Virus record (IMG/VR): IMGVR_UViG_3300036766_001793 | Coordinates: 101,485 to 165,484 of that record | Direction: 5' to 3' (one strand) | Origin: a virus | DNA length: 64,000 bases | In this document: positions 1 to 64,000 of the stretch, piece after piece | Numbering within the stretch: the stretch's first letter is position 1 | How the letters are laid out: each line of letters starts with the position of its first letter | Made by a program: the position numbers and the translations under genes | Notes under the pieces: generated by a model | Databases searched by the model: none | Told to the model about the DNA's origin: nothing | The model's input: only the letters and a program-made list of their open reading frames with translations

Positions 1-232
1 CCGCACGCCGGCTCGCCGCCGGCCTCACCGCTTTCGAGGCGGCGTACCACTCCCTTGGGGCCTTCCGTTACTCCGCCCTGAACTCCCTGAGGTCCGCCTG
101 CCTCAAGACCCGGCGACCGCTCCTGCGCGCCAGCTTCTTGTCCGCCCTGCTGTTTTCGAAGCACTTCCAAAAGATGCACCCGGCGTGCTTCGCGGAGACC
201 TTCTTGTAGACGTCCTGCACGCGCCCATCCTA

Positions 233-322
233 TGGAGGAAGGGAGGGGAGTCGAACCCCCACGCCCCTCTCGGGGCAACCCGCTCTCAAGGCGGGCGCCG
301 CCACCGTTCGGCTGGCCCTTCC
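233..322 (-). tRNA. tRNA-Ser(TGA)
   Basis: Cloverleaf on the reverse complement; anticodon loop CTTGAGA, long variable arm, GGTTCGA T-loop, encoded CCA. Confidence 0.93.
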
Positions 323-323
323 G

Positions 324-722
324 CTAGCCCCAGATGCTGGTGCGCCTCGGCATGTGCGGGCGTCCCGCCAGCTTCGTCCGGTCGAAGACGGGGAACACGA
401 GCAACGGGCGCTCCGACTGTGCCATCCCGTCCAGGAAGTACGCCTTCCAGATGTCGCCGCCGTCCTCGCCCAACCCGGTGAGTGTGATGAGCACCCCGGG
501 GAGCTTGGCGGAGGCGGCGATCATGTCCTCCTCCCACTGGTACCACTTCAACTCGCTGGACGACCACCCGTCCCGGTCGAAGATCTCCTCCCCGAGGGCG
601 GCGTGCAGTGCCTCAATGTAGTCGGCCCTCGGCGCCTGCAACGGGAGGAGCGACGTGTGCCCGTCGAGCTCTTGGTCCGTGAGCGGCCTCAGCTCCACCC
701 TGAACTGCGTGTGATAGCCCAT
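324..722 (-). CDS. Conserved phage hypothetical protein (MGYHTQF...KWY...GEDGGDIWK)
   Basis: ORF fills the gap between two tRNAs; AGGAG RBS before ATG at 722. Confidence 0.75.
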   Translation of the reverse strand: MGYHTQFRVELRPLTDQELDGHTSLLPLQAPRADYIEALHAALGEEIFDRDGWSSSELKWYQWEEDMIAASAKLPGVLITLTGLGEDGGDIWKAYFLDGMAQSERPLLVFPVFDRTKLAGRPHMPRRTSIWG

Positions 723-736
723 AGCTCGTCTCCTTG

Positions 737-829
737 TGGAGGAAGGTAAGGGGTTCGAACCCTTGGGCCGCGCAAACCGCGACCACGCGCTTTCCAAGCG
801 CGCCCGATAATCCCCTCCGGCAACCTTCC
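737..829 (-). tRNA. tRNA-Ser(GGA)
   Basis: Anticodon loop TTGGAAA, long variable arm, CCA end. Confidence 0.93.
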
Positions 830-830
830 A

Positions 831-1049
831 TCAGCGGCGGATCACGTGCCCGAAGTGCCAGTACCCGCACCCGTGCAGGTAGGCGGCCATCCCCGGGTTC
901 TCGAAGACGGCCATGGCCGCCTCAGCGTCCTCTCGGACGTAGTAGCACCTCTTGTTGGCCTGGTCGCAGAGTATCCGACCGCCCTTGGCCACGTAGGCCT
1001 TGGGCTCGTCGTTGATCCTACCGGGCCTGAGGTAGAACTCGATAGACAT
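831..1049 (-). CDS. Small hypothetical protein with Cys/His motif (C...HGCGYWH)
   Basis: ORF between tRNAs; TACCAT box 6 nt upstream of ATG. Confidence 0.7.
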   Translation of the reverse strand: MSIEFYLRPGRINDEPKAYVAKGGRILCDQANKRCYYVREDAEAAMAVFENPGMAAYLHGCGYWHFGHVIRR

Positions 1050-1070
1050 GCGGACATGGTACCGAGATGC

Positions 1071-1145
1071 TGGTGGATCTGGCGAGAGTCGAACTCGCAT
1101 TCCCTCGTTGCGACGGAGGTGTTCTCCCATTGCCACTACAGACCC
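1071..1145 (-). tRNA. tRNA-Ala(CGC)
   Basis: G3:U70 pair, A73, loop GTCGCAA, CCA end; one mismatch in the anticodon stem. Confidence 0.85.
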
Positions 1146-1378
1146 AACTTGGAGGCTCTCCACTTCCTCATGGAGAGTTTGTGGCACTCGCGGCACTTGC
1201 GCTTCTCCACCCGACCATCAGCTGGACTGGCCTGCGTCTGGCGGTGCGCTCCGCGTGTAAGGCGGCCGCCTTCGCATTCCCCCAAACTCGAGAACCAGGT
1301 CGCAGTGATCAATCCGCGCCTGGTTGCTTCTGCGAGCGGTTTTGTGCCCTGGCAACGCCCCGAGGGACGTTTGGCCAT
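1136..1378 (-). CDS. Small hypothetical or degenerate Zn-finger ORF (KCRECHK)
   Basis: AGGAG upstream; CxxC near the C-terminus; overlaps tRNA-Ala by 10 nt. Confidence 0.35.
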   Translation of the reverse strand: MAKRPSGRCQGTKPLAEATRRGLITATWFSSLGECEGGRLTRGAHRQTQASPADGRVEKRKCRECHKLSMRKWRASKLGL

Positions 1379-1399
1379 GCAGTTTCCACCGTTCTCCTA

Positions 1400-1475
1400 T
1401 GGTCCCTCGTACCGGAGTCGAACCGGTCGTCTCCTACTCGACAGGCAGGCATGTTGGCCGATACACCAACGAGGG
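1400..1475 (-). tRNA. tRNA-Asp(GTC)
   Basis: Loop CTGTCGA, canonical T-arm, CCA end. Confidence 0.9.
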
Positions 1476-1480
1476 GTGTC

Positions 1481-1621
1481 CCGACGCCCTGCGGGGGCTT
1501 CCCCGCACTCCCCGGCCCGGCGGCCATCCCTTCGCGGGGGCGTTGCGATGCGCCGCTGGCTCGGCTAAGTCCCGGGCTGCGCCCTGGTATCCGGCGGCGG
1601 CCCCTTAGTCCGGGGCGTCGG
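1481..1621 (-). ncRNA. Putative structured ncRNA (~140 nt)
   Basis: 9-bp closing stem CCGACGCCC/GGGCGTCGG enclosing hairpins; sits exactly between two tRNAs. Confidence 0.5.
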
Positions 1622-2429
1622 TGCTGTGGTGCCGGCAGAGGGATTCGAACCCCCAATGCGCGGACGCGCCTGCTCTACAGGCAGGTGCCCTTCCTACTGG
1701 GCGTCGCCGGCGTGCTGCCCCACGATGGGGTTGCCCTGGCGGAACTCCGAGAAGGACCTGGCCCTCCCGTCGCCCCCTGGCCCCGAAGAGCTCGAGCGGC
1801 GCGAGGCCGGCGGCCGGCCTCGATGCGGCGCTGAGCCTCTGGTCCACCACCTGGCGTCCCCTGAGGTTGCTGTAGCTGGTCAGCAGGATCTCGCCCCCGG
1901 CGACGTGGGCCCTCTTGTTGCTCCTGGCCTCGCCCCGCCACTGGGAGGCCGCCCTGGCGTCCCTCGGGTCGAGGAACAGGGTCGCGTCGCTCCACGGGCC
2001 GCCGTCCCTGGAGGACCGGCCGTCCTTGAAGGAGTACGACCCGCCCATCTTGGTCCTGAAGCCTGTCTCGCCACGCTGCAGGCGGCCAGGCTCCTGCGTC
2101 GCGCTTGGCCCGCCGCTGGGCGGCCCAGGGCTCCTGTGGGCGGCGGCCGAGCCACTGGGCAGCTGGTCGGGCCGGGCCGCCTCCGGTTTCGGCCGCCCCT
2201 GGCCGAACCGCTCACCGCGTTCCCCGTACCGTTTCGCCCACTCCTGCCTGGCCCGCTCGCCTATCGCCCTGCCTGGGTGGCCCCCTGCCGGGGCCTCGTA
2301 GTACCGCCCGCCCCTCGGGCCGACCTTGACGTCGGCGCCTGCCGGGGCTCTGCCCCTCCTGCCGAGGTGCACGCGGTTGACCTCGCCGGAGAGCGCGATG
2401 ACTGAGTCCAGGGTGGAGGCGAGGTCCAT
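1605..2429 (-). CDS. GPRGG-motif protein 1 (3' end uncertain, possible frameshift)
   Basis: RVHLGRRGRAPAGADVKVGPRGGRYY; the ORF as read runs through tRNA-Tyr. Confidence 0.7.
   Translation of the reverse strand: MDLASTLDSVIALSGEVNRVHLGRRGRAPAGADVKVGPRGGRYYEAPAGGHPGRAIGERARQEWAKRYGERGERFGQGRPKPEAARPDQLPSGSAAAHRSPGPPSGGPSATQEPGRLQRGETGFRTKMGGSYSFKDGRSSRDGGPWSDATLFLDPRDARAASQWRGEARSNKRAHVAGGEILLTSYSNLRGRQVVDQRLSAASRPAAGLAPLELFGARGRREGQVLLGVPPGQPHRGAARRRRPVGRAPACRAGASAHWGFESLCRHHSTDAPD
1627..1711 (-). tRNA. tRNA-Tyr(GTA)
   Basis: Loop CTGTAGA, variable arm, CCA end. Confidence 0.92.
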
Positions 2430-2476
2430 CCGCATACCATACCGCCGGCACCAACGGAATGGTACCCTTGTGCTGC

Positions 2477-2550
2477 TGGCTCCGGCGCAGGGAGTCGAAC
2501 CCCGATGAACAGGTTAACAGCCTGTCGTCTTACCCTTGGACGACGCCGGA
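2477..2550 (-). tRNA. tRNA-Asn(GTT)
   Basis: Loop CTGTTAA, CCA end. Confidence 0.93.
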
Positions 2551-2570
2551 ATGCATAGCTGACGCTGCTT

Positions 2571-2638
2571 TGACGCGGGCCGTCCGTCTCGAGCGGACGC
2601 CTCCCCGAGGGGGTGTGCTGTCTTTACACCAGGCCTGC
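2571..2638 (-). ncRNA. tRNA-like RNA with a stunted anticodon arm
   Basis: Acceptor-like stem, D-arm GTGT/GCAC, T-arm GTCCG-CTCGAGA-CGGAC; anticodon arm only CCCC-CTC-GGGG; ends TCA. Confidence 0.6.
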
Positions 2639-2641
2639 GCT

Positions 2642-2714
2642 TGGAACCCGCCGGCCGAGTCCAACGGCCACCTCCGGCCCCGCGGCCGGTGCGCTGACGC
2701 TACGCCAGACGGGT
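2642..2714 (-). ncRNA. tRNA-like RNA or pseudo-tRNA with a 6-nt anticodon loop
   Basis: Full cloverleaf with CCA; loop CGCGGG has no U33; T-loop TTGGACT. Confidence 0.7.
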
Positions 2715-2719
2715 TGCTT

Positions 2720-2805
2720 TGGTCGAAGAGGAGGGGGTCGAACCCTCACGCCCTTCCGGGCACAGGCCTCTCATGCCTGCGCGTATGCCGTTTCGCCACT
2801 CTCCG
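2720..2805 (-). tRNA. tRNA-Leu(GAG)
   Basis: Loop ATGAGAG, long variable arm, A73, CCA. Confidence 0.9.
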
Positions 2806-3015
2806 GTTCTTGTGGGGGCGCGCTGAGCTCCAGTTGCTTTACGCCAGCGGCCCTGTGGGGCCTGTACCTCCCCCTGCTTGGCTATGCCCGGGAGCCGTCC
2901 TCCGACCCGGTGGTCGCCGGGCGCGGCGGGCCCTTGGGCCCAGACGGCCCCTGCGGGGACGCCTGGGTCTGCGGCTCCGGGGCCTTCGGTCTCTCGAGCA
3001 CCTGCGTCTGGGCCG

Positions 3016-3273
3016 TCATGCGGTCGCCGGCTTGGGCACGTTTCCGTACCAGCGCTCTATGACCTCCAGCGGGCGCCAGGCCTCTGCCGGGCACTCGGAG
3101 AACCCTTCCTGGGCCCGCCCGGTGAAGTTCACCCTCCGCTCGAGGCGGGCCGCCTGGAGCTCGGGGTACCTGTCGCAGTATTCGCAGGCCGCCGGCGCGT
3201 GGAGGACCTGCGCGTCGCAGTGCGGGAACGGCGCGTCGGAGTCGAACCCGTCGCGCTCCCTGGTGAATCTCAT
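3016..3273 (-). CDS. Phage hypothetical metal-binding protein (FPHCD...LHAP..CEYCD)
   Basis: AGGAG RBS; Cys/His motif. Confidence 0.75.
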   Translation of the reverse strand: MRFTRERDGFDSDAPFPHCDAQVLHAPAACEYCDRYPELQAARLERRVNFTGRAQEGFSECPAEAWRPLEVIERWYGNVPKPATA

Positions 3274-3294
3274 CTCGTGTTCTCCTACTCTTCT

Positions 3295-3369
3295 TGGTAC
3301 CTCCGGCGGGATTCGAACCTGCACTTCCTGGATTAAAAGTCCAGTACGCTGCCATTACGTCACAGAGGC
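3295..3369 (-). tRNA. tRNA-Lys(TTT)
   Basis: Loop CTTTTAA, CCA. Confidence 0.93.
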
Positions 3370-3382
3370 ACCTTACACATTC

Positions 3383-3458
3383 TGGAGCGGCCGGCGGGGC
3401 TCGAACCCGCGGTCTCCGCCTTGGCGAGGCGGCGCGCTGCCAGCTGCGCCACGGCCGC
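3383..3458 (-). tRNA. tRNA-Gly(GCC)
   Basis: Loop TCGCCAA (C33), U73, CCA. Confidence 0.9.
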
Positions 3459-3598
3459 GAAGGGGGGGCGCATTGCGCCCCCGGTGGAATCCTACTCCGG
3501 GGACTGGCCCCGTTTCAGATTCGCTATTGCGGGGGACCGCCTGCCCCTTCCCCACGCACTCCGGCCCCCTCACCTGCGGGGCCGGCCCCGGACTTCCT
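3459..3598 (-). ncRNA. Putative structured ncRNA (~140 nt)
   Basis: Several GC hairpins, no credible ORF, between tRNAs. Confidence 0.4.
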
Positions 3599-3675
3599 TG
3601 GTCAGTGAGGAGGGAGTCGAACCCACGGCCTCTTCGTCCCGAACGAAGCGCTCTGCCAGACTGAGCTACACACTG
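3599..3675 (-). tRNA. tRNA-Pro(CGG)
   Basis: Loop TTCGGGA, CCA. Confidence 0.92.
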
Positions 3676-3679
3676 ACAT

Positions 3680-4030
3680 TCTAGGCCGCCACGCGGCTGG
3701 TCACCAATTTTGGTTCGGCCCTCGCCAGGCCCAGCGGCGGTCAAGCCTCTGGCTCTCCCCGGGTCGGGCCTCCCCTCAACGACTGTCGACCGTCCGACCC
3801 GGCCCGGTGACTAGCCGACACCTGGTCCTGACAGCCTCACGTAGCCTAATCGGCAACGCCCGCTTCCCGCGCGCCGGTATGCCCTCTCGCTGGCCTCCGC
3901 CTGGCTGAGGCGCGCGATCGGTCTTGGGAGGGGGCCGACCGCGCCGCGGCGGTCAACCCGCGAGGGCCGGCCCCCTCCCTCGGGGGCGGTGACTGGCCGC
4001 CGTCCTCTCATCAGTCCGATCCTAATACAA
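3680..4030 (-). ncRNA. Putative large structured ncRNA(s) (~350 nt)
   Basis: Long helices (CGGCTAGTCACC/GGTGACCAGCCG; CCGGGTCGG/CCGACCCGG); motifs shared with other spacers; no credible ORF. Confidence 0.55.
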
Positions 4031-4034
4031 CCTT

Positions 4035-4108
4035 TGGTCAGGGAGGAGGGGGACGATCCCTCTCCACGCGGTCCCAAACCGCGAATGCAGCCCCTACACC
4101 ACTCCCTG
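4035..4108 (-). tRNA. tRNA-Pro(TGG), atypical T-loop
   Basis: Loop TTTGGGA; T-loop ATCGTCC; CCA. Confidence 0.82.
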
Positions 4109-4109
4109 G

Positions 4110-4275
4110 TTAGCGTCGCCCAGTCCTACTCCGATATGGCCATCTCTCAAAGAGTACCGAGCTCTCGGTTGGGCCGCCCGCCAGCATCTCCCGGGGGGCG
4201 GTCGTCCCTCAGCGCCTTTCGCCCTCTCCCCGGCGTCGGTGACTGGCCGACACAGGTTACCGAGAGATCATCGCA
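4110..4275 (-). ncRNA. Putative structured ncRNA (~165 nt)
   Basis: CTCTCGGT/ACCGAGAG helix enclosing the recurrent GTCGGCCAGTCACCG motif. Confidence 0.45.
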
Positions 4276-4277
4276 AT

Positions 4278-4354
4278 TGGTCAAGCTGGCGGGGATCGAA
4301 CCCACGGCCTCGTGACCCCCAGTCACGCGCGCTGCCAAACTGCGCCACAGCCTG
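4278..4354 (-). tRNA. tRNA-Pro(GGG)
   Basis: Loop CTGGGGG, CCA. Confidence 0.92.
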
Positions 4355-4355
4355 A

Positions 4356-4526
4356 TGGCCCCGCGGCGCCAGGTTCGCCCCTGCAATCCCCCTCTTCGGG
4401 GGCCGGGGCCCTCCGGCCCTCGGGGCCGGCCTGGCGTGAAGGGAGTTACCGCCCGGCGGGGGGAGCTTGCCTTGCCACCCGCCGGGGGCCCGAGGTGGTC
4501 AGCGGACGGCAAGCCGCCCGCGGGGT
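4356..4526 (-). ncRNA. CCA-terminated non-tRNA structured RNA (~170 nt)
   Basis: 5' CCCCGCGG pairs with 3' CCGCGGGG followed by CCA; internal multi-stem domain. Confidence 0.55.
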
Positions 4527-4529
4527 TTC

Positions 4530-4603
4530 TGGGGTGCAGGACGGGATTCGAACCCGTATCAGCTGGGTCACAGCCGGCCGTTCTGCCCTTGAACTACCCG
4601 CAC
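4530..4603 (-). tRNA. tRNA-His(GTG)
   Basis: Loop CTGTGAC, C73, CCA; no encoded G-1. Confidence 0.9.
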
Positions 4604-4704
4604 ATGGGGCCCCGTTGACTGCGGGCCCATTCCGCGACCGGCACGGAGCTCACACCGGCAGCTTGGCCTGGCCCTCGCGGACGCGTAGGAGGCTCTAAGG
4701 TGGA

Positions 4705-4778
4705 TGGTGGCCTCGAGGGGACTCGAACCCCTTCCTCGTCCTTGAGAGGGACGTGTCCTGCCGTTAGACCACGAGGCC
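4705..4778 (-). tRNA. tRNA-Glu(CTC)
   Basis: Loop CTCTCAA, CCA. Confidence 0.93.
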
Positions 4779-4815
4779 GCGGCCTGAGGCCGCGCTCTCG
4801 GCCTGGCTGGGTGGG

Positions 4816-4890
4816 TGGTGGTCCCGGCGGGGGTCGAACCCGCCCCTGGCGCTTGAAAGGCGCCCGTCCTGACCGCTAGACCACGGGACC
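4816..4890 (-). tRNA. tRNA-Glu(TTC)
   Basis: Loop CTTTCAA, CCA. Confidence 0.93.
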
Positions 4891-4891
4891 G

Positions 4892-5050
4892 TGGCTGCTT
4901 GCCCCCGGGTGAGCCAGTTCTTCGCTGGCGGCCGAGTCGGTACCGGTTTTCCCCGGGCGCAGTGGCCCGCCACTATTCGCGGCGCGGCGACTGGCGGCTC
5001 GTTCGGCCCTCCGACCGGGCCTGGCCGCTACGCTGCGCGCCGCTAGGCGG
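4892..5050 (-). ncRNA. Putative structured ncRNA (~160 nt)
   Basis: Hairpin-rich; shares GAGGGCCGAAC with the 3680-4030 element. Confidence 0.45.
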
Positions 5051-5053
5051 ATG

Positions 5054-5128
5054 TGGTACCCGCGCCGGGAGTCGAACCCGGACCTCAACTTTAGGGGAGT
5101 TGCGTCCTATCCATTGGACCACGTGGGC
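5054..5128 (-). tRNA. tRNA-Arg(CCT)
   Basis: Loop CCCCTAA (C33), CCA. Confidence 0.9.
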
Positions 5129-5135
5129 ATCTGTC

Positions 5136-5282
5136 TGGCGGCGGGGATGGCGCCCCGCCGCGATCTGAAGGTTCCCGCTGAGACCAGCCCCGCGGGAAGT
5201 GACCCCCGGTGACTACTAGCCGGCGGACTATACCCCCCTGGGGCCGTCCTGAACCGCGATCGGAGGGCGCCGCGCGCCCGCC
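5136..5282 (-). ncRNA. CCA-terminated non-tRNA structured RNA (~147 nt)
   Basis: GGCGGG/CCCGCC-G-CCA acceptor-like end; GGCGCCC/GGGCGCC helix. Confidence 0.55.
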
Positions 5283-5287
5283 TTCTC

Positions 5288-5362
5288 TGGTGCCCCAGGA
5301 CGGAATCGAACCGCCTGCTCCCTCCGTGTAGAGGAGGAGCTCTTCCGGTGAGCTACTGGGGC
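5288..5362 (-). tRNA. tRNA-Val(TAC)
   Basis: Loop TCTACAC (C33), A73, CCA. Confidence 0.88.
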
Positions 5363-5422
5363 GAGTCATCCCCCAGATAGTACCGGGGGCGGATTAGGTA
5401 TTCGCGGGGCTCTCCGGCCCCT

Positions 5423-5485
5423 TGGCGGGCCGCCGGGCGGGGCGTAGCCCCGCCGCTGGCTGGTGTGAATCTGCCATAGCGACCC
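5423..5485 (-). ncRNA. Minimal CCA-terminated tRNA-like RNA (~63 nt)
   Basis: 7-bp GGGTCGC/GCGGCCC + G + CCA; GGCGGGG-CTACG-CCCCGCC hairpin; no anticodon arm. Confidence 0.5.
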
Positions 5486-5498
5486 CTTTCGGCTTGAT

Positions 5499-5573
5499 TG
5501 GCAGGAGCGGCGGGAATCGAACCCGCATCTTCAGTTTTGGAGACTGGCGCCCTAGCCTTTGGACGACGCACCT
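5499..5573 (-). tRNA. tRNA-Trp(CCA)
   Basis: Loop CTCCAAA, G73, CCA. Confidence 0.92.
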
Positions 5574-5587
5574 ACTGCCTGAATGAC

Positions 5588-5593
5588 AGGATA
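5588..5593 (-). promoter_or_regulatory. Putative -10 box (GG-TATCCT) for the tRNA array
   Basis: TAnnnT hexamer 15 nt upstream of the first tRNA; same pattern as other promoters in the window. Confidence 0.5.
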
Positions 5594-5633
5594 CCGCGCC
5601 GGCCGCGGCTTGTACACCCCGCCCGGGCGCTTT

Positions 5634-6071
5634 TCAGTGTTTCCCCAGCCGCTCGAGGAATGAGATGAAGCGCCCGTTGGTCAGGGCCCCGGGCCTCCTG
5701 GACCTCATGTACCTGATGAGCTCCGGCCCGGATCTGCCCGTCAGCTTGTGGACGGCCATCGCGTTGACGAGGGAGGACCTGTTCAGGCCGGCCGCGCAGT
5801 GGACCAGCACGCGCCCGCCGGACGACACGGCGGAGCACACCCTGGAGACCACCTCGTCGAGGTCCTCGCGGTCCGGGAGTGGCCCGTCCTCTATCTGCCA
5901 CCTGAGCTCTGTGAACGGCCCGCGGCCGCCGCCGCCGGAGAACGGTGGGTCCCCGTTGAGGTTCACCACGTAGTCTATGCCGAGGTCGAGGACCTCGCCC
6001 TCGCCCTCCCGGCCCTGGACAGACCCGGACTGCCAGAGCCTGCCGGGGATGATCTCATAGAGCTCGGTCAT
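5634..6071 (-). CDS. Dual-specificity / protein-tyrosine phosphatase family
   Basis: VLVHCAAGLNRS (HCX5R) and an IEDG acid loop. Confidence 0.92.
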   Translation of the reverse strand: MTELYEIIPGRLWQSGSVQGREGEGEVLDLGIDYVVNLNGDPPFSGGGGRGPFTELRWQIEDGPLPDREDLDEVVSRVCSAVSSGGRVLVHCAAGLNRSSLVNAMAVHKLTGRSGPELIRYMRSRRPGALTNGRFISFLERLGKH

Positions 6072-7066
6072 CCGGCCGCCCGCCGGGAGCTGACGGCCGC
6101 GACGACCGCCGCCGGGAAGACCCCCTTGGCCAGAAGGCCGCTGACGAGTATGGCCTCGTCGTGTGAGTAGCTCTTCTGCGAGAGGAGCGGGTCCACCTCG
6201 ATGTCGATCTCTTGGTCGCCGAACAGGTCCGCCATCGGGTCGCTCTTCATGGCCTCCACGATGACGTGGTCGTCCTCCGCGGTCACGTCCAGGTCAGAAG
6301 CCCCGAGGGCCCTCTCCACGAGCCTGGTCGCCTTCTCCGCCTCTCCGTCGCTCCTGCCGCGCCCGTAGACCTCGAAGCAATCGTCTCGTGCGCTGATCTC
6401 GTACCCCGCGGTGGACCTGCCGTCCGCGAGCTTCCTGGCCTGCGGGATCTTGGCGGCGGAAAGGATTTCCCTGATCCTGGCAATGGTGCTCTCGAATGGC
6501 TCCTCGACGTCCACCGTCTGGGAGGTCCTCGGGGTTGGCTTGACCTCTCTGGTGGGGTTGGAGCTGGGCTGCTCGGCGACCACCGCCATCGACCCCGCCC
6601 CGCGCTTCGCTCCGGCCTCCTGGGCGGCCTTCCCGCGGGTGGGAACCTCGAAGAACCTGCCGCCGCGTGGGCCCTCCTGGACGAACACAGACGGCGGGGC
6701 CTCCTCCCCCTCGCGCAGGTACTGGCGCTCCTTCGGGAGCGGGGACCTCTCCCCGGAATCGGTCTCTTTGACGGCGAAGTACTCCTGCTTCGTCTTCTGC
6801 CTGGTGAGTGCCGTCGGATCATGCTCCGGGCCGCCGCGGCGCCCTTGCGCCTTGGCCACGAACCTGGATACCTCCGCCGCCAGATCGACTAGGCTATTGG
6901 CATAGCTGTTGGTCATCTTGGACTCCCTATCTGACTCCTCGAAGGACTTCCCCTGGTAGCCGTGGGCGTACGCAGCCCTGGCCTGGCGCTGGGCGCCAGC
7001 CTCGCTGGGGTACACGTGTCCGTGCTCGCCCCACTTGTAGCCGCCCTTGACCTTGTGAACTGGCAC
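6068..7066 (-). CDS. GPRGG-motif protein 2 (putative virion internal protein)
   Basis: RQYLREGEEAPPSVFVQEGPRGGRFF; N-terminal MPVHKVKGGYKWG module. Confidence 0.8.
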   Translation of the reverse strand: MPVHKVKGGYKWGEHGHVYPSEAGAQRQARAAYAHGYQGKSFEESDRESKMTNSYANSLVDLAAEVSRFVAKAQGRRGGPEHDPTALTRQKTKQEYFAVKETDSGERSPLPKERQYLREGEEAPPSVFVQEGPRGGRFFEVPTRGKAAQEAGAKRGAGSMAVVAEQPSSNPTREVKPTPRTSQTVDVEEPFESTIARIREILSAAKIPQARKLADGRSTAGYEISARDDCFEVYGRGRSDGEAEKATRLVERALGASDLDVTAEDDHVIVEAMKSDPMADLFGDQEIDIEVDPLLSQKSYSHDEAILVSGLLAKGVFPAAVVAAVSSRRAAG

Positions 7067-7075
7067 CGTTCTATC

Positions 7076-8074
7076 CTACGCCAGCGCCGGCCTGCCACCA
7101 AACCTGCGGGACACCGAGGTGGCCAGGTCCATCGCGTCCTCCAGCTCTGACTGCGGCGACGGGCCCTCCCGCCTGATGCGCTCCGCCACCAGCCTCACGG
7201 TCCCCTCCCATTCCTTCCGCTGTCCGTGGAGGGTCATGGATCCGCCCTGCGAGAACCAGAGCCGGTCATATTCCTCGGGGTGGTAGGTCTCCATCCAGCT
7301 CTCGTAGAACTGGGCCGGCACCCACCTGTGTACCTGCTCGCGGCACTCGAGCTCGGCCCTGTCGGCTTCCTTCATCTTCTGGTAGGTTCGCCCACCGAGG
7401 CCCCAGTGGTCCCAGGGGAAGTCCATCCACTTGCCTCCGCCGGCTGGCTCCCACCCGTCCTTGAAGACGAGCTCCCTGGAATCGAGGTCATCGAGGATGG
7501 CCATTCCGTACTGGCCGTCGCTGAACTCGGCGACTGCGGCCACGTCCCTGCTCAGGTATCTCTGGACAGCCGCTCTCTGCCTGTCCCTCATGCCCCTGAC
7601 GAACGGCGCGTACCGGCCGTCGTCCCGCCCCATCGCCTTGCCGGCGGCCTTAGCGACCTTCCCGCCGCCTCTGACGGCTATCGGCCTGGCTTCGAGCTCC
7701 ATGAGCTCCCCCGCCGACAGGTCGCGCGGTCTCGGTTCCCTCCTGAGCTCGAGCTTGGCCCTCGCCCTCGCCGCCTTCCGCCGCCCCGCAGTCCACTCCC
7801 TGTGGGCGTCGCTGCCGTCGGGAACGAAGAAGCGCCCACCGCGCTGGCCGGTCTGGACGTCCGCCCCCTGTGGGCCCTCCTCACCCTCGCGGAGGTACGT
7901 GCGGCGGCCGTCCTCTGGCGCCGCCTTCTCCTCCAGGGTGGCGCCCTCACGGATCTCCCTGATGGCCGCCACCATGTCAGAGTCGTCATTGAGGTCGTAT
8001 TCGGAGTCGTCGGAAGCCCACGGCACGACCCCCCTGGGAAGCTGGATCGGGACCGGTCGGTCAGGCATCGCCAC
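7076..8074 (-). CDS. GPRGG-motif protein 3
   Basis: EEKAAPEDGRRTYLREGEEGPQGADVQTGQRGGRFF. Confidence 0.8.
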   Translation of the reverse strand: MAMPDRPVPIQLPRGVVPWASDDSEYDLNDDSDMVAAIREIREGATLEEKAAPEDGRRTYLREGEEGPQGADVQTGQRGGRFFVPDGSDAHREWTAGRRKAARARAKLELRREPRPRDLSAGELMELEARPIAVRGGGKVAKAAGKAMGRDDGRYAPFVRGMRDRQRAAVQRYLSRDVAAVAEFSDGQYGMAILDDLDSRELVFKDGWEPAGGGKWMDFPWDHWGLGGRTYQKMKEADRAELECREQVHRWVPAQFYESWMETYHPEEYDRLWFSQGGSMTLHGQRKEWEGTVRLVAERIRREGPSPQSELEDAMDLATSVSRRFGGRPALA

Positions 8075-9557
8075 CCCTTCCCCTCTCGTAGTACCTCTGC
8101 CCTATAGCGTACCCGGGGGACCCCTCCTCGAGGCTCTTGGCCCCGTCCCAGTCGTCGACGTAGTCGCTGAGGAGGAACGCCTTGCCGAGGTGCCCGCTCC
8201 CCTGCTTAGATTTGGTGCTCCAGGCGTGCTCCTTACCGTCGTCCAGGGCCGCAAAGTCCCATGCATGCTCCAGCCCGCCGTTCTCCCTCGAGAGCCTCTC
8301 GAACCTCGCGGCGTCTGAGTTGGCAAGCACCTGGCGCATCCCCTGCGACCCGAGAACCATCCTCTCGTCTCCCATCCTCACCACGTAGTGGTTTGGTCCC
8401 TCGATGCCGACGACCTCGCCATCGCCATGCTGGCTGTCAAACCTGGCGCCGACGGCTGGCTTGGTCGCGAGGTACCCCCTCAGCCGGCCCCTCATCTCCT
8501 CGGCCGCGCGGGAGCCTCTGAAGTCGTAGCCTTGGAGGGCCCACACGTATTTCCCCACGTCTATGTCGGCGTTCAGGTAGATGGAGGTGAGGCCGGCCGC
8601 CCTGTAGCTCTCCTCGGCCCTCTCGTTCAGCCTGGCGGCGAGCCCGCGGCCCTGGTGCTCGGAGGAGATCACGAAGGTGTCGTGCTCCACGGACCCGTCC
8701 GCGTTGAACGACCTCAGCATCGTGCCGACGTCCCTGCCAGTCTCCGGGTCGGTGATTGTGAACCGGACCTTCACGAACTCGTTCCCGCGCTCATCCACCT
8801 CGGCGCGGACTGAGACCCCGGCCCCTCCATACAGCCTGGAGAAGTCCGCCGGGCTGCCGCGCTCTATCAGGTCCTCGAACCGCATGGAGGCCCTCGCCTG
8901 GATCTCGGCCCTGCCAGACTGGAGGGCGGAGCGGATCTGGTCCTCCGGGATCTCAGCGTCCCCGTCTGGGCCGCGAATCAGGGCCAAGCCCTCACGGACG
9001 TCGAGCACGTCGAACCGCTTCCCGCCGACGCTGATGGTCTCCCCGACGAGGTCGTTCCCGACGCCGTCGCCGTCGTCGTCCTCCATGGAGAGGCGGTCGT
9101 CGATCGAAGCCTCGTCCTCCACCGAGACCGCCCCGCTGCTGAGGTTCTTCACCTCGTACAGGCCGTTGCCTATGGCGCGCTGGACGCGGTAGACCTCCCC
9201 GCCGCCGACCCACTCAGCACCTGTGTAGTCGTCCCCCGGGTCGTCCTCCTCGTCTGGGGCCTGGGTGATCGTCCCCGCTGACGCCATGGCCACCACGTCC
9301 TCCCTGGGCACCCCGTCGTAGACCCTGCCGTCGTCCCTGAGCAGGACCCACGTGCCGTCGGCCGCCTCGTCCACGACCGTGAAGGACCTGCCGTTGGGGT
9401 CGTCCCACGCGAGGCCTGAAAGCCCTCCGGAGAGGCTGGTGGCCACCTCGCTGGTCTCGTAGTAGAGGCCTCCGCGCGGGCCCTCCTCCACCGTGGTGCC
9501 CGTGGGAGCCTCACCTGGGTCGTCCACGTATGTCTTTGGTTCGTCCAGATGCACCAT
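8061..9557 (-). CDS. GPRGG-motif protein 4 with a C-terminal GNAT-like domain
   Basis: KTYVDDPGEAPTGTTVEEGPRGGLYY; short repeated beta-rich modules; HQGRGLA...VGKYVWALQGYDF. Confidence 0.8.
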   Translation of the reverse strand: MVHLDEPKTYVDDPGEAPTGTTVEEGPRGGLYYETSEVATSLSGGLSGLAWDDPNGRSFTVVDEAADGTWVLLRDDGRVYDGVPREDVVAMASAGTITQAPDEEDDPGDDYTGAEWVGGGEVYRVQRAIGNGLYEVKNLSSGAVSVEDEASIDDRLSMEDDDGDGVGNDLVGETISVGGKRFDVLDVREGLALIRGPDGDAEIPEDQIRSALQSGRAEIQARASMRFEDLIERGSPADFSRLYGGAGVSVRAEVDERGNEFVKVRFTITDPETGRDVGTMLRSFNADGSVEHDTFVISSEHQGRGLAARLNERAEESYRAAGLTSIYLNADIDVGKYVWALQGYDFRGSRAAEEMRGRLRGYLATKPAVGARFDSQHGDGEVVGIEGPNHYVVRMGDERMVLGSQGMRQVLANSDAARFERLSRENGGLEHAWDFAALDDGKEHAWSTKSKQGSGHLGKAFLLSDYVDDWDGAKSLEEGSPGYAIGQRYYERGRGGDA

Positions 9558-9578
9558 CACATCATCCTGCCGAGGGCT

Positions 9579-9612
9579 AAAAAAGGGGGCCCCCACCGTG
9601 GCGGGGCCCCCT
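9579..9612 (-). terminator. Intrinsic terminator
   Basis: GGGGGCCCC/GGGGCCCCC stem followed by T6 on the minus strand. Confidence 0.9.
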
Positions 9613-9632
9613 CTGGTCTGAGGACCAGCCTA

Positions 9633-12287
9633 CTAGATCCGCTTGGACCGCGCGGTGCCGGCCACTGCCGCCAGGGCCAGGGCCAGAACGAACGTCAGGA
9701 GGACGAAGTCACCGAGGCCGACACCGCCGCCTCCAGCTTGCGGCGTCTGGCCGCCGTTGCCGGTGTTAGGGGCGATGGGGGTTGGCGGCGCGCCGACCGA
9801 GCGAGGGGTCGGAGGCGCCTGAGTCGGGGTCGCGTTGCCAGCCGGCGGCGGGATGGCCGTCGGCGGCGTTGCGGTCGCCGTCGGCGACGCCTGGGCAGGA
9901 GCGGTCGGGGTGACGGCCGGCCCGCAGCCGATCAAGCACCCTGGCTCGTTCTTGACGTTGGTGAAGAACAGCGTCTGGACGCCGTCCGGCGAGGCGAAGA
10001 CCGCAGTCTGGACCGGGCTGAGGGCTGTCCACCCAGGCGCGCCCGCCTCGGCGACGGTGTAAACGCACCCGGCCACCAGGTCCATGGGGCCGAAGACGAC
10101 GTTGCCGCCGACATCGGTGACCTTGGACCCGGAGGCCCCGCACCCGCTGATGGTGAACACCCAGCCCTGGCCGTTGAAGCTGCCTGCGCCGGATGTCTCC
10201 GTCTTGTGGGCGTTGAGCGTCACGAACGCCCGCCGGTGGGTATTGGTGACGGTCGCGGAGGCCGCGCCGCCAGATGTCACGCTGACGCTGACCCCGCTTC
10301 CGGACACGGTCCAGTCAGGGCCGGGGTCGCTCTCGGCCACCGCGTAGGTGCCCGGAAGGAGGCCGGTGAAGACGCGGACCTGGCCCGCGGTGTACTGGTC
10401 GCACTCGCTGAGCGACGGCCCGCTGACGCAGATCCGGAAGCTCGCGCTCGGGCTCGCCGGCCAGTTTTGCCAGTTGACCGTCTTGCCCACCTGAAGGCTG
10501 CCCTTCGGCAGGTGGCAAGTGACGACGACGAACGCGTCGGCATGCTCGGACGACTCGCCGAAGTACACCGTGGCGGTGTTCTGACGAACCACCGAGCCGG
10601 TCAGGCTCTGCGGGTTGTACTCGATGCCCTCGCAGGTGCGGGCCACCTCGTACTGGAAAGTCCGGGTCCCGGAGACGCCGGTGTTCGGGCCGCCTGGGTT
10701 GCTGTCTGTGACCGCGGCGGTCGCGTTGATCTGCCTGCCGGCGACGAATTGAATCGGCGCCTGAGCCGACGCCGACTCGCCCTGGCCGAAGCCGACTGTG
10801 GCAACGTTCAGGAACTGGTCGGCGTTCCCCCTCGTCCCGATGAATGAGCAGACGACCTGGGCCGAGGGCGGGAGGTCGAACGGCACGCCGCCAGGGCACA
10901 CTACGGTCGCGCCTGGGTCGGAGACCGAGGTCACGTGGACGTTGTACGTTGCGTTCGGGTTTGTGACCGTGATGGTCCCGTTGAACGCGAAGTTGGAGTT
11001 GGTGGGGCCGGTCCGCGTCACCGTGACGGTGTAGTGGCTCGAGCCGCTGCCGCCGACGCCGAGGTCCAGGGCCGCCTGGTCGACGGACTTGGAGATGCCC
11101 CAACCGTAGGTCTGGTCGTACGTGCCGCCACCGGACTTCTTGGAAACGGCGGGGGCCTTGAGCTGTTCCTGCGGGTCCTGGTTAGTCACTGTGCACGTGA
11201 TGTCCCCGACGCCGGCGGGGACGGTGATCTGGTGGCCTGCGTTCGGCGCGAGGCCTGAGTCGCACGCGTACCCGACCAGCGTAAAGCCGGCCGGCCCTGT
11301 CTCTCCGAGTGTGTAGGTGCCACCGATGGCCGCGGCCACGGAAGTGCTCCCGGCGCCGCTGCCGGCCGGGGCCCCGGAGATGGACACCGTGAAGGCGCTG
11401 GCCGGAGAGGTGCCCAGGCTGTGGTCTCCGTGGGCCACGGCCTTGTTCAGGATGAGCTTTCGCGCCGGCGGTGTGGTCTTATTGTAGGCGCAGACGTGGA
11501 GGGTGCCCTGCCCGCTCCATCCGCCGGCGGGGACGTCGGCTGCGGCCGCGAACGGCCCGTTGAACGCGTCTCCGTGCTCGCACTGGCTATTGCCAGGGGC
11601 CGGGACGGTGAACCCAGTCAGCTGATACCCGGCCTTGGCCTGCTCAGTCACCCAGACTTCCTGGTTGGGGGAATCGAGGAGGCCGAGCTGGTGGCCGCTG
11701 CCGTAGGACTGGCCTACGGCCGATCCGGTGCGCACATCGAAGGTGAACTGCTCCTGGCCGGCTCCTTGATTCTGCCAGTGGCCGCCGTCCCAGAGGTACT
11801 TGTGCACCTGGATCTTGCAGGGGTCGACGGTCACGCGGGCGGTGGCGTCGGAGTCCATGCCGTCGCCCTGGAGGCCGTCGCTGTCGTTTTGGACATCCTT
11901 CCTGATGATCCAGCCGCCGTGTCCGTCACTCTTGGCGTAGTAGAGCTCCGCGAGCACATCCACGTCTGCCGGAGCCGCGTACGTCTTCACGAAGACGTCG
12001 TTTGTGTCGACGGCGATGAACGCCGGGCCGCCGCGCAAAGTGTACTGACCGTTCCCGTGGGGCCTGTCATAAAAGTACAGGATGCGCCCAGGGGAGTTGA
12101 TCTGCACCCCGTTCACGTGAGCAGTCCGGCTCCCGCAGGAGCCTGACACCGTGACGGTAGGGCGGTTGGCGAAGGCCGTCCCGAAGAACAGCAACGCCGC
12201 GACGGCCGCGAGGAGCATCGCTCCGACGCCCCCGGCCACCAGGCCGGCCCGGCGCCGCGGCGACTTGCCGTGTAGGGCAAGCGTCAT
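9633..12287 (-). CDS. Large secreted cell-surface protein with Ig/pilin-like repeats and a sortase-like anchor
   Basis: Signal peptide (RRR, hydrophobic core, AFA); repeated K...YxxxE modules; Pro/Thr stalk; PIAPNTG, TM helix, RSKR tail. Confidence 0.88.
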   Translation of the reverse strand: MTLALHGKSPRRRAGLVAGGVGAMLLAAVAALLFFGTAFANRPTVTVSGSCGSRTAHVNGVQINSPGRILYFYDRPHGNGQYTLRGGPAFIAVDTNDVFVKTYAAPADVDVLAELYYAKSDGHGGWIIRKDVQNDSDGLQGDGMDSDATARVTVDPCKIQVHKYLWDGGHWQNQGAGQEQFTFDVRTGSAVGQSYGSGHQLGLLDSPNQEVWVTEQAKAGYQLTGFTVPAPGNSQCEHGDAFNGPFAAAADVPAGGWSGQGTLHVCAYNKTTPPARKLILNKAVAHGDHSLGTSPASAFTVSISGAPAGSGAGSTSVAAAIGGTYTLGETGPAGFTLVGYACDSGLAPNAGHQITVPAGVGDITCTVTNQDPQEQLKAPAVSKKSGGGTYDQTYGWGISKSVDQAALDLGVGGSGSSHYTVTVTRTGPTNSNFAFNGTITVTNPNATYNVHVTSVSDPGATVVCPGGVPFDLPPSAQVVCSFIGTRGNADQFLNVATVGFGQGESASAQAPIQFVAGRQINATAAVTDSNPGGPNTGVSGTRTFQYEVARTCEGIEYNPQSLTGSVVRQNTATVYFGESSEHADAFVVVTCHLPKGSLQVGKTVNWQNWPASPSASFRICVSGPSLSECDQYTAGQVRVFTGLLPGTYAVAESDPGPDWTVSGSGVSVSVTSGGAASATVTNTHRRAFVTLNAHKTETSGAGSFNGQGWVFTISGCGASGSKVTDVGGNVVFGPMDLVAGCVYTVAEAGAPGWTALSPVQTAVFASPDGVQTLFFTNVKNEPGCLIGCGPAVTPTAPAQASPTATATPPTAIPPPAGNATPTQAPPTPRSVGAPPTPIAPNTGNGGQTPQAGGGGVGLGDFVLLTFVLALALAAVAGTARSKRI

Positions 12288-12367
12288 GTGTGGTACCTCT
12301 TTCCTTGTCTGTGCGCAGCCGGGCATCGCCCCGGCCCCTCGTCCCCGACGGGGGATTTGATGTCTCT

Positions 12368-12373
12368 ATAGTA
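12368..12373 (-). promoter_or_regulatory. Putative -10 box (GG-TACTAT) of the surface-protein gene
   Basis: TAnnnT hexamer about 80 nt upstream of the RBS-bearing start. Confidence 0.55.
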
Positions 12374-12560
12374 CCGCGCTCAGCGCCTGCCGCGGGCCCG
12401 CCTGGACCGCCTGACCGCGTCGGAAAGCCGCGTGGACTGGGTGCCCCTCACCCTCACCGAGAAGGCGAGCCGGCTCCAGCCCGGGAGGAGCACGAGGTGC
12501 GTCCCGGTCCAGGTGGCGCTCAGCCCGAGCGAGGTAGCCACCCAGTCCGCCCTGGCCAGC

Positions 12561-12764
12561 CTACCGGCCAGCGTCCTCGACCGCCACGATGTCATACGGA
12601 TGGGCTTGAAAATAGCCTAAACCCTCCCCCCAGAGGATGACCACATCGTCGCTGACGGCCTCCACCCTTGCCACGAGGAGCCTGGACATCCGCCCGTCCC
12701 CTCCCCTCGCCCAGACGCAGTCCCCCGGGGCCACGTCCTTCGCCGCCACCACCGCGGCCGCCAT
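12561..12764 (-). CDS. Small hypothetical protein
   Basis: Start overlaps the upstream stop codon. Confidence 0.6.
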   Translation of the reverse strand: MAAAVVAAKDVAPGDCVWARGGDGRMSRLLVARVEAVSDDVVILWGEGLGYFQAHPYDIVAVEDAGR

Positions 12765-13093
12765 CAGGCGGCCGCCGCGACGCCGACGGCGACCGCGGCC
12801 ATCACTGTGAGGTGCAGGGCCTGGTCAGCCCGATAGTCGATGATGTTCCTGACCTTGCCCAGATCGACGGCGAAGTGGCTGACCCCGACCAGCAGCGAGA
12901 CGACGGCCCACGGGCCGCCGAGGACGGCCGCGGCCACGCCGGCCGAGCCTGCCTGCACGGCGGCGTGGGCCACGAGCGCCCAAGTCCCCTCGAAGGTTCT
13001 GAGGGCTGCGCGCTTGGCCTCGGCGAGGTACTGGCCCTGGAGCGGGTAGTCCGCCACGAAGTGGGAGAGGGCGAGCGCGAGCAGGAGTTCCAT
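12764..13093 (-). CDS. DUF3307-like membrane protein
   Basis: HFVADYPLQ...H...HFAVD...DQALH signature. Confidence 0.85.
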   Translation of the reverse strand: MELLLALALSHFVADYPLQGQYLAEAKRAALRTFEGTWALVAHAAVQAGSAGVAAAVLGGPWAVVSLLVGVSHFAVDLGKVRNIIDYRADQALHLTVMAAVAVGVAAAA

Positions 13094-13120
13094 GCAACCA
13101 TGGTACCGGGCGTCAGAAGA

Positions 13121-15703
13121 TCACTCGTGGTCCATGTATATGGGATACACCGCCTCGACGAGGCGCTTGCCGCTCGAGATGATGACGGTCTGGGTCGGCC
13201 TGGAGGCCTTCCCGTAGGCCCTCAGGTACCAGTTGCTCCCGCCGTCGAGGGTGCCGTTCTGGATGACCGGCACCCCGTTGACCTCGAGCATCGAGAACTC
13301 GTGCCTGTGCCCGAGGAGGAGCAGCTCGGGCCTCGCCCCGAAGATGTCCGCGAGCGTCCACTGGGGGAGCAGCTCCCGGATCTTGATCAAGGGACCATGC
13401 CACTGGTCCCCATGCATCGCCACCACCTGATGGCCGCACACGCTGAACCTGGACCACCAGTTCTCCTCGATGTGCCAGTTGATGTTGTCCTGGAGCTGGG
13501 CCTTGTCCCTGGCCCACATGCAGGCGAGCGAGTCGAAGTTGTCCTCCGGGTCGGCGAAGTCGTTCTTTCCGTTGGCCCTCCCGTGGTTCCCCGGGACGGA
13601 GTAGACGTCGACCCCCTTCACATACGAGGCCAAATCCATCGCGACCCCGGCCTGGAGGTCAGCGGTCACCATGATCTGCTTTGTGAGACGGTGGGAATTG
13701 CCAGACCGATCAAGCCCAGTTATATTTTGACCGGCATAGATGAAGCAGTTGTGTCCGACGAGCCCATTGGCTGTGTAATTCTCCAGACCTTCCACCGTCA
13801 GATTGTACACGGGTTCCGCCAGGCTGGACTTGCTAACCTCCAGCACCTTCGTATACCTGGTCCCAGCAAGGGGGGCAATCCAGCCCTTCAGGTCCGTCCT
13901 GTATTCTGGTCTCCTTCTCGGCTGTGTTCTCTGCCCTGCCGAGAATCTCTCCTGATACCTAGGGTCGTGCGACCCTATCTCGCAATTGAGGCTGGGGGCT
14001 CCGAGTGTGAGAGTATAAAGGTCCCTCTCTATTATCCTTCCGGTGGGCAGCTTTGTCCTCCCTGGCCGGTAGTGCACCTCTGTAGCCACCAACCCTAGCC
14101 CGTCGCAAAGGTGCCGGATGTCCTCCATCAGCTGTCCGTTAACGGACCCGAACACTACGACGCCATCCTTTGTCACGTGTCCGTCCGAGTCGATGTACCC
14201 CCGGAGGAAGGCCGCCCTCAGGTCCCTCCTAAGCCCGAACACCCAGCCTGGCACCCGCTTCTCGCGGGCCCTGCCTCCAAGGCCGAGGTCCAGTATCATC
14301 TGGGCCGCCGCGGTTGACCCGAAACGGGCCATTCCGTCAGACCAGGCTGAGAACTTCACCGGATCCCCGTTCGCCTTGAAGAAGACCTTCTCGGCACCCT
14401 CGAGATATCGGGCGATCCACTGAACCGCATTCTCCGCGAAGGCGATGCACACCACGTTCGGTTTCCCATCCCTGCCGCGTCCGAGGCACCCGTCGCCAAG
14501 GTAGAGCCCCAGGAATTCCATGAGCTCCACGGAAGCATCGGTCCCCAGCGGGGTAGCGGCGTTCCCGCCGTCCGAGAATCTTTCCACCATCGCCACCAGG
14601 TCGCCAGGTTGCACCTCTCCTGCGCGTACGTAATTCAGGGTTACCTCGTACCGGTGCCGGTTCCGATACGAAGACCCAGACACCTCTGTGCGGCGCATGA
14701 CCAAGAAGGGATGCTCGCCGTTCGCCCTAACCGTCCTGTCCCTGGTCCTGATTGTGTAGAGTGGGTCAATTCCAGTCATGGCCGCCGCGGATACTATAGC
14801 CCTCTCAAATCCCTCCCGACCGAGGGCCCATACTTCATCACCAGCGATGAAACTCTCTATCGGCTTCGGACCGTCTGGCGTGTCCACCAAGGTGCCGGCT
14901 GGGAGGCAGCCTTCTAGCATGTCTCCGGCGAACACCAGGTGGGCCCTATCCACCGAGTAGCCGGAGTCCCGGTACTGCTTCACGATTTCGTAGGTGGCCG
15001 CCATGAGCCTCGGGACGCGCTGCTCCACGACGGCCCTCACACCGATGCCATTCTCCATTTTGCCTACCTGCCAATCCGAGCACAGGACGATGACCTCCCG
15101 CGCCCCCTTCGGCTTGTCGACGTCCCCCGGTCCCGGTTGCCTTCGCTCCGGGAGCAGCCACCGATTCTCCGTCAGGACCTTATTCACCTGGTACCTGAGG
15201 AACTCGCGCTGCGAGGTGAGCTGCTGCACCTTGCGCTGGAGGCGGTTCTTTTGGCCGAACGCCCTCGCGGCCATCTCCGTGCCGCTGGCCTCCGGGTAGA
15301 GGGATCCCTCCTCTGCGAGGATCTCCTCCTTCGTCCAGAGGCGCTCCGACCGCCTGCAGTCTGGGTGGTGATACCAGTGGCCGTCGTTCACAGGGGTGAA
15401 CCGCTCTATGCAGTCGCGGTTCATGCAGCGGCGCCTGACCGCGAAGGGAAGGCCCTCGCCGTCGTCATCCCAGAAGTCGCCCACTGGCGCCGAAGGTTCG
15501 GCAGCCTGGCGGACTTCTCCGCTTTTCCGGTAACGATCGGCCCGGAGGCCCCTCATGTTCATCCTCTTGGCGATGCTGTCGTACTTTACGACCCCGTCGA
15601 ACCCGTGCCGGCGAAGGACCTCCTGGGCGGCCTTCCCGCCGCCCGACGGGTACACCAGGCTGATCTCCTCCCAGACGCCGTCCGGAATAAGGCTGCGAGC
15701 CAC
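13121..15703 (-). CDS. Calcineurin-like metallophosphoesterase with an intein
   Basis: SDWQ, GDMLEG, GNHG, MHGD, GHRH motifs; interrupted after GDMLEG. Confidence 0.88.
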   Translation of the reverse strand: MARSLIPDGVWEEISLVYPSGGGKAAQEVLRRHGFDGVVKYDSIAKRMNMRGLRADRYRKSGEVRQAAEPSAPVGDFWDDDGEGLPFAVRRRCMNRDCIERFTPVNDGHWYHHPDCRRSERLWTKEEILAEEGSLYPEASGTEMAARAFGQKNRLQRKVQQLTSQREFLRYQVNKVLTENRWLLPERRQPGPGDVDKPKGAREVIVLCSDWQVGKMENGIGVRAVVEQRVPRLMAATYEIVKQYRDSGYSVDRAHLVFAGDMLEGCLPAGTLVDTPDGPKPIESFIAGDEVWALGREGFERAIVSAAAMTGIDPLYTIRTRDRTVRANGEHPFLVMRRTEVSGSSYRNRHRYEVTLNYVRAGEVQPGDLVAMVERFSDGGNAATPLGTDASVELMEFLGLYLGDGCLGRGRDGKPNVVCIAFAENAVQWIARYLEGAEKVFFKANGDPVKFSAWSDGMARFGSTAAAQMILDLGLGGRAREKRVPGWVFGLRRDLRAAFLRGYIDSDGHVTKDGVVVFGSVNGQLMEDIRHLCDGLGLVATEVHYRPGRTKLPTGRIIERDLYTLTLGAPSLNCEIGSHDPRYQERFSAGQRTQPRRRPEYRTDLKGWIAPLAGTRYTKVLEVSKSSLAEPVYNLTVEGLENYTANGLVGHNCFIYAGQNITGLDRSGNSHRLTKQIMVTADLQAGVAMDLASYVKGVDVYSVPGNHGRANGKNDFADPEDNFDSLACMWARDKAQLQDNINWHIEENWWSRFSVCGHQVVAMHGDQWHGPLIKIRELLPQWTLADIFGARPELLLLGHRHEFSMLEVNGVPVIQNGTLDGGSNWYLRAYGKASRPTQTVIISSGKRLVEAVYPIYMDHE
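13748..14908 (-). mobile_element. Intein with LAGLIDADG endonuclease (387 aa)
   Basis: CLPAGT...ANGEHPF...FLGLYLGDG...FLRGYIDSDG...VGHN/C. Confidence 0.93.
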
Positions 15704-15770
15704 ATAAGCCTCCTGTGGGGGTTGGGCGCAACCCCCTCGGTCTCTAACGGCAGGGTGCAGGGGTTACCTG

Positions 15771-16238
15771 CTAGCGGTTGATGCTCGCCGAGAGCTCTTG
15801 GACAAAGTCAAGCGCCTTGGACAGCTCGGCCCTGTTCAGGCCAGCCTGCGACCCTGGAGCGGCCTTGGCTGGCCAGCCGCTGAAGCCCAAGGACGGCTTC
15901 GCCGCGGGGGCGAGTGGCTTGGGCCTGGCGGGGAGACTGAAGCCAGTGCTGGCGGCCGGTGCTTTCTGGGGGGCGGACCCCTTCGGCTTGCCCCATTTGG
16001 CCACCTCCGAAGAGACGGCCTCCGCCTTGCGGGCCATCCTCAAGAGGTCGTCCGCGGAGTCTCCGCCTCCGCCGCTCTCCGAGCGGTCCCCGCTGCCCCA
16101 GTCCTCGTCAGCCTTCTGCCCGCTGTCGTAGGCCCCGCCGTCGGCGCCCTCGATCGGGTCTTCCGTCGGGTCCATTGCCTTCTGGACGGCGAGGTTGAAT
16201 CTGATGTCCGCGGTAGTGCCTTGTCTCTGCATGGTCAA
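15771..16238 (-). CDS. Hypothetical low-complexity protein with repeated xxKA sites
   Basis: ORF with RBS; VQKA, ARKA, LSKA. Confidence 0.7.
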   Translation of the reverse strand: MTMQRQGTTADIRFNLAVQKAMDPTEDPIEGADGGAYDSGQKADEDWGSGDRSESGGGGDSADDLLRMARKAEAVSSEVAKWGKPKGSAPQKAPAASTGFSLPARPKPLAPAAKPSLGFSGWPAKAAPGSQAGLNRAELSKALDFVQELSASINR

Positions 16239-16285
16239 TCCCCCAGGGTTAGGTTACCGGGCAGGGGACCTGTATGGGAGCCTAT

Positions 16286-17071
16286 TCACCGTGTCCAAGG
16301 CGGGGTCCATGACTGATCGTCTTGCACATCCCAGAGGGACCACCTGTTCCTCTGCCACTGGGTCTTGCCTATCCCGTACGTCTTGTAAAGCAGGCGCCTC
16401 CTTTCGGCGAAGGCACGTTGCACCCTAGGCGGCAGCCCGGCCAACGAGACCGGAGTCCTCCCACGGTGCTCCCTGTCCAGCTCCCGCTGGGTGGCCGCGA
16501 TGACCAGTTCCACCTGTGAGTCAGGCACCGGCTCTATGCCCTCGTCGACCCCAGGGTACCAGAGGTCTGAGTCGTCGAATGCCTGGCACGCCTGGGCCAG
16601 CTCATAGCCGATGAGCCACCCCAGGTCCTGGAGGCCGTAGTGGAGCTCAGGGTCCTTGGCGGTCGTGATCCCCTGGTGTATCGAGCTCATCTCGGTCACC
16701 ATGTGCCGCGACGGGTCTATGCCGTCGAGGTTGATCCTGAGCTCTATGGATCCCAGCAGGTCGTGGAGGCTACCGTCCGCGAGGCACCTGTCCATCAGCT
16801 CGCCGTAGGTCATGTCCATGAGAGGAGACCCCGACTTGTCGAGTTCCTCTATAATCCTGGTGGCCCCCTTCGACTTGAGGACGGGCTCGACGAGCCACAG
16901 GAGAGCCCTCTCCCGGCGGCCCGCCATCGGCTTCCCCTTCGGGATGGACCTGATCTTCCTGACCGGCGTGGACCTGAAGTCCCCGTTGGTAACGGCCGAG
17001 AGGTCCTCTGGGGCCGGGGCTTGGGCCCCGTAGAGGGTCTCGTAGTCATAGCCGTAGAAATAGCCAGGCAC
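16286..17071 (-). CDS. Hypothetical protein
   Basis: 261-aa ORF with typical codon pattern. Confidence 0.75.
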   Translation of the reverse strand: MPGYFYGYDYETLYGAQAPAPEDLSAVTNGDFRSTPVRKIRSIPKGKPMAGRRERALLWLVEPVLKSKGATRIIEELDKSGSPLMDMTYGELMDRCLADGSLHDLLGSIELRINLDGIDPSRHMVTEMSSIHQGITTAKDPELHYGLQDLGWLIGYELAQACQAFDDSDLWYPGVDEGIEPVPDSQVELVIAATQRELDREHRGRTPVSLAGLPPRVQRAFAERRRLLYKTYGIGKTQWQRNRWSLWDVQDDQSWTPPWTR

Positions 17072-17312
17072 TCTAGACGTCCTCGTCCTGGGCAGACGGC
17101 CCAGGGACCATGTTCAGTGAGACAAGCTCTCCGCCACTATCCTACCACGCCCGAAGAGATCTGGGCGACCCGCTATGGCTCCACGTCTGGGGACGCCAGT
17201 TCGCGCTGCTGCTGGGGGCAAATCTCGTCTGGGGAGACGTGCGTCTCCCTCCAGGGGGCGGCGTCGGGGGAGGTGGCCGGGGCGATAGTCGGTGTGGTCG
17301 TGGTCGTGGGCA

Positions 17313-17729
17313 TCAGTCTGCCTTCTTTCCCTTTCTGTACTCGCTCTCGAAGAGCGGCATCATGATGGAGACGTCTACCTGCGAGTCCACCGGCTCCTCG
17401 GAAATCGCCTGCCAGCCCACTCGCAGGGCCACCCTGGCCGCGAAGGCCTTGCGGAGGACGGGCTTCCCGAGTGGGGAACCGCCTGAGGATTTCGCCTCCT
17501 GCGGAACCGCGTAGTCGATCGCGAAGCAGTCGTCCAGGGAGAGCGACAGACAGGCCTCCGGCTGTCCGTTTTCCTCGCAGAAGAGGATGCCCGTCGCTAT
17601 CTGGTCATTGAGCTCCTGGCTTGTCGGAGGGATCTTCCACTGGTCCTGGCCGGACATCTCGTGGCGCACCTTGCTCTGGAGCAGCCACAGCTCCTCGAGC
17701 GTGAATGTGACCGGGGTTCTCTCAGGCAT
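17313..17729 (-). CDS. Hypothetical protein
   Basis: GGAGG RBS before MPERTPV. Confidence 0.75.
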   Translation of the reverse strand: MPERTPVTFTLEELWLLQSKVRHEMSGQDQWKIPPTSQELNDQIATGILFCEENGQPEACLSLSLDDCFAIDYAVPQEAKSSGGSPLGKPVLRKAFAARVALRVGWQAISEEPVDSQVDVSIMMPLFESEYRKGKKAD

Positions 17730-17809
17730 CTGTGCCTCCGCCGGATTACTATGCGCCCGCCGGGGTGGGATTGGGGCCTGCCATCGGCCACACTTTGCGA
17801 AGTTTCCCG

Positions 17810-19999
17810 TTACCCGCACCTCTCGAACGAGCAGGAGGGGCAGTGGGCGCACCCATTGGCGTGCCTCATCATCTGGCCGCACGCCGGGCAGGTCTCCCCG
17901 GTGAGGGCCCCGATGATGGCCTCCTCAGCCCCTTGCGGGACCGCCCCGCCCCACCTGATCTCCATGTAGCGGACGATGTAGTCGATTATCGAGGAGGCGA
18001 ACGGGATGTCGGGGTTGGCGGTCCGGCCTGCCGGGGCGAAGACCTGGCCGGTGAGCTTCTCGGTGAGAGCCCCGAAGTCCACCCCGTACTGGAGGCAGTA
18101 CGACAGGAGCATCGCGACGACGTCCATGAGGCCGTTCATCGTGCTGCCCTGCTTGGAGATGTTGATGAACACCTCCCCAGGCGCGCCGTCCTCGAAGAGG
18201 CCGACGGTGAGGTACCCCTCGACCCCGTCCACCTCGAACTTGTGGTTGACCGCGGACCGATCTGTCGGGAGCCTCCTGCGCTTCTGCGGCCGGGCGGGAC
18301 TGTCCGGCTCCGCCTGCTGCTCCGCCATGGAGGCGGCGGTATGGAGCACCTGGGCGGCCCGGCTACCGTCGCGGTAGACGGACAGGCTCTTGCAGCCCTC
18401 GTCGTAGGCGAACATGTAGATGCGGGCTACGTCTTCCACGGTCGCGCTGTTCGGCAGGTTTGCTGTCTTCGAGATGGAGCTGCACACGAACTCTTGGGCG
18501 GCCGCCTGCATGAGCACGTGCTCTTCCGGGGTCACGTCCATGGCGGCGACTACGTAGGCGGGCCTGGCGATTTTGTCCTCATAGGTGTCGGCCCAGTCGC
18601 TCTTGACCCAATACTCGCCGAGGCGGTCCCTCCTGAAGTACTTGAAGTCGAAGTACGGCTCGATGCCTGAGTTCACGCCTGTCATCTGCGAGATGGTCCC
18701 GGTGGGCGCGACCGAAAGGAGGTAGCAGTTCCTGATGCCGTACTCAGAGATGCCCCGACGAATGTCCACCGGCAGCCTCTTGATGAAAGGGCGCTTGAGG
18801 TACTCCTCGGCGATGAACTCCGGGAATGGGCCGCGCTCGGCAGACAGGGCGACGCTCGCCCGGTACGACTCGTCGCGGAGCGTCCTGAATACCCTGGAGG
18901 TGAAGGCGAGGGCCTCCTCGGATCCGTACCTCAGCCTCAGGTCGAGGAGGGCGTCCGCCAGACCCATGACCCCTATGCCCATGCGCCTGATGCGCTGCTG
19001 GCTATCCCGGCACTCTGGGAGTGGATAGTGGCTCAGATCGACTATGTTGTCGTTGAACCTGACTGCGATTGGGGCGTACTGCTTGAGCTCCTCGAAGTCG
19101 AACACCTTACCAGTTCCGTTGGGGTCCTGCTTGACGAATGCCCTGAGGTTGAATGACCCGAGGAGACAGGCTCCGTAAGGGCCGAGAGTTTGCTCCCCGC
19201 ACGGATTTGAAGCATATTGCGTTTCGAAGTACCCTGAGTTGGCCTCCTTGTTGGCCCTCTCCATGAAATAGATCCCCGGCTCCGCGGATCTCCAGGCCGC
19301 CGCCACGATCTCGTCCCAGATCTGCCTAGCCCTCACGGTCCTGTAAACGCGCCCGCCCCACCTGAGCTCCCAGTCGTCGTTCCGCTTGACCGCCTCCATG
19401 AAGGAGTCCGAGAGGCAGACCGACATGTTGCATCCTTCGAGCCGCCCGGGGATCTCCTTGGCGTGGATGAACTCGAACACGTCGGGGTGGTCGCAGTCGA
19501 TCATGATCATCGCGGCGCCCCGCCGGCTGCCGCCCTGGACGACCACGTCGTGGGAGACGTACGCGAAGAGCTGGGCCCACGTGACCGGCCCAGAGGACGT
19601 TCCGTTGACGCCCCTCACCGGGTCCCCGGATGGGCGGAGCGAAGAGATGTTGATGCCCACCCCGCCACCCTTGGACTGGATCTCCGTCCACTGCATGAGG
19701 GACGTCCCGACGATGCCCTGCCTGCTGTCCTCGGGGCTGGGGAGGACGAAGCAGTTGAGGGCGGTGACGCCGGCCCCCGTGCCCATGGCGGCGAGTATGC
19801 GCCCCCCAGGGACGTACCTGGAGTCCTCCATCAGTGAGTAGAACCTCTGGGCCCACTCCTCTCGCGCCGGCTCTGCCTCGGCCTCGGCGACGGCGCTGGA
19901 CACCCTCCGCCACGCTTGGTGCGGGAACTGCTCCCCGTCGTGCGCGTAGCGGTCCTGGAAGGTCAGGACCTGGACATCTGAATAGACAGCACTAGTCAA
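17810..19999 (-). CDS. nrdJ: Class II (adenosylcobalamin) ribonucleotide reductase with TSCPD-like domain and Zn ribbon
   Basis: PGGRIL, NCFV, GGGVG, SNPCGEQ, APTGTIS, YRDGSR, C-terminal CxxC...CxxC...ERCG. Confidence 0.95.
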   Translation of the reverse strand: MTSAVYSDVQVLTFQDRYAHDGEQFPHQAWRRVSSAVAEAEAEPAREEWAQRFYSLMEDSRYVPGGRILAAMGTGAGVTALNCFVLPSPEDSRQGIVGTSLMQWTEIQSKGGGVGINISSLRPSGDPVRGVNGTSSGPVTWAQLFAYVSHDVVVQGGSRRGAAMIMIDCDHPDVFEFIHAKEIPGRLEGCNMSVCLSDSFMEAVKRNDDWELRWGGRVYRTVRARQIWDEIVAAAWRSAEPGIYFMERANKEANSGYFETQYASNPCGEQTLGPYGACLLGSFNLRAFVKQDPNGTGKVFDFEELKQYAPIAVRFNDNIVDLSHYPLPECRDSQQRIRRMGIGVMGLADALLDLRLRYGSEEALAFTSRVFRTLRDESYRASVALSAERGPFPEFIAEEYLKRPFIKRLPVDIRRGISEYGIRNCYLLSVAPTGTISQMTGVNSGIEPYFDFKYFRRDRLGEYWVKSDWADTYEDKIARPAYVVAAMDVTPEEHVLMQAAAQEFVCSSISKTANLPNSATVEDVARIYMFAYDEGCKSLSVYRDGSRAAQVLHTAASMAEQQAEPDSPARPQKRRRLPTDRSAVNHKFEVDGVEGYLTVGLFEDGAPGEVFINISKQGSTMNGLMDVVAMLLSYCLQYGVDFGALTEKLTGQVFAPAGRTANPDIPFASSIIDYIVRYMEIRWGGAVPQGAEEAIIGALTGETCPACGQMMRHANGCAHCPSCSFERCG

Positions 20000-20059
20000 C
20001 TCGATCCATCTCCTCTGATGTCGTAGAAAACTCTAAGCAGTAACTAGGCAGGTGTGTCC

Positions 20060-21646
20060 CTACTTCAGCGGGCGCTGGGCGTAGGCGGCCCCCTTGTACA
20101 CATTGGCCGAGCTCGGGACGACCACGGGATCTGAAGACCAGCGACCCATGCTCGGGTTGCGCTCGCCCGGACTCAGGGACGGGTGGTCGTTCCGAGCAGG
20201 GTCTTCATCGAGCCCAGCCGCAAACTCGGAGAAGATGTCCTCGGCGACGACCATGGCCGCCTGCTTGGCGACGTCTGGGTCCTCGTGCGGGTTAGTCCTC
20301 ATGAACAGGTCTGCGAGCGGGTCCACGAGGTCGTAGGCGTCGTCGTGGCTGAGGTCTCCCGCCCTGGCGGACCTGGCCCACTCCCGCTTGAACTGGCCCT
20401 GCAGCCGCCCTCCCGCCGGATCGTTGTCCGCCATGTCTCGCATGCGCTCGCCGTAGTCGTCGGCCGTGGCCTCACTCTCCTCCCTCGACCTCTGCGGCCT
20501 GCGGACCTTCAGCGACTGGACCTCCTCCACGTCCTTGGGGTGGAGCTGCCCGCCGCTGTCCGTGACGAACCGGCCGCCGCGCGGCCCCTGCTGGACGTTG
20601 GTCCCCTGCGGCGGCTGCTCGTCCGGCCTCAGGTAGCGGACGTCTTCGGCCGCCTTCTCCTCCCGGCGCTCGGCCGGCCAGTGACCCGTGCCCTCGTGCT
20701 CGGCCCAGGCGCAGAAGGCGTGCGGGTCGTCGACTGTGCCGCCGACGTGCTCCATGCACTTCGAGTGCGGCCCCTTCGAGACCGACTCCCAGAACTTCCT
20801 GGACGAGCCCCTGCCCCATCCCTTCGGCTTGCCGGCCTTGTTGGCGACCTCGCCGCTGGTCACGCTGCCGGAGTAGGGGCCCTCCGTCTCCGGGTGCTCT
20901 ATGTCGTGCGCCACCGACCCGTAGGCCGGGCGGGCCATCGACCCGTGGATCCCGTCGTCCTCCGGCTCGTCGGCCGGGTAGGACGGCTCGCCGACCGCCT
21001 TCAGGATCGAGTCGCTGACCATGACGACCGCGTCGAGGGACCAGGAGACTGAGCTCTCGAGCTCTTCGTCTGGGTCCACCTCTGGGCCCCTGGCCTTCGC
21101 GAGCCCCTCGCCCTTGAACGTCTTCCCGCTGCGGAGGGACGCCGTCTGGGTCAGGAGGTTGCTGCCGCTCGGCCTCCGCGGCGCCGGTTGGGCCGGCGGG
21201 GCCTTCGGCTTGAGGCTGAAGGTGTGCCCCTGGACGTCGGCGCCCTCGAGCATGTCGTCCCCGAGGATGCGTCGCGCGTCCGTCTCCCTGGTGGCCTGGA
21301 TCTCCTGCAGCCTCCCGCGGAGCTCCTGGATGCGCCTCATCTCCGGCGGGTTGCACTCGCCCTTCCTGGCCTTGTCGTACAGGTCCTTGTACTCGTCGAT
21401 GATCTTGTCTTCCTCGCCGTGCATCGGGTCGGCCGAGGCCTTCCTGTGCCTGAGGGTGACCGGGTGCTCCTCCGGATGGCCGAAATGGCGGTGGGTCAGC
21501 ACCTTCCGATCTGGGCCGGTCTCCGCGACGTGAACCGGCCTCTGCGTATAGGAGGCCTCCACCGCCGGCACCGGGCCGAGCGGGGCTTGGGTCCCGACGG
21601 ACATCCCCTGCTTGTTGACGACTGACTGGCCTACGGCGATAGTCAT
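20060..21646 (-). CDS. GPRGG-motif protein 5 (multi-segment, putative virion internal protein)
   Basis: EEKAAEDVRYLRPDEQPPQGTNVQQGPRGGRFV; many xxK(A/G) sites; C..H...DDPHAFCAW module. Confidence 0.8.
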   Translation of the reverse strand: MTIAVGQSVVNKQGMSVGTQAPLGPVPAVEASYTQRPVHVAETGPDRKVLTHRHFGHPEEHPVTLRHRKASADPMHGEEDKIIDEYKDLYDKARKGECNPPEMRRIQELRGRLQEIQATRETDARRILGDDMLEGADVQGHTFSLKPKAPPAQPAPRRPSGSNLLTQTASLRSGKTFKGEGLAKARGPEVDPDEELESSVSWSLDAVVMVSDSILKAVGEPSYPADEPEDDGIHGSMARPAYGSVAHDIEHPETEGPYSGSVTSGEVANKAGKPKGWGRGSSRKFWESVSKGPHSKCMEHVGGTVDDPHAFCAWAEHEGTGHWPAERREEKAAEDVRYLRPDEQPPQGTNVQQGPRGGRFVTDSGGQLHPKDVEEVQSLKVRRPQRSREESEATADDYGERMRDMADNDPAGGRLQGQFKREWARSARAGDLSHDDAYDLVDPLADLFMRTNPHEDPDVAKQAAMVVAEDIFSEFAAGLDEDPARNDHPSLSPGERNPSMGRWSSDPVVVPSSANVYKGAAYAQRPLK

Positions 21647-21888
21647 GACCTGGTTATCTCCCTGAGGGTGACTGGCCTCAGGCCCCCGCGGGGCTGCGGG
21701 TCAGCGCGCAGATCCCAGTTTACCCTGCGCCTCCTGATCTGGGGGACCCTGGAGACCGGGGCCGTGGCCATCATGAGGAGCTGGAACCACCTCACCCTGA
21801 TCGTGCACCTGGAGCACTTCTCGACCCCGAGCAGCTTGGCCGGGACCCAGAGCACCGCGGTAAGCAGGCGGTCGACGAGATCTACCAA
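21643..21888 (-). CDS. Small hypothetical protein
   Basis: Overlapping start/stop with neighbours. Confidence 0.55.
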   Translation of the reverse strand: MVDLVDRLLTAVLWVPAKLLGVEKCSRCTIRVRWFQLLMMATAPVSRVPQIRRRRVNWDLRADPQPRGGLRPVTLREITRS

Positions 21889-22343
21889 GATCTGTCCTCG
21901 CCGCAGTTGCAGCCACCCTTCTTGAGCGGTATGGGGCCGAAGATGGCGCTCGCAAACCTGGTCGCCGCGTACTCAATGGGCATGCCCTTGGTGACCTTCG
22001 GGATCTGGTAGATACCGCCGTGCCCCCCGTCCTCAGACTTCCGGATCGCCTGGCCGGAGAGCTCGGCCCCAGTGACCGCGTACCAGCTGCCGCCCTTGTG
22101 CCAGAGCTCCGCGTATCCCGCCGCGTTGTCCACGGAGATGACGTGCTGGAGCCCGCCGTCCACCGCCTTGGAGAGGTCGGGCCACCTGGTGGTCCTCGCT
22201 TTCTTGGCGATCCCCAGCAGGCCCCCGGCGGCGCCCGAGTACTCCGCGGCCCTGGAGATGGCGCTGGCCGACTCCTGCGGGCTGAACCCCGGCACGACCA
22301 GCGCCTGGTCGGCCTTCACGATGCTGAGAAAATCATGTGCCAT
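21882..22343 (-). CDS. Hypothetical protein with xxK(A/S/G) sites
   Basis: GAGGGG RBS; IVKA, LSKA, IRKS, VTKG. Confidence 0.75.
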   Translation of the reverse strand: MAHDFLSIVKADQALVVPGFSPQESASAISRAAEYSGAAGGLLGIAKKARTTRWPDLSKAVDGGLQHVISVDNAAGYAELWHKGGSWYAVTGAELSGQAIRKSEDGGHGGIYQIPKVTKGMPIEYAATRFASAIFGPIPLKKGGCNCGEDRSW

Positions 22344-22363
22344 ATTTCGGCCCCCTCAGAATC

Positions 22364-22873
22364 CTAAGCCATCTTCTCGGTCCGAGGGGCCCTCTTCCCC
22401 TTGGCGGCGACCGGCTTAGCCACCTCGACGGGCGACCAACTGGCGGCGTCCCAGCCCGCCACGAGCGTCTCCTCCACGTAGTCTAGGCCCGCTTCCTCGA
22501 GGCCCCGCTCATCAACGCTCGGGGCTGGCCCGGGGCCATCAGCTCCGTTTGCCGTCGTTGGCTTCGCCCAAGGGGAAGCTGAGTCGAGGGCTGGGGACTC
22601 GTCGAACAGGCCCGATTCAGCTACGCCAATGAAGTAGGCGGAGCCGAGCCTGTTCGTCGAGAACCCCCACTCCTCGTTGTTCCAGAGGAGGAGCGACTCG
22701 ATCTTCCCGACCGGGACCTGGCTGTCGATGATCTCTCCCTGGGCGGTGAAGTCGCCGGCAGAGGCGAGGACCAGGAAGTCCCCCGCGTCCGTCTTGCGCT
22801 CCCCGACCACCTCCCCGGAGACGACGCCGGCTCCCCTGAGGATGATCACCACGAACCCGCTGATTTCTGTCAT
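22364..22873 (-). CDS. Hypothetical protein
   Basis: ORF with RBS. Confidence 0.7.
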   Translation of the reverse strand: MTEISGFVVIILRGAGVVSGEVVGERKTDAGDFLVLASAGDFTAQGEIIDSQVPVGKIESLLLWNNEEWGFSTNRLGSAYFIGVAESGLFDESPALDSASPWAKPTTANGADGPGPAPSVDERGLEEAGLDYVEETLVAGWDAASWSPVEVAKPVAAKGKRAPRTEKMA

Positions 22874-22886
22874 GCCCTAGTACCCC

Positions 22887-23126
22887 TTACTCCTCGTCGA
22901 ACTGCACCCCGGCGGACAGGTCATTCCCTGGCACGTCGGGGGCGTCCTTAACTGATGCTATCGTGAGGGCCACGTTCCCCGCCAGTTGGTACGAGGCCGC
23001 GGCGTCCTTCCACTGGCCGGCCTGCGAGGCGAGCTTGCCGTTCTCCATGAAGCTCTCGAACACCCGGGCAAGCCTCTCCGACACCTCCGCCTTCGTCGGG
23101 CCGAGGGCCTTCGTCTCCTCTGTCAT
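22887..23126 (-). CDS. Small hypothetical protein
   Basis: MTEETK start overlaps the upstream stop. Confidence 0.6.
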   Translation of the reverse strand: MTEETKALGPTKAEVSERLARVFESFMENGKLASQAGQWKDAAASYQLAGNVALTIASVKDAPDVPGNDLSAGVQFDEE

Positions 23127-23482
23127 TTCCCCAACACGTCCTGGATTGAGAAGCTCCTCTCGTTGAGGGCTGCCCTCCATGCGGCGGCCGCGACTATCCT
23201 GAAGATGAGCTGATTCACCCGGTCGAGGCTCCTTTCGAACGGCTGCCCGCGGCCGGCGTCGCTGACGACCGACTGGTAGATGGCGGTCATGTTGGCCTTG
23301 AGCGCTCGGTTGAGTGAGTAGTCCTTCTCGAGCCATGCCCTGAGGGAGGGCTCCTCTCTCTCGAGGTGCTCCAACGCCTCGTCGACCCACAGGTCTGCCG
23401 CGCGGATCTCTACCAGGGCCCCATGGTCCAGCTGCTGCCTCAGCAGCCTAGCGAACACCCCTCTTGCCGAGGCAGCAGGCAC
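23123..23482 (-). CDS. Hypothetical protein
   Basis: Preceded by a TATAAT box. Confidence 0.7.
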   Translation of the reverse strand: MPAASARGVFARLLRQQLDHGALVEIRAADLWVDEALEHLEREEPSLRAWLEKDYSLNRALKANMTAIYQSVVSDAGRGQPFERSLDRVNQLIFRIVAAAAWRAALNERSFSIQDVLGK

Positions 23483-23504
23483 TTCAACACCCCCCTAGCA
23501 CAGA

Positions 23505-23858
23505 TTATACCGTCCTGGACTCAAGCCACCGCTCCAGTCGGCAGATTCTGATGTCCCTCTCCTGGATTATCGTGCTGAGCCTCACTATCTCGATTTCCTT
23601 CTCCATGACGAGGGCCTCGAGCCTGGAGATCTCTGCCCTTGACTCCTCCTTGGCCTGGGCTATCTCCTCTCGGAGGCTGTTGACCTGCTCGTTGAGGAAG
23701 TCCCGCTGCTTCTGGCTCTCCTGCCAGAGGTCTGTGGCGTCGGAGGTCGCTATCCTCCCCGAGGACGTCCTCCTGGCGGCGAAAAAGGCAAAAATGGGAG
23801 CCATCACGACCCCGAGTATTCCAAGCGCTACTGGCCACCACGCGTCAATCACGCCCAT
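23505..23858 (-). CDS. Single-TM plus coiled-coil protein (possible holin or lysis accessory)
   Basis: N-terminal hydrophobic helix, then heptad repeats. Confidence 0.7.
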   Translation of the reverse strand: MGVIDAWWPVALGILGVVMAPIFAFFAARRTSSGRIATSDATDLWQESQKQRDFLNEQVNSLREEIAQAKEESRAEISRLEALVMEKEIEIVRLSTIIQERDIRICRLERWLESRTV

Positions 23859-24073
23859 CAAGACAGCCGCCCTGAGGGGATAACCAGCCCGGCGAGGTAA
23901 GCAAGCGACAGGAGAGCCCACGACCCGGCGACAGCCAGCCACCCCAGGGTGAGAAGAACCACAAGGTTAGCCCCCATGGTGCCGGCCAAAGCCACAGAAA
24001 TGGGGACCAGGTTCCTCAGATGGAACCTACGCCATGAGTCGCATCCACGCCGAAAGTTCCCTGTGGCCATCAC
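23858..24073 (-). CDS. Small membrane protein
   Basis: Two hydrophobic segments. Confidence 0.6.
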   Translation of the reverse strand: MMATGNFRRGCDSWRRFHLRNLVPISVALAGTMGANLVVLLTLGWLAVAGSWALLSLAYLAGLVIPSGRLS

Positions 24074-24108
24074 CCATTATTCCCGCAGGACGACGGTTTC
24101 GGGGGCCC

Positions 24109-24321
24109 TCACTCGACCGCTATTCTCGGCCCCAGATCCACTATCGGAGAGACCGCCAGCTCGAACAGGTCCCCCACCAGCGGCGCCGAGTCCGGACGAA
24201 CCTGCATAGAGAGCTGCACCGCCCCGTCCAGGCTCCGGCAGGACACCATCACTAGCTCCTCGCCCGGCGGCTGCTGGGCCCTCATGAGGGTGGTCTGAAA
24301 CACCCTCACCTGGACGGTCAC
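24109..24321 (-). CDS. Small hypothetical protein
   Basis: Start overlaps the upstream stop. Confidence 0.55.
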   Translation of the reverse strand: MTVQVRVFQTTLMRAQQPPGEELVMVSCRSLDGAVQLSMQVRPDSAPLVGDLFELAVSPIVDLGPRIAVE

Positions 24322-24959
24322 AGCACGAGCTCCTCCGGCTCGGCGGCCGGGGAGTCTGGCGTGCTGGACGCGTCAATCGATCCCTGAGTCGATGAGTTGA
24401 CGGACCTCCCACGGAGCATGGCGATGCACCTCTGGAGGTGCTCCGCCTGGGCGACGCAGTCGTTGAGCGCGTTGTGACCGCCGCCTCTGGTGTCGGCGTT
24501 GGGGAGCTTGGCCCCGGCGAGCCTGAAGACGGTCCTGGTGTCGTTGCAGTCCCAGAACTCCCACGGAGGCTTGTGGCCTATCCTGGCGTACGCCTCGGAG
24601 ATGATGGGGATGTCGAACGTGGCCCCGTGGCTCCAGACGCACGTCTTGTACCTGACGGCGTGGGACTTGTACCACGAGCTGAAGGCGGAGAGCACCTGCC
24701 CGACGGGCTCTGGCCTGGGGTCCGTCAGCGCCCGCCTAGCCGCGTCCTCCTTGCCGAACCACCACATCACCGTGGAGCCGTCCACCCTCAGGCCTAGATC
24801 TATGCAGGACTGGGCGTCGACGTTCCTGTAGAACGCCCTCTGGCCACCAAAGGGCACTCCGTCTGAGAACGGGTCGAACGCCACGGCTCCTATCGAGAGG
24901 AAGGCGGTGTCGCCCCGCGTCCCAAGGGTCTCGAGGTCGACCATAATGTCAAGAGGCAT
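24318..24959 (-). CDS. DEDDh 3'-5' exonuclease (DUF5051 / exonuclease VIII-like)
   Basis: IMVDLETLG, WSHGATFD, DTRT, HNALND. Confidence 0.92.
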   Translation of the reverse strand: MPLDIMVDLETLGTRGDTAFLSIGAVAFDPFSDGVPFGGQRAFYRNVDAQSCIDLGLRVDGSTVMWWFGKEDAARRALTDPRPEPVGQVLSAFSSWYKSHAVRYKTCVWSHGATFDIPIISEAYARIGHKPPWEFWDCNDTRTVFRLAGAKLPNADTRGGGHNALNDCVAQAEHLQRCIAMLRGRSVNSSTQGSIDASSTPDSPAAEPEELVL

Positions 24960-25015
24960 CCGCGGCTCCTTAGCTCGATTGGCTGCACCTTCTAGGATAC
25001 CGGCATTTCTGCGTT

Positions 25016-25480
25016 CTACACCAGACCGAGCCTAACCACGTCGGCAATCCACAGGGCGTCTGCCTCGTTGTCGTCGGAGACCTTGATCCCCCATTTAGCC
25101 TCGGCAGCAGACACCATCTCGCCCTTCCCAGCATTGCCCCGCCCTGTGCCGTGCCGCTTGGCAGTCCCAACCGGGACGCCGGCGTACGGGACCCCGAGCT
25201 CCTCGCACACCCGCGTGACCGTGGCGACGACCCCGCCGTAGATGTGGGCGGCGTCCGTCCCCATGTGCCGACGGACCTCCTCGAACCCCACCACCGTCTC
25301 AGCTGGGTCGGAGAGCAGCTCCCTGACGTGGCGGTCGAGCCTGACGAACCTCATCCCGGCCCCGTCGAATCTGCCGCCAGAGAGCCTCCAGGTGCCGCTG
25401 GCGACCCTGAGGCCTGATTCGTCGAGGACCGCCCACCCACAGTTCATTCCAGGGTCTATGCCGACATATCTCTTCACCAC
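25016..25480 (-). CDS. ruvC: RuvC-like Holliday junction resolvase
   Basis: VGIDPG, FEE, K..TG.GNA.K, DNEADA. Confidence 0.92.
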   Translation of the reverse strand: MVKRYVGIDPGMNCGWAVLDESGLRVASGTWRLSGGRFDGAGMRFVRLDRHVRELLSDPAETVVGFEEVRRHMGTDAAHIYGGVVATVTRVCEELGVPYAGVPVGTAKRHGTGRGNAGKGEMVSAAEAKWGIKVSDDNEADALWIADVVRLGLV

Positions 25481-25482
25481 GC

Positions 25483-25845
25483 CTATACTGTACCCTGAAG
25501 ACCATCCCTCCCAATCTCCGTCGGCCCCACCCCCATTCGTTCAGCCCTCTCCCTCGCCGCATTTTCCCGCCACTTGGTCTCCTGCTCTGCGTTAAGTCTG
25601 TTCATCCTGTCCCACGGATCCTCGTCTATGTAAAGAGTGAAGCACACACAGCAAACGTGCTCTCCGTCCAGGGTCCCGCCGTACATGCCGGAGTGCGGGA
25701 CGAAGCAAACGACCCCGTCCTCCCTAAGGAATAGCGAGCCTACCTCGGCGGGTCCGAGCTCGGCGGGCCACGCGTCTTGACGGCTCCTGCACATCTCGCA
25801 GATCGCTCGCGGGAGCTCGACCGGGTAGCGGCACTTCTTCTTCAT
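25483..25845 (-). CDS. Cys-rich hypothetical protein
   Basis: MKKKCRY start coupled to the Pnk stop. Confidence 0.6.
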   Translation of the reverse strand: MKKKCRYPVELPRAICEMCRSRQDAWPAELGPAEVGSLFLREDGVVCFVPHSGMYGGTLDGEHVCCVCFTLYIDEDPWDRMNRLNAEQETKWRENAARERAERMGVGPTEIGRDGLQGTV

Positions 25846-26741
25846 TAGAAGTTGCCCTCGGCGACCTGGAGGCAGGTCAGCCCGAGCGACCGCCAGAGCT
25901 CTACCACCTGGTTGCGGTCGTCTAGGACGAAGTGGACGTTGAACTTCCCCCTCACGTGGGCGTCGAAGAGCTCTGCCTTGACCACAGCGTCCTTCCTGCT
26001 GTCCCCGCCCTTCCTCATGTGGAGCTCGTAGTGGTGCCCGAAGTGCTTCTCCAGGAAGTCGACGGTCTGCCGCCGATAGAGGTCCTCGCGGCCCGACATG
26101 AAGATGATGTCTGGCGCGGCCGCACACAGAAGCGACTCCAGAAGGAGGAGGACCGGCGCGTTTGGGGTGTCGAGGTGGGCCGTGGCCGCGTTGTACGGGC
26201 TGCGGTGGTTCAGGCCGCATCCGCACCCGTGCCGCTGGCAGAAGAGCGCCACGGTCCCGTCCAAGTCGCATAGCACGGCCCAGGGGAGCCCGGGGGTCTC
26301 TCTGTACGGCTCCAGCTCCCATGGGGTGCCGATGAACCGCCTGGCCATGTCCCTGATGACCGCCTCGCCGACTGGCCTCGCCCGGCGGGAGTCCCTGGCG
26401 ATCGCCTCCTCCACCTCCACGTCGAAGCGCTTCACCTCGACCCGCGCCCCGAACGGCCTCGCGATCTCGTACATCCTGCGGATGTGCTTGTCCTCGAAGT
26501 TCGTGTCGTCCACGATGGCGCTCTTCCCGTCGACGAGGGCATCGGCCACGAGGCGGTCCCTCTCGGGGATCACCACCTCGCGCTCCTTGTGCTTGCTCCA
26601 CCCAGTTGGGAGGAGCCGCTCGCGGATGTCGTCCTTGTTCACGCGCACCCAAGCGCCGGGGTCGCTGGCCACCAGCCCCCTCGCGAAGGTGGACTTCCCG
26701 CTCGCCGGGAGCCCCTGGAGCACGAGTATCGTCTGGGTCAT
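25845..26741 (-). CDS. pseT: Polynucleotide 5'-kinase/3'-phosphatase (T4 PseT-like)
   Basis: GLPASGKST P-loop, DLDGT HAD motif, SGR, DDR. Confidence 0.95.
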   Translation of the reverse strand: MTQTILVLQGLPASGKSTFARGLVASDPGAWVRVNKDDIRERLLPTGWSKHKEREVVIPERDRLVADALVDGKSAIVDDTNFEDKHIRRMYEIARPFGARVEVKRFDVEVEEAIARDSRRARPVGEAVIRDMARRFIGTPWELEPYRETPGLPWAVLCDLDGTVALFCQRHGCGCGLNHRSPYNAATAHLDTPNAPVLLLLESLLCAAAPDIIFMSGREDLYRRQTVDFLEKHFGHHYELHMRKGGDSRKDAVVKAELFDAHVRGKFNVHFVLDDRNQVVELWRSLGLTCLQVAEGNF

Positions 26742-27430
26742 GTGAAGAACCGCCTCCGCACCTTGATGATGAAGTCGTTGACCGGCTGGTAGTCCGTCCT
26801 CTTGCCGCCGTTATCGGCGTAGGCTCGGTCCAGCTGGACCTCTTGGGAGCCGCAAATGCTCTCAACCTCCCGGAGGTCGAACGTGGATTTGTCGTCCCGC
26901 CACGCCAGGAGGGTGGGCTCGATTGCGGTGCCCACGACGCTGAGCTCGAAGTCGCCGGTCTCGAGGAGCCGGCGAGCATTGTAGAGCGTCCGCAGCCACG
27001 CCATCGCGTACTTCCGCCCTTTCGCCTCAGTCCCCTCGAACATCCTGCGCCTCTGGGACTGCCCGTATCCCCTGAAGGCCTGGTAGACCCTCTCGCTGCT
27101 CCAGACGTGGGGGAACAGCGAGACCATCTCCCTGCCGAGCCCCGTCGTGCCGGCCAGCTGCGGGGCCCTCATGACCTCGAGAATGCTGGGGTTGCTCTTC
27201 GTCGCGAGGTGCAGGAAGTGTCCGACCTCGAACTCCGCGGAGTCGGCGGCGGGCTCCGCCTGCCCCAGCGGCCGCGACGCTTTGGGGGTCCGGTACTCGG
27301 CCTGGCTGCCGAGGACGAAGAACTGGGCCGTGTCTGTGACGTAGACCGCTTTCAGGTCAGTGTCAGAGTCCGGCCTCTCGAGCCCATGCGCCCGGCTGCC
27401 CACGAGGGCGTTGAGTATGGTGTGCCTCAT
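26738..27430 (-). CDS. Pol-beta superfamily nucleotidyltransferase (YcgL/RlaP-like)
   Basis: GSRAHGL..PDSDTD, K.NP.ILE. Confidence 0.88.
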   Translation of the reverse strand: MRHTILNALVGSRAHGLERPDSDTDLKAVYVTDTAQFFVLGSQAEYRTPKASRPLGQAEPAADSAEFEVGHFLHLATKSNPSILEVMRAPQLAGTTGLGREMVSLFPHVWSSERVYQAFRGYGQSQRRRMFEGTEAKGRKYAMAWLRTLYNARRLLETGDFELSVVGTAIEPTLLAWRDDKSTFDLREVESICGSQEVQLDRAYADNGGKRTDYQPVNDFIIKVRRRFFT

Positions 27431-28590
27431 TCTTTCCCCTCGTCATCGAACATTTCCAGTTCCCCGAATGGCCTGGTGGCCTTCGGCCTGACCCTCGCCC
27501 ACAGCCTGTCCCGCGGGGTGGCCCCGACGGTCCGGTAGTCCTTCCCGTCAAGCATCCCCATCGCGAGGTCGAACTCGGCCGAGTTCGCCTTCATCCACCT
27601 CGCCAGCTCACCGCGATTCCCACGCCCGACGGCGGCGAGCCCGTCCCCGAGGGACCCCTCGGCGGCCGCGAGCTTCTCCTCCACGGCGGCCGTCAGGCCG
27701 GCGACTATGCCCTGCGCCCACGAGTAGTACTCGTCCGGCGTGTTGTCCATGAACCGCCAGACCTCGCCCTCGCCCTGGTGCCTGATGATGTCCCAGACCG
27801 TCCTGGCGGTGAGTTCCGTGATAGCCCGGTGGAGCCTCACGTAATCGTCGAACTTCACCTTCAGCCTGAGGCCGGGCCCGGTGTACCTGAGGACGAAGCC
27901 CTCCTTGTTGGGGGCCTCCAGCAGCTTGAGGTCGAGCGGGTTGTCGGTGGACGCCAGGGTCGCGAAGAACTCGGGGACGTCCGGCCAGACGGACGCGTCC
28001 GGCGGGACGTCCCATCCCTGGTCCGTGTGGACGGACCCGAGGTAGACGAGGCGCTCCTCGCGGCCGTAGTCCACCACGACCCGGTTCTCCGGGTAGACGA
28101 TCTCGAATAGGTGCGTGAAGTCGTGGGCGAGCCCGTCCAGGCGCGCCGCGTACCTGGGCTCGCGTATCATCTCGGAGGCCCTGAGGGCCTGGTCGGACGC
28201 GAACGACCCGCGGGTCGCTATCCACGGCTCCCCCTGGTCGTCGCGGTACAGGATCCCAAGAGACCCGTCCACCTTCTCCCAGACCTCGTACGGGCCGTCC
28301 GGCAGGGGCCCGTGGTGCTCCTCGAAGTTGAAGAACTTCACGAAGGGCCTGGCGACCACCCGTCCCCCGGGGCGCGTGATGAGCCCGCGGGACATCAAGA
28401 TCTCCCTCGTCCACAGCCTCTCGAACTGGGCCTTCTGGGTGTAGTTCCAAATGAGGAGGCTCGAGGTCGGGTGCTCGTTGCAGGAGAGGTACCCATCGGC
28501 CTCGAGCCGCCTCATCTCCGCCATGTCGACTTCCCCGGCCTCCGCCGATCTGGCCAGCCCGGCCTCTTCCTTGGTCCGCATCTTCGCCAT
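27427..28590 (-). CDS. rnlA: RNA ligase 1 (T4 RnlA family)
   Basis: RPFVKFFN, EKVDGS (motif I), TRGSF, FEIV, EGFV, KVK. Confidence 0.93.
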   Translation of the reverse strand: MAKMRTKEEAGLARSAEAGEVDMAEMRRLEADGYLSCNEHPTSSLLIWNYTQKAQFERLWTREILMSRGLITRPGGRVVARPFVKFFNFEEHHGPLPDGPYEVWEKVDGSLGILYRDDQGEPWIATRGSFASDQALRASEMIREPRYAARLDGLAHDFTHLFEIVYPENRVVVDYGREERLVYLGSVHTDQGWDVPPDASVWPDVPEFFATLASTDNPLDLKLLEAPNKEGFVLRYTGPGLRLKVKFDDYVRLHRAITELTARTVWDIIRHQGEGEVWRFMDNTPDEYYSWAQGIVAGLTAAVEEKLAAAEGSLGDGLAAVGRGNRGELARWMKANSAEFDLAMGMLDGKDYRTVGATPRDRLWARVRPKATRPFGELEMFDDEGKE

Positions 28591-28594
28591 GGGC

Positions 28595-29035
28595 TTATGA
28601 TACCTCATCAGTACAACTTTGTACACCCAAGGCCCAGGAGACGTACTTCATGAGCTCCTTGTCGGTCGCGCCCTCGGCCAGGTCGCCCCTGATGAACGTG
28701 TTGTAGCTGTCAGCCGCGTACTTGCCCACGCCCGGGAGCTCCCGCACATCCTGGCTGGGCAGCCAGTCCAGGAACGCCCGGCTCATCCTGATTATCAGCC
28801 CCGACCTGCGGTTCTGGAGGCCGAGGGACTGGAGCATCGCCGCCATCTCCCCCTGGGGGGCGGAGGCCGCCTGCTCGGGCTCGGGCCACGTGGCGAAGAA
28901 GGTCCATATGACCGGCCTGACCTGCCTGATGCTCGTCTGGTTGAGGCACATGCATGCGACCAGAAGCCTCCAGGGCTCCCACCTCAGGTCCTCCTGGATC
29001 AGGCCCAGCGGGGAGCGGCGCGTCGGGGTGTCCAC
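28595..29035 (-). CDS. HhH-GPD DNA glycosylase, MBD4-catalytic-domain-like
   Basis: RSPLGLIQE...PWRLLVAC..LNQT...LPGVGKYAADSY..F...DKEL.KY..W. Confidence 0.88.
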   Translation of the reverse strand: MDTPTRRSPLGLIQEDLRWEPWRLLVACMCLNQTSIRQVRPVIWTFFATWPEPEQAASAPQGEMAAMLQSLGLQNRRSGLIIRMSRAFLDWLPSQDVRELPGVGKYAADSYNTFIRGDLAEGATDKELMKYVSWALGVQSCTDEVS

Positions 29036-29051
29036 GCGGGTATGGTACCGG

Positions 29052-29333
29052 TCAGCCCTCGAAGTACCCGATCAGCTCCCAGTCCAGCAGGCTGATGTAC
29101 TCCACGCCGCCGACGGTGTTCCTGTGACCGGTCCCGTAGGGGGGGAAGAGGACGGTCATCCCCTCCCTCAGCTCCCTGATCCTGACGGTCGGGCCGATCG
29201 ACTCCACCGTCCCCGTGGAGACGTTGTCCATCTTCATCCTTGGGATGATGACCCCGTGCCTCCCCGCCACCCTCTCCCCGGGCGGGGTGATCCTGACGAG
29301 AATGAAATTATTCATGGCCTGCTTCTTAAGCAT
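29052..29333 (-). CDS. GroES-like co-chaperonin (paralog 1)
   Basis: ILVR...GVIIP...GTVESIGP...G.TVLF..YG. Confidence 0.85.
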   Translation of the reverse strand: MLKKQAMNNFILVRITPPGERVAGRHGVIIPRMKMDNVSTGTVESIGPTVRIRELREGMTVLFPPYGTGHRNTVGGVEYISLLDWELIGYFEG

Positions 29334-29421
29334 ACATCCGTCTTCTTCCCTTCATTGCAAGAGAGCTTACCTCACCATCGAAGTACCCAGCCAAGTAAGC
29401 CAACTCTATAGGAGTCGTCAG
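29326..29421 (-). pseudogene. Truncated LAGLIDADG homing endonuclease remnant
   Basis: ELAYLAGYFDGE then an abrupt end; locally low GC. Confidence 0.7.
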
Positions 29422-29612
29422 TCTCTCCAAATCTGGTCCCACACTTTCTCCAGGTGCAGCCCCTCGGCGCCGCACTTCTTGCACAGCCCGGCCCTGCCTA
29501 TGCAGTTCGGGTGCCTCATGAGCGTGTCTCGCGGCAGCTTGACCGCCCTCCCGCCCTCTATCACCCAGTGGTGCGCGCACCCCCTGGGACCCCCCTCAGT
29601 TTGCTCTTCCAT
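29418..29612 (-). CDS. Small Zn-ribbon protein (CAHHW...CKKC)
   Basis: Cys/His motif. Confidence 0.65.
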   Translation of the reverse strand: MEEQTEGGPRGCAHHWVIEGGRAVKLPRDTLMRHPNCIGRAGLCKKCGAEGLHLEKVWDQIWRD

Positions 29613-29617
29613 TCACC

Positions 29618-30025
29618 CTACCGGCCGAAGGCTCTCTGGAGCCTGGCTTCCACTGTCTTCCCCCACCCGGGGAGGTTCCTGTCGACGGCGCCCTGCAGGA
29701 AGCGCCTGGGCCGGGCCCCCGCGGTCACGCGCGGCGGCCGGCGGCCCGGCCTCCTCACGAATATGCTGGCGCTCGACACGGACTGCGGCCTGGCGGGGCC
29801 GCCCCTCGGCCTGGCGAGCCCCCAGTCGCCGTGCTCCACGGAGAAGGCGTACGGCGCCGTGTACCCGATCTCGACCCCGTTGCTGAGCCGCCTTATGTAC
29901 CCTGACCTCTTCAGGCGGCCTGTCCTGACCGGGACGTCGCGCTGGCTGTCCCTGAAGACCGCCGCGCCGAGGTCCTGTATCCCCCTCACCAGCTCCTGCT
30001 CCAGGCGGTCCGCGAAGCTCGGCAT
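29618..30025 (-). CDS. HK97 gp10-like neck/tail-completion protein
   Basis: VPVRTGRLKRS...YTAPYAFSVEHG...PRRFL. Confidence 0.82.
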   Translation of the reverse strand: MPSFADRLEQELVRGIQDLGAAVFRDSQRDVPVRTGRLKRSGYIRRLSNGVEIGYTAPYAFSVEHGDWGLARPRGGPARPQSVSSASIFVRRPGRRPPRVTAGARPRRFLQGAVDRNLPGWGKTVEARLQRAFGR

Positions 30026-30642
30026 CACGTCCCGCCCAGGGAGGACAGGTCGGCCCTCCACTGCCTGAGGTCCGGCAGCGCGTCCCCGACGTGCGGGGCG
30101 TCCCAGTCCCTCAGGAACGCGGAGAGCATGCCCTCGACCTCGTCTATCAGCCCTGGGGCGAAGTCCGGGTCGTCCGCCAGGACGCAGCGGTAGATCGGCC
30201 TCATCGCCTGCCTCATGGTCATCGGCGCCCCGGTCACCTCGTTGTCGAACGCCCACACTCCGCCGTCCCGCCCCAGCCCCCAGTTGTTGGCGTGGCGGTC
30301 GCGGTTCCTCATGACGAGGTCCAGGCACGCCATGGCGGCGAGGCCGCGCAGGGCGCGCCCGGTGGCCCTCACCGACCTGAGCAGCCGCTCGCCAGCCAGG
30401 TGGGCCGTCGTGCCGTCCACCATCTCCTGCGCCGTGCCGTGCCGCCCCACGACGACCGTCCGCGGGACCACCCCGCCGAAGTACCTCTCCGACAGCGCGT
30501 ACGCGAACGCCTCGTCCGGGCCACGGCGGAGGACCCACCGCCCGCCGCCGGCGTCCACCGCCACGAGGTGGCCCGACCTGCCGGGGGCCATCTCCCCCGG
30601 GAGCGGCGGTCTCACCTCGACGAACGCGACGTCACGTCCCAT
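30025..30642 (-). CDS. PI3/4-kinase/HipA-like kinase-fold protein
   Basis: EAFAYAL...VP.T...LDLVMRNRDRHANNW...WAFDNE. Confidence 0.75.
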   Translation of the reverse strand: MGRDVAFVEVRPPLPGEMAPGRSGHLVAVDAGGGRWVLRRGPDEAFAYALSERYFGGVVPRTVVVGRHGTAQEMVDGTTAHLAGERLLRSVRATGRALRGLAAMACLDLVMRNRDRHANNWGLGRDGGVWAFDNEVTGAPMTMRQAMRPIYRCVLADDPDFAPGLIDEVEGMLSAFLRDWDAPHVGDALPDLRQWRADLSSLGGT

Positions 30643-33600
30643 AGGGGCCCGGGATCTCGGCCGCCCCCTCGGCCGCCTCCGCCCGCCCGCGGGCCGGCCG
30701 CCTCGGGTCCTGCTCCGGCGGCAGCGGCTGCTCCACCCCCTGGCCGAGCTTGGCCGCCCTCTGCTGGTCCGGCATCGCCCCGCCGCCCGGCCCGCCGAAC
30801 CCGCCGCCCCCGAACGGGCTGGCCCCGTCGGCCTGCGCCTTCTGCTGCTCCTCCGCGGAGAGCACGCGGCCGTGGAAGCTGAACTCGTCCGTCTCGGAGT
30901 CCCACTCCACCCCGAACCCCATGCCGGCGAACGTCTGGGCGACGGAGGCCTTGGCCTGGGTGATCTGGATCTCGACCAGCTCGCTGGTCTCCTCGGGGGT
31001 CCTGATCTTGAGGTGCCAGTCGCCTATCTTGAGCGCCCTCTGGAGCTTCGGGAATACGTCAGTGTGGTACGACCGCTGTGCGCCCTCAACTACACGCGAC
31101 ATCACTGTGAGCTGCTGGCTGTTGGAGAGGACCACGCCCCCGATGCCACCGACGAACAGGTGGCTCTCGTCCGCCACCTCTATGTCGTAGACGAAGTCGT
31201 GCCAGTCCTCCTGGACGTGCACGCCGCGCACCTCCTCCCTCTCGATGCGCCTGGGCATGACCCGGCCGGCCTCCTCGCCGAGCAGGGTCTCCACCCCATA
31301 GAAGTGCGAGTGGCGCGGGCTGGCGCTCGGGAGAAAGTTGGCCCTGGTCGCCGTCCCGGTGGCCCAGTAGAGGTACTGGAGCCCGGCGGCGAGGGGGAAG
31401 TCCACCGACCCCTGGGTGACGGTCCCGTTGGGGGTTGTGTGCCCGTCCCCGGCCACATACCCGTCCAGGTAGGACCTCATAACGTCCTTCCCGGCGTTCA
31501 GCACGAGGTGGGGCACCTTCTTGTAGCACTTCTTCTGGTCTGTCCTACGGGACCGCCCGAGCTCTGGATCATGCACCCCATAAGAGACCCTGTAACTGGA
31601 CGTGGCGTTGGCCGTGAACCACCCGGCCAGTTCCTTGCTCTGGACCTCTATCGATGCGGACCTCTTGACGCCCTTGCGCTCCCGCCAGTACACCTTCGGC
31701 ACGGTCCCGAACGCCCGCCTGATCCTGGCCTCCGCCGCCCTGACCAGCCCCTCGTCAGTGTTGGACCAGCACACCCTAGTGGCGCTGGCGTAGCCCTCAG
31801 CCCCGAAGAACCCGAGCAGCCACGCCAGGTCCTCTGTCATCGACACAGATCCCGTGGCTTCTGGCAGCACGAGGGACAGCCTGTCCCCGTCCTTTATCTC
31901 GTCTGCGGCCACCTTCTCGCCGTTCACGACCACCGAGTGGTTGCCTGTCACCCTCAGCAGGGCGTCGCCAGCCCTCACCGTGAACATTGGCTTGTCCGTC
32001 ATGTGCCTGAACACCTTGTTTATGGCAGACCACCCGTTTGGGGTGAGCGCCTCCACCGTCTCAAGCCTTCGATTGGATCCGTTGTGCAGCCATGCTATGG
32101 GCACACAATCAATGAACTCCTTATCGTACCTGACCCAGACCGGAGTATCACCGGGGATGCTCTCGTTGTTTAGCCCACCTATCCCCTCGGTGGAGTTATG
32201 GAGAAGCACGCCGCCTATGCCACCGGCGAACGTGCCGTCCTCAGTCTCGAGATCGTATACCCAGGCGCCCGTTTTATGAACGGACTTGCTCACCGTCTTG
32301 ACCTCGTTGATTGCCTTCTTCCTGACGGTCAGGATCTCCTGGAGCTTCCAGCTCCTTGCGTCCTTCGTCATCTGCGGGCCGCCCTTGCCCCGGCGCTTGT
32401 CCTGGATGTAGAGGACGGACACCTCCATGCCGATGGCCCTGAACAGGTAGTCCACGCCGGCCATGAGGGTCGGGTGCGCCCCGACCACGGCGCGCTGGCC
32501 GAGCGGGGTGACCGAGCCGTCTCCGGCCATGAAGCCGTCCACGAAGGCCCTCATCACACCAGTGCTCCCGTTGAGCACGGCCTTGGGAACCCTCCTCACC
32601 GTGATCTCCCTCATGCTCCCCGGGGCGTCCCCGGTCAGGAACGTGGTGAACAGCTCCCTCTCGAGCTCCTGGGCAACGTCCCCGTAGGCCCTAACCCTCA
32701 GCCCGTCGTCGCGCGTCGCCCGCTGGTAGGCTGACTCGAAGCACCGGGCGAACTCCGCCCTATGGCCGTCGTCTCGGCAGGTCGCCTCGACCAGGTTCTT
32801 CCCAGGGCGGATGACAGTCCCCTCGGCCGCGTAGAATCCGAGGGCCCACGCTTTCTCCGCAGTCATGGTCGCGAGAGACGGCGAATCCGGGAGGTCTGCC
32901 AGCTCTATCAGGTCGCCTGGGCTGAGGTCGCCAGCGCTAATCTCACGGCCGCCCTCGTCGAACAGAGAATGGTTGGCGGTCACTTCGATCGAGGACCCGC
33001 CAGTGGTGACGACCACCACGTCCTCCTGAGCTCGGTGGGCGAACACCTTGGTGATCGGCCGCCATCCGCTCCTGGTGAGGGCCTCGATAATACCGTTCTT
33101 GAGCCCGTCGACGAGAGGAGGCTTGGCCATCATGTCCCCCCCGCGATCTGGGTGGGTGACCGAGTACAGGCTCCCGATGGGGACGAGGTCGATGAACCTG
33201 CCCTCCTTGCGCACCCACACCGGAGCGTCCGGCGGGAGGCTCTGCATCCAGATCTGCGACACCCCGTAGATGCCGGAGATGCGCTCCCGTATCTCGTCCC
33301 TGACCGGCAGGTAGTCGAGCTCGTCGAGGGAGTACGCGAACCGCACGAACTCCATGCGCCCCTGGCCGCTCTTGGAGGCGATCGCCATCCAGGGGATGTA
33401 GTGCGGGTCCTGCTGCATGCGGGCCTCGACCTCGTTCTTCGTCGCGTTGAAGGCCGCCGTGTCGTCCGTCACCACGGTGACGACGCCCTGCGGGACCTTG
33501 CGCTCGTAGAAGTAGTCGTAGAGGTACCGGTCCATGCCGATGAGGGTCATGGCCTTCTCGTAGATGCTCAGGACCGGCGGGAAGCCGTAGGTCTCCGTAT

Positions 33601-35812
33601 TGCCTGACCACACGGTCTTGCCGTTCCGGCGGACCATCATGACGTGGTTCTGGACCTCGAGGCCGAACACGGCCCCGACCCTCCGCTTCTCGTGGGAGAG
33701 GCCGTATCTCCCGGGGTTCAGGCACAGGTCCGCCTCCTGGTGGACCCCGAACCTGAGCCCGGTCTTACCGGTGAAGCACGTCTGGTACCCGAGCTTGATG
33801 GACACCTCGGCCACGTCCTCCAGGAACTTGGGGGAGAACGACCTGAAGGAGGCCGGCCGGCCGCGCTCGTCAAAGTGCCCGTCGCCCCTCATGACGGCGT
33901 CGAACAGGACGCTCAGCCTGGCCGGCGGCAAGTCCTTCAGCCACGCCGGGATGAACCGGTCCCTCGACCGCCCGAACTGCTCGAAGTACCGCCTGAGGCC
34001 CGGGTGCCAGACGGAGATCTTGTCCTCGTGTGGCGTCGTCACGTGGAGCCCGAGCCTCTCGGCGCACTCGATCATGCGCCGCCTGTTCTCCGGGTTGGCC
34101 GACGAGCTCTGCGTGAGGCTCACAGGGGCTGACCGCCGGCCGCTGGGCACGTACGACCCCTCCGTCAGCCAGTACCCAAGGAACTCGAGCCAGTCCGACA
34201 TCGGGACCATCCTCGGAGCGATGGCCCTCCCGCCCCAGTACCTGCCGTGCGAGGACGGGCTCTCGTACCCCGGGATCTCGAACTGGCCGACGTCCTCCCC
34301 GGCCCACCCCGCGGTGTTGGACATATAGATCCGCTGGGAGTTGTCTATCCTGTAAGCCTCGACGAGCCCGAACTCAGTGGTGAGCCTCTCGCCGACCGGC
34401 CCCTCGTACCCAGAGTTGCGCTCGCCTAGGCTCGGATGCTTGGTGGCCACATGGTGCCTGGGGAACCCGTCGTGCTCGTGCATGGGGGTGTAGCCTGGGT
34501 CAGGGCTATGCGCGCCCCTCACCCAGAGCTTATGGTGCGGCGTGACCACGAGGTCCACCCGCTGCCCCTTGGCCACCCACATCGGCCCGGTGTGCGGCTT
34601 CACCACCTTGTCCGTCGGCCCCTGCCACTCAAGGAACCCCCCGGGGGACCTGGTGGCCACCTCGTCGACGCCGATCTCGACGTCGACGATCCTCTTCCAC
34701 CCGCCCCTGGTCATCACCTCGGTGTCGTAGTCGTAGCACGGGCTGTACCGCGACCAGTGGATGACCTCGTCGTCGAGGAGGTAGAGCACCTTGGCCCTCC
34801 CGGGGCCGTAGGCGCTCGCCTGCTGCTCGCTGTACTTGTAGTACACCGGGTAGGTTCTGAGACCGCAGCTTGGGCATATACCCTTCCACTCGATGTCCCA
34901 TCCCTCGTTTATGGGGACATCAAGGATGACATCTCTATCAAAAACACACAGGTGGTGTCCTTGCCCAGGGACTCCTCGGTCGTCCATGTCGAACTCCACG
35001 AGGGTCGGGTCCATCCTGAAGATCTGCATGACCTCGCGGTCCGGAGCGTACTTGTCGTTGAACGGGTCTTCCTTCGCCTCGGCTATCTCGTGGTCCGCCA
35101 GCTCGTAGCGGCACCTGAAGTATATGAACCCGTCATCTACTACATTGATGTCGTCCTCTGTCTGGCGGAGGATGGACTCCAGCGACTGGCCGAAGTAGTT
35201 CGCGTGGTCCAGGAACCGGTCGAAGGCCTTGATCTCCCTCGGCGACGGCCTGCGGAGCGGGTACCCGCCCTGCGGGTTCTCCTCCTCCATCTGGAGCGGG
35301 TTCCCGTCCTCGCCGAGGTGCAGCCCCTCGTCCTCCCGGCAGTGGCAGGAGAACTTCGCCCTCTTGGCCTCCTTCGCCGTGAACTCGGAGTCGCACCGGT
35401 CGCACTTGAACTCGAAGGCTGGCTCCCACTCCAGGCCGCGCCTGAAGATCTCGTTCCTGAGGTGCAGTGTGGCGGTCCTGACGTCGCCGCTGTTCAGGAC
35501 GATGGCGTAGAGGTCGAGCAGCCTCCGGCGCTCCGCCGCGTACTGGCGCCGGCCCTTGATGCCGTAGTCGTTGATCCCGACGAGGCCGCCCATCGCGGTG
35601 GCCTTGTCCACCATGCTCGCCATCGGGCCGTAGAGCCTCTGGTCGTTCGCCGCCCGGTCTATCGTGTCCCTCACCGTCTGGGCGTGGTGGGCGACCGAGC
35701 CGCCCCTCCTGATGGTCGCGTCCAGGAACCCCCTGAAGTCGTCCTGGGGCGCGGCCGCGCTGGGGCGGCGGCCGCCCCAGAGGAAGCTGGAGACCGTGTC
35801 CCTGACCCCCAT
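30632..35812 (-). CDS. Portal protein with three inteins (about 650 aa after splicing)
   Basis: Next to TerL; VIHW...YGFPP...YF....VPQG portal-like motifs; CxxC insertions. Confidence 0.88.
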   Translation of the reverse strand: MGVRDTVSSFLWGGRRPSAAAPQDDFRGFLDATIRRGGSVAHHAQTVRDTIDRAANDQRLYGPMASMVDKATAMGGLVGINDYGIKGRRQYAAERRRLLDLYAIVLNSGDVRTATLHLRNEIFRRGLEWEPAFEFKCDRCDSEFTAKEAKRAKFSCHCREDEGLHLGEDGNPLQMEEENPQGGYPLRRPSPREIKAFDRFLDHANYFGQSLESILRQTEDDINVVDDGFIYFRCRYELADHEIAEAKEDPFNDKYAPDREVMQIFRMDPTLVEFDMDDRGVPGQGHHLCVFDRDVILDVPINEGWDIEWKGICPSCGLRTYPVYYKYSEQQASAYGPGRAKVLYLLDDEVIHWSRYSPCYDYDTEVMTRGGWKRIVDVEIGVDEVATRSPGGFLEWQGPTDKVVKPHTGPMWVAKGQRVDLVVTPHHKLWVRGAHSPDPGYTPMHEHDGFPRHHVATKHPSLGERNSGYEGPVGERLTTEFGLVEAYRIDNSQRIYMSNTAGWAGEDVGQFEIPGYESPSSHGRYWGGRAIAPRMVPMSDWLEFLGYWLTEGSYVPSGRRSAPVSLTQSSSANPENRRRMIECAERLGLHVTTPHEDKISVWHPGLRRYFEQFGRSRDRFIPAWLKDLPPARLSVLFDAVMRGDGHFDERGRPASFRSFSPKFLEDVAEVSIKLGYQTCFTGKTGLRFGVHQEADLCLNPGRYGLSHEKRRVGAVFGLEVQNHVMMVRRNGKTVWSGNTETYGFPPVLSIYEKAMTLIGMDRYLYDYFYERKVPQGVVTVVTDDTAAFNATKNEVEARMQQDPHYIPWMAIASKSGQGRMEFVRFAYSLDELDYLPVRDEIRERISGIYGVSQIWMQSLPPDAPVWVRKEGRFIDLVPIGSLYSVTHPDRGGDMMAKPPLVDGLKNGIIEALTRSGWRPITKVFAHRAQEDVVVVTTGGSSIEVTANHSLFDEGGREISAGDLSPGDLIELADLPDSPSLATMTAEKAWALGFYAAEGTVIRPGKNLVEATCRDDGHRAEFARCFESAYQRATRDDGLRVRAYGDVAQELERELFTTFLTGDAPGSMREITVRRVPKAVLNGSTGVMRAFVDGFMAGDGSVTPLGQRAVVGAHPTLMAGVDYLFRAIGMEVSVLYIQDKRRGKGGPQMTKDARSWKLQEILTVRKKAINEVKTVSKSVHKTGAWVYDLETEDGTFAGGIGGVLLHNSTEGIGGLNNESIPGDTPVWVRYDKEFIDCVPIAWLHNGSNRRLETVEALTPNGWSAINKVFRHMTDKPMFTVRAGDALLRVTGNHSVVVNGEKVAADEIKDGDRLSLVLPEATGSVSMTEDLAWLLGFFGAEGYASATRVCWSNTDEGLVRAAEARIRRAFGTVPKVYWRERKGVKRSASIEVQSKELAGWFTANATSSYRVSYGVHDPELGRSRRTDQKKCYKKVPHLVLNAGKDVMRSYLDGYVAGDGHTTPNGTVTQGSVDFPLAAGLQYLYWATGTATRANFLPSASPRHSHFYGVETLLGEEAGRVMPRRIEREEVRGVHVQEDWHDFVYDIEVADESHLFVGGIGGVVLSNSQQLTVMSRVVEGAQRSYHTDVFPKLQRALKIGDWHLKIRTPEETSELVEIQITQAKASVAQTFAGMGFGVEWDSETDEFSFHGRVLSAEEQQKAQADGASPFGGGGFGGPGGGAMPDQQRAAKLGQGVEQPLPPEQDPRRPARGRAEAAEGAAEIPGPYGT
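31121..32161 (-). mobile_element. Portal intein 3 (347 aa, Ser1, ends SN/S)
   Basis: SIPGDTPV...VTGNHS...LGFFGAEG...GYVAGDG...VLSN/S. Confidence 0.92.
32195..33241 (-). mobile_element. Portal intein 2 (349 aa, Ser1, LAGLIDADG-type)
   Basis: SLPPDAPV...VTANHS...LGFYAAEG...GFMAGDG...LLHN/S. Confidence 0.92.
33599..34738 (-). mobile_element. Portal intein 1 (380 aa, LAGLIDADG-type, ends GN/T)
   Basis: CYDYDTEV...VTPHH...FLGYWLTEG...MRGDG...WSGN/T. Confidence 0.92.
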
Positions 35813-35814
35813 CT

Positions 35815-36141
35815 CTACCCCTCTATCCTGGCGAGGATGCCGTCGGACGCCATGATGAGGCACTTGCGCTCGCCGCTCGGGCTGTCGTCCGCGAACGCCC
35901 ACCGGCCCCCCTGCCACTCCGCGAAGACGACCCGGTCACCCTCTCGGATGCCCACCATCTCGGCGAGGTCTGGAGCCGCCCTCAGCACAGTCCCGGTCTT
36001 CGTGTTCCCTGCCCGGGGGACGACGATGCCCGCGGAGGAGGGCCGCTCCAGGTCCTCCTCCACCGCGACGTAGTCCGCGGTGAGCCTCAGCGCCGAGAAC
36101 TGCTCCTCGACCCTGGTGTAGCCGGCCAGCTTAATCGCCAT
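35815..36141 (-). CDS. GroES-like co-chaperonin (paralog 2)
   Basis: DYVAV...SSAGIVVP...GTV...GDRVVF.EW.G...ILA. Confidence 0.88.
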   Translation of the reverse strand: MAIKLAGYTRVEEQFSALRLTADYVAVEEDLERPSSAGIVVPRAGNTKTGTVLRAAPDLAEMVGIREGDRVVFAEWQGGRWAFADDSPSGERKCLIMASDGILARIEG

Positions 36142-36394
36142 CTTTCTTCTCCGAGCTCCTCTTCCTCTTCCTTAGCACGGCCGCCATGAATGCGTTGCCG
36201 GAGGCGGCCTCCTCCAGGTCGAGCGGCGGCAGCGGCTCCAGCCTGAACCGCCTCTTGTACTCCCTCAGGTTCTGGAGCTCCTGCTCTATTGCGGCCTCGC
36301 CCCAGCGCTCCTCCCGGAGCTGCTTGGCGAAGTCCTCCTCCTCGAGCGAGAAGAACCTCCCCGCCCGCCTGGACATGGTGTCAAACGGGGACAT
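36131..36394 (-). CDS. Hypothetical protein
   Basis: Coupled ORF. Confidence 0.65.
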   Translation of the reverse strand: MSPFDTMSRRAGRFFSLEEEDFAKQLREERWGEAAIEQELQNLREYKRRFRLEPLPPLDLEEAASGNAFMAAVLRKRKRSSEKKDGD

Positions 36395-36638
36395 CGCCGT
36401 CCTGCTCCCCGGCCTCCGCCTTCCGCCTCCAGAATTCTACCAGCTCCGCCAGGGTCCTCTCGCCCTTGGTCATGTCCTCCTCGGTGAACCGCAGCCCGGT
36501 CTCGACGTTCGTCGCCGAGCCTGCCCAGTCTCTGAACGCGCGGCCCAGCTCCTCGTACCGCTCGGCCTTGGCCATCGCCCGGCGGCGGACCTCGGTGGCG
36601 TGGTTGAGCGGCCTCTCCCTGGAGATGTAAATAGACAT
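36381..36638 (-). CDS. Hypothetical protein
   Basis: TACAAT and GGAGG upstream. Confidence 0.7.
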   Translation of the reverse strand: MSIYISRERPLNHATEVRRRAMAKAERYEELGRAFRDWAGSATNVETGLRFTEEDMTKGERTLAELVEFWRRKAEAGEQDGDVPV

Positions 36639-36677
36639 AGCCCCTCCATTGTACGGCCTGGGCAGCGCCCCCGCAGC

Positions 36678-39200
36678 CTAGGTCGCCCTCCCCGCCAGGA
36701 GAGGGTTCCTCTTCCTGATGCCGCCGAACATCTCCTGGGCGTCCCCGAGGATCTGCATGACCGGCCCGTCGTCCGCCGCCCTTATGGCGAGCGCATTGGA
36801 CCAAAAGGCATCGCCGTGTCCATCCGAGGTCTCCACGGACCTGAGCGCCTTGTCGACGGCGACTATCTGGGAGGTCTGCCTCCGGTCGTCCAGCAGGATG
36901 ATGCCCATCTCGTCGTCGTCCGCGTAGAACCTCGACTCCATGGCCAGGGCCATCTGGGCCTTCGTCTTAGCGTTGAAGGCCATGCCCAGGGCCTGCCTGG
37001 GCATGTTGCGGTCCTCCATCTCCGCCCTGGTGTTATCGTAGTAGAACCGCCTGATCTTGAAGTGGTCGATGATCTGCCTCACCCTCTTCGCCTGGGACCG
37101 GTAGTCCATCCCGTCGAGGAACTCCTGGTAAACCTGGACCAGGTCCCCTGTCGGCATGAGGGCGAACACCGCCAGATGGGTCGGGTGCACCTGCTTCCCG
37201 ACGTCCATGCCGCCGTAACACCCGAGCGTGCCGACGGAGCTGAACGACTCGTCGAGGCCTATGGGTCTCAGCTGCCTGTCCACGCACGACTCGATGACCT
37301 CGATCGGGATGAAGGCGCTGATCGCGAGGACCGGAACGAGCATGTACTCGACCTGGTAGGCCCGGTCCTTGATCCTCTGCCTCGTCCTGGCCAGCCTCGC
37401 CTGGTCGAACTTCTCCGGCCAGAGCACCTGCCCATCCCCGAACTCAGCTGGGAACCTGCCCCAGAAGTAGGAGGCGGTGTCCTTCCTCTTGTAGAGGGTG
37501 TCCTCGTAGGACTGGGGAGTGCCGATCAGGATCAGGCTGTCATCCTCGTCCGGGAGCGACTCGAGCGACTGGGTGAAGATAGCTTCGATGCGCCGAATCT
37601 GCTTCGGCTCAAGCGCGTTGGCAAAATCCGATAAAATGTCATCACAATTATGCACAATTATGTTATATCTTAGTTGGTAAGTATGGTCCTCCTCCACGTT
37701 CAAGTTATACACCGTTCCAGTATAGTGTTCTATGCCTAGACTTACTACAGTCTGCCCATTGTGCGTAAGCACCAAGTCCTTGATCAGCTCATCGTGCTGT
37801 GTGCTGATGTTCGTCTTTGTGTGACACGACCTGCACAACGCGACCAGGTTGTCCACTGCGTTGTTCCATCGGTCCCTGTCTATGTGGTGTACGTCCAGCC
37901 GCCGCCCCAGAGCGTCGTCCGCCTCGGCTGCCATGCACCAAGCACACGACCGGCCGTACAACCCTCGAATTTGCTCCCTCAGCGACTCGGTGAACTCAGC
38001 TCCCGCCGCCCTGCGCCTTGTAGATGATCCACCCCGCCAGTTAGGATTAGATTCTCCTGAGAATCGTAATCCCCAATCAAGATTCTTACATTTTCGAGAG
38101 CAATATAGGACCCCTCCTCTCTCTACTGCATACCGCACTTTCGCAGGGGTGACTGTCCGCGTCCCCTCGCATCCGTCCCTAGCGCACGTGAAGATCGCTG
38201 GCCCACCCGCCCATCTACCATTCTTGATCCCCGTTCTGTCAGCGGCGTGATTATTGAACGCCACGACACATCCTTTTCCACAAAATCTCTGCCCATGCGC
38301 ATATCTGACGAAGAAACTGGCCCCACACTCCTCACACAATGACCTTCGCCTGGGTCTCCGGCCCTGCTCATCAAGCAGAGTCCCGGTCTCCAGCACGTCG
38401 CCAATTTCTATGTCCCCAGCGGCAATCCATCCGCGCTTCGTCAGAAACTGATGATTCGGGGTGACACGGATAACTTGCCTACCATACCCGACAAGTACTA
38501 GTTCCCCGTCATATGGGCGACTCTGGGCCTCCAGCACCTCACGATACTTGCCAGAATGTCCGACCACCCAATCCCCGGCCATGACCTCCGAGATGGGCCG
38601 ATAGCCCATCTTGCTCACCCGCACTTCCGTGTCCGGGGTGAAGCACACGAGGAACTTGGGATGAAGGCCGCGGACGGTCGACATGATCCCGTACGGGTCC
38701 ACTTGCCCGCGCCAGTGCACGCCGTCGCCGAAGGTGCAGTCGAAGTCCACCACGGACTCCGCCGCCTTCTTGTTGTCCGTCCACATCCGGCAGTAGGGGT
38801 TCGCGGAGATGAACTTCTTGATCTTCGTCGTGTGCTCTTGTGCCAGCGTGTCCTTGAACGACATCACGATCCCGTCCACGTCCTGCCAGGCCCTGAACAG
38901 CTTCCAGAAGCTGAAGGCGTGGTTCAGGACGGTGGACTTGAGGTGGCCGCGGGGGGCCAGGATGCACACCCTCGGGTGCTCCTGGGCTATCATCGCCCAG
39001 GTGTAGTGGATGGCCCCAAGCTCGAACTGGTGGTATTTCCGGTCGGCCAGGCGGAACTTCCGGCCGGCGAAGCTCTTCGGGAAGACGTGCATCAGGAAGA
39101 ACGGGAAGGACGCCTGCGCCGCCCTGATGGTGGCCAGCTCCTCGGCCGAGAAGGGCTCAACGGGGGCCTGCGGCTGGCTAGTCCTCCTCGTCGCCCTCAT
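36678..39200 (-). CDS. terL: Terminase large subunit with an intein
   Basis: APRGHLKST Walker A, RGLHP, LV/CDDIL Walker B, IGTP, GMDVG nuclease, HGDAFW. Confidence 0.93.
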   Translation of the reverse strand: MRATRRTSQPQAPVEPFSAEELATIRAAQASFPFFLMHVFPKSFAGRKFRLADRKYHQFELGAIHYTWAMIAQEHPRVCILAPRGHLKSTVLNHAFSFWKLFRAWQDVDGIVMSFKDTLAQEHTTKIKKFISANPYCRMWTDNKKAAESVVDFDCTFGDGVHWRGQVDPYGIMSTVRGLHPKFLVCFTPDTEVRVSKMGYRPISEVMAGDWVVGHSGKYREVLEAQSRPYDGELVLVGYGRQVIRVTPNHQFLTKRGWIAAGDIEIGDVLETGTLLDEQGRRPRRRSLCEECGASFFVRYAHGQRFCGKGCVVAFNNHAADRTGIKNGRWAGGPAIFTCARDGCEGTRTVTPAKVRYAVERGGVLYCSRKCKNLDWGLRFSGESNPNWRGGSSTRRRAAGAEFTESLREQIRGLYGRSCAWCMAAEADDALGRRLDVHHIDRDRWNNAVDNLVALCRSCHTKTNISTQHDELIKDLVLTHNGQTVVSLGIEHYTGTVYNLNVEEDHTYQLRYNIIVHNCDDILSDFANALEPKQIRRIEAIFTQSLESLPDEDDSLILIGTPQSYEDTLYKRKDTASYFWGRFPAEFGDGQVLWPEKFDQARLARTRQRIKDRAYQVEYMLVPVLAISAFIPIEVIESCVDRQLRPIGLDESFSSVGTLGCYGGMDVGKQVHPTHLAVFALMPTGDLVQVYQEFLDGMDYRSQAKRVRQIIDHFKIRRFYYDNTRAEMEDRNMPRQALGMAFNAKTKAQMALAMESRFYADDDEMGIILLDDRRQTSQIVAVDKALRSVETSDGHGDAFWSNALAIRAADDGPVMQILGDAQEMFGGIRKRNPLLAGRAT
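37647..38645 (-). mobile_element. TerL intein with Zn-finger/HNH endonuclease (333 aa)
   Basis: CFTPDT...TPNHQF...CxxC repeats, NPNWRGG, VHHID...N...NLVALCRSCH...IVHN/C; lower GC. Confidence 0.93.
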
Positions 39201-39819
39201 GCGGCTCTTCCTCCCGGCCGCTCGGCAGCCTCACGTTGTCCCCGCCGAACCTGCCCACGACGTCCAACCTCCCGACCGGGATGACGGAATGGAACTCCCT
39301 CGTCAGCCTGTCGAGGTGGGCCTGGACGTCCTCCTCGACCTTGGCATCCACTATTGGCTTCGCGGCCCCGTCGAGGTCCTGCAGCCTGACCGCCAGCTCG
39401 GCGCAGGTGGCGTTGTACTCGAAGGCCCTCCCGAACCACCGCCACAGCTGGCCCTCCAGGTACATCCTCCTTGAGGACGGGAGTTCCTGGTCCGCCAGCT
39501 CGTCCTCTATCTCCGCTAGCTTCTGCATCGCCTCCTGGGTGAGGTCGCGCATGTTCTGGAAGGCGTCGAAGCTGGCGGAGATCTTCTCGTACCGGCGCCT
39601 GAGCCACCTGGAGGTGACCGTTGGGAGGTGGAGGTCGGCCGGCGCCGACCTGAGGGCGTGCTGGATGTGGTGGTAGCGCAGGTCGACGTACCCTGCCGCC
39701 ACCGCCCGGTCCAGTATCTCCTGGATGGAGACCTGGCCCTGCCTCAGGCTGACGGCCTCGCCCCAGAAGGGGTGACCGTAGCCGAACCTGGCAGCCGGAA
39801 TGATGGACCTGCCTTCCAT
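39178..39819 (-). CDS. Hypothetical protein, candidate terminase small subunit
   Basis: Helical protein directly upstream of TerL; position is the only evidence for function. Confidence 0.6.
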   Translation of the reverse strand: MEGRSIIPAARFGYGHPFWGEAVSLRQGQVSIQEILDRAVAAGYVDLRYHHIQHALRSAPADLHLPTVTSRWLRRRYEKISASFDAFQNMRDLTQEAMQKLAEIEDELADQELPSSRRMYLEGQLWRWFGRAFEYNATCAELAVRLQDLDGAAKPIVDAKVEEDVQAHLDRLTREFHSVIPVGRLDVVGRFGGDNVRLPSGREEEPHEGDEED

Positions 39820-39820
39820 T

Positions 39821-40399
39821 CTATTTTGGGGTGTAGCCCAGCTGGGCTGACAGAGTGAGCCTGAAGTCCACGAATTCTATCGGGCTGAACCGCCCGCGGC
39901 GCCTCTTGGGGGCATCCACGAAGCTGAGCAGCCAGAAGGCCCCGCACATGAAGGCCAGCAGCGGGCGCCAGCTCACGGTCTCGCCGTTGCTGATGATGGC
40001 CCTCTCTATTTCCCGGACCTCGGTCACGAACTGGATGTCTATCGACGGAAGCTCGCCGCCGCCTATGACGCGCTCGGCGACCTCCAGGAGCGCCGCCTTG
40101 ACCGCGGTGAGGACCTCCGCCGGGACCATGGCGGCGACCACCGCCGCGCCCCTCACGAACTCTGGGAACGCCACCTCCGGCTCGGTCCCGGGGATCTCGA
40201 AGATGAGGCTGATGATCTCCGGGGAGCTCGAGTCGACGGTCTCGGGGTCCGGGATCTTGCTCGTGACCAGGAGGGTCTTCGCCTCCTTCGGGAACTCGGT
40301 GAACCTCGGGTAGAGCCTCTGTAGGCTCAGGGCCTCGTAGGCATCCCTGATGTGGTCCGGGGCCTCCGGCACCGGAATGATTGGTCCAACTGCCTGCAT
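39821..40399 (-). CDS. Hypothetical protein
   Basis: GGAG RBS. Confidence 0.7.
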   Translation of the reverse strand: MQAVGPIIPVPEAPDHIRDAYEALSLQRLYPRFTEFPKEAKTLLVTSKIPDPETVDSSSPEIISLIFEIPGTEPEVAFPEFVRGAAVVAAMVPAEVLTAVKAALLEVAERVIGGGELPSIDIQFVTEVREIERAIISNGETVSWRPLLAFMCGAFWLLSFVDAPKRRRGRFSPIEFVDFRLTLSAQLGYTPK

Positions 40400-40408
40400 G
40401 GTCTCTCC

Positions 40409-40852
40409 CTACCTTCCGAAGTTCTCGAAGCCCCTGAACATCTTGCCTATGTGGGCGGCGAAGTCCTTCTCGCCCTCGCCTGACTGGGCGTTGCTCCTGA
40501 GCTCCTCGACGAACCTCACCGAGGTCGTGGGCGCGTCTATTGAGATGGGCCCCTGGGACGGCGGTGACCACGCCGGATCCCCTGGGCTGGCCTCTACCGC
40601 GGCGTCGGCCGCTGGGCTCCTGGCCGCGCTTGGCTGCCCTGGTCCGTCCGCCACTCGGGGGACGATGATGCCGTGCTGGTCGTGCAGCTCTAGGCCGATC
40701 GCATTCAACTGCCCGGCGGCCGCCCTGAGGGCGGCGAGGGTCTCCTCGTATTGCTTCTTCATGGCGTACCAGATCGAGACGAGCTCGCCCGGGTCTGGAT
40801 CCACCTCCTTCTCTCCTGTGGCCGCCGTGGCCTGTTCGTCATCTGGATGCAT
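40409..40852 (-). CDS. Hypothetical protein
   Basis: GAGG RBS. Confidence 0.7.
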   Translation of the reverse strand: MHPDDEQATAATGEKEVDPDPGELVSIWYAMKKQYEETLAALRAAAGQLNAIGLELHDQHGIIVPRVADGPGQPSAARSPAADAAVEASPGDPAWSPPSQGPISIDAPTTSVRFVEELRSNAQSGEGEKDFAAHIGKMFRGFENFGR

Positions 40853-41237
40853 GCTTAGTACCTCTTGTTGATTCTACCATGTCTAGAGTGATGAGGTCGC
40901 CGTCCCTCATGCGGGCCCGAAGAGCCCGCACCTTCGCCAGGTACGGATCCTCCGGCCTGGACTCCAGGGTATCCGGATCGACTGTGGTTATCCCGGCCCT
41001 GTTAGAATACTTCGACCCGAGGCAGGGGCAGAAGGAGCAGACCAGGTCGTCCCACCTCGGGCACCCGCCAGCGCATCCCTTCTTGAAGAGCGGGCACCTC
41101 CCGCAGTCGTCGATGCAAACCACCTCCTGGGCCAGGGGCGAGGGCACTATGAGGGAGAAGGCCCCGGCCACCCAGCCCTTGCTGTTGGTCCTCTTCCCGT
41201 CGGAAGGGTCGGCGGCCTGGTCCCCGCTGGCCGCCAC
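40839..41237 (-). CDS. Cys-rich hypothetical protein
   Basis: C...C..C......C.GGC......C..C.C cluster. Confidence 0.65.
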   Translation of the reverse strand: MAASGDQAADPSDGKRTNSKGWVAGAFSLIVPSPLAQEVVCIDDCGRCPLFKKGCAGGCPRWDDLVCSFCPCLGSKYSNRAGITTVDPDTLESRPEDPYLAKVRALRARMRDGDLITLDMVESTRGTKHASR

Positions 41238-41238
41238 C

Positions 41239-41826
41239 TTACCCAGTGTAGCGGGACTCCGACTCCCGCCTAGACTGCTCCCTGGACAGCCTCACGAGCT
41301 GCTCGTGGTAGATGGTGGACTGGATCTCGAGGAGCTTCGTCCGGTGTCTCCTGGCTATGAGGGACTTGTGGAGCTTGTTGAGATCGGGATTCTGGGAGAT
41401 GGCGATTGCCCTCAGGATCTCCTTCACCGGCGTGCGCCTGGCGTGCCTGTCCGCCTCTTCCTGCATCGCCAGCCCGAGCTTGATGTCGAACACCTCCTGG
41501 AAGGCGCCGTTTGTCCCCTCCTCCTCGCCGAGCACCCCGATGGAATAGGTGTAGTAGGCGGTCAGCTGGAGCTGGAGCTGGCCGAGCTGCGAGGACGTCA
41601 GGACCTTCAGGTCGGTCGGGAAGTCGTACTGCTCCCCGAGCGCGGAGGGCCTCACCATGCGCGGGAGGCCGAGCCCCCTCATGAAGGTGTGCGACGCCTT
41701 CACGACTCGGCCGACCGACCAAGCTTCGCCGGCCGAGACCTCCCCGGGCTCCGGGGTCTCACCGGGCGGGGGCAGCTCGGCGTGGCGGCCCTCGGGCTCT
41801 TCGTTGTCCAGATACTCTTCGGTCAT
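41239..41826 (-). CDS. Helical hypothetical protein (possible recombination mediator)
   Basis: Coiled-coil ORF ending LSREQSRR. Confidence 0.65.
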   Translation of the reverse strand: MTEEYLDNEEPEGRHAELPPPGETPEPGEVSAGEAWSVGRVVKASHTFMRGLGLPRMVRPSALGEQYDFPTDLKVLTSSQLGQLQLQLTAYYTYSIGVLGEEEGTNGAFQEVFDIKLGLAMQEEADRHARRTPVKEILRAIAISQNPDLNKLHKSLIARRHRTKLLEIQSTIYHEQLVRLSREQSRRESESRYTG

Positions 41827-41829
41827 GCG

Positions 41830-42744
41830 TCACTCATCGAAGTAGATCTCATCCTCGTCGGCCTGGCCGCCCTCGGCGCCCGTGTATAAGGCCTCCCGTC
41901 CCTCGTTGGGCGAAACCCACACAGTCCCACCGGCAGCCGTCGCAAGGAGGGCGGCGTCGGCCTGGGCGACCACGGCCGCCTCCCCGTCCTGCAGCCTGTA
42001 GCAGACCAGCTCCCTGTAGCACCTGCTGCAAGTCATGGACCGCCTCTTGAACGGCGGCGGTATGAGCCTCTGCTCTCTGGTGGCCGCCTGGGCGGCGGTG
42101 CTGTTCCTGAAAGCGTCTGCGATCATCCTGTCGTCGAACCTCACCCATATGATCTTGAACCCCTGGGTGTCGGTGTTCTCGAAGAGGAAGAAGCAGTCCG
42201 GCGAGACGCCGCCCTCTATGTGGCCCCTGAACGTGGCGTAATACTGGCAGAGCTGGTAGGTGTAGGCCATCCTGGCCCTGGCCATCGCGTAGGCCATCCT
42301 CACCGGGTCCGGGTCCTGGGGCGGGAGGGACGAGTAGCCGTTGGAGTTGATGGTCTTGATCTCGCCGAGGTGGCTGAGCCCTGTCTTGGGGTTGAGGCAC
42401 AGGAGGTCGTACTCGCCGCTCCACTCCCCGGGGATCTTCAGCCTCACCCCGGCGGAGACCAGCAGCCCCTTCGCAGCGAGCTCCTGGGACCACCTCTTGT
42501 GGGCATCCGTCCCGTTGTCCATCCTGCGACGGTTCAGTGGCTTCACCTCGGTCTTGTGCCCGAGCATCCCGAGCTGGATGTCCCGCGGGCATGCGCTGCC
42601 GGCGCTGGACGGGTGGACCTCTATGTTCGGGGCGGCCCACCGCTCGGACTCCGCCCCGATCTTCGAGGAGTCGATGGCAGTGCCTAGCCAGTCCCCGGTG
42701 CTCATCTGCTTGAGGAGCCTCGCGACCCCCTGCTTCTCAGGCAT
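41830..42744 (-). CDS. Cas4-like PD-(D/E)XK exonuclease
   Basis: HPSS...CPR, G...H, GEYD, EIKT, Q...Y, C-terminal CxxC.....C. Confidence 0.85.
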   Translation of the reverse strand: MPEKQGVARLLKQMSTGDWLGTAIDSSKIGAESERWAAPNIEVHPSSAGSACPRDIQLGMLGHKTEVKPLNRRRMDNGTDAHKRWSQELAAKGLLVSAGVRLKIPGEWSGEYDLLCLNPKTGLSHLGEIKTINSNGYSSLPPQDPDPVRMAYAMARARMAYTYQLCQYYATFRGHIEGGVSPDCFFLFENTDTQGFKIIWVRFDDRMIADAFRNSTAAQAATREQRLIPPPFKRRSMTCSRCYRELVCYRLQDGEAAVVAQADAALLATAAGGTVWVSPNEGREALYTGAEGGQADEDEIYFDE

Positions 42745-43648
42745 CCCTGGGGCCCTTGGTGTCCCTGGCCGCGAATCTTCGTGCCCACATACCAGCCGGT
42801 GCGGCCCACTGCATCGCCGTATTAGCCTGCTCAGCAGGCCGCTCGAGGAGCTTTCTGGCGGTCCGCAGGGCATTTCCGGCATCCTTGACGACAGTGTCCC
42901 ACCGCGCAATTGGATCTGTCGAGAGGGCCTCGGGTTCTGTCGGGATGAGCCCCGGGCGGACGAGTGGATCGAGCCAGGTGGTGGCGGCCTCCACCTTGTC
43001 CGCCATGTCGTAGTGGCGCTCGTAGATGTGGGCGCTGCCGGCGAGGTGTGTGTACCCGCCGACCTCGAGACCCAGCGCCCAGGCGATGCCCTGCTGGACA
43101 GCCACGAAGCAGGGGACGTCGTTCGCGAGGCCCCAGACGAGGTCCCACGATCTCATGTTGACCACCATCTCCAGCCGCCCGCCGCGGTTGAAGAATTGCC
43201 ACGTCGCAGTACAGGGCTGATCAGTGGTAGACGATGCGTGGATGCGCTCCAGGTCGGTGTCGCGTCCGACGTAGACCACCGCCCTGCGGCTGTCTGGGTC
43301 CTTCTGGAGTTCGGCCACCACCAGGCGGATCTGCCCGGCGGTCCTGGGGCCGTAGGCCCCGCCGGCGGTGAGGAGCTTCGACGCGAGCGGGGACACGGCC
43401 TCGAAGAGTGCCCCGTCGAACTCGCCCGCGAGTATCTGGCAGATCTCCATGTATGTCAGCGCGCGGTTTATCCCTGGACGCTTGGTGAAGCACCTCTCCG
43501 GCCGGCTGAGGGTCAGCAGGAGCGGCCGGACCTCGCGGACCTCCATCCCCCTGGGCCGGACGACGTCCCCCTGCCTCATCACGTCCGATAGGAGCTTCTT
43601 GTAGTCAGCGCCGAGGTCCTGGGTGTGCAGACAGAGCAGGTTAGACAA
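42737..43648 (-). CDS. Thymidylate-synthase-fold enzyme, dCMP (hydroxy)methylase-like
   Basis: AYGPR, DSRRA, DQPCT, MRSWDLVWGLAND, SAHIYE; TTG start inferred. Confidence 0.88.
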   Translation of the reverse strand: MSNLLCLHTQDLGADYKKLLSDVMRQGDVVRPRGMEVREVRPLLLTLSRPERCFTKRPGINRALTYMEICQILAGEFDGALFEAVSPLASKLLTAGGAYGPRTAGQIRLVVAELQKDPDSRRAVVYVGRDTDLERIHASSTTDQPCTATWQFFNRGGRLEMVVNMRSWDLVWGLANDVPCFVAVQQGIAWALGLEVGGYTHLAGSAHIYERHYDMADKVEAATTWLDPLVRPGLIPTEPEALSTDPIARWDTVVKDAGNALRTARKLLERPAEQANTAMQWAAPAGMWARRFAARDTKGPRDA

Positions 43649-44585
43649 GCCTGAACCCCCTCCTGGCGAGGGCCGGGAAGTCCTCCCAGTGCTCGTCCCC
43701 CACGAGGGACCTGCCGTAGCGGGAGACGTCCTTGTACCTGGTCCTCTGGACGAGGTCTGGACCGGGGAGGACGGAGTGCCTGAGACCGAGCCTGTTGAGA
43801 TCGTGATGGGCCTCATCGCTCAGCGAGACGAAGTGGGTGGTGGTCCATGTCTCTGGCGGTCGGAAATCGTGTGGCAGGCGCTCAACTATGCAGATCTTGT
43901 TGAGTGTGGGGCGATCGTCCACCGGCTTCCCGGCCCCGGCGGCGGAGAGGGCTCGGTACAGGAACTCCGTGGGATTGGCCCCCGCGAAGCAGATCCCGGG
44001 GCTGTACCGGTTCCCGAAGCACTCCACGCCGTCGAAAGGGTCCGGGATGCTGCCGAAGTGGTCCACCATCCCCTTCGCGTCGGCCACTATCCGCTCGAAC
44101 ATGCCCTCGGCGGTGAAGTCGTACCAGAGCATCGGGAGGCTCGCCATCTGCTGCATGTACATGTCGTACAGCGCCCTGACGGCGTCCCTGGCCTCCGGCA
44201 CCTCGAAGGTCCTGGCGTCCTCGTCCCTCGGCGGCCGGCTGTCGAGGACGGCATCTGTCGAGGCCTTGTCCTCGGTCCTCGCGTAGAGGAGGATGCTGTT
44301 GTGGGCCATCAGGGTCCCGTCGATCGTCCAGTGGTCGAACGGACTGAGGTCGTCCATGCCGCGGAAGATGACCCCGTAGACGAAGCTGCTCGGATGCGCC
44401 CTGTCCAGGACGATAGGCCGCCCCTCCCTCGCCTTCTTCCTGATGGCGTCGAGGTAGTAGTCGACCGGCTCGTACTCCGGGGGGCCGAACTTCTGGTACC
44501 CGTAGCCCTCTGCCACGAAGGCCTCGGCGAGGGTGGTCTTCCCGCTCCCGTCGGGACCTTCGATAATAATAAATGGATGTCGCAT
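43641..44585 (-). CDS. dNMP (thymidylate-kinase-like) kinase with a C-terminal extension
   Basis: IIEGPDGSGKTT, DR.H.S..VY. Confidence 0.88.
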   Translation of the reverse strand: MRHPFIIIEGPDGSGKTTLAEAFVAEGYGYQKFGPPEYEPVDYYLDAIRKKAREGRPIVLDRAHPSSFVYGVIFRGMDDLSPFDHWTIDGTLMAHNSILLYARTEDKASTDAVLDSRPPRDEDARTFEVPEARDAVRALYDMYMQQMASLPMLWYDFTAEGMFERIVADAKGMVDHFGSIPDPFDGVECFGNRYSPGICFAGANPTEFLYRALSAAGAGKPVDDRPTLNKICIVERLPHDFRPPETWTTTHFVSLSDEAHHDLNRLGLRHSVLPGPDLVQRTRYKDVSRYGRSLVGDEHWEDFPALARRGFRLV

Positions 44586-44589
44586 CGAA

Positions 44590-45012
44590 TTATCCTACCG
44601 GCACGGGAGGGGCGTGCCTGTCGTCCTTGTCCTCTAGCCAGTACCACTCCGTGATCCCGGCCCCCTTCATGAACATCTGGCAGTCGTGACACGGCTCGAG
44701 GGTGACGTACATGACAGCGCCCCTGGTGGGGTGCCCGTGCTGGGCCGCCTGGAGGATGGCGTTGTGCTCGGCGTGTATCGCCCTCTTGCACTTGCCGTCC
44801 ACGAGGTGGCACCCGAGCGCCCCGCCCTGGGGTGATGGGTCGTCGCAGTGCCTCTCCCCAGACGGGGACCCGTTGTACCCGGTCGCTATGACGTGGCCGT
44901 CCATCACGAGGGCGGCCCCGACCTGGCGCTTGAGGCAGGTCGACGCCCCGGCCCACACCGCGGCCGTGGCGAAGTATCGCTCCCTGTGCTTGTCGTGGTG
45001 GCTAGCGCTCAT
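44590..45012 (-). CDS. dCMP deaminase
   Basis: STC...VGA, TGYNG, HAEHNA, PCHDC. Confidence 0.93.
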   Translation of the reverse strand: MSASHHDKHRERYFATAAVWAGASTCLKRQVGAALVMDGHVIATGYNGSPSGERHCDDPSPQGGALGCHLVDGKCKRAIHAEHNAILQAAQHGHPTRGAVMYVTLEPCHDCQMFMKGAGITEWYWLEDKDDRHAPPVPVG

Positions 45013-45373
45013 GGTCCCACCTTTCGTGGTTCACGTCGTTCTTGGCGAAGAACCGGCTCTCTATCTCCTGGGCTGTGCTTATCCCTGCTCCGAGGAACAT
45101 GTTGATGACGAAGTGGAGGCAGTCGACCGTCTCCTCGATGAACCTCTCCCTCTCCTCGGGCGTGATTGGCCGGCCGAAGTCCGTCCTGTGCATCTTCCAT
45201 GGGAGTGCGTCCAGGGCCTCGCCCGCCTCGCGGGCCAGGCAGTTGGAGTTCTCCTTGAGGTAGAACGTCGTTCCGTCTGATCCCCCGGCCTCCCCGAAGG
45301 CCCGAATCTTCGGGCCTACGCGGTCTTGGAGGCCGCGCTGCTTGGCTATAATCCTGTCCAGACTGTCTGTCAT
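45002..45373 (-). CDS. All-alpha dNTP pyrophosphatase (dimeric dUTPase / T4 gp56-like)
   Basis: E..E..D.LPWK.H...EETVD.LHF...KN..N..R. Confidence 0.85.
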   Translation of the reverse strand: MTDSLDRIIAKQRGLQDRVGPKIRAFGEAGGSDGTTFYLKENSNCLAREAGEALDALPWKMHRTDFGRPITPEERERFIEETVDCLHFVINMFLGAGISTAQEIESRFFAKNDVNHERWDHER

Positions 45374-45753
45374 CGCTTCCCCCTGGCCCTGGCGCGCCTC
45401 TCCGCTAGCCCCTCCTGGGCGCCCAGCCACCCGTCTACCGCCTCGAACATGCCGGCCCGCTTCCCCTTTAGGAGGTCCGCGTCCGTGAACCTCATGATGG
45501 GTATGCCGAGCTCCCCGAGGATCCAGGCGTCCCGCTCTGCGTCCCGCCGCCTCTGGGCCGTGGACGCGTGGAAGTCCCTCCCGTCGTACTCGAAGCCGGC
45601 GTGGACCTCCTCCGCGTAGCAGTCGATGCTGTACCTGCCTGCCGGGTGCTCGTCCTCCACGACGAACCCCATGGCCTCCACGAGGAACCTGTGCAGAGCC
45701 CTGTGCCCGCTGGTGCCGGTCGTGCCCCTCTCCTGGCCGTCAAGCTGCGGCAT
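45370..45753 (-). CDS. DUF559/Vsr-like endonuclease
   Basis: YSIDCY...FEYDG..FH...RRD..RD. Confidence 0.8.
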   Translation of the reverse strand: MPQLDGQERGTTGTSGHRALHRFLVEAMGFVVEDEHPAGRYSIDCYAEEVHAGFEYDGRDFHASTAQRRRDAERDAWILGELGIPIMRFTDADLLKGKRAGMFEAVDGWLGAQEGLAERRARARGKR

Positions 45754-46171
45754 CGGCCAGCCCCTGGCGGATGGCCATCAGCGCGAGCCCGAGCTTGTTC
45801 AGCCCTGAGCCGCCGCTGACCCCCCAGTACCGGTCCCCCCAGGCGTTCCCCTCTATGATGACGGCGTCACCCGTCGCCAGGAGCAGGCCCGTGAGGGGCT
45901 CCCGCGAGAACTTCTGCTCCAGGAGGTCCCGCATGATGCCGTCCTTCAGCTGGTCCCAGCCCGGCCTCAGCCTCACCAGGCGCCCCCGCGACTTCGCGAT
46001 GCCTGGGGTGCGGGCGAGCCTGATCATGTCTCTGTCGGCCTCGTCCAGGGTCTTGGCCGCCTGGTAGGCGTGCTCGACGCTCGGGTACGGGAGGCCTCCC
46101 ATCTCCACCGTCACCGGGTGGAAGTTCGAGAGGAACCCGTGCTCGTAGGTGAACTCGTAGATGACCTCCAC
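45740..46171 (-). CDS. NADAR (YbiA-like) family hydrolase
   Basis: FLSNF...SVEHAYQAAK...KF...LLATG...EGNAWGDRYWG...G.N.LG..LM. Confidence 0.93.
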   Translation of the reverse strand: MEVIYEFTYEHGFLSNFHPVTVEMGGLPYPSVEHAYQAAKTLDEADRDMIRLARTPGIAKSRGRLVRLRPGWDQLKDGIMRDLLEQKFSREPLTGLLLATGDAVIIEGNAWGDRYWGVSGGSGLNKLGLALMAIRQGLADAAA

Positions 46172-46322
46172 GCCTTGCTCCTCTCGTGCCTGTAGCACAG
46201 CCTGCAGGTCCGCCTCACCCAGTCCCGGTGGCGGCTGACAGGGTTCCCGGTGGAGTTGACGTACTCCCACGCGTGGAGCACGGGAAGGAGGCGGAGGACG
46301 GAGCGCACCGCCTCTGCCGGGC

Positions 46323-47366
46323 TCACATGTCGACTTCTGGAAGGGCCGCCTCGGCCTTCCTCAGGGCACCCTGCGCCCGGGGGTCCTCCCTGATTAGCTC
46401 CAGCAGGCGCCTGCGCCCGTAGACCCTCTCCTCGAGGATCTCGCCGGTCCCCTCGTCGGTGTACGAGACTGTGTAGTGCCCGCCGTCCTGGACTATGGCC
46501 CCGAGCTCGAGCCCCACCTCGATGAGCGCAGAGATCTCGTCGAACTCTCCGGTGTAGTAGAAGGGGACCTCGGCCTCGGTGAACGGAGTGCCCTGCTTGT
46601 TCTTCTGGACTACTATCTTCAGCCGGTAGCCCACCTTGCGACCATTCTCCTCGATGAAGGCCCCTCGGCGGATCCTCACGAGCTGCCACGCGTAGAACCC
46701 TGGGGCCCGCCCGCCAGGCATGGTCTCCGGGTTCCCGTAGACGACGCCTGGCTTCTCCCGGAGCTGGTTGATGCAGATGATCATCGTCCCGCGGTTCTCG
46801 GCCATCATGGAGGAGAGGCCCCTGCCGATGAGCTTCGCCGAGGTCCCGATGAACTGCTTCTCGAACATCTCGTCCTCCTCGGACGACAGCTCGGCGTCCG
46901 CCCGCATGGCGGCGAGCGAGTCCATCACCAGCACCGGGATCCGGCGCTTAACGAAGCCTAAGGCCACGTCGAAGGCCTTCTCCCCGGTCCTGGGCCTGGC
47001 CACCAGGACGTCCGCGGCCTTGATCCCGAGCTGCTCGGCCCACTCCTCGGTCCAGGTCTTCTCCACGTCCACGAAGGCGCACGGGAGCCCGAGCTTCTGG
47101 GCGGCCTTGATGGCCATCATGGCCAGTAGCGTCTTGCCGGCCGAGAACTCGCCGACGAGCAGCGTGATGCGGTCGAACGCGAACCCTCCGTTGAGGGCCC
47201 GGTCGAGGCTCGACAGGCCGAGCGGCATCTTCTTCAGCCTGAGCCGCTCGTCGTTCCCGAAGAGGAGGTCCACCCCGAGTTCCTTAGAGATCTCCTCGCG
47301 CATGGTGCGCAGCTCTTCCAGGGTCATCATCTGGTCGGGATCTGCCTGGGCCTTCTTAGCTGCCAC
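46323..47366 (-). CDS. recA: RecA recombinase
   Basis: GEFSAGKT, FVDVE, MDSLAA, INQLREK, YGNPETMPGG, KNK. Confidence 0.95.
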   Translation of the reverse strand: MAAKKAQADPDQMMTLEELRTMREEISKELGVDLLFGNDERLRLKKMPLGLSSLDRALNGGFAFDRITLLVGEFSAGKTLLAMMAIKAAQKLGLPCAFVDVEKTWTEEWAEQLGIKAADVLVARPRTGEKAFDVALGFVKRRIPVLVMDSLAAMRADAELSSEEDEMFEKQFIGTSAKLIGRGLSSMMAENRGTMIICINQLREKPGVVYGNPETMPGGRAPGFYAWQLVRIRRGAFIEENGRKVGYRLKIVVQKNKQGTPFTEAEVPFYYTGEFDEISALIEVGLELGAIVQDGGHYTVSYTDEGTGEILEERVYGRRRLLELIREDPRAQGALRKAEAALPEVDM

Positions 47367-47763
47367 TCGCCTCGTCCTTCGCCGGCCTCGTGCTCTCGAT
47401 GGCCCTCTTGAGGTCAGCGTCCATGGACTTCACCTTCTCGGCCATGCGCTTGATGTTTCCCTTGGCCGTGCTTACGTCTCTCTCTGCCAGCTCCAGGCGG
47501 TCCTTGAACCCAGGCTGCCCGGTCACCGGCGCGAGGAGCTCGCTAAGCACCTGGTCGAGTGCCTCATCTATCCTGGCGAATGCCCGCACGGCGGTGTCGA
47601 GCCCGACGGTGATCTGCCGCTCCACGTCGCCGTTGGGGTCTATGTCGGACAGCATGATGCGCGGCTTCACGTTCCCGAAGCCGTCCTTGGTGACGGGGAG
47701 CACGACCCCGAGCTCCACCGTCACCCTCAGGTCTCCCGCGGGCTTGGCTCCTTCGTGGTTCAT
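47356..47763 (-). CDS. Hypothetical protein
   Basis: MNHEGAK start coupled to the upstream stop. Confidence 0.7.
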   Translation of the reverse strand: MNHEGAKPAGDLRVTVELGVVLPVTKDGFGNVKPRIMLSDIDPNGDVERQITVGLDTAVRAFARIDEALDQVLSELLAPVTGQPGFKDRLELAERDVSTAKGNIKRMAEKVKSMDADLKRAIESTRPAKDEASGS

Positions 47764-48566
47764 CAGAAGGTGATGTCTTCTGAGTCTCCGGCGGAGTCGG
47801 CCGCCTCGGCCGCCTCGGCCGCCTCGGCCGCCGCCGTGTACTCGACGAGCTCGGCGTCGTCCTTTCGGCCCGACCCCTCGGCGACTACCCTCGGGGCGGT
47901 GCCGAACTCCGCCCTGATGACGTCCTCGAGGGCGGGGGCGTTCTTCCTGGCCTCCGCCGCCTCGGCGGTGATGGGGTAGTTCTTCACTTCCTCCAGGAAC
48001 TCGAGCTTCTGGGCGCCCTCGCCCGTCACCTTGTACCTCCACCAGACAGGGAGGATGCTGTCCGGGGGGATGATGTTCGGGTCGAGGGGGTCGCCCGCCA
48101 GGTAGGCCTGGATCTGGGACGTCAGCTTCTCCCGCATGATCAGCAGGCGGTAGTCATTGACCTCCTCTTTGTAGAAGGTCTCCGTCGAGCCAGCTACTTT
48201 CACGGCCGCCCAGGAGGCTCCGTCCTTCTTCGTCGGGTGCACGATGAGGTCTGACCAGACTATGGCCACGAACCTCGGCCAGGGCCCCTTGCTGCCCTCG
48301 GTGAGGCAGACGGTGCAGACGCCGGGGTCCTCGCTCATCGAGCGCCTGGCGCAGAGGACGTCCCTGTTGTACTTGTCCCCGTTCCTCTTGAACGCCTCGA
48401 CCATGTGGACCAGCGGGACCGCTATGTCCTCGTGGTCTTGCACGAACACGAACCTCGCGCTCTCGCCGTTCTTCAGCCAGAGCTTCTGCATGCGGTCGCC
48501 GTAGCGACCGCCCATCTTCTCCTGCTGCTCCTTGAGGAACGCGAGTCCCCTTCCGAATCCACTCAT
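47763..48566 (-). CDS. Putative single-stranded DNA-binding protein
   Basis: LK.GES..F, H/C Zn ligands, acidic tail ending DITF; replication-cluster context. Confidence 0.7.
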   Translation of the reverse strand: MSGFGRGLAFLKEQQEKMGGRYGDRMQKLWLKNGESARFVFVQDHEDIAVPLVHMVEAFKRNGDKYNRDVLCARRSMSEDPGVCTVCLTEGSKGPWPRFVAIVWSDLIVHPTKKDGASWAAVKVAGSTETFYKEEVNDYRLLIMREKLTSQIQAYLAGDPLDPNIIPPDSILPVWWRYKVTGEGAQKLEFLEEVKNYPITAEAAEARKNAPALEDVIRAEFGTAPRVVAEGSGRKDDAELVEYTAAAEAAEAAEAADSAGDSEDITF

Positions 48567-48581
48567 CCTTCAGTCTTCCCC

Positions 48582-49280
48582 TTAGGCACGTAGCCTGAAT
48601 ACGGGTGAGCTAGCACCCGTAGGAAGAATACCGGGGTCTAGCCGGAGGATGGACTGGACTTCTGCCCTCATTTTGGGGCTGAGCTTGCCGTTCTTGAGTC
48701 CCGTCAGGATCTGGCCCCTCCTCCTTGTTGGGACCTTGGACACGATGCTCTCTATGACCTCGTCCATCTCGAAGTGATACTCGTCATGGAGCCCGGGCTG
48801 CCAGGCGTCGGAGTACTCGCTCAGTTTCTCGACCGAGGCTATCCTGACGTCCCGCAGGGTCTTCCACCGGCTCCCGCCGCAGGCTGGGCATGACTTCGCC
48901 TGGGAGAACACCGGGATGACGAGCCCGCACCCCCAGCACTCGAGGGAGGCGGTCGCGTACTGCTGCCTCTCCCCGGTGTACTTGCAGTTGCCGAGGCGCA
49001 TCTTGATGGAGTGGATCACGAAGTTGAGGAATGACGAGGGCCGGTCGCCGAAGCCCCTCTTGCCCTCTGGGTCGTATCTCATCTGGCAGCGCCAGATGAC
49101 GACCAGGATCTCCTGGCGCCTGTCGTCCTGGTCGAACCCCGGGATGAAGCTGCGCGACCACTTCCAGATGAGCGGCTCGAGGTGCCTGAACAGCTCCTCG
49201 GGCGGCATCGCCTTGAGCTCCGCTACTCCTATGCCGGTGATGCCCTTTCGCTCGCCGGTCTCTGGGGGAAACGCTGTCAT
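48582..49280 (-). CDS. Sigma-70 region 2-like factor with an inserted Zn ribbon
   Basis: EPLI...DQDDRRQE...W....YDP...F.NF; CWGC...CPAC. Confidence 0.75.
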   Translation of the reverse strand: MTAFPPETGERKGITGIGVAELKAMPPEELFRHLEPLIWKWSRSFIPGFDQDDRRQEILVVIWRCQMRYDPEGKRGFGDRPSSFLNFVIHSIKMRLGNCKYTGERQQYATASLECWGCGLVIPVFSQAKSCPACGGSRWKTLRDVRIASVEKLSEYSDAWQPGLHDEYHFEMDEVIESIVSKVPTRRRGQILTGLKNGKLSPKMRAEVQSILRLDPGILPTGASSPVFRLRA

Positions 49281-49335
49281 CGGAAGACTCCGTCACTGTG
49301 GGCTGCCCATGGGCTTCGTCTTGGCTTACTGGTTA

Positions 49336-50343
49336 CTAGTTCACTGTGGGGCTATCCCCTGGGCGCAGGTCAGTATACCACGGGTTGGAGGCCTGTGTAA
49401 ATATGAGGGCGAGCTCCTCGGGGGTGCATTCCTGGACATCCTTGCGCCCCTCCGGCAGCTTTATCGACGTGACCTCCAGCTGGCCCAGCCGGATGGCCGC
49501 GTCGACTGAGGCTGCCGCCCCGGCCCTGTCGTTGTCGAAGGCGAGGGTGACCCTCCAGAACCTGCGGCGCAGGAGCTCCGCCTGCCTCTCAGACATGGAG
49601 GACCCGAGGATGGCGACCGCGGGGATCCCGTGCTGGTGGAGCCACATGCAGTCCATCGGCCCCTCGACGACGGCCACCTCGGTGGTCCCCGGCGGGACGT
49701 GGTCCAGGCCGAAGAGGAAGTCGCCCTTAGTGAGGCCGCGGGTGTTCAGGTACTTCGGCCCGCCAGGCCTCAGGCTGCGCCTGATCAGGCCGACGAGCTT
49801 CCCGCCCACCCTGACGGGGACGACCGCGCAGTGGTACTCCTGGTCGTAGCCGACCTCCCATGCCCTCAGCAGCTCGAGGTCGAATCCCCTGTTGACCATG
49901 TACTGCGGGACGCGGGTCCTGTCGTAGAGGAGCGGCTCCTGGGGCAGGACGTGGCGGACCTGGCCCTGGCCCCCTCTCCCTGCGAGCAGCCGGGCGAGGG
50001 TCTCCGGATCCCGCGGGATCGCCATCCTCAGACGGCGCCTCGCGTCGGCCAACGGCTCGCCGGTGACCCTGTGGACGAGCGCCGCCAGGTCCGGGCTGGA
50101 CCCGCACTCGGCCCGGCACTTCCAGGCCCCCTCCTGGACGAGGACCGTGAACGACGGGTCCCTCTCCTCGTGCATCGGGCAGAGGGCCCGCCTCCACCCG
50201 TCGTGGTCCCCGTCCACGAGCTCGACCCCGAGCTCTTCGAGAACCATGAGGACCACATCCTTGGGGTAGCTGGGGTACTCCTCCGCGCGCTGCTGCCTGG
50301 GCCTCCCGCGGCCGTCGTACCTGCTAGGCCTCGTGGTGCTCAC
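49336..50343 (-). CDS. dnaG: DNA primase (CHC2 Zn finger plus TOPRIM)
   Basis: CPMHEERDPSF...C...C, PKYLN, VVEGPMD, AFDNDRAG, KD. Confidence 0.93.
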   Translation of the reverse strand: MSTTRPSRYDGRGRPRQQRAEEYPSYPKDVVLMVLEELGVELVDGDHDGWRRALCPMHEERDPSFTVLVQEGAWKCRAECGSSPDLAALVHRVTGEPLADARRRLRMAIPRDPETLARLLAGRGGQGQVRHVLPQEPLLYDRTRVPQYMVNRGFDLELLRAWEVGYDQEYHCAVVPVRVGGKLVGLIRRSLRPGGPKYLNTRGLTKGDFLFGLDHVPPGTTEVAVVEGPMDCMWLHQHGIPAVAILGSSMSERQAELLRRRFWRVTLAFDNDRAGAAASVDAAIRLGQLEVTSIKLPEGRKDVQECTPEELALIFTQASNPWYTDLRPGDSPTVN

Positions 50344-50950
50344 GACACCCCTCGAGGTCGTGGGCGCGCCGCGTGGGGCCCTCGTCCCCTGGGTAGCCAT
50401 GGCCCCACCCGTCGAAGTCCGCCCTGGCTGTCCTCGAGAACAGCTCTAGCCTCGGGCCAGGGCTCATGGAGGCCACGGTGTCGTAAAAGGCCTGCGGCTT
50501 CGCCGAGTGCACCGTGCGGGGAGCGAAGACCACGTTTGGGACGTTCCGTCTGAGGACCGGGAGTCTGCCCCTCGTAGCGAAGATGCACTGCTCGGTGGCG
50601 TTCCGGTAATTCCTGCCCATGCCGATACGGACGCGCTTCATGTCGTTGGTCATCTTGACCCAGGTGATGATCTGCTTGTTGTCGGTCCTGAACCCCCACG
50701 CCCTGACCACTGAGTGGGCCTCCTCCACGAACCCGTTCGGGCACCAGAGGTAGAGGTGGGCGTCAGCGGCCGCGGCCGCGGAGACCTCCTCCCCCATGGC
50801 CAGGATCTCCCGGACGCTCATCGTCTCATAGTGCTTGGCGGCCCCGCGGCCAGGGCCTGGGAGCTTGTCCCCGAAGGACCAGGCCGGGTCCGCCACCACG
50901 GTGTGGTAGCCGCCCTCGACCGTCGGGATGGGGGTGCTTGTGGCCGTCAC
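50324..50950 (-). CDS. MT-A70 family amino-methyltransferase
   Basis: VADPAW, HYETM, LYLW, AWGF, W.K, GMG, HSAKP, LELF.R. Confidence 0.92.
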   Translation of the reverse strand: MTATSTPIPTVEGGYHTVVADPAWSFGDKLPGPGRGAAKHYETMSVREILAMGEEVSAAAAADAHLYLWCPNGFVEEAHSVVRAWGFRTDNKQIITWVKMTNDMKRVRIGMGRNYRNATEQCIFATRGRLPVLRRNVPNVVFAPRTVHSAKPQAFYDTVASMSPGPRLELFSRTARADFDGWGHGYPGDEGPTRRAHDLEGCREHHEA

Positions 50951-52233
50951 CTGAAGTCCACCATGCCGGTCTGCTCATCGGTGAACACCCCGAGCTCGCC
51001 TATGTCGCCGCCGTCCACGTCGAATCTGAGGTACTGCTTCGCCAGGAGCTTTGGCCCGCCGCGGTTCTTGATCAGCTTCCACACCTTCTGCATCGGGTCT
51101 CCCCGCTTGTCGGCGAGGGAGATGACCTTGTTGGCCGTCTCGACGAAGGCCAGCCCGTATGCGGACTGGCCGAGGTCGGCCACGTCCCCGTCCGCCATAA
51201 CGGCGTCCCTCGTCACCTGGGTGCCCCCGATGATCACGAGGTTCATGTACTGCCCAAGGCCCTTGAGGGCCTCCGCGGCCTGCTTCATGTTCTCCCAGGT
51301 CCGCCCAGTCCCGGAGATGAGGTGCACGCCGTCGATGGCCAGGATGTCTGGCCGGTGCTCCCGGGACTGCTGCAGGATGTCCGCGATGGAGAAGGCGCCG
51401 GAGTCGCCGGAGTCCCTGATAACAAACCCGCTCCTGCCGTTCTCCGCCAGCTCCTGGGCGTACCTTCGGTAGAGGTCCTGGTCCTCCAGGCCGTTCCTGA
51501 TCCGCTGGTTCGAGAACTCGTACCCCATGAACCTGGCGAGCATTGGGTCGAGGCGGTCCTCGACCTCCTCGATGGTGGACTCGGGGGTCAGGAACAGCAC
51601 CTTCGCGCCGTCGTAGTGGTAGGCGTATGCGCAGAACCAGAGGAGGAGGGCCGACTTGCCGACGTTCAGCGGGCCCTGGACGGCGATCGCCTCCCCCCGC
51701 CTCCAGTTGAGGCCGTCCCTGTCGAGGGCCGGGAGGCCGCTCCTGATGCCGATGACCCCGCCGGCCGCCTTGGTGGCGGCCCTCGCCTCCATCCGGTCCG
51801 CCCTCAGCACGGCGTCCGTGTCCGCGTAGCTCGTGTGGGAGGACACGCTCTTGGCAATCTCCGCCAGGTCGCCTATGAGGAGCTCCACGGCCTTCTGCGG
51901 GCTGTCCCCGTTCAGCTCGTCGAGCCTGGCGACTATCTTGGCCGTCGCCTCCCGGTTGACCGTTCGCCGGACGAGCTCCTCGAGGAACGTCTCCGTGTCT
52001 GAGACGCCTGGCATCAGCTCGAGCCCCACGACCCCGTAGACATCGTTCCTGGTGGCCGACTCCCCGGCCTTGGCCCTGGAGAGCAGGTAGTCCCATGCCC
52101 TGGCGTGCCCCTCGACCTGCCAGGACGTGTCCCTGATCCCGGCCGCGGAGGCCTTAAACACGGCCTCCGCGGTGTCCATCGCGGAGAGGACGAGGAGCTC
52201 CACCTCCTCAGGTTGGTGGTCCTTGAGAGCCAT
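50947..52233 (-). CDS. dnaB: DnaB-like replicative helicase
   Basis: GPLNVGKS, TPE, AIDG.HL, TQ, KNRGG. Confidence 0.9.
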   Translation of the reverse strand: MALKDHQPEEVELLVLSAMDTAEAVFKASAAGIRDTSWQVEGHARAWDYLLSRAKAGESATRNDVYGVVGLELMPGVSDTETFLEELVRRTVNREATAKIVARLDELNGDSPQKAVELLIGDLAEIAKSVSSHTSYADTDAVLRADRMEARAATKAAGGVIGIRSGLPALDRDGLNWRRGEAIAVQGPLNVGKSALLLWFCAYAYHYDGAKVLFLTPESTIEEVEDRLDPMLARFMGYEFSNQRIRNGLEDQDLYRRYAQELAENGRSGFVIRDSGDSGAFSIADILQQSREHRPDILAIDGVHLISGTGRTWENMKQAAEALKGLGQYMNLVIIGGTQVTRDAVMADGDVADLGQSAYGLAFVETANKVISLADKRGDPMQKVWKLIKNRGGPKLLAKQYLRFDVDGGDIGELGVFTDEQTGMVDFR

Positions 52234-52757
52234 CAGAAGGTAAGCTCCTCTATCTCGTCTTTCAGCCCTACCAGCTTGTCTAGCATCGCCCTGGCCCGGG
52301 CGGACCCGCCGCGGTCGTAGGCATCCTCGCAGTCAGCCCACAGGCCGAGCCAGTACTCCGCGCTCCGCCTCGCACGCCGGTCATCGCACTGGTCCGTCCA
52401 GAGGGCGTACCTCCAGGCCCCGTCGGGCACCTCGAGCCTCGACCGGACGACGTCGAACATCACCGGGCCTAGGTGCTTCATGGCCTCGAAGCCTGCCCCC
52501 GTGCTGCGTATCGCCTCGAGGCAGACCAGCTGCACCATGTCCGCGTCGCCGGCCTCCGCCAGGAGGTCCGACACCCGCTTGACCACCGCCGGGAAGAAGA
52601 ACAGCCTCCCGCGGTTGGCCCTCTTCCACGCGTCCAGCTCCCTCTTGGAGCGGTGCGCCCTCCCGTGGGAGTTCTCGAACGCCAGCGGCATGAACTCCTC
52701 GTAGAGGCTCTCGGCGATCTTGCTGGCCATCTCCGGGTGCTTGCGGGCAGCCGTCAC
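52233..52757 (-). CDS. Hypothetical protein
   Basis: Coupled to the helicase gene. Confidence 0.7.
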   Translation of the reverse strand: MTAARKHPEMASKIAESLYEEFMPLAFENSHGRAHRSKRELDAWKRANRGRLFFFPAVVKRVSDLLAEAGDADMVQLVCLEAIRSTGAGFEAMKHLGPVMFDVVRSRLEVPDGAWRYALWTDQCDDRRARRSAEYWLGLWADCEDAYDRGGSARARAMLDKLVGLKDEIEELTF

Positions 52758-52764
52758 CTTGCGT

Positions 52765-55398
52765 TCACCCCTCCGCCTCGTAGGCCGCCCACTCGTCCTT
52801 CAGGGTACCGGGCGCGGAGAAGCTCTCTAGCTCGAACTTGTGGGTCGGCTTGCCGTCCGCGCCCCGGTAGGCGAGCGGGCCCATCCTGCCCCAGTGGCTG
52901 CTGACCTTGCCCTCGGCCTTCATCCTGACGGGGATGTGGATGTTGAACGGAGCCAGGGCGGGCGGGCTCTCCATGACGGAGAGTATCCTGTGCGCCCACT
53001 TCGGCCACACGTCCTCCCTGACCTGGAACAGTAGGGCGTCGTGGATGTCCCCGACCTGGAGGATCTCCGCCTGGTCCAGCTCGCCCATGAGGCTCACGCT
53101 GCTCGCCAGCGTGAGGTCTCCGCCGAACCCCTGCACCGGGCTGTTCCCGGTGATGTACGTGGTCCCCCTCCGCTTCGCCACGAACGTGCCGTTCTTGACG
53201 GTGGGGCACCACACAGTGATGCCCTCGCCGGAGACCAGCCTCTTCTCCGGGACGTAGGCATACGGACGCCTGTTGAGGCGGACCAGCCAGTAAGAACCCC
53301 CTTTGGGGGCGTTCGTCATGCTTGGGTAGATCTTAGGAACATCGCGTCCCACCATCTCGGCCAGGCTCGGCGAGTACCCGCACATGACTGCCAGCATGGC
53401 GAACATCTCAGCGTCCCGCTTCTCCTTCGCGACGAATGTCTGCTTCCCCCCCTCTTCCCTGTGTCCGTCCCCGGCCATCATGGAGCCCAGAAGCACTTCT
53501 GGCTGCCCTGGCCCAAGCCCCCGGAGAAGCCGACCGGTCAAATGTCTCTCCCCCTTGAGAGCCTCGACGAGGGGCTTAGACGACTCCAGGTTAACTGTCC
53601 ACTGGACCAACCCGTCGACTGCGCGGGGCCCGCCACGGTGTGCGATTAGCTCGAGCCGTCCGATGAGGGCGTCGATCTCTGCCACCTTCTCAGGGTTGCC
53701 CCTCTGACTCTGCGATAGCACCAGCCTGTTCCCCTTGAGGAGATGTCCGTCGGTGAGCACCCACCCAAGGAAGGCCACCTGGTCGTCGGTCAGGGCGGGG
53801 AGCTGGCAATGCCCCTCGTACCTTCCTGTCCTGTGGACCTTGTGTTCGCCGGACGTGTTGAGGTCAAAGGTCTCCACCATCCGGTGGCTGAGTACGTTCC
53901 TCGTCCGCTTCGACCCCCCCCTCTGTCCGACGAGCCACCGGTGGCCCTCGGTGACCAAGGCGGAGAAGGACCGAGACTCCATCGACACGAGGCCCTCGTC
54001 CGCCTGGCCGACGTTGAGGCGCTCCACCGCCTGCCACTCGAGCGCGCCGGTGCCGGGATTCTTCGTCAGTATCTCGTCCCCGACTTCCATCTCATCCCAC
54101 CTGCGCCACCCTGACGCCGCCAGGCACTCGGTCTCGTCGTCGACGCAGTTGATGGCCTGTCGCTCCGCCTTCAGGACCGCTAGCCTGTCGGAGCTCAGGA
54201 TGTTCATGAGGTGCCTGGCCCGCCCGGTCGGGCTCGTGACCATCCGGTTCTTGGCGACCGCGCGGCGCTGCCTCTCGTGCCACGGGAGGAGCTTCGGGTA
54301 GGCCTCGAAGTAGGTGCGGCGGAAGGCCTCCCCCTGCTCCAGAGAGAACTCGACGCCGAACGTCTGCTTGGCGTAGATGACGAACCCCCTCGCGCTCATC
54401 CCGTAGAGGAACCCGAGCACGACCGCTTTGGCGTCCTGGCGCTCCTCCCCCGTGACCTCCCACTCCGGCTTGCCGTAGATGATGGCCGCGGTGTACCGGT
54501 AGACGTCCCTCGTCGGGTCGGCGAAGACCCTCAGGAGGGCGTCCTCCCCGGCGAACCAGGCGGCGATGCGGACCTCGGCGGCGGAGTAGTCGAACTCCAG
54601 CATCAGCCAGCCCGGCGGGGCCCCGAAGCACGACCTGGCCAGGTGGTTCCTCGGCACCTGCTGCAGGTTCGGCTTGTCGCACGAGCGGCGCCCGGTCACG
54701 GTCCCGGTGAGGTTGAAGTTGGGGTGGATCCTGGACCCAGGGTCGTACCAGGTTGGCCAGGCGTCGAAGAACTGGAGCATCTTGGTCGACTTCCTGAACT
54801 CCATGAGGAGGTCCACGGCGGGGTGCCTCAGCTCGCCCAGCGTGGCCTCGTCGACCTTCGGCTTGCCGGTCTTCTCGGTGAACGCCAGCGGCTTCAGCCC
54901 GAGGCCGGACGGGGCCGGCGTGTAGAGCCACCTCCTCAGGAAGTGCTCGTTCCCGAAGTCGGCCGTCTCCCTGAAGTCCTCGCTGACGTGAGCGGCCATC
55001 TCCTCCCTGAGCGACTCGAGCCTGGCCCTCATGTCCTCCTTGCGGTCCTCCACCCTCGCCTGGTCGACCCAGATGCCGTTCCTCTCCATGCGGCACGTGG
55101 CCTCGAGCCCCGGGAGCACCAGGAGCTTGAGCAGCTTGGCGAGGTCCTGGTCCGCCCTCAGCCTGTCGCGCTGGCGCTCGTAGAGGAGGTGGGTGTACGC
55201 GACGTCCGTGGCGCAGTAGGTCCCCATCCCGTCCTGCCCCCAGAGGGGGGAGGGCGGGTACGCCCCGTCCCCGAAGGACTGCCTGCCCTTGCCCCAGTCG
55301 TCGACGCCGAGCTCCATCACGCACGTGCTCAGCAGGCTCAGCGGGAGCTCCTCGTTGAGGAGGTGCGCTGCCGCCATGGTGTCGTAGCTTATGGCCAT
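52765..55398 (-). CDS. polA: Family A DNA polymerase, C-terminal part (second half of exonuclease plus polymerase), with an intein
   Basis: DTMAAAHLLNE, YCATD, TGRRS..PNLQQ, DYSAAE, R..AK....G.LYG, N/SPVQG, IHDA. Confidence 0.95.
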   Translation of the reverse strand: MAISYDTMAAAHLLNEELPLSLLSTCVMELGVDDWGKGRQSFGDGAYPPSPLWGQDGMGTYCATDVAYTHLLYERQRDRLRADQDLAKLLKLLVLPGLEATCRMERNGIWVDQARVEDRKEDMRARLESLREEMAAHVSEDFRETADFGNEHFLRRWLYTPAPSGLGLKPLAFTEKTGKPKVDEATLGELRHPAVDLLMEFRKSTKMLQFFDAWPTWYDPGSRIHPNFNLTGTVTGRRSCDKPNLQQVPRNHLARSCFGAPPGWLMLEFDYSAAEVRIAAWFAGEDALLRVFADPTRDVYRYTAAIIYGKPEWEVTGEERQDAKAVVLGFLYGMSARGFVIYAKQTFGVEFSLEQGEAFRRTYFEAYPKLLPWHERQRRAVAKNRMVTSPTGRARHLMNILSSDRLAVLKAERQAINCVDDETECLAASGWRRWDEMEVGDEILTKNPGTGALEWQAVERLNVGQADEGLVSMESRSFSALVTEGHRWLVGQRGGSKRTRNVLSHRMVETFDLNTSGEHKVHRTGRYEGHCQLPALTDDQVAFLGWVLTDGHLLKGNRLVLSQSQRGNPEKVAEIDALIGRLELIAHRGGPRAVDGLVQWTVNLESSKPLVEALKGERHLTGRLLRGLGPGQPEVLLGSMMAGDGHREEGGKQTFVAKEKRDAEMFAMLAVMCGYSPSLAEMVGRDVPKIYPSMTNAPKGGSYWLVRLNRRPYAYVPEKRLVSGEGITVWCPTVKNGTFVAKRRGTTYITGNSPVQGFGGDLTLASSVSLMGELDQAEILQVGDIHDALLFQVREDVWPKWAHRILSVMESPPALAPFNIHIPVRMKAEGKVSSHWGRMGPLAYRGADGKPTHKFELESFSAPGTLKDEWAAYEAEG
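53143..54147 (-). mobile_element. PolA intein (335 aa, LAGLIDADG-like, ends GN/S)
   Basis: CVDDETE...VTEGHRW...FLGWVLTDG...MAGDG...VWCPTV...ITGN/S. Confidence 0.92.
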
Positions 55399-55402
55399 CG
55401 CC

Positions 55403-55621
55403 TCACCCCAGCCCCTTCTGCCCCTCTTCGAGCTTCTCCAGCGCCACCGTCAGCTCGCCCAGCGCCCCGGCACAGTCCCCCTCGAGGAGCATCCCCTGGG
55501 CGGCCGCCGCCTGGGCGGCCAGCTCCCTGTAGAGGCCCAGCTCAAGGCCCGCGTTCCACGCCTCCAGGAGGGCGGCCTTCGCCTGGTCCGGCGGGCCGGG
55601 GGGCGCTCCGGCCGCCGTCAA
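55403..55621 (-). CDS. Small helical protein between the two polymerase parts
   Basis: TTG start overlaps the upstream TGA; Ala/Leu/Glu-rich. Confidence 0.6.
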   Translation of the reverse strand: MTAAGAPPGPPDQAKAALLEAWNAGLELGLYRELAAQAAAAQGMLLEGDCAGALGELTVALEKLEEGQKGLG

Positions 55622-56835
55622 GCGGGGCCCGCCTCGCCGGCGGCCGCGCGTCCCGCCTGGGCCTCGGCGAGCAGCTCCTCGAGCAGCTCCCTCCCTACCT
55701 TCCTGGCCAGCGCCACTCCGGCCCCGCGCTCCGGCTTGACCTGCCCGAGGGGCTTCGACCACAGGATCCCCGACCGGAGCTCCCTGGCCCACCTGGCTAT
55801 CGTGCCGTCGTCCGCCGAGCGGAGCCGCTCCCTCGCGTTCCTGATGTTCCTCATGTCGAACTTGACGTTGTGCCCGCTGGACCTCCCGGCCTCCACGAGG
55901 TCGGCGACGCCGAGCACGACCTCCCTGAGCTCCTCCGGCCTGTCGACGAACGGGCTGTCCGGGTGCTCGGCCGGCACGAGCCACACGACGATGGCGCCGT
56001 CCGCGTCCCGCCTGCCGGTGGACAGCGCGGCGCACCAGAGCTTCGCAAAGTCGGGCCTGAAGTCGATGAACCCTCGGGTCTCTAGGTCGAAGGTGAGGAT
56101 CCCATCGTGCGCCGCGACCTCGGCGGCCATCTCCCTGAAGGCCCCTATGTCCCGCACCTCGACGATGCTCACCCTCGGCTGGCCGTGGACCCCGAGCAGG
56201 AGCTGCCTGAACTTGGACACGTCCTGCGCGAACGCCTGGTAGTAGGCAGGGTACCTGAGGACGTAGCCCGGGTGGACGGTCGGGACGACCCAAAGGCCGC
56301 GCTCCCCGTCCCACATCGAGCGGCCCCTGTGCCTCATGAGGCCGGCGGTCCTGGTGAAGAACCAGTAGGCGGACGCCCCCATGGCGAGGACGACCTGCGG
56401 CCTGACGGCCCTGATCTCCTCCTCGAGGTAGTCGGCGCACTCCGCCTGGGCCCGCTTGACCCAGAGCTCGTTCCTCGTCTCGCCGGAGCCCGCCGGGCAC
56501 TTGACCGCGTTCGTCACGTAGATGTCCTCGCGGTCCAGGTCGAACTCCCTCAGGACGAGGTCCAGGAGCTTGCCCTGCGTGCCGGTCGAGGTGATCGGCC
56601 GCAGCTTCCCTAGGTCCCTCGCGCTGGGGGCATCCCCGATGACCATCCCCCTGGCGGGGGCGGGCCCGTTCCCCCACTGGCACCTCTCGCCGGCCCCGGC
56701 GTTGTGCTGCAGCGGGCACCGCGCGCAGTCCGGCTCCCGGTGCCTCCGCGCCATGGCGGCGGCCTGCCTGGAGACGGGAGGGTCCTCCTCGCGGCTCGTC
56801 AGCCTCGTCCTCTGGTACGGGCGCGCCTCGGTCAT
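55618..56835 (-). CDS. Uracil-DNA glycosylase (family 4-like) fused to the N-terminal half of the 3'-5' exonuclease
   Basis: CARCPL, IGDAP, TNAVKC, HP; then FDLET (Exo I) and GHNVKFD (Exo II). Confidence 0.9.
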   Translation of the reverse strand: MTEARPYQRTRLTSREEDPPVSRQAAAMARRHREPDCARCPLQHNAGAGERCQWGNGPAPARGMVIGDAPSARDLGKLRPITSTGTQGKLLDLVLREFDLDREDIYVTNAVKCPAGSGETRNELWVKRAQAECADYLEEEIRAVRPQVVLAMGASAYWFFTRTAGLMRHRGRSMWDGERGLWVVPTVHPGYVLRYPAYYQAFAQDVSKFRQLLLGVHGQPRVSIVEVRDIGAFREMAAEVAAHDGILTFDLETRGFIDFRPDFAKLWCAALSTGRRDADGAIVVWLVPAEHPDSPFVDRPEELREVVLGVADLVEAGRSSGHNVKFDMRNIRNARERLRSADDGTIARWARELRSGILWSKPLGQVKPERGAGVALARKVGRELLEELLAEAQAGRAAAGEAGPA

Positions 56836-57266
56836 CCCCTGGTGGCCCTCCCCTGTCGGCCGAGGTCCGCGAGGGCGTCCGCCCTCTCGTTGCCGGGGTC
56901 GCCGGAGTGGCCCTTCACCCAGACGAGGCGCACGTCGTGCCTCCTGACCTGCTCGTGGAGCTCCACCCAGAGGTCGTGGTTCTTCTGGCCCTCCTCGCCG
57001 CGCTCTATGCGCCTGATGCCCCAGAGGTTCACGACGTAGCTAGAGTCGGCATGCACGACCACGCGGGACCTCTCCCCCACGGAGCGGAGCGCCATGATCA
57101 CGGCCGTGAGCTCCATCCTGTTGTTCGTCGTGTGGGGCTCGCCGCCGCAGATCTCCCTGAACAGCCCGCCGCCGTCCGTGATGAGGGCGCCCCAGCCGCC
57201 GGGGCCGGGGTTGGAGGGCGCGCAGCCCCCGTCGGTGTAGATGTGGATCTCGTGGAGGTCTCCCAT
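56832..57266 (-). CDS. rnhA: Ribonuclease HI
   Basis: YTDGG..NPGPGGWG, TTNNRMEL, DSSYV, WVKGH, GNERAD. Confidence 0.96.
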   Translation of the reverse strand: MGDLHEIHIYTDGGCAPSNPGPGGWGALITDGGGLFREICGGEPHTTNNRMELTAVIMALRSVGERSRVVVHADSSYVVNLWGIRRIERGEEGQKNHDLWVELHEQVRRHDVRLVWVKGHSGDPGNERADALADLGRQGRATRG

Positions 57267-57309
57267 GCCCTGATGGTACCGGGCCGGATCGCGCGCGATC
57301 CCGCATCCT

Positions 57310-57648
57310 TGCATGGGATCGAACGATCAGTGCCCTGAACCCCGGAGGTTCCGAGGGAGCAACCCCTACCCCTTGGACTCAAAATCCAATGGGAGGGGCA
57401 GCGCCCCGATTGCCACGTATGGCCCTCGGCGCTGCCTGGTCGGGTTCATTAAGGCGGTCCCGATGTTTCATCGCCGGGCGGGAGCTTGTCCCCGTCCGGC
57501 TAGGCCCTGCTTTTTGGGCCACCCCTCGCCTGCCAAAGTGTCTAGGCACGTATCTTACCGCGAATAAGGCTGCTGGCGCAGCGACACCAGGGAAAGGGGC
57601 CCAGCATGGCGCACCGGCTGACGTGCGAGCCCACAGGAGCTCTTTCCG
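57310..57648. ncRNA. Highly structured intergenic element (~340 nt)
   Basis: Many nested helices; no credible ORF; strand not determined. Confidence 0.55.
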
Positions 57649-57650
57649 CC

Positions 57651-58142
57651 CTATCCTCTGACGTCCGCCTTCTTGGGATCGAATGACGTCACGAGCGCGA
57701 TGGTGATTGGGTCGTTGGCCCCCTGGTCTTGCTCCTGGAGGGAGTCGAGGAGGGCGGCCTCCGTCACGCGCTCGTCCTCCACCGCCTGGAGCCACTCAGG
57801 AAGCCTCAGCTCCACCTTCACCACGGTCACGAGCTGGTGGAAGAGCTCCGGCCCAACGGCTGCCAGGAACGCCTCTGGGTCGATCTTCGGCGTGGCCTCC
57901 GGGCGGGTGATGCGCAGGGCCTTGCCTATCTCAGGGACATTCAGGTACTGGGATGCCCCCTTGGGGAACGGGAGGTCGTACGAGGAGGCTATCTCCCTGA
58001 TGCGGTCCTTCAGGACTTTCTCGTCGGCGGCCAGGCCGGCCTTGCTGAAGAGAACTCGGTCTAGTTCCACGGAAATTCTGAAGAGCTCCTTCTGGAGCTT
58101 GGGGCCGACGTTGCGGCGTGGCGGGGTTGCTGGCTGTGCCAT
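57651..58142 (-). CDS. Hypothetical protein
   Basis: AGGAG RBS. Confidence 0.75.
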   Translation of the reverse strand: MAQPATPPRRNVGPKLQKELFRISVELDRVLFSKAGLAADEKVLKDRIREIASSYDLPFPKGASQYLNVPEIGKALRITRPEATPKIDPEAFLAAVGPELFHQLVTVVKVELRLPEWLQAVEDERVTEAALLDSLQEQDQGANDPITIALVTSFDPKKADVRG

Positions 58143-58275
58143 CGTGGTCTCCTGTACTGTGTTGGGACTAATACACTACTGCCGAGGGGCGCCGCGGCCG
58201 GCAGCGGTGGCGCTAGAAGCAGAGGGCGGCCGATCTGGCCGCCCTCGCTTCATGCTACCCTCGGCGCGCCGTGGG

Positions 58276-59322
58276 TTACGCCTCCGCGAGGCCGAGGGCG
58301 TCCCTGATGGCCTGGAAGACAGGGCCCGGGTTGTGTGCGACGCCGAAGCCGGCTTGCTCGAAGGCCCGGCGAAGCCTGGGGTCGCTGGAGTCGCGCCCGA
58401 TGCGGGTGAGCGCGTTGTAGAGGCCGAACATCGTCGGCTCCTCCTGGTACGTGGCGTCCACGGTCGCCTCGGTGAGCGGCTTGGACTTGATGGGGCCGAA
58501 GGTGTTGGCCCTGAGGCCGGCCCTGACGGGGGCCAGCCGATCCTCGGCCGACGGCGGTAGGTCGAGCTCCATCCTGGTGAGGCCGGCGATGCCCTGGACC
58601 GTGTGGAAGACCGCCTGGATGGTGTCGTCGACGATCGCGAGCGCCAGCTCGATGCGGGCCGTCGGGTCCTGCCACTCCACACGGCGGATGGCGGTCTTGA
58701 GGCTGTTGGGCTCTGCCGCCACGGCGCCGTTGAGGCAGACGAGGCGGTAGACGTTCCCGCGGATGCCGATGCTAACGTTGCTGTTCTGGCGGGCGAGGAC
58801 GTCCACCCCCGCCTGCACTACGTCCCCGACGCGTGGCTCCGCCGCCCGCGGGGAGACCATCCTGAGGACCAGGCCCTCGTCGTCGGAGAACCAGCTCGCC
58901 ATGCTCAGGGCGCCGCCGCCGAAGCGCTCCGCAACTGACTCCACCAGCTGGGTCGGGTCTATGGGCGACGACGACTCGCGGAGGAATCCAGTCACCACCC
59001 CGGCGGACTCGCCGCCCCCGCCGCCCTCGACTGCCAGGATCCCGCGACCGATGGCGTGCGGCAGGAAGGTGTTGAAGTTCTCGGCTGCGATGCCGTTGTC
59101 GATCTTCTTCACGTAGCTCGCCGTGACCCCGATGCGCCCGCAGATCTGGTTGATGGCCCGCTCCGTCATGTCGTAACGGTCGGACCCATAGATGAGCCGG
59201 CCGGTCTCCCCGTCGACCGACAGGACGCTGACGTCGGTCGTGACGAGGGTCCTGTTCCTGCTCCTGAGGAAGGATGCGGCCTCCTCGAATGTTGTCCCAG
59301 ACCTCTCCTGGGCGTTGACCAT
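58276..59322 (-). CDS. DUF932-like protein
   Basis: RLVCLNG motif; T.FGLYNALT. Confidence 0.8.
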   Translation of the reverse strand: MVNAQERSGTTFEEAASFLRSRNRTLVTTDVSVLSVDGETGRLIYGSDRYDMTERAINQICGRIGVTASYVKKIDNGIAAENFNTFLPHAIGRGILAVEGGGGGESAGVVTGFLRESSSPIDPTQLVESVAERFGGGALSMASWFSDDEGLVLRMVSPRAAEPRVGDVVQAGVDVLARQNSNVSIGIRGNVYRLVCLNGAVAAEPNSLKTAIRRVEWQDPTARIELALAIVDDTIQAVFHTVQGIAGLTRMELDLPPSAEDRLAPVRAGLRANTFGPIKSKPLTEATVDATYQEEPTMFGLYNALTRIGRDSSDPRLRRAFEQAGFGVAHNPGPVFQAIRDALGLAEA

Positions 59323-59399
59323 GTGCACTTGGCGTTCTCCTGTATTTGAGTACGCCCATAGCGTACCAGGCCCGTCTGAAAGCGCCGGCGGAGGATCTC

Positions 59400-59729
59400 C
59401 TACAGGAACCCGACCGCCTGCCCGAAGCGGGAGGCTACCCTTTCCACCATGCCCCTGGTGTGCGGCGGGCATGTGGCGGCCTCCACGAGGACGCGCTGGT
59501 TGCTGAGCGAGGCCAGGAGCCCCTGGACGAAGCCTGGGGCGCAGATGGTCTCTAGGCCGAACCTGATGAGCACCCGGTCTCCCTCGCGCAGCCCCATGCC
59601 CGCGACGATGGACATGGCCCGCTCCCTCGTGGCGAACGTCCTGCCGGAGCCGTCTGAGATTATCCAGAGGCCGCGCTCCCCGTCCCACCTCGACCGCTCC
59701 CGGTGCTCTGGCAGGTCCAGGATTTGCAT
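59400..59729 (-). CDS. STAS-like (DUF4325-like) protein
   Basis: TFATRERA...I.F......PGF. Confidence 0.55.
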   Translation of the reverse strand: MQILDLPEHRERSRWDGERGLWIISDGSGRTFATRERAMSIVAGMGLREGDRVLIRFGLETICAPGFVQGLLASLSNQRVLVEAATCPPHTRGMVERVASRFGQAVGFL

Positions 59730-60379
59730 CAGTCGGCTGCTATGGCGTAGCCTAGGGTCGGCCAGCACTTGCCGCAGTAGCGGAACGGCTCGAACGCGCT
59801 CTTTGCCCCGACCCTGCTCTCCAGGTAGCTCACCCCGTGGCCGACCGTCGCGTCGCAGCCTGAGCACGAGTGGACCTTCCTGGCGGCGCGCACGTTGGCG
59901 TCAGCCGGCTTCCCGTTCAGGGTGATGTTCGTCACCGCCTTCTCGGTCAGCGCGCGCTTGGGGCGGACGGTGGCGATCGGGAGGAACCCATCGTCAGGGA
60001 TCTCCTCTGCCGGCGGCCCGCTCGGGCCGCCGGCCGGCGCGCGGTCTAAGCGCGCTCTCGGGGTGGCCTGGGCGACGACCCCCTGGACGGCGTACCTGGA
60101 GGCGGCCGTCTCCTCCTCCATGGCCCGTATCCGGGCGTCCTCCTCGGAGGTCCACCCCCGGCAGACGTGCTCCACGCTGTGGTCGTCAGCCGTGGCCTTC
60201 TTGGTGCTCCACGAGAACTGTCGGCGGCTGACCCACCACACCCTGAGGTGGCAGCTCGCCAGGGGCCTGTGCCCGGGCGGGGAGATGACGGCAATGCAGA
60301 AGTCGTAGTGGCCGCTCGGGTCATGGTCGCGCTCCTCGGCCTGGGGGGCCGCCGCCTGGTCCTTCGTCTTGCGAGCCAC
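59729..60379 (-). CDS. Hypothetical protein with a C-terminal Zn finger
   Basis: TATAAT and GGAGG upstream; ARK.H.C..C...YC..C. Confidence 0.75.
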   Translation of the reverse strand: MARKTKDQAAAPQAEERDHDPSGHYDFCIAVISPPGHRPLASCHLRVWWVSRRQFSWSTKKATADDHSVEHVCRGWTSEEDARIRAMEEETAASRYAVQGVVAQATPRARLDRAPAGGPSGPPAEEIPDDGFLPIATVRPKRALTEKAVTNITLNGKPADANVRAARKVHSCSGCDATVGHGVSYLESRVGAKSAFEPFRYCGKCWPTLGYAIAAD

Positions 60380-60432
60380 TGGGTCCTCCGTTGGTTTGTG
60401 CTCAGAGGATTATATCATAATCAGTGCCATCT

Positions 60433-60945
60433 CTATGCAGGGAGGACGCCGGGAATGGCTGCCCTGAGTGACTCTTCGAGCACCGCCTCGTATCCCTCGT
60501 CGAACCTCCATTGGAGGCCCCTCGACATGTAGAGGAAGGCCTCGAAGTAGCGGTCCGGGAGGATGGCCCCGGCCTCCACCGGGCAGCCGCCGCGCAGCAT
60601 CCTGCCCGCGGCCTCGGCGTTCTTGGGCCAGAAGCGGAAGGAGCGGGCCTCGAGCAGGTAGGCGACGTGGAAGAGCCCGCCCGGCCTCAGGCCCGCCGCC
60701 ACCTCCCCGATGATGCTCATCTGGGCCCTCTGCTTCATGATCCCCGGGCCGCGCTCGGGGAGCTCGTTCAGGTGGCCCTTGTACTCGAAGTACACGTCCT
60801 CCCCGAGCCCGTACCCGAACAGGTCGATGTCCATGGCCTTCAGCCGCCAGTCGGCCGACAGGTGGAGGGCCATCCTGTACTGGTCGCTCGGGCCATACCG
60901 CCAGGGCCACAGCATCGGCCTTCGCTCGATCGTCCCATCGGTCAT
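60433..60945 (-). CDS. Hypothetical protein, possible PD-(D/E)XK fold
   Basis: MDID...FEYK. Confidence 0.65.
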   Translation of the reverse strand: MTDGTIERRPMLWPWRYGPSDQYRMALHLSADWRLKAMDIDLFGYGLGEDVYFEYKGHLNELPERGPGIMKQRAQMSIIGEVAAGLRPGGLFHVAYLLEARSFRFWPKNAEAAGRMLRGGCPVEAGAILPDRYFEAFLYMSRGLQWRFDEGYEAVLEESLRAAIPGVLPA

Positions 60946-61172
60946 AGCTTCCCCACCTCCGTGAACCTCGGCCTTGACAGCCCGTCCGGCCAGGCGACGA
61001 GCTCGTCGAACCCGGCTGGGCCCTTCATCGGCCTGGCGTTCCACCTCGGGCCGTCAACGTCCTCCAGGTTGATGTAGATCGCCATAGGTTCGCCGGTCTC
61101 GGAGTGCCTGGCGACGCAGACGACGCGGTACAGGCCCCCGTCGCAGTGTCGGTAGAGTCCGGTCCTGAACAT
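60942..61172 (-). CDS. DUF1653 family protein
   Basis: GLYRH..GG.Y.V...ARHSET.E....Y...W..RP...F...RF. Confidence 0.88.
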   Translation of the reverse strand: MFRTGLYRHCDGGLYRVVCVARHSETGEPMAIYINLEDVDGPRWNARPMKGPAGFDELVAWPDGLSRPRFTEVGKL

Positions 61173-61195
61173 CGGCAGCATCGTACCAGGCCCGG

Positions 61196-61399
61196 CTAGG
61201 CCACCATCTGCTGGAGCTCGCGGAGCTTTGCCCCGTAGGCCTCTGCCGCCTGCGCGCGGTCCCTGTACCTGAGCTTCGACTGGGCGGCCAGCGGGTCCCC
61301 GACGGTCCACCCGAGGACGTAGTCCCCATCGTCCTCCAGCCAGAGGGCGCAGAACGTGTCCCCCTGGAACACGCACCCGACGAGGGTTTGCCTGCTCAC
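61196..61399 (-). CDS. Small hypothetical protein
   Basis: Coupled ORF. Confidence 0.6.
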   Translation of the reverse strand: MSRQTLVGCVFQGDTFCALWLEDDGDYVLGWTVGDPLAAQSKLRYRDRAQAAEAYGAKLRELQQMVA

Positions 61400-62670
61400 C
61401 GGCCGCTAATCCTGCCGAGCCTGCGGCGCCACGCGGCGTCCGTGGCTTCGTCCGTCCGCCAGTGCTGGAAGTCGTCCCCGCCGGTCCCGGCGAGCTCCGC
61501 CGGGAGGATGAACGGGCCCCTGGGAGCTGCCGCCGCCGCCACCGAGCGCCGCGTCGGCCTCCTGTCGGCGGAGTGGAGGTACGAGTCCCCGACCGCCCGG
61601 CCCGCGGAGCCGTCCCTGAGGTCCTTCGTCGCCGCCCAGCTGATCCACCAGCGGGACAGCATGAACGCCTTGCCGAGAGGGAATTTCGCTGGGGGGCGGC
61701 CGTCCGCGACGGTGACTTCGTAGAGCTGGCCGTCGTCCAGCGCGGCCAGGTCCCACGAGTGCTCCACGCCGGCAAGAAGCCTCTCCGCCTCCAGGCCGGC
61801 TTGCCTGCGGTCTGAGACCCTGCCAAGGGTCTCGAAAACGAGGAACGACTCGAGCCCCTCCCTGGCCGTTCGTAAATCTCTGATCGGGTCCTTGAAGTCA
61901 TAACCCTGCCTGGCCCACGCGTACTTGCCGACGGTCATGTCCGCCTCGAGGTCCACCCGCCTGAAGCCCATCCTGATGTACGCGCCCTCCGCCTGGCGGT
62001 TCATCCTCGCGGCGAGGGACCCGCCCTGGTGCCCGGGTTCGAGCACGAAGAGGTCGTGGTGGACCGTCCCGGTCCCGGTGTCCATGGAGCGTTGGAGGTT
62101 CCCGACGTTGTTCCCCCGGTCGTCCAGTATCTCGGCCCGCATGCTGACGGTGGCCTCTCCCGAGTAGCCGGGCGACATCCTCATGTTGCCGAGCTGGTAC
62201 CCGGGGGTGTCGTAGATCGCCGCGAAGAGCTCTCTCGCGGCCGCCGGGTCGTCGTTTACCAGTCTCAGGAGGTCGCCGGGGCTCGCTGGCATCTGCCCGC
62301 CGGAGTCCAGCTCGTCGAGCTGCTGGTCCTTGGCGGCGTCCGCCAGGGTCTCGGGGCCCATCCTGGCCGGGCCGCGGGCGGTCTCCACGACCGCGCCGCC
62401 GCTCGGGAGCATCTCGCGCACCCTCGCCGGGCCCGCTGAGGTCGCCACCGCCGCCCCCGGTCGTGGCTCCTGCGCCCTGGCCAGTCTGGCCCCGCGCCTG
62501 GCCGTCCGGCGGCGCTGCTCCCAGCCGCCGTGCCCGGAGGAGGCCCTCCAGCGGAAGAAGCGCCCGCCGCGTGGGCCGGTCTCAGCGCGGGCCCCGGGGG
62601 GCGGCTCCTCGCCGGGCTGCAGGTACACCCTGTCGCCCTCGTGGTAGGCCTTGTTTATCCTGCTGGGCAT
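61396..62670 (-). CDS. GPRGG-motif protein 6 with a GNAT-like domain (paralog of 8061-9557)
   Basis: INKAYHEGDRVYLQPGEEPPPGARAETGPRGGRFF; HQGGSLA...VGKYAWARQGYDF. Confidence 0.82.
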   Translation of the reverse strand: MPSRINKAYHEGDRVYLQPGEEPPPGARAETGPRGGRFFRWRASSGHGGWEQRRRTARRGARLARAQEPRPGAAVATSAGPARVREMLPSGGAVVETARGPARMGPETLADAAKDQQLDELDSGGQMPASPGDLLRLVNDDPAAARELFAAIYDTPGYQLGNMRMSPGYSGEATVSMRAEILDDRGNNVGNLQRSMDTGTGTVHHDLFVLEPGHQGGSLAARMNRQAEGAYIRMGFRRVDLEADMTVGKYAWARQGYDFKDPIRDLRTAREGLESFLVFETLGRVSDRRQAGLEAERLLAGVEHSWDLAALDDGQLYEVTVADGRPPAKFPLGKAFMLSRWWISWAATKDLRDGSAGRAVGDSYLHSADRRPTRRSVAAAAAPRGPFILPAELAGTGGDDFQHWRTDEATDAAWRRRLGRISGR

Positions 62671-62714
62671 CGCGTCCATGGTAGCCGGCCGGCCGGCTGT
62701 GGCGGGGCCCGGCC

Positions 62715-62930
62715 TCACGGGGGCGGGCTCGCCTTCGTGGTCGTGACCGATAGGACGAAGCTCGGGAACTCCCTCGGGTCCCCTGGGGTCGCGAGGGCGC
62801 CCACCCGCGCCTCGTCCGCGGCATCGGCGGTCTCGAGCACCCACCGGCGCAGGTCCCCCATCGTGAGGGACTGGCCGGACAGCTGCCTCGTCATGATAGT
62901 GTGCGACATCGGTGGTGCCTCCTCGATCAT
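62715..62930 (-). CDS. Small hypothetical protein
   Basis: Coupled ORF. Confidence 0.55.
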   Translation of the reverse strand: MIEEAPPMSHTIMTRQLSGQSLTMGDLRRWVLETADAADEARVGALATPGDPREFPSFVLSVTTTKASPPP

Positions 62931-63229
62931 CCGTTCGCTTTCGGTCCCCTGGGGGCGTCGAAGTACATGGGCTCGTATCGCATCAGATTACCGGAGCACC
63001 CCGGACACAGGTCCAACGGGTCCTTGAGGGCCCTGTGCACGACCTCCCACCCGGCGCGCTCCGCGAGGCGCCTGATCTCCGGCTCCAGCTCGGAGAACGG
63101 TCTGGTGCCGATCGGCACCACCACGCCCGGCCCGTAGGCTCCGCAGGCGCTGCAGACGACGTGGACCATCCGCTCCAGCGGGCGGTCGCCCGGGGCGGCA
63201 CTCAGGAACCTGCGCGCCGGCCTGGTCAC
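62927..63229 (-). CDS. Small Zn-ribbon protein (CSAC...GW...DLCPGC)
   Basis: Paired CxxC; GAGG RBS before GTG. Confidence 0.65.
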   Translation of the reverse strand: MTRPARRFLSAAPGDRPLERMVHVVCSACGAYGPGVVVPIGTRPFSELEPEIRRLAERAGWEVVHRALKDPLDLCPGCSGNLMRYEPMYFDAPRGPKANG

Positions 63230-63408
63230 AGGGCCTCCTCGCCTATCCTGAGCAGCGGGTGCGCACGCTCGCCGTCGTAGCCCGGCACGGCGATCCAGGC
63301 GAGGGCGTCTAGGCAGCCGTCGCACGCGGAAGGTGTCCATTCGTGTCCCTTTAGGACGGTGTGCCTGAGCGCTTGTTTGAGCCTCGCCTCGCGGTCGCTA
63401 ACCGTCAT
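63226..63408 (-). CDS. Small hypothetical protein
   Basis: Coupled ORF. Confidence 0.55.
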   Translation of the reverse strand: MTVSDREARLKQALRHTVLKGHEWTPSACDGCLDALAWIAVPGYDGERAHPLLRIGEEAL

Positions 63409-63802
63409 GCCCCTCGCTCCACGTCAGCCACGCCAGGCAGATGGCCTCGCAGGGTGTGTCGGCCGGCTCCCCATCCGTCAGCTCCGGGTGCGGGTCGCAG
63501 ACCCAGAACCTGCCGGTGTCGTCACGGTCGCTGGAGAGCCCGTACCCGTCCGGCAGCTCCTCGAGCAGCATCATGGCCTGGGCGGCGTCGTGGAGCGGGT
63601 CGAAGTCCGCCTCGCCGACGAAGAAGTTCGGGGCCGGCGAGATCGGCTCAGTGCTGATCCAGGACGGGCCGCCCCACCGCGCGAACGCGGTCCTGTCTGG
63701 GCCGTCCGGCACGTTCCAGGCGGCGGTCCCCGCCCGCTCCCAGCCGCGGGCATCTGCGATGCGCCTTTTCAAGTCCCATACGCCGTTCCGCCCGCTCCTC
63801 AT
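63398..63802 (-). CDS. Hypothetical protein (FDP..D...A...A.T..EAICLA.L)
   Basis: ORF with a small-phage-protein pattern. Confidence 0.65.
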   Translation of the reverse strand: MRSGRNGVWDLKRRIADARGWERAGTAAWNVPDGPDRTAFARWGGPSWISTEPISPAPNFFVGEADFDPLHDAAQAMMLLEELPDGYGLSSDRDDTGRFWVCDPHPELTDGEPADTPCEAICLAWLTWSEGHDG

Positions 63803-64000
63803 TTCCGCCCCCCGAAGAAGAGGCCGGCGACTGACATGGCGATGGCCGCCGCCGCGGACTGAATGAGGGTGACGTCGGGGGCCCCGAAGGCCGGGGCGAC
63901 GACGTAGTTCCAGACCGCGTAGACCAGGGCGGACGTGACGGCGAGCGACGCCGCCAGGACGGCGGCGGCCAGCGCCACGACGGTGAGGAGCCAGAGCAGC

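Follow-up and report, generated by a model that had tools for sequence, protein, structure and literature searches.

The analyzed window (64,000 nucleotides of a 165,484-bp phage genome from IMG/VR) contains six open reading frames, all on the minus strand, each encoding one copy of a short GPRGG-type motif at the place given by the first-pass annotation. The G[PQ]RGG core is encoded at window positions 2307-2321, 6659-6673, 7835-7849, 9468-9482, 20573-20587 and 62563-62577. The six copies were used to build an HMM, which was searched against a six-frame translation of the whole genome. The training copies were recovered by construction (E 9e-18 to 9e-20), and this search of the rest of the genome revealed three further, untrained copies, which gives nine carrier proteins (p1-p9); the next-best match had an E value of 0.1. 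The module copies and the head genes discussed below are as follows (window coordinates unless marked otherwise):

2295..2387, minus strand, module of p1 (ORF 1605-2435)
6647..6739, minus strand, module of p2, residues 110-140 (ORF 6068-7066, 332 aa)
7823..7915, minus strand, module of p3, GQRGG variant, residues 54-84 (ORF 7076-8074, 332 aa)
9456..9548, minus strand, module of p4, residues 17-47 (ORF 8061-9596)
20561..20653, minus strand, internal module of p5, residues 332-362 (ORF 20060-21646, 528 aa)
30632..35917, minus strand, portal protein, interrupted by inteins (phrog_18178, E 1.4e-31)
36678..39200, minus strand, terminase large subunit with an intein/HNH insert (phrog_38, E 3.7e-31)
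62551..62643, minus strand, module of p6 (ORF 61396-62844, probable start near 62670)
genome 5999-7258, minus strand, untrained module copy (E 2.6e-12)
genome 7262-8770, minus strand, untrained module copy (E 1.8e-11)
genome 59433-60539, minus strand, untrained module copy (E 2.7e-5)
genome 62520-63938, MCP
genome 89685-94547, S78-like protease, split by inteins, the sole prohead-protease candidate

Carrier proteins and their genomic context

Each local gene encodes a single cargo, in some cases different and in some duplicated; among the cargoes are a GNAT-like domain (twice), a PI3/PI4-kinase-like domain and a helical domain. In p4 the cargo consists of a GNAT-like domain and a conserved C-terminal region and is homologous to p6 (E 6e-31; the two proteins are 29.5% identical over 427 aa), and p6 is in turn 39% identical over 160 aa to p7, encoded outside the window. 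Weaker likeness beyond the motif was detected for the pairs p2/p3 and p1/p7, which are uncertain as no composition correction was applied. The carriers had been described as six unrelated proteins; they are only partly dissimilar: p4/p6 and p6/p7 are paralogous. The unassigned regions C-terminal to the module span about 190 aa in p2, which has a separate KGGYKWGEHGHVY motif at its N-terminus, and about 245 aa in p3. The Atlas structure model of p5 is largely of low confidence. The coding signal of the p1 ORF is confined to about 1775-2435, and its 3' end overlaps a tRNA-Tyr gene (1627-1711).

The KA dipeptide noted upstream of the motif was found as described in p3 and p5 (EEKA in both) and in p6 (INKA), with a further case (IYKA) in p9, encoded outside the window. 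Of the nine local modules, six do not conserve the family's L-x-K-[AG] border in register (L-P-K is retained in p2), a point against a role in head loading.

The genes for p1-p5 are located in the interval between the portal gene, at its upstream end, and the MCP gene, and that for p9 lies 2 kb beyond the MCP gene, adjoining a Fic gene. Those for p6, p7 and p8 are placed outside this interval, beside replication genes, which was counted against a role in head loading. The portal protein of this phage lacks the module and the protease polyprotein contains at best a decayed remnant of it; there is thus no obvious anchor for the modules in this phage, a further point against loading.

Sequence, predicted fold and distribution of the module

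The conserved unit comprises 31 residues with sharp boundaries and the consensus LxK[AG][RK]vY[LIV]xPGEx[AP]PxGvxVQxGPRGGxYYE, not about 26 aa as initially estimated. Computed over 319 unique instances, information reached 2-4 bits per position only from -22 to +8 and was about 0.3 bits outside the module, where the flanks are linkers without conservation. Within the same set, the conserved positions include P-8 (98%), G-6 (88%), G0 (100%), G3 (98%) and G4 (100%), as well as the aromatic residues Y-16 (87%), Y/F+6 (97%) and Y/F+7 (96%), while the K (60%) and A/G (39%) at positions -20/-19 are, family-wide, part of the module itself. AlphaFold2 modelling (69-sequence alignment) predicted a three-stranded beta-sheet with a pLDDT of about 87 over the core.

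No match to the module, nor any account of it, was found among Pfam and NCBIfam models, PDB chains and the literature searched, and a PDB sequence search yielded nothing at E<=10. The WW domain is likewise a small three-stranded antiparallel sheet of about 30-35 residues, with a P-x-G-h...G-x-x-Y-Y spacing that is the same by eye; however, the sheet-completing strand of the GPRGG module is N-terminal rather than C-terminal, and the module contains no tryptophans. A WW domain was not matched by Pfam at E<=0.1 on the six proteins, nor is one listed by Foldseek or VIA-align, for which the 45-residue model is a weak query. The likeness was provisionally treated as a chance resemblance.

Among 1.84 billion representatives, the profile matched 492 protein clusters (E<=1e-3), derived from metagenomic phages, and the GC content of the carriers ranges from 28 to 68%; the module can thus be attributed neither to chance nor to GC composition. 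Carriers among cultured viruses include the haloarchaeal HVTV-1, HCTV-1 and HCTV-5. Two to six copies per protein are frequent, and they occupy N-terminal, internal and C-terminal sites, including the extreme termini. Since many relatives contain several internal copies, the module is not simply an N-terminal leader.

One explanation assigns the module no common function and considers it a conserved remnant of a single expanding paralogous family whose C-termini have diverged. Several local carriers are related beyond the module (p4/p6, p6/p7 and p1/p7/p8), as this would predict, but in database relatives the linkers beside the module lack conservation and the adjoining Pfam domains are unrelated, it is present in multiple copies inside one protein, and every related genome examined has kept it (4-11 modules in each of five phages with 66-79% identical MCPs). 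This explanation is regarded as highly improbable.

Fusion partners and gene order in related viruses

The proposed catalogue of fused domains bore out the portability of the module, which adjoins more than 25 different Pfam domains. In two independent samples of carriers, fusions with a portal protein were identified in 3 of 54 and 5 of 64 proteins (8 in total) and fusions with an S78 prohead protease in 4 of 54 and 1-2 of 64 (5-6 in total); Phage_Mu_F co-occurred with the module in 2 of the 64 IMG/VR proteins. In P0008 and P0054 the module is C-terminal to Phage_portal (portal-module-X-module), P0014 and P0035 have the architecture S78-DUF5661-module-X-module, and P0053 is organized as S78-module-SAM lyase-module-ART (DRAT-like). 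Topoisom_I was detected in nine relatives, whose cargo also includes ADPrib_exo_Tox/DRAT/ART-PolyVal (ART-PolyVal, PF18760, in one relative), GNAT, zeta toxin, SAM lyase, PI3_PI4 kinase, PolyA_pol, NUDIX, HD, ATLF and HNH domains, with ParB/zeta in HCTV-5. No Pfam model, LPD families included, was common to the carriers in the two samples (54 and 64 proteins). Judged from domain matches, this repertoire is typical of MuF toxins, polyvalent proteins and packaged effectors in general.

Gene order points in the same direction as the fusions: in HVTV-1, in a marine phage and in the phage studied here, representing three lineages, module genes are situated after the portal gene and before the capsid gene, or vice versa. 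The order in HVTV-1 is TerL-portal-gp113-head assembly-gp115 (one module)-gp116 (two modules)-protease-MCP, and that in the marine phage contig is portal-Nudix/PAP2-module protein-...-ClpP-...-MCP. In MuF toxins, reportedly a group of polymorphic toxins, the N-terminal domain is PF04233 (Phage_Mu_F), for which no match was obtained in the whole 165-kb genome (E<=1). Their shared variable C-terminal domain is represented here, as residues 264-504 of p4 align (E 2e-13) with the C-terminal part of a “minor capsid protein” encoded by Bacillus phage PBC5, to which the p6 cargo is also homologous; the PBC5 gene directly follows the terminase gene and a gene in the portal position.

The module proteins are similar to polyvalent and MuF effectors in their domains (ART, GNAT, zeta toxin, ParB, kinase, Nudix, 2H and peptidases), in their head-gene context, in their fusions to portal, MuF and capsid-processing serine protease domains, and in the packaging and injection that both sets suggest. 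The head-gene context or MuF/portal fusion by which polyvalent proteins are recognized was found in the module family. Multi-effector polypeptides, characteristic of the polyvalent class, are matched by the relatives P0053 and P0026, but not by the nine one-cargo proteins of this phage. In two accounts of the class (PMC5512222; PMC9503650), fusion to MuF, portal or capsid-processing serine peptidase domains is read as a sign of head packaging. The class is defined there by its globular domains, whereas the carriers described here share a 31-residue inter-domain module, of which no account was found in the text searched.

At IMG/VR loci, RecA, gp32, exonuclease or PolA neighbours are as frequent as head genes, an observation counted against loading. 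It would fit a small nucleic-acid-binding unit (RGG-like or an aromatic beta-sheet) tethering enzymes to phage or host DNA/RNA, either within the capsid or once the DNA has entered the cell, with no part in loading. DNA is the sole ligand common to the bacterial and archaeal carrier lineages and would explain the extreme conservation; besides the RecA/gp32/exonuclease neighbours, TopoIB, PolyA_pol, HNH, HD and ParB/zeta (HCTV-5) are fused or nearby, and in this clade five of the nine copies are followed by a basic H..W..RRR stretch. The module itself, however, is approximately neutral (K, R/K and R are offset by three E residues) and showed no resemblance to AT-hooks or known DNA-binding folds in PDB sequence and structure searches. 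Moreover, GNAT, ART and kinase cargoes need no DNA tether, and the prohead-protease fusions would be left unexplained, since these enzymes, which precede the module, work before any DNA has entered. Tethering to nucleic acid is thus considered quite unlikely.

The same neighbourhoods could also indicate a post-infection targeting peptide that directs ordinary early or middle products, rather than virion cargo, to a host or replisome hub. The genes for p5, p6, p7 and p8 are placed among replication and nucleotide-metabolism genes, and replication genes are common neighbours in other loci. Nevertheless, portal, MuF and prohead-protease fusions make little sense for cytoplasmic recruitment, and a hub shared by carriers that infect archaea and bacteria would have to be universal, which makes such targeting very unlikely.

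Putative cleavage sites and a candidate role in the phage head

In all ten related MCPs a variable leader is followed, 8-17 residues into the protein, by [ILV]-[SN]-K-[ASG] (L081 has TGTK|A). The proteome of this phage contains 21 matches to the looser pattern [ILVMF][SNY]K[ASG]; three are in a 291-aa acidic scaffold-like protein, two are in the protease polyprotein, and others directly precede the modules of p6 (SRINK|A) and p9 (IYK|A). The S78-like protease is apparently Lys-directed, and the likeness to the MCP site does no more than suggest cleavage at the KA dipeptide.

Such sites raise the question of whether the module is a processing or spacer element only, i.e. a prohead-protease recognition site that splits head polyproteins without docking, with solo proteins such as p1-p9 as descendants of these units in which the junction was retained. 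Modules do lie between domains in polyproteins that start with a protease or portal domain, the L-x-K-[AG] border resembles the h-[SN]-K-[ASG] that the scaffold contains and that is conserved close to the N-terminus of the MCP, and embedded peptidases are proposed to cut polyvalent proteins into units (PMC5512222). On the other hand, 31 conserved residues with invariant glycines, proline, aromatics and a predicted fold far exceed the needs of a protease site, and the best-conserved part (PxG...GPRGGxYY) is situated 12-28 residues from the putative scissile bond. In addition, the module often forms the very N- or C-terminal end of its carrier, where there is nothing to separate, and both S78-type and ClpP-type proteases occur among carriers. 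A purely processing role is therefore judged unlikely.

The preferred reading, which we regard as an evenly balanced proposition, is that the module serves as a head-association handle on proteins carried in the capsid and delivered with the DNA. The beta mini-module, 31 residues long, self-contained and surrounded by flexible linkers, would mark in-capsid proteins of tailed viruses. In this phage nine genes each provide one module and one cargo; in relatives it strings cargoes together, or attaches them after a domain of the portal or prohead-protease kind, in polyproteins of the polyvalent type. It may bind in the procapsid to the scaffold, the capsid inner surface, the protease or other module copies; a Lys-specific S78-like protease could then cut h-x-K|[ASG] at or just upstream of the module, so that module and cargo would stay in the head until the cargo is ejected into the host. 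Against loading, so conserved a motif should need a conserved partner, and the capsid and scaffold proteins of the carriers are very divergent. As the module would stay on the cargo if cut upstream, it may just as well act after ejection.

In T4, some 10 residues at the N-terminus constitute the CTS, which gp21, a protease of a different peptidase family, cleaves off at [LI]xE. The CTS of IPI-III and Alt is alike in concept, being a short portable prohead-entry element coupled to prohead-protease cleavage. In contrast, the GPRGG module has 31 residues, is predicted to form a beta-sheet, can be placed anywhere in a protein and repeated within it, and would remain on the cargo if cleaved at LxK|A. 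Instead of LxE, the candidate site is h-x-K|[ASG], and the prohead-protease candidate is of the S78-like type. With no sequence similarity and no T4-type protease, homology with the T4 CTS was ruled out. A T4-type leader of about 10 residues after the initial Met was also rejected: six of the nine local proteins have the module inside their first ~55 residues, but p3, p2 and p5 have it at residues 54-84, 110-140 and 332-362, and in many relatives it is internal or C-terminal. Of the head-loading address label proposed by the first-pass annotation, the portability and the association with head genes and head-gene fusions are thus supported by comparison, whereas the relation to T4 is not.

To learn which proteins a phage packages and injects, one usually has to grow it and analyse it by mass spectrometry. 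If the module marks head cargo, the proteins that large uncultured phages and viruses of archaea inject would become readable from sequence, including ADP-ribosyltransferases, acetyltransferases, kinases, topoisomerase IB, SAM lyases, zeta toxins and Nudix enzymes, many of which are probably counter-defence factors. The module may indicate a head-loading mechanism distinct from that of the T4 CTS and common to archaeal and bacterial viruses, and could provide a tag to load foreign proteins into capsids. Even if loading is wrong, the 492 clusters represent a widespread, strongly conserved mini-domain that has no Pfam or NCBIfam model.

A stronger version, which we advance only tentatively, is that the module acts as an autonomous, universal handle for cargo of HK97-fold shells in bacterial and archaeal tailed viruses; a carrier, wherever in its chain the module sits, would be taken into the procapsid, trimmed at an adjacent LxK|A and ejected later. 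Were this true, the module alone would predict the packaged effectors of hundreds of uncultured viruses, and the loading tag would be programmable. The HK97 gp4 prohead protease reportedly has a capsid-targeting C-terminal tail, and cargo-loading peptides are said to operate in encapsulins; both elements are short, unstructured and terminal, and act on HK97-fold shells. To our knowledge, neither resembles the GPRGG module in sequence. The likeness, which favours the preferred reading as well, is one of position: the module comes straight after the S78 domain in several relatives (in P0019 and L050:10159-12027 it begins about 35-40 residues after the S78-like domain, the place taken by the targeting tail in HK97 gp4), and in P0026 (EncFtn/rubrerythrin-like-module...module-TopoIB) it follows the EncFtn/rubrerythrin-like domain in the manner of a cargo-loading peptide.

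Carriers of the GPRGG module in the phage genome

The IMG/VR record is linear (165,484 bp, ~67% GC, ~87% complete), with nearly all of its genes on the minus strand; its final 64 kb constitute the window. A megablast comparison of 20 kb of window sequence revealed no close cultured phage at the DNA level. The first-pass annotation had placed one GPRGG motif in each of six ORFs, and inspection of these ORFs located the motif in all of them (p1–p6). A profile HMM built from the six copies and run on all six frames of the genome detected three copies absent from the training set (p7–p9) and no other match under E 0.1. Thus, nine carrier proteins are encoded in the genome.

Carrier genes (genome coordinates refer to the whole record)
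Window 1605–2435, minus strand: p1
Window 6068–7066, minus strand: p2
Window 7076–8074, minus strand: p3
Window 8061–9596, minus strand: p4
Window 20060–21646, minus strand: p5
Window 61396–62844, minus strand: p6
Genome 7262–8770, minus strand: p7 (HMM E 1.8e-11)
Genome 5999–7258, minus strand: p8 (HMM E 2.6e-12)
Genome 59433–60539, minus strand: p9 (HMM E 2.7e-5)

The description of the six proteins as unrelated does not apply throughout: p4 and p6 have their entire C-terminal part in common (29.5% over 427 aa), p6 and p7 are related over ~160 N-terminal residues, and weaker similarity was observed among p1, p7 and p8 and between p2 and p3. The ORF drawn for p1 does contain the motif, but it is coding only to ~1775 and its tail crosses tRNA-Tyr (1627–1711). 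The p1 gene is located within the tRNA array, one gene of which, with an odd anticodon loop, was called tRNA-??? (2642–2714).

In Bacillus phage PBC5, the C-terminus of the “minor capsid protein” is homologous to the GNAT-like domain present in both p4 and p6; the gene for this PBC5 protein directly follows the terminase gene and a gene in the portal position. p7 has a PI3/PI4-kinase-like catalytic loop, a cargo that occurs again in three foreign carriers. A further short motif, distinct from the module, is present at the N-terminus of p2 (window 6974–7066, minus strand): VHKVKGGYKWGEHGHVY (phrog_31267, E 2e-6). Two other phages, Escherichia phage PJNS034 and Roseobacter phage CRP-9, have it in small ORFs.

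The window also encodes replication proteins (DNA polymerase A, DnaB-like helicase, primase, UvsX-like recombinase, thymidylate synthase) and enzymes of nucleotide and RNA metabolism (class I/II-type ribonucleotide reductase, polynucleotide kinase, RNA ligase). The intein load of the phage is unusually high, affecting the exonuclease, portal protein, terminase large subunit and protease polyprotein.

Other genes of the phage
Window 233–5573, minus strand: tRNA array, 19 genes
Window 9633–12326, minus strand: 897-aa protein with SpaA-type prealbumin-like fold domains (Pfam E 1e-7)
Window 13121–15703, minus strand: exonuclease, intein-interrupted (LAGLIDADG or HNH endonuclease)
Window 30632–35917, minus strand: portal protein, intein-interrupted (at least two inserts with LAGLIDADG or HNH endonuclease)
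Window 36678–39200, minus strand: terminase large subunit, intein-interrupted (LAGLIDADG or HNH endonuclease)
Genome 58859–59401 (L008:859–1401), minus strand: Fic/DOC-family protein (Pfam E 1e-11)
Genome 62520–63938, outside the window, farther along the same transcription direction: major capsid protein (MCP; phrog_24667)
Genome 63971–64846, outside the window, farther along the same transcription direction: acidic 291-aa scaffold-like protein
Genome 89685–94547 (L007:9685–14547), minus strand, outside the window, farther along the same transcription direction: S78-like prohead-protease polyprotein, 1620 aa
Outside the window, farther in the same transcription direction: several very large unassigned proteins

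Definition, distribution and predicted fold of the module

Searched with the profile, 1.84 billion representative proteins yielded 492 matches at E≤1e-3 (66 at E≤1e-10), many of them with 2–6 module copies per protein, in N-terminal, internal or C-terminal position. A scan of IMG/VR with an exact (degenerate) DNA pattern identified 58 additional loci, in which the motif often occurs in each of 2–4 consecutive genes. Since the GC content of the carriers ranges from 28 to 68%, a composition artefact was ruled out.

The conserved unit comprises 31 residues (319 unique instances): L-x-K-[AG]-[RK]-[VI]-Y-[LIV]-x-P-G-E-x-[AP]-P-x-G-[VA]-x-V-Q-x-G-P-R-G-G-x-Y-Y-E. Conservation of its flanks is at background level, and their composition (rich in E, G, P and K) is linker-like. 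AlphaFold2 analysis of 69 aligned copies predicted three beta-strands (RVYL, VxV and xYYE segments; core pLDDT ~87). With the 45-residue model, a weak query, Foldseek retrieved nothing from the PDB at E≤0.001 and the wide VIA-align search gave a best Z of only 2.6. An AT-hook was excluded, because the RGR core is absent and the module is neutral in charge. In five of the nine local copies (p1, p3 and p6 in the window; p7 and p8 at genome 5999–8596) a basic stretch, H/Q-x-x-W-x(2-4)-R-R-(R/K), follows 6–21 residues after the module; some database carriers (P0051, P0057) have a similar H..W, and the stretch may be an extension of the module specific to this clade.

No known family of other function matched the module in Pfam, NCBIfam or the PDB: the 69 module peptides had no match in NCBIfam, the module profile had none in PDB sequences at E≤10, and Pfam revealed no family common to the six local and 118 foreign carriers. 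Neither the module nor p5 retrieved anything of use from the ESM Atlas. Given carriers this varied, paralogy alone, to which the kinship of p4, p6 and p7 could point, is a highly improbable source of the shared motif. Among cultured viruses, tblastn with two consensus peptides detected the module only in haloarchaeal (Haloarcula) siphoviruses HVTV-1/-2 and HCTV-1/-5/-16. The module, absent from the domain libraries searched, is shared by tailed viruses of bacteria and archaea.

Capsid-targeting elements are an established concept. The T4 capsid targeting sequence was excluded as a homolog; the two elements are unlike in length, fold, position and copy number, and the proteases are of different types. 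The titles and abstracts found on capsid targeting do not describe the module, and those found for “GPRGG” concern only collagen, neuropeptides and low-complexity sequences. In the passages searched of two papers on polyvalent proteins (PMC5512222, PMC9503650), head-packaged, polyvalent-type effectors appear as an established protein class, with no mention of the module.

Fusion partners and gene neighborhoods

The proposed catalogue of fused domains was obtained by Pfam scans of 54 database and 64 IMG/VR carriers, which gave concordant results: in both sets the module is joined to head proteins and to varied enzymes. The former (database + IMG/VR) are Phage_portal (3+5), Peptidase_S78 (4+1, plus one S78_2) and Phage_Mu_F (2). 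Topoisomerase IB is present in nine carriers; other cargoes include ADP-ribosyltransferases (ADPrib_exo_Tox, DRAT-like, ART-PolyVal), GNAT, zeta toxin, SAM lyase, PI3/PI4-kinase, poly(A) polymerase-type nucleotidyltransferase, NUDIX, PAP2, HD and HNH, as well as ATLF-like metalloprotease, rubrerythrin/EncFtn-like, DUF5661 and DUF192 domains. These enzymes are of types known from packaged or polyvalent effectors. In HCTV-5 gp114 the module accompanies a classic polyvalent-protein pair, zeta toxin with ParB nuclease.

Domain layouts of database carriers
P0008, P0054: portal-module-X-module
P0014, P0035: S78-DUF5661-module-X-module
P0053: S78-module-SAM lyase-module-ART
P0026: rubrerythrin-like-module...module-TopoIB

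The polyprotein of this phage consists of an S78-like protease, split by two inteins just after the catalytic-His region, followed by NUDIX, DUF5661 and 2H phosphoesterase domains. Its N-terminal domain is 54–58% identical to the N-termini of database protein P0019 and of a protein of another phage (L050:10159–12027), which in turn show weak but end-to-end alignment to the P0014 and P0035 S78 domains. The module starts ~35–40 residues after the S78-like domain in both P0019 and the L050 protein. Behind the polyprotein protease domain, LKGYRSESGRMLFEGVADEAAGPKG retains the K-to-GPxG spacing of the module, other key residues being lost, and may be a decayed copy.

In HVTV-1 the gene order is terminase, portal, gp113, gp114, gp115, gp116, head maturation protease and major head protein. 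Here, gp113 contains a partial module, gp114 is annotated “head assembly”, gp115 (annotated zeta toxin) has one module (aa 18–46) and the hypothetical gp116 has two (NC_020158, 68622–73017); two reviews of haloarchaeal viruses contained nothing on the virion location of the zeta-toxin protein. A marine phage of 86–88 kb has the order portal, 875-aa Nudix/PAP2 protein, module protein, ClpP protease, SU10-type capsid protein. In the phage studied, the interval from the portal gene to the capsid protein gene holds p5, p4, p3, p2 and p1, although it spans ~70 kb and includes metabolic genes too. The p9 gene lies after the capsid gene; directly downstream of it, 3 kb beyond the capsid gene, is the Fic/DOC gene, whose product is a candidate further effector. 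In five phages with MCPs 66–79% identical to that of this phage, 4–11 modules are retained in each.

The p6, p7 and p8 genes are placed elsewhere, close to the contig ends and adjoining replication genes. Neighbors within 5.4 kb of IMG/VR module genes are of two kinds: head or packaging genes (SU10_MCP, 6; portal, 5; S78, 3; ClpP, 2; terminase domains, ~7) and genes for replication or recombination (RecA, 7; gp32, 7; exonuclease, 5; PolA, 4); the neighborhood by itself is therefore not decisive. Replication-side neighbors, together with topoisomerase cargoes, could point to a nucleic-acid-binding mini-domain, which, set beside the protease fusions, we consider unlikely; the neighbors could also point to a host- or replisome-recruitment peptide, which is less likely still.

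The fusions, cargo repertoire and synteny are most simply accounted for by residence of the carriers in the head. By analogy with polyvalent and MuF-fused effectors, the module may mark head-resident proteins and serve to dock or retain them, processing taking place beside it; we give this reading an even chance. It is weakened by the need for a partner conserved across very divergent capsids, by the lack of a clear anchor in this phage (at most a possible decayed copy in the protease polyprotein) and by the several module genes in replication-side neighborhoods. Co-folding of the module with the MCP and the scaffold-like protein, run without controls, scored 0.00, which speaks neither for nor against binding.

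A candidate cleavage site ahead of the module

The MCPs of this phage and nine relatives (L073–L081) contain [ILV]-[SN]-K-[ASG] 8–17 residues from the start (TGTK|A in L081; the bar marks the putative cut), behind otherwise variable leaders. This is the pattern expected for a maturation site, and the motif is probably cut by a Lys-directed protease. The looser form [ILVMF][SNY]K[ASG] occurs 21 times in the 43,017 residues of the proteome, including once at the capsid N-terminus, twice in the polyprotein (one directly behind the protease domain) and three times in the scaffold-like protein, where it is enriched.

SRINK|A (p6) and IYK|A (p9), also among the 21, are located a few residues ahead of the modules, SRINK is found in the scaffold-like protein too, and the module begins family-wide with L-x-K-[AG]. 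These sites, small in number, would fit an S78-like, Lys-directed protease cutting just ahead of the module. A pure processing or linker element, suggested by such sites and by modules placed between the domains of polyproteins, seems a rather unlikely description of a unit with a predicted three-stranded core, though a better one than nucleic-acid binding.

Two h-[SN]-K-[AS] sites (h, hydrophobic) were observed in the SpaA-type 897-aa protein, encoded directly upstream of the p4-p3-p2 cluster.

Follow-up and report, generated by a model that had tools for sequence, protein, structure and literature searches.

The spacers of a long phage tRNA array raise the question of whether the short motifs that recur in them mark a family of structured RNAs, a set of recognition sites, or nothing beyond a high GC content. 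Large phages carry near-complete tRNA sets, and to our knowledge almost nothing has been established about how their arrays are transcribed, cut, or regulated. The window analysed here is the final 64 kb (bases 101485–165484) of a single 165,484-bp virus record with a GC content of 68% and a short terminal overlap. ARAGORN identified 42 tRNA genes in the record, 41 of which form one array at 95.1–107.1 kb; these 41 are without exception on the minus strand, and 19 of them lie inside the window. The minus strand also carries 150 of the 205 ORFs in a GC3-based gene call. The record was recognized as that of a phage by its hallmark genes (terminase, DnaB-like helicase, family-A polymerase, ribonucleotide reductase, polynucleotide kinase, and an Rnl1-like RNA ligase). 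The sequencing runs listed for this stretch are two DNA runs from sediment metagenomes, one of which probably supplied the record. Most of its proteins are without a family match, and no close relative was found in GenBank, where the best polymerase match is 30–37% identical. The phage does not look temperate. Directly upstream of the array lies a gene for a dual-specificity phosphatase.

A reading made from the sequence alone had reported that CGGTGACTRGCCG recurs on the plus strand at 3805, 3987, and 4237. All three are exact matches at the correct coordinates, the copies at 3805 and 4237 have 16 of 17 nt in common as claimed, and the variant reported at 5207 is present. With up to one mismatch allowed, the motif has 3 matches in comparison to 0.37 expected, a number reached in 0 of 100 shuffles. 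That reading had, however, taken the plus strand, whereas all of the tRNAs and nearly all of the genes are on the minus strand. Since the tRNAs are all encoded there, that is also the strand on which the spacers have to be interpreted. When strand-specific k-mers were counted in the ten spacers between 3459 and 5633 and compared with the rest of the genome, AGTCACC was the top-enriched spacer 7-mer of the minus strand (4 observed versus 0.05 expected, p = 2e-7); it occurs 9 times in the whole genome. Literature searches found no published description of the motif. A second repeat had been proposed at the following sites.

3713–3723, with a second copy at 5001–5011, plus strand: GTTCGGCCCTC, the complement of the 3′ arm of a small GGCC hairpin plus GAAC

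Both of these sites exist, but their recurrence stays at the level of chance: allowing one mismatch at most, 5 matches were found where 3.4 are expected, and 27 of 100 shuffles equalled the observed count. Repeated 11-mers are common at such a GC content, with 73 in the 12-kb array. The comparison with chance counts that had been proposed as a check therefore divides the two motifs, as the 13-nt motif exceeds chance and GTTCGGCCCTC does not, and most of the shared short motifs reflect the high GC content.

On the transcribed (minus) strand, the motif is a hairpin of the size of an anticodon arm, with a stem of 5–7 bp and the loop C(C/U)AGUCA. Genome-wide, seven minus-strand hairpins with a stem of at least 5 bp carry AGTCA in the loop; five of the seven fall within 2.3 kb of array sequence, and a 5′ UTR holds one more. 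The motif heads three paralogous modules of ~80 nt, designated A, B, and C, which are grouped around tRNA-Pro(TGG) and framed by three tRNA-Pro genes.

3599–3675, minus strand: tRNA-Pro(CGG)
3748–3832, minus strand: module B, second half of the 359-nt spacer; core at 3805–3817, loop CUAGUCA
3925–4010, minus strand: module A, first half of the 359-nt spacer; hairpin at 3985–4001 with a 5-bp stem and loop CCAGUCA
4035–4108, minus strand: tRNA-Pro(TGG)
4180–4262, minus strand: module C, in the spacer between tRNA-Pro(GGG) and tRNA-Pro(TGG); hairpin at 4233–4253 with a 7-bp stem and loop CCAGUCA
4278–4354, minus strand: tRNA-Pro(GGG)

Modules A and B share the longest of these spacers (359 nt, 3676–4034). 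The alignment of B with C extends over ~68 nt (z = 9.3 against dinucleotide shuffles), and A matches C over 30 nt at 87% identity. An nhmmer profile built from the three modules matched exactly three places in the genome with E-values from 4e-17 to 3e-9, module C being matched at window positions 4181–4261. The paralogous family suggested earlier is thus real as local paralogy of A, B, and C, but the profile finds no copy beyond these three. Module A starts 33 nt past the CCA end of tRNA-Pro(TGG) and module C 24 nt past that of tRNA-Pro(GGG), and the linkers ahead of both are AU-rich for this genome. The loop is kept while the stems differ: at the second pair from the open end, module A has G-C where module C has U-A, which is a compensatory double change. 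One pair of hairpin C is G-U on the minus strand, and the same position is a C-A mismatch on the plus strand. The stem of module B is weak, at 3–4 bp, and the folding energies of the hairpins are ordinary for their GC content (z from −0.5 to −1.8). Two further hairpins bear on the motif.

4607–4628, minus strand: hairpin just upstream of tRNA-His, with a 6-bp stem and a related 10-nt loop containing CAGUCA
21661–21682, minus strand: 5′ UTR hairpin with a perfect 7-bp stem of unrelated sequence and the loop CCAGUCAC

The hairpin near tRNA-His is found also in a relative, L045. The 5′ UTR hairpin lies between two minus-strand genes, and its 3′ arm enters the ribosome-binding site of the gene at 20060–21646. 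It is absent upstream of the homologue of that gene in the relative L002, and the protein encoded downstream gave no family or fold lead. A scan of IMG/VR for the hairpin resulted in at least 119 single matches, mostly chance occurrences or one coding locus of a ~40-kb phage family, and one match adjoins a tRNA. By-eye inspection for hammerhead-like cores, for pseudoknotting of the loop with downstream sequence, and for antisense complementarity between the loop and start regions gave results that disagreed from copy to copy, and these ideas were abandoned.

The phosphatase gene upstream of the array was used as an anchor to retrieve five independent relatives. One (L002, phosphatase 51% identical) came from IMG/VR and the others from ENA/Logan assemblies, with phosphatase identities of 67% (L039, sample ERZ27247773), 63% (L041–L044, SRR15709922 and sister runs), and 62% (L045, SRR17089432). 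The gene order common to the relatives is phosphatase, Trp, Val, Arg(CCT), Glu, Glu, His, Pro, Pro, Pro, and the order of the tRNA-Pro genes is the same in L039 and L002. More distant phosphatase homologues (P0009 and P0012) do not adjoin tRNA arrays, and homologues of the small ORF at 3019–3273 were found in unrelated contexts without tRNAs. In comparison to L039, the tRNAs are 62–91% identical and the Trp-Val, Arg-Glu, and His-Pro(GGG) spacers 61–66% identical (z of 5–6), while neither of the Pro spacers occupied by A, B, and C can be aligned (z of 0.2 and 2.2). The loop motif was not found in the Pro spacers of the relatives' arrays, and the syntenic spacers of L039, L045, and L002 lack the modules. 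The modules are therefore lineage-specific and dispensable for the phage clade. Because the three tRNA-Pro genes were already in place when these phages diverged, A, B, and C were added later in the lineage of the present phage.

The spacer between tRNA-Val and tRNA-Arg(CCT), which contains the variant at 5207, has a different history. It holds a conserved non-coding element that we designate E_VA.

5129–5262, minus strand: E_VA, conserved non-coding element of the Val-Arg spacer, ~130 nt
5165–5234, minus strand: 70-nt conserved core of E_VA
5206–5223, minus strand: motif variant within E_VA
5227–5234, minus strand: −10 box of E_VA

The variant lies inside the 70-nt core, straight after the extended −10 box (GGTANNNT), and a terminal GC hairpin is situated ~10 nt ahead of tRNA-Arg(CCT). 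The element is present in the phage under study, L039, L041–L044, and L045, and L002 has kept only recognisable patches of it. The core is identical at 63–65 of 70 nt (90–93%) to those of L039, L042, L043, and L045, in comparison to 59–64% identity at the third codon positions of the neighbouring phosphatase gene, so the core is under stronger constraint than the surrounding tRNA genes. E_VA is the sole deeply conserved piece among the motif-bearing spacer segments. A scan of IMG/VR with a degenerate E_VA pattern yielded four chance matches plus L002, and a scan of JGI metagenomes with an E_VA 20-mer yielded chance matches only, one of them inside a coding HTH gene. The open frames within E_VA are without a start codon. 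RNAalifold predicted a long irregular hairpin followed by the terminal GC hairpin, with a compensatory change at one pair only. In L039, L041/L043, and L045, substitutions on one side only disrupt the 4-bp stem at the motif, indicating that sequence, not pairing, matters there.

We place slightly less than even odds (roughly 45%) on the motif being a cis-acting RNA recognition or processing signal that is ancestral in the Val-Arg element and was recently copied to the Pro spacers and to one 5′ UTR. The motif would then head a small RNA element that acts in cis within the array transcripts, where the hairpin on the transcribed strand would display the loop C(C/U)AGUCA on differing stems. The old, constrained, promoter-proximal element between Val and Arg would be the source of one related copy; the motif with ~70 nt of following sequence would have been copied three times into the spacers flanking tRNA-Pro(TGG), and the hairpin alone would have been placed against the ribosome-binding site of one protein gene. 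The displayed loop would be read by a sequence-specific RNA-binding factor, either a phage or host protein or a ribonuclease, that would mark points of cutting or protection in the long pre-tRNA transcript and, in the case of the 5′ UTR copy, would govern how accessible the ribosome-binding site is. The repeat, its strand bias and hairpin geometry, the kinship of A, B, and C, the lack of these modules in the relatives, and the conservation of E_VA are observations; transcription of the elements, the binding factor, and the processing or regulatory role are what we infer. An RNA hairpin read at its loop is favoured because the loop is kept on unrelated stems, because A and C differ by a compensatory change, because one G-U pair exists on the minus strand only, and because one copy partly occludes a ribosome-binding site. 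The earlier proposal of repeated protein-binding or processing sites fits these data well, as the motif is a short, strand-biased hairpin with a conserved loop and differing stems found in spacers and one 5′ UTR.

In the nut sites of phage lambda, the boxB hairpin, which has a 5-bp stem, is bound by the N protein. The hairpins described here resemble boxB in that they are short, have the loop as the probable recognition feature, occur in few copies near promoters or between genes, and are oriented with transcription; a conserved loop on varied stems was likewise observed. They differ in that the loop is 7 nt long and of unrelated sequence, and in that the predicted transcription start falls inside the hairpin at two copies.

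Those predicted starts derive from promoter-like −10 boxes. On the minus strand, GGTANNNT occurs at 1.45 per kb in intergenic DNA and 0.38 per kb in coding DNA, a fourfold difference in density. Many start codons follow it at a distance of 7 nt, which makes the genes leaderless, a pattern known from actinobacteria. It also precedes tRNA-Trp and tRNA-Val, at 14 nt, and occurs in a repeated module of early genes. The boxes ahead of Trp and Val are conserved in the relatives. Neither sigma-70 consensus promoters nor U-tract terminators were found (3300–5700 for terminator-like sites). A second extended box lies in module C.

4254–4261, minus strand: extended −10-like box of module C (GGTAACCT), a putative promoter

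The boxes of E_VA and module C are exactly 6 nt ahead of the G that precedes the loop motif, and in E_VA this spacing is without an indel in four lineages. The predicted starts are G5220 for E_VA and G4247 for module C, so if the boxes are active, transcription would begin inside the hairpins and the transcripts would be without the 5′ arm. This arrangement supports an alternative in which the conserved 13 bp is a DNA-level promoter-proximal site, be it an operator, an initially transcribed region, or a roadblock of the stoperator kind read by a DNA-binding regulator, and the inverted repeats are secondary. A promoter-proximal sequence element is suggested by the fixed −10 spacing and by the fact that E_VA has maintained its sequence and not its stem, and all copies have one orientation relative to transcription. 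We nevertheless judge a DNA site unlikely. Three of the five copies (A, B, and 21661–21682) are without an adjoining −10 box, the core is asymmetric, the arms differ and yet stay complementary, which a double-stranded site does not need, and one pair in module C is valid only as minus-strand RNA. The stoperators of Cluster A mycobacteriophages, which are 13-bp asymmetric repressor sites, offer the closest comparison for such a site: the present motif is also asymmetric, ~13 bp long, and in one orientation at promoter (two copies) and intergenic positions, in a phage with promoters of the actinobacterial type. It differs in having only five copies, clustered in a tRNA array, and in its complementary flanking arms, which a stoperator leaves unexplained, and the phage is not temperate-looking.

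The lineage-specific distribution of the modules allows another alternative to the cis-acting RNA signal, namely that A, B, and C have no function and were left behind when fast-evolving spacer DNA was recently duplicated on a local scale, function being restricted to the Val-Arg element. The modules all fall within ~500 nt (3748–4262), and spacer lengths vary freely across the clade: the 359 nt between Pro(TGG) and Pro(CGG) correspond to 138 nt in L039 and to 5 nt in L002, and the Arg-Glu spacer measures 163 nt here and 157, 157, and 3 nt elsewhere. Module B has in addition lost most of its stem, and the overall fold is not exceptional. What makes neutral duplication improbable in our view is that the loop is identical in A, in C, and in the unlinked copy at 21661–21682 with its unrelated perfect 7-bp stem; by our own estimate, an 11-mer match with such a stem in intergenic DNA has a chance of ~5e-5. 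The compensatory double change between the stems of A and C likewise speaks against drift.

More ambitious forms of the cis-acting signal receive less weight. That the Val-Arg element is a previously undescribed promoter-proximal regulatory RNA, and that copying of C(C/U)AGUCA has created a phage-specific regulon served by one factor, is distinctly unlikely. In its most unusual variant, each hairpin would imitate an anticodon arm by means of a loop like that of tRNA-Thr (C32 C33 N G U N A) and would engage a nuclease or a tRNA-binding enzyme.

A related alternative departs from cis action altogether and takes the modules as independent small RNA genes or trans-acting anticodon-arm decoys, either seed sRNAs or tRNA-Thr mimics that would titrate an enzyme or nuclease. 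The A and C hairpins have exactly the geometry of an anticodon arm (5 bp plus 7 nt); except at positions 34 and 37, their loop matches those of the phage tRNA-Thr(CGU) and tRNA-Thr(UGU), both of which start with the same C32-C33. The heavy investment in tRNA biology (41 tRNAs, the polynucleotide kinase, and the Rnl1-like ligase) would suit such decoys, and E_VA has a −10 box and a terminal hairpin like a small gene. We consider decoys possible but quite improbable, given that position 37 is a C, unlike in any Thr tRNA, that loops of 8 and 10 nt do not fit, and that the modules are without an acceptor stem, a CCA end, detectable terminators, a Ro60-like partner, or conservation of A, B, and C; a loop of this size can, moreover, be read in many ways after the fact. 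The operator of E. coli thrS is an anticodon-arm mimic bound by ThrRS beside the ribosome-binding site. The present hairpins share with it the anticodon-arm shape and G35-U36-like loop positions, and one copy abuts a ribosome-binding site; the gene downstream is, however, no synthetase and position 37 is a C, leaving a resemblance only.

The tRNA cluster of phage T4 encodes small stable RNAs (species 1 and 2, rnaC/rnaD) that have tRNA-like acceptor ends and are matured like tRNAs. These are also ORF-free, structured non-tRNA segments between phage tRNA genes, with which those of T4 are co-transcribed. Modules A, B, and C are unlike them in having neither an acceptor-like stem nor a CCA end and in being absent from the relatives, and a stable RNA of the T4 type was rejected on these grounds. 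An ACCA follows the hairpin downstream of tRNA-His in the phage under study only. By analogy, the T4 RNAs, boxB, and the stoperators would be the nearest in kind to the present motif, each failing at least one defining feature.

Several other identities were examined and rejected. ARAGORN and Rfam called no tRNA or pseudo-tRNA in the spacers. Local and semi-global alignments to the 42 tRNAs stayed within the range of shuffled sequences, as did a comparison with an extra tRNA-like gene of L002, which disposes of an origin from decayed tRNAs. The earlier statement that the long spacer holds no credible ORF is borne out by the lack of a coding-type GC3 signal, and no small ORF in 3370–5633 combines GC3 > 0.8 with low GC2. 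No site with a GC hairpin and a U tract, as in an intrinsic terminator, was found in 3300–5700. When the spacers were searched against Rfam at the gathering threshold and at E ≤ 10, with short inputs included, nothing better than E = 0.64 was obtained; all spacer matches are far below the gathering scores. A match to an HDV-like (theta-type) ribozyme reached 16.9 bits, relative to a gathering score of 50 (E = 2), on the plus strand and thus antisense to the array. A Y RNA-like identity (YrlA type) was dropped as the Ro60/TROVE domain (PF05731) is absent from the 165-kb record, control genomes being positive.

The sequence-only reading had also proposed a new modular class of non-coding RNA comparable to GOLLD and ROOL, which are treated in a 2025 cryo-EM paper (PMC12286853). 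Like GOLLD, ROOL, raiA, and Y RNA, the segments are non-coding and such RNAs may adjoin phage tRNA genes. The search with covariance models that had been suggested for these four families passes only the tRNA genes, and size, conservation, and the TROVE/Ro60 partner all fail. The 359-nt spacer does fold better than shuffled sequences (z = −2.7 on the minus strand and −3.3 on the plus strand); because it does so on both strands, the excess points to inverted repeats at the DNA level, not to one strand-specific fold. A large ornate structured RNA of the GOLLD, ROOL, raiA, or Y RNA kind is effectively excluded, as the spacer, although long, GC-rich, ORF-free, and folded beyond shuffles on the minus strand, has no Rfam match at any threshold tried, folds equally well or better on the plus strand, and cannot be aligned with its shorter counterparts in L039 and L002. 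The original observation was largely right, and the grander half of its interpretation was not.

What is present in this array is a small undescribed hairpin-headed repeat that is partly lineage-specific, together with one strongly conserved promoter-adjacent non-coding element. Two testable handles follow. One is the 7-nt loop motif, which hairpins present at six sites, exactly in five and as a related loop in the sixth; the other is the non-coding core of 70 nt, whose conservation exceeds that of the neighbouring tRNA genes. If no factor reads the loop, the first reading is still corrected, in that the long spacer is not a conserved ornate RNA. If a factor does read it, the motif would be one half of a new phage RNA-protein pair that controls tRNA supply and one protein gene.

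Relatives with the same phosphatase–tRNA gene order carry one or two additional conserved modules in their Val–Arg spacer, located after the conserved non-coding element (window 5129-5262, minus strand) that is shared with this phage, which is without them. The additional modules lie at the following positions.

L039 (assembly contig), 6117-6279
L043 (assembly contig), 1063-1131
L045 (assembly contig), 1597-1667

The spacers of this clade are assembled from modules gained and lost.

The spacer between tRNA-Trp and tRNA-Val (window 5363-5498, minus strand) is conserved over almost its full length in five relatives. A Shine-Dalgarno-like purine run followed by an AUG and an open frame of 23–33 codons is found in every phage compared, a frame in which codon positions 1 and 2 take substitutions and position 3 does not. 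One internal hairpin shows a compensatory change from G-C to A-U. Because of these substitutions at the first two codon positions and the compensatory pair, the constraint looks like one on RNA or DNA rather than on a peptide. Just 3' of tRNA-His lies a tetraloop hairpin with an 8-bp stem (window 4490-4529, minus strand), which is invariant across this phage, L039, and L045 and is followed in this phage by an ACCA that is absent from the relatives.

ARAGORN calls a tRNA-Pro(TGG) at window 4035-4108 on the minus strand, with an aberrant T arm and no match to the Rfam tRNA model even at E<=10; at 62% versus L039, its conservation is the lowest among the tRNAs. Between tRNA-Pro(GGG) and tRNA-Pro(TGG), the IMG/VR relative L002 has an additional tRNA-like gene, called as Met(CAT) (11945-12022), in the exact place occupied in this phage by module C, one of three paralogous hairpin-headed modules. 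The likeness between the T arm of that gene and the 3' end of this phage's spacer is faint and non-significant.

The loop CUAGUCA, a form of the modules' loop motif, was also seen on a perfect 5-bp hairpin located 5 nt upstream of a tRNA-Thr(TGT) in an unrelated phage contig of 35% GC (IMGVR_UViG_3300045988_139612, reverse strand, about 2033-2049). As one among at least 119 pattern matches, this hairpin may be a coincidence.

Further genes of the window include the following.

25845-26741 and 27427-28626, minus strand, polynucleotide kinase and Rnl1-like RNA ligase
13121-15703, 30632-35917 and 36678-39200, minus strand, three large genes with intein or homing-endonuclease insertions (LAGLIDADG or HNH)

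The kinase and ligase, the classic tRNA-repair pair of phages, co-occur here with a near-complete tRNA set. Of the insertion-bearing genes, one encodes an exonuclease, another a protein of 1761 aa and the third the large terminase. The final ~26 bases of the record are repeated about 40 nt from its start (record positions 1-70 and 165440-165484), which suggests that the genome is circularly permuted or nearly complete, though the record is classed as linear.

Across the whole genome (minus strand), intergenic DNA is four times enriched for the extended -10 motif GGTANNNT, of which examples are listed here.

5588-5595, minus strand, extended -10 motif
5377-5384, minus strand, extended -10 motif
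13100-13107, minus strand, extended -10 motif
29042-29049, minus strand, extended -10 motif

A start codon often lies 7 nt downstream of this motif, a spacing which implies that many mRNAs would be leaderless and that the host transcription machinery would be of the actinobacterial type.

Follow-up and report, generated by a model that had tools for sequence, protein, structure and literature searches.

Big phages often carry large tRNA arrays, whose spacers usually receive little attention. The array considered here raises the question of whether such spacers can specify RNAs of their own. An initial annotation had noted that several of them end in a terminal helix followed by CCA but contain no cloverleaf, and had read them as discrete RNAs matured by the tRNA-processing machinery. 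The phage record is 165,484 bp long (68% GC), and the window analyzed here is its final 64 kb. PHROG matches to a large terminase, a portal protein, ribonucleotide reductase and an exonuclease identify a tailed phage. ARAGORN finds 41 tRNA genes on the minus strand in a 12-kb array (genome positions 95112-107057), and encoded CCA terminates 40 of the 41 tRNA calls in the whole genome. The flagged region is the upstream end of this array, where the genes run in the order Trp, Val, Arg(CCT), Glu(TTC), Glu(CTC), His and Pro(GGG). The coordinates and sequences quoted by the initial annotation are all present, on the minus strand. In window coordinates, the features that concern us are as follows.

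5634-6071, minus strand: dual-specificity phosphatase gene, directly upstream of the array
233-5573, minus strand: the window's share of the 41-tRNA array, 19 tRNA genes (ARAGORN, Rfam)
5363-5498, minus strand: candidate Trp-to-Val spacer RNA, 136 nt, five helices, five lineages
5129-5287, minus strand: candidate Val-to-Arg spacer RNA, conserved in related phages
4891-5053, minus strand: Arg-to-Glu(TTC) spacer, 163 nt, non-coding, weakly conserved
4604-4704, minus strand: candidate Glu(CTC)-to-His spacer RNA, 101 nt, 84% identical to contig L070 over aligned columns
4355-4529, minus strand: candidate His-to-Pro(GGG) spacer RNA, 175 nt, eight-helix fold, from conservation and covariation
3459-3598, 3676-4034 and 4109-4277 (span 3459-4277), minus strand: spacers around three tRNA-Pro genes, non-coding, GC-rich

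The Flagged Spacers Are Non-coding and Match No Known RNA Family

In the spacers between 3459 and 5498, the His-to-Pro spacer among them, there is no notable ORF, and GC content stays level over the three codon positions (0.65-0.80); the gene-holding spacers of the same array have a GC3 of ~0.9, the strong signal typical of this genome. The flat codon-position GC, together with the lack of ORFs, shows that these spacers do not encode proteins. Within 3300-6200 there is neither a sigma-70-type promoter nor an intrinsic terminator, which fits transcription of one long precursor; the host may use another promoter type.

The lack of a cloverleaf was confirmed: ARAGORN, by default and with introns of 0-300 nt allowed, calls no tRNA on the minus strand of the flagged spacers, and the Rfam tRNA model finds none there even at E <= 10. 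A below-threshold ARAGORN call at 4356-4427 (85% setting) was rejected, as it conflicts with the covarying helix P4 described below. Rfam searches, at gathering thresholds and, over window positions 1-5700, at E <= 10, returned true tRNAs only, in keeping with the initial annotation, which could not match the spacers to a known family. At E <= 10 there was no match to GOLLD or ROOL, whose models were included, to self-cleaving ribozymes (hammerhead, HDV-like, twister, pistol, hatchet) or to the Y-RNA family, YrlA being covered only if it is in the library. A hammerhead suggested by the word CUGAUGA in 3676-4034 was discarded because its topology, judged by eye, is wrong and Rfam gives no match. 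ARAGORN finds no tmRNA in the genome, and its permuted-tmRNA calls at the 80% threshold are implausible and overlap true tRNAs. The tmRNA and mascRNA models likewise match only true tRNAs, the Rfam tmRNA model matching only tRNA-Ala, below threshold. A YrlA/Ro system was set aside since the phage genome has no match to the Ro/TROVE protein (PF05731).

Specific Spacers Are as Conserved as Their Flanking tRNAs

No close relative of the phage was found among GenBank phages or in IMG/VR. Protein searches of these collections with the terminase and with the ORFs at 20060-21646 and 7076-8074 gave no usable relative; the ORF at 6068-7066 led to one weak locus without tRNAs, and homologs of a small gene within the array (3019-3273) led only to contigs without tRNAs. 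Motif and core-pattern scans of viral, metagenome and genome collections returned chance matches only (L002-L059, L079, L087) or L062, already known from the phosphatase. Homologs of the latter, 51-73% identical, occur in public metagenome assemblies, and the same downstream tRNA order is seen on the homolog-bearing contigs L060, L062-64, L065-68 and L070 and, in part, on L082. Three further homologs (P0010, P0012, P0014) lie in other genomic contexts and were not accepted as relatives. L062-64 are mutually identical, as are L065-68, and the contigs are counted as four further lineages, with L082 added for the Trp-to-Val spacer only.

Identities were taken between the window and L060, L067 and L070 over aligned columns. 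By this measure, the flanking tRNAs are 64-91% and the phosphatase gene 71-76% identical, and the Trp-to-Val, Val-to-Arg and His-to-Pro spacers, with the Glu-to-His spacer (compared with L070 only), are 70-84% identical. These four spacers are thus as conserved as the flanking tRNAs in related uncultivated phages, and no less so than the phosphatase gene. The spacers around the Pro tRNAs reach ~62%, measured against L060 only, which is background at this base composition, so that they are not conserved. That some spacers are conserved and the Pro spacers are not points to selection on specific spacers rather than on all. In addition, indels of 1-2 nt inside the conserved blocks exclude a coding role on both strands. 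On comparative grounds, selection appears to maintain at least three elements, the Trp-to-Val spacer, the Val-to-Arg core and the His-to-Pro spacer, across a small group of GC-rich phages, all uncultivated, and probably the Glu-to-His spacer as well.

The set of spacers differs among lineages. The Glu-to-His spacer is absent from L060, the Arg-to-Glu spacer from L070 and the His-to-Pro spacer from L062, and the relatives carry an extra conserved module after the Val-to-Arg core that the window phage lacks. Such lineage-wise gain and loss fits dispensable or cis-acting modules as well as it fits trans-acting RNAs.

The His-to-Pro Spacer Has a Covarying Eight-Helix Fold

RNAalifold predicts eight helices in the His-to-Pro spacer, with a four-way junction around the terminal helix. 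The elements of the fold used below are listed here.

4525-4518 (CCCCGCGG) with 4366-4359 (CCGCGGGG), minus strand: P1, the terminal helix, 8 bp
4515-4508 with 4471-4464, minus strand: P2
4436-4430 with 4373-4367, minus strand: P4, joined without a gap, on its 3' side, to the 3' strand of P1
4358-4355, minus strand: 3' tail, CCA-U, adjoining tRNA-Pro

The window sequence shares 73-74% of aligned positions with L060 and L070, and these are the only three His-to-Pro sequences, two of them 89% identical to each other. Across the spacers, covariation draws on 3-5 independent lineages and few events. Within that scope, 95% of cells are paired at the 55 His-to-Pro pairs, compared with 33-53% after shifting the partner strands by 1-3 columns, and 11 pairs are compensatory, with both sides changed and pairing kept, a number that none of 500 shuffles reaches. 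Helix P4 has been replaced almost completely, with changes on both sides at six of its seven pairs, reading CGCCAGG/CCUGGCG in the window and GCCGUCC/GGACGGC in L060 and L070. The terminal helix that had been proposed for 4356-4526 is upheld by the comparison: P1 is 100% paired, is kept in the relatives and includes one compensatory pair. The His-to-Pro alignment also contains ~19 G-U cells compared with 3 A-C cells, which assigns the RNA to the same strand as the tRNAs. The covariance model built from the His-to-Pro RNA (R1) matches the three orthologs only and finds neither a paralog nor a copy in L062.

Covariation in related phages, which the initial annotation had suggested looking for, is therefore present, and no intron-bearing tRNA matches the spacers; on both counts the proposal of structured RNAs other than tRNAs stands.

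The Trp-to-Val Spacer Has a Conserved Long-Range Helix

The Trp-to-Val spacer folds into five helices, as follows.

5485-5479 (GGGTCGC) with 5433-5427 (GCGGCCC), then G-CCA, minus strand: R, a long-range helix closing the 63-nt domain of the initial annotation
5476-5473 with 5460-5457, minus strand: H1, inside R
5453-5447 with 5443-5437, minus strand: H2, inside R
5421-5417 with 5410-5406, minus strand: H4
5389-5383 with 5376-5370, minus strand: H5, loop UACUAU

Over five lineages, 91% of cells are paired at the 30 pairs of this fold, compared with 36-57% when the strands are slid, and compensatory changes occur at 5 pairs. Helix R is the 7-bp helix that had been picked out from the window sequence, and it holds up well, with 94% of cells paired in the five lineages; one of its pairs is compensatory, and at two others a change on one side leaves the pairing intact. 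In four relatives, a second partner is available to the 3' strand of R, which may join with sequence further downstream in a local hairpin, H3. The window phage has lost this second partner through a 15-nt deletion. Helix R and hairpin H3 may thus be alternative pairings.

The Val-to-Arg and Glu-to-His Spacers Have Conserved Cores and Loops

The Val-to-Arg spacer contains two conserved parts.

5256-5169, minus strand: core, ~85 nt, consisting of an outer helix, hairpin Pa and a long arm, Pb, with CUAGUAGUCACCG
5161-5154 with 5145-5138, minus strand: 3' hairpin, conserved and covarying

Four lineages share the core with hardly any change (79-84% identity in aligned columns), and a covariance model (R2) recovers it from the distant lineage L062 with 70.5 bits and finds no copy in the Pro spacers. 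Indels of 1-2 nt within the core exclude a coding region here. The 3' hairpin shows one compensatory change, from A-U to C-G. In this spacer the proposed closing helix, GGCGGG (5282-5277) with CCCGCC-G-CCA (5145-5136), had to be given up, as its 5' strand is not conserved and its 3' strand sits in the conserved local hairpin.

The Glu-to-His spacer ends in a putative hairpin with the invariant loop GCAGUCAACG, followed by CCCCA-U adjoining tRNA-His. The comparison involves two close sequences only, L070 being the true ortholog, since the L060 sequence placed beside them is a different spacer. A hairpin plus CCA (4607-4605) had been noted at 4605-4696; the sequence is there with an unchanged loop, but L070, the sole close relative, has a weaker stem.

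Proposed Release by tRNA Processing and a Possible Function of Their Own

How might such RNAs arise? We consider it likely that the flagged stretches are single-copy, non-coding, structured RNAs freed by tRNA processing, like the RNAC and RNAD of phage T4. Like the T4 RNAs, they belong to a phage tRNA cluster, share its strand and have no terminator of their own. The genes for RNAC and RNAD are located within or next to the T4 tRNA cluster, and the RNAs are cut from tRNA precursors. Seen by Northern blot, they are small non-tRNA RNAs of unknown function that accumulate during infection by this tRNA-carrying phage (PMC9697503). In the proposed pathway, the spacer RNAs would be co-transcribed with the tRNAs as one long precursor. 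RNase P would cut where the downstream tRNA begins, while endo- and exonucleases would shorten the other side as far as the upstream tRNA's encoded CCA. As there are tRNAs on both sides and no promoter or terminator between, the RNase P cut and the 3' maturation of the preceding tRNA would suffice to free the spacer RNA. Closing helices, such as P1 of the His-to-Pro RNA, could then shield the freed RNA from exonucleases, and it would accumulate as RNAC and RNAD do. What the sequence comparison itself shows is that the spacers are non-coding, conserved and covarying, belong to the tRNA strand, lack tRNA features and do not conserve CCA; we infer co-transcription, release, stability and any function in trans. 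The part of the initial annotation that concerned discrete RNAs from tRNA maturation thus fits their position, with release as a plausible consequence, whereas its claim of tRNA-type CCA ends is not supported (see next section).

The strongest competing explanation is that the spacers act in cis only, stopping the GC-rich tRNAs from misfolding together and presenting RNase E, RNase III or RNase P sites before being degraded. We hold this to be rather unlikely, although much about the locus agrees with it: the structures sit only between tRNAs, have neither promoter nor terminator of their own, have no paralogs elsewhere by models R1 and R2 and come and go lineage by lineage, and the Pro-tRNA spacers are structured yet not conserved. 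Insulation, however, needs generic hairpins only. In contrast, loop, junction and other unpaired sequence is conserved as strongly as the tRNAs, as in the ~85 nt of the Val-to-Arg core and the Glu-to-His loop GCAGUCAACG, and the His-to-Pro spacer keeps an elaborate eight-helix, multijunction fold. Moreover, only 1-13 nt separate many neighbouring tRNAs of the same array, so that long spacers are not needed for processing. For these reasons we favor a function of the spacer RNAs' own over a role in folding or processing alone.

We would class the spacer RNAs as new families, akin in kind to RNAC/RNAD, GOLLD and ROOL. The likeness drawn here to the T4 RNAs is one of small size and genomic setting, and the two cases differ greatly in host, GC content and array size; two such RNAs accompany the 8 tRNAs of T4, whereas here at least three or four are scattered among 41 tRNAs. 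GOLLD and ROOL are structured phage and prophage RNAs of unknown function that are often found beside tRNA islands (PMC12286853). They are ~580-800 nt or more and form multimeric cages, in contrast to the 100-190 nt of the present RNAs. The new candidate families would join this short list of RNAs from phage tRNA clusters, all of unknown function.

The CCA Triplets Are Incidental

The initial annotation had taken the encoded CCA triplets for tRNA-type 3' ends, with possible aminoacylation or a decoy role, an idea that is not supported, as most orthologs lack them. CCA is missing from both relatives with a His-to-Pro spacer, from two of the three with a Val-to-Arg spacer and from three of the four with a Trp-to-Val spacer; it is kept only at the Glu-to-His spacer, in its single close relative. 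The tail after P1 reads CCA-U in the window but begins with UCA in both relatives (UCA-CAGU in L060, UCA-U in L070). At the Val-to-Arg 3' hairpin, a CCA comes next in the window and in L067, whereas L060 and L070 lack it, and both the supposed discriminator G and the first C of this CCA are paired within the local hairpin. Helix R is followed by G-CCA in the window only; the relatives have CUCCA, AAUGA, AAUAC or UUUAC, all of which form the H3 loop, so that the one relative with CCA at that place has it inside a loop. In two of the four cases, then, CCA lies partly within paired or loop regions of conserved hairpins, and we found no CCA that both follows a closing helix and is conserved in the orthologs.

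A different origin accounts for these triplets. In three spacers CCA stops one base ahead of the next tRNA. The 5' leaders of the 41 tRNAs have the consensus C-A-Y, with C at -3 in 44%, A at -2 in 51% (compared with 18% background) and a pyrimidine at -1 in 90%, and the same consensus is present after protein-coding spacers and in the relatives. Bacterial RNase P prefers a pyrimidine at -1. In a GC-rich genome with a C-A-Y leader, "CCA-Y" is expected before a tRNA. The CCA triplets are thus incidental: next to a tRNA they are leader positions -4 to -2, and elsewhere they belong to the loops and stems of conserved hairpins. This is a caution for GC-rich arrays in general, as CCA just before a tRNA is there the C-A-Y leader and not an encoded tRNA-like 3' end.

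These data bear on whether the spacer RNAs imitate tRNAs. One version of this idea has the His-to-Pro RNA as an expanded tRNA-shaped mimic that receives its CCA from the PolyA_pol-family nucleotidyltransferase encoded by the phage, and the spacers as a new set of trans-acting RNAs. We judge it quite improbable. If it were true, the His-to-Pro mimic might titrate a defence nuclease of the host that is directed at tRNAs, or a factor that binds tRNA, and the spacers would be new trans-acting phage RNAs that travel with tRNA arrays. Even less probable, in our estimate, is that the spacers are tRNA mimics, in which an acceptor-like helix would carry a 3' CCA, whether encoded or supplied by the phage nucleotidyltransferase; tRNA enzymes would then recognise them, or they would act as decoys for defence nucleases that target tRNAs. 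The conserved 8-bp P1 of the His-to-Pro RNA, its 3' strand continuous with that of P4, does recall the acceptor and T stems of a tRNA; its 5' strand is followed by a 2-nt linker, and a single-stranded YCA tail follows the helix. The stacked helices, however, comprise 15 bp, compared with 12 bp in tRNA. The terminal helix beside a single-stranded 3' tail is also a feature of the tmRNA tRNA-like domain, mascRNA and YrlA, and the His-to-Pro RNA shares with these tRNA-like CCA RNAs the four-way junction around the helix. Unlike them, the present RNAs have no T-arm or T-loop and their CCA is not conserved. The spacers also lack a D-loop or anticodon loop and match no tRNA, tmRNA or mascRNA model, and the CCA beside a tRNA is already accounted for by the leader.

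A statistical argument for the mimics does not survive either. Helix plus CCA occurs at 8 sites compared with 3.4 in dinucleotide shuffles, but this excess reflects a general excess of structure and vanishes with the proper control: 8 of 41 CCA sites (19.5%) follow a helix of at least 6 bp, compared with 11.9% of all positions (P = 0.11), and several other trinucleotides follow helix ends more often than CCA does. The PolyA_pol-family enzyme, encoded at genome positions 4570-4896 on the minus strand, leaves a small possibility that CCA is added post-transcriptionally to a trimmed terminal helix. Thg1 was not found in the phage genome.

We give almost no credence to a gene for a 23-32 residue peptide in the Trp-to-Val spacer: a conserved AAGGAG-like box does lie ~7 nt ahead of an invariant AUG-GCA, with a frame that is open in all five lineages and kept by the window's 15-nt deletion, a multiple of three, but variable columns show no preference among the three codon positions (9, 9 and 10 of 18), most codon differences between lineages, read by eye, alter the amino acid, open frames of ~30 codons are common at 70% GC, and the Shine-Dalgarno-like box and the AUG are strands of the covariation-supported helices R and H1, as which they are better read.

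Elements of the Remaining Spacers

No paralogous family extends across the spacers, which have just a 13-17 nt motif (GTCGGCYAGTCACCG) in common. Near its 3' end, the Arg-to-Glu spacer contains a hairpin with the strands GCCAG/CUGGC in the window and GCCGG/CCGGC in L060 and L062, a covariation seen by eye and uncontrolled. Several of the Pro spacers form hairpins with a C-Y-AGUCA loop, a motif common to them.

Elements within the tRNA-array spacers

Immediately 5' of tRNA-Val, the minus strand at window 5370-5389 forms a hairpin of the tRNA-Trp to tRNA-Val spacer RNA, the loop of which, UACUAU, is invariant except in L070, a contig of a related phage, where it is UACAAU. Read as DNA, this loop is TACTAT or TACAAT, which is similar to a -10 box and lies ~14 nt 5' of tRNA-Val. 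The 5370-5389 element could be an internal promoter, instead of or in addition to an RNA hairpin.

A short motif is repeated on the minus strand in the spacers around the tRNA-Pro genes (window 3676-4034 and 4109-4277), between tRNA-Glu and tRNA-His (4604-4704), and between tRNA-Val and tRNA-Arg (5129-5287), located in most cases in a hairpin loop. Its forms (minus strand) are:
GUCGG-CCAGUCA-CCGAC
GGCGG-CCAGUCA-CCGCC
CGG-CUAGUCA-CCG
loop GCAGUCAACG

In addition, the anticodon arm of tRNA-Pro(GGG), the neighbouring tRNA, contains GUGACUGG, to which CCAGUCAC is perfectly complementary. The recurring motif and this complementarity could reflect chance, a shared binding site, or a pairing site.

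In related contigs, the conserved core of the tRNA-Val to tRNA-Arg spacer RNA is followed on its 3' side by an additional conserved module, GGUGGGUGUGCCGG ... GGGUAAACAGCG ... CGCGGCAGCC, which the window phage lacks:
L060:6100-6279, additional module
L067:1045-1131, additional module
L070:1585-1667, additional module

tRNA end maturation and an abnormal tRNA call

For tRNA-His (window 4530-4603), G-1 is not encoded, U being the last leader base, and the discriminator base is C73. The window phage's genome (87% complete by CheckV) contains no match to Thg1; a Thg1-family protein is encoded within the tRNA array of the distant relative L062 (L062:17973-18662).

A 285-codon ORF scores 63 bits against the PolyA_pol family of nucleotidyltransferases:
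genome 4570-4896 (outside the window), minus strand, PolyA_pol family match, locus L086

This ORF is a candidate gene for an enzyme of CCA addition or repair, although CCA is already encoded in nearly all tRNAs of the array.

ARAGORN also reported, 5 nt downstream of tRNA-Leu(GAG), an odd tRNA to which it assigned no type:
window 2642-2714, minus strand, tRNA call with an abnormal anticodon loop, a two-base "anticodon" (cg), and an unusual T-loop

Interrupted large terminase ORF

An HNH-endonuclease region at approximately residues 280-480, resembling an intein or the insertion of a homing endonuclease, separates the terminase halves of the following ORF:
window 36678-39200, minus strand, large terminase, 840 aa

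Its only matches to GenBank phages involve a different internal segment, residues 182-270.
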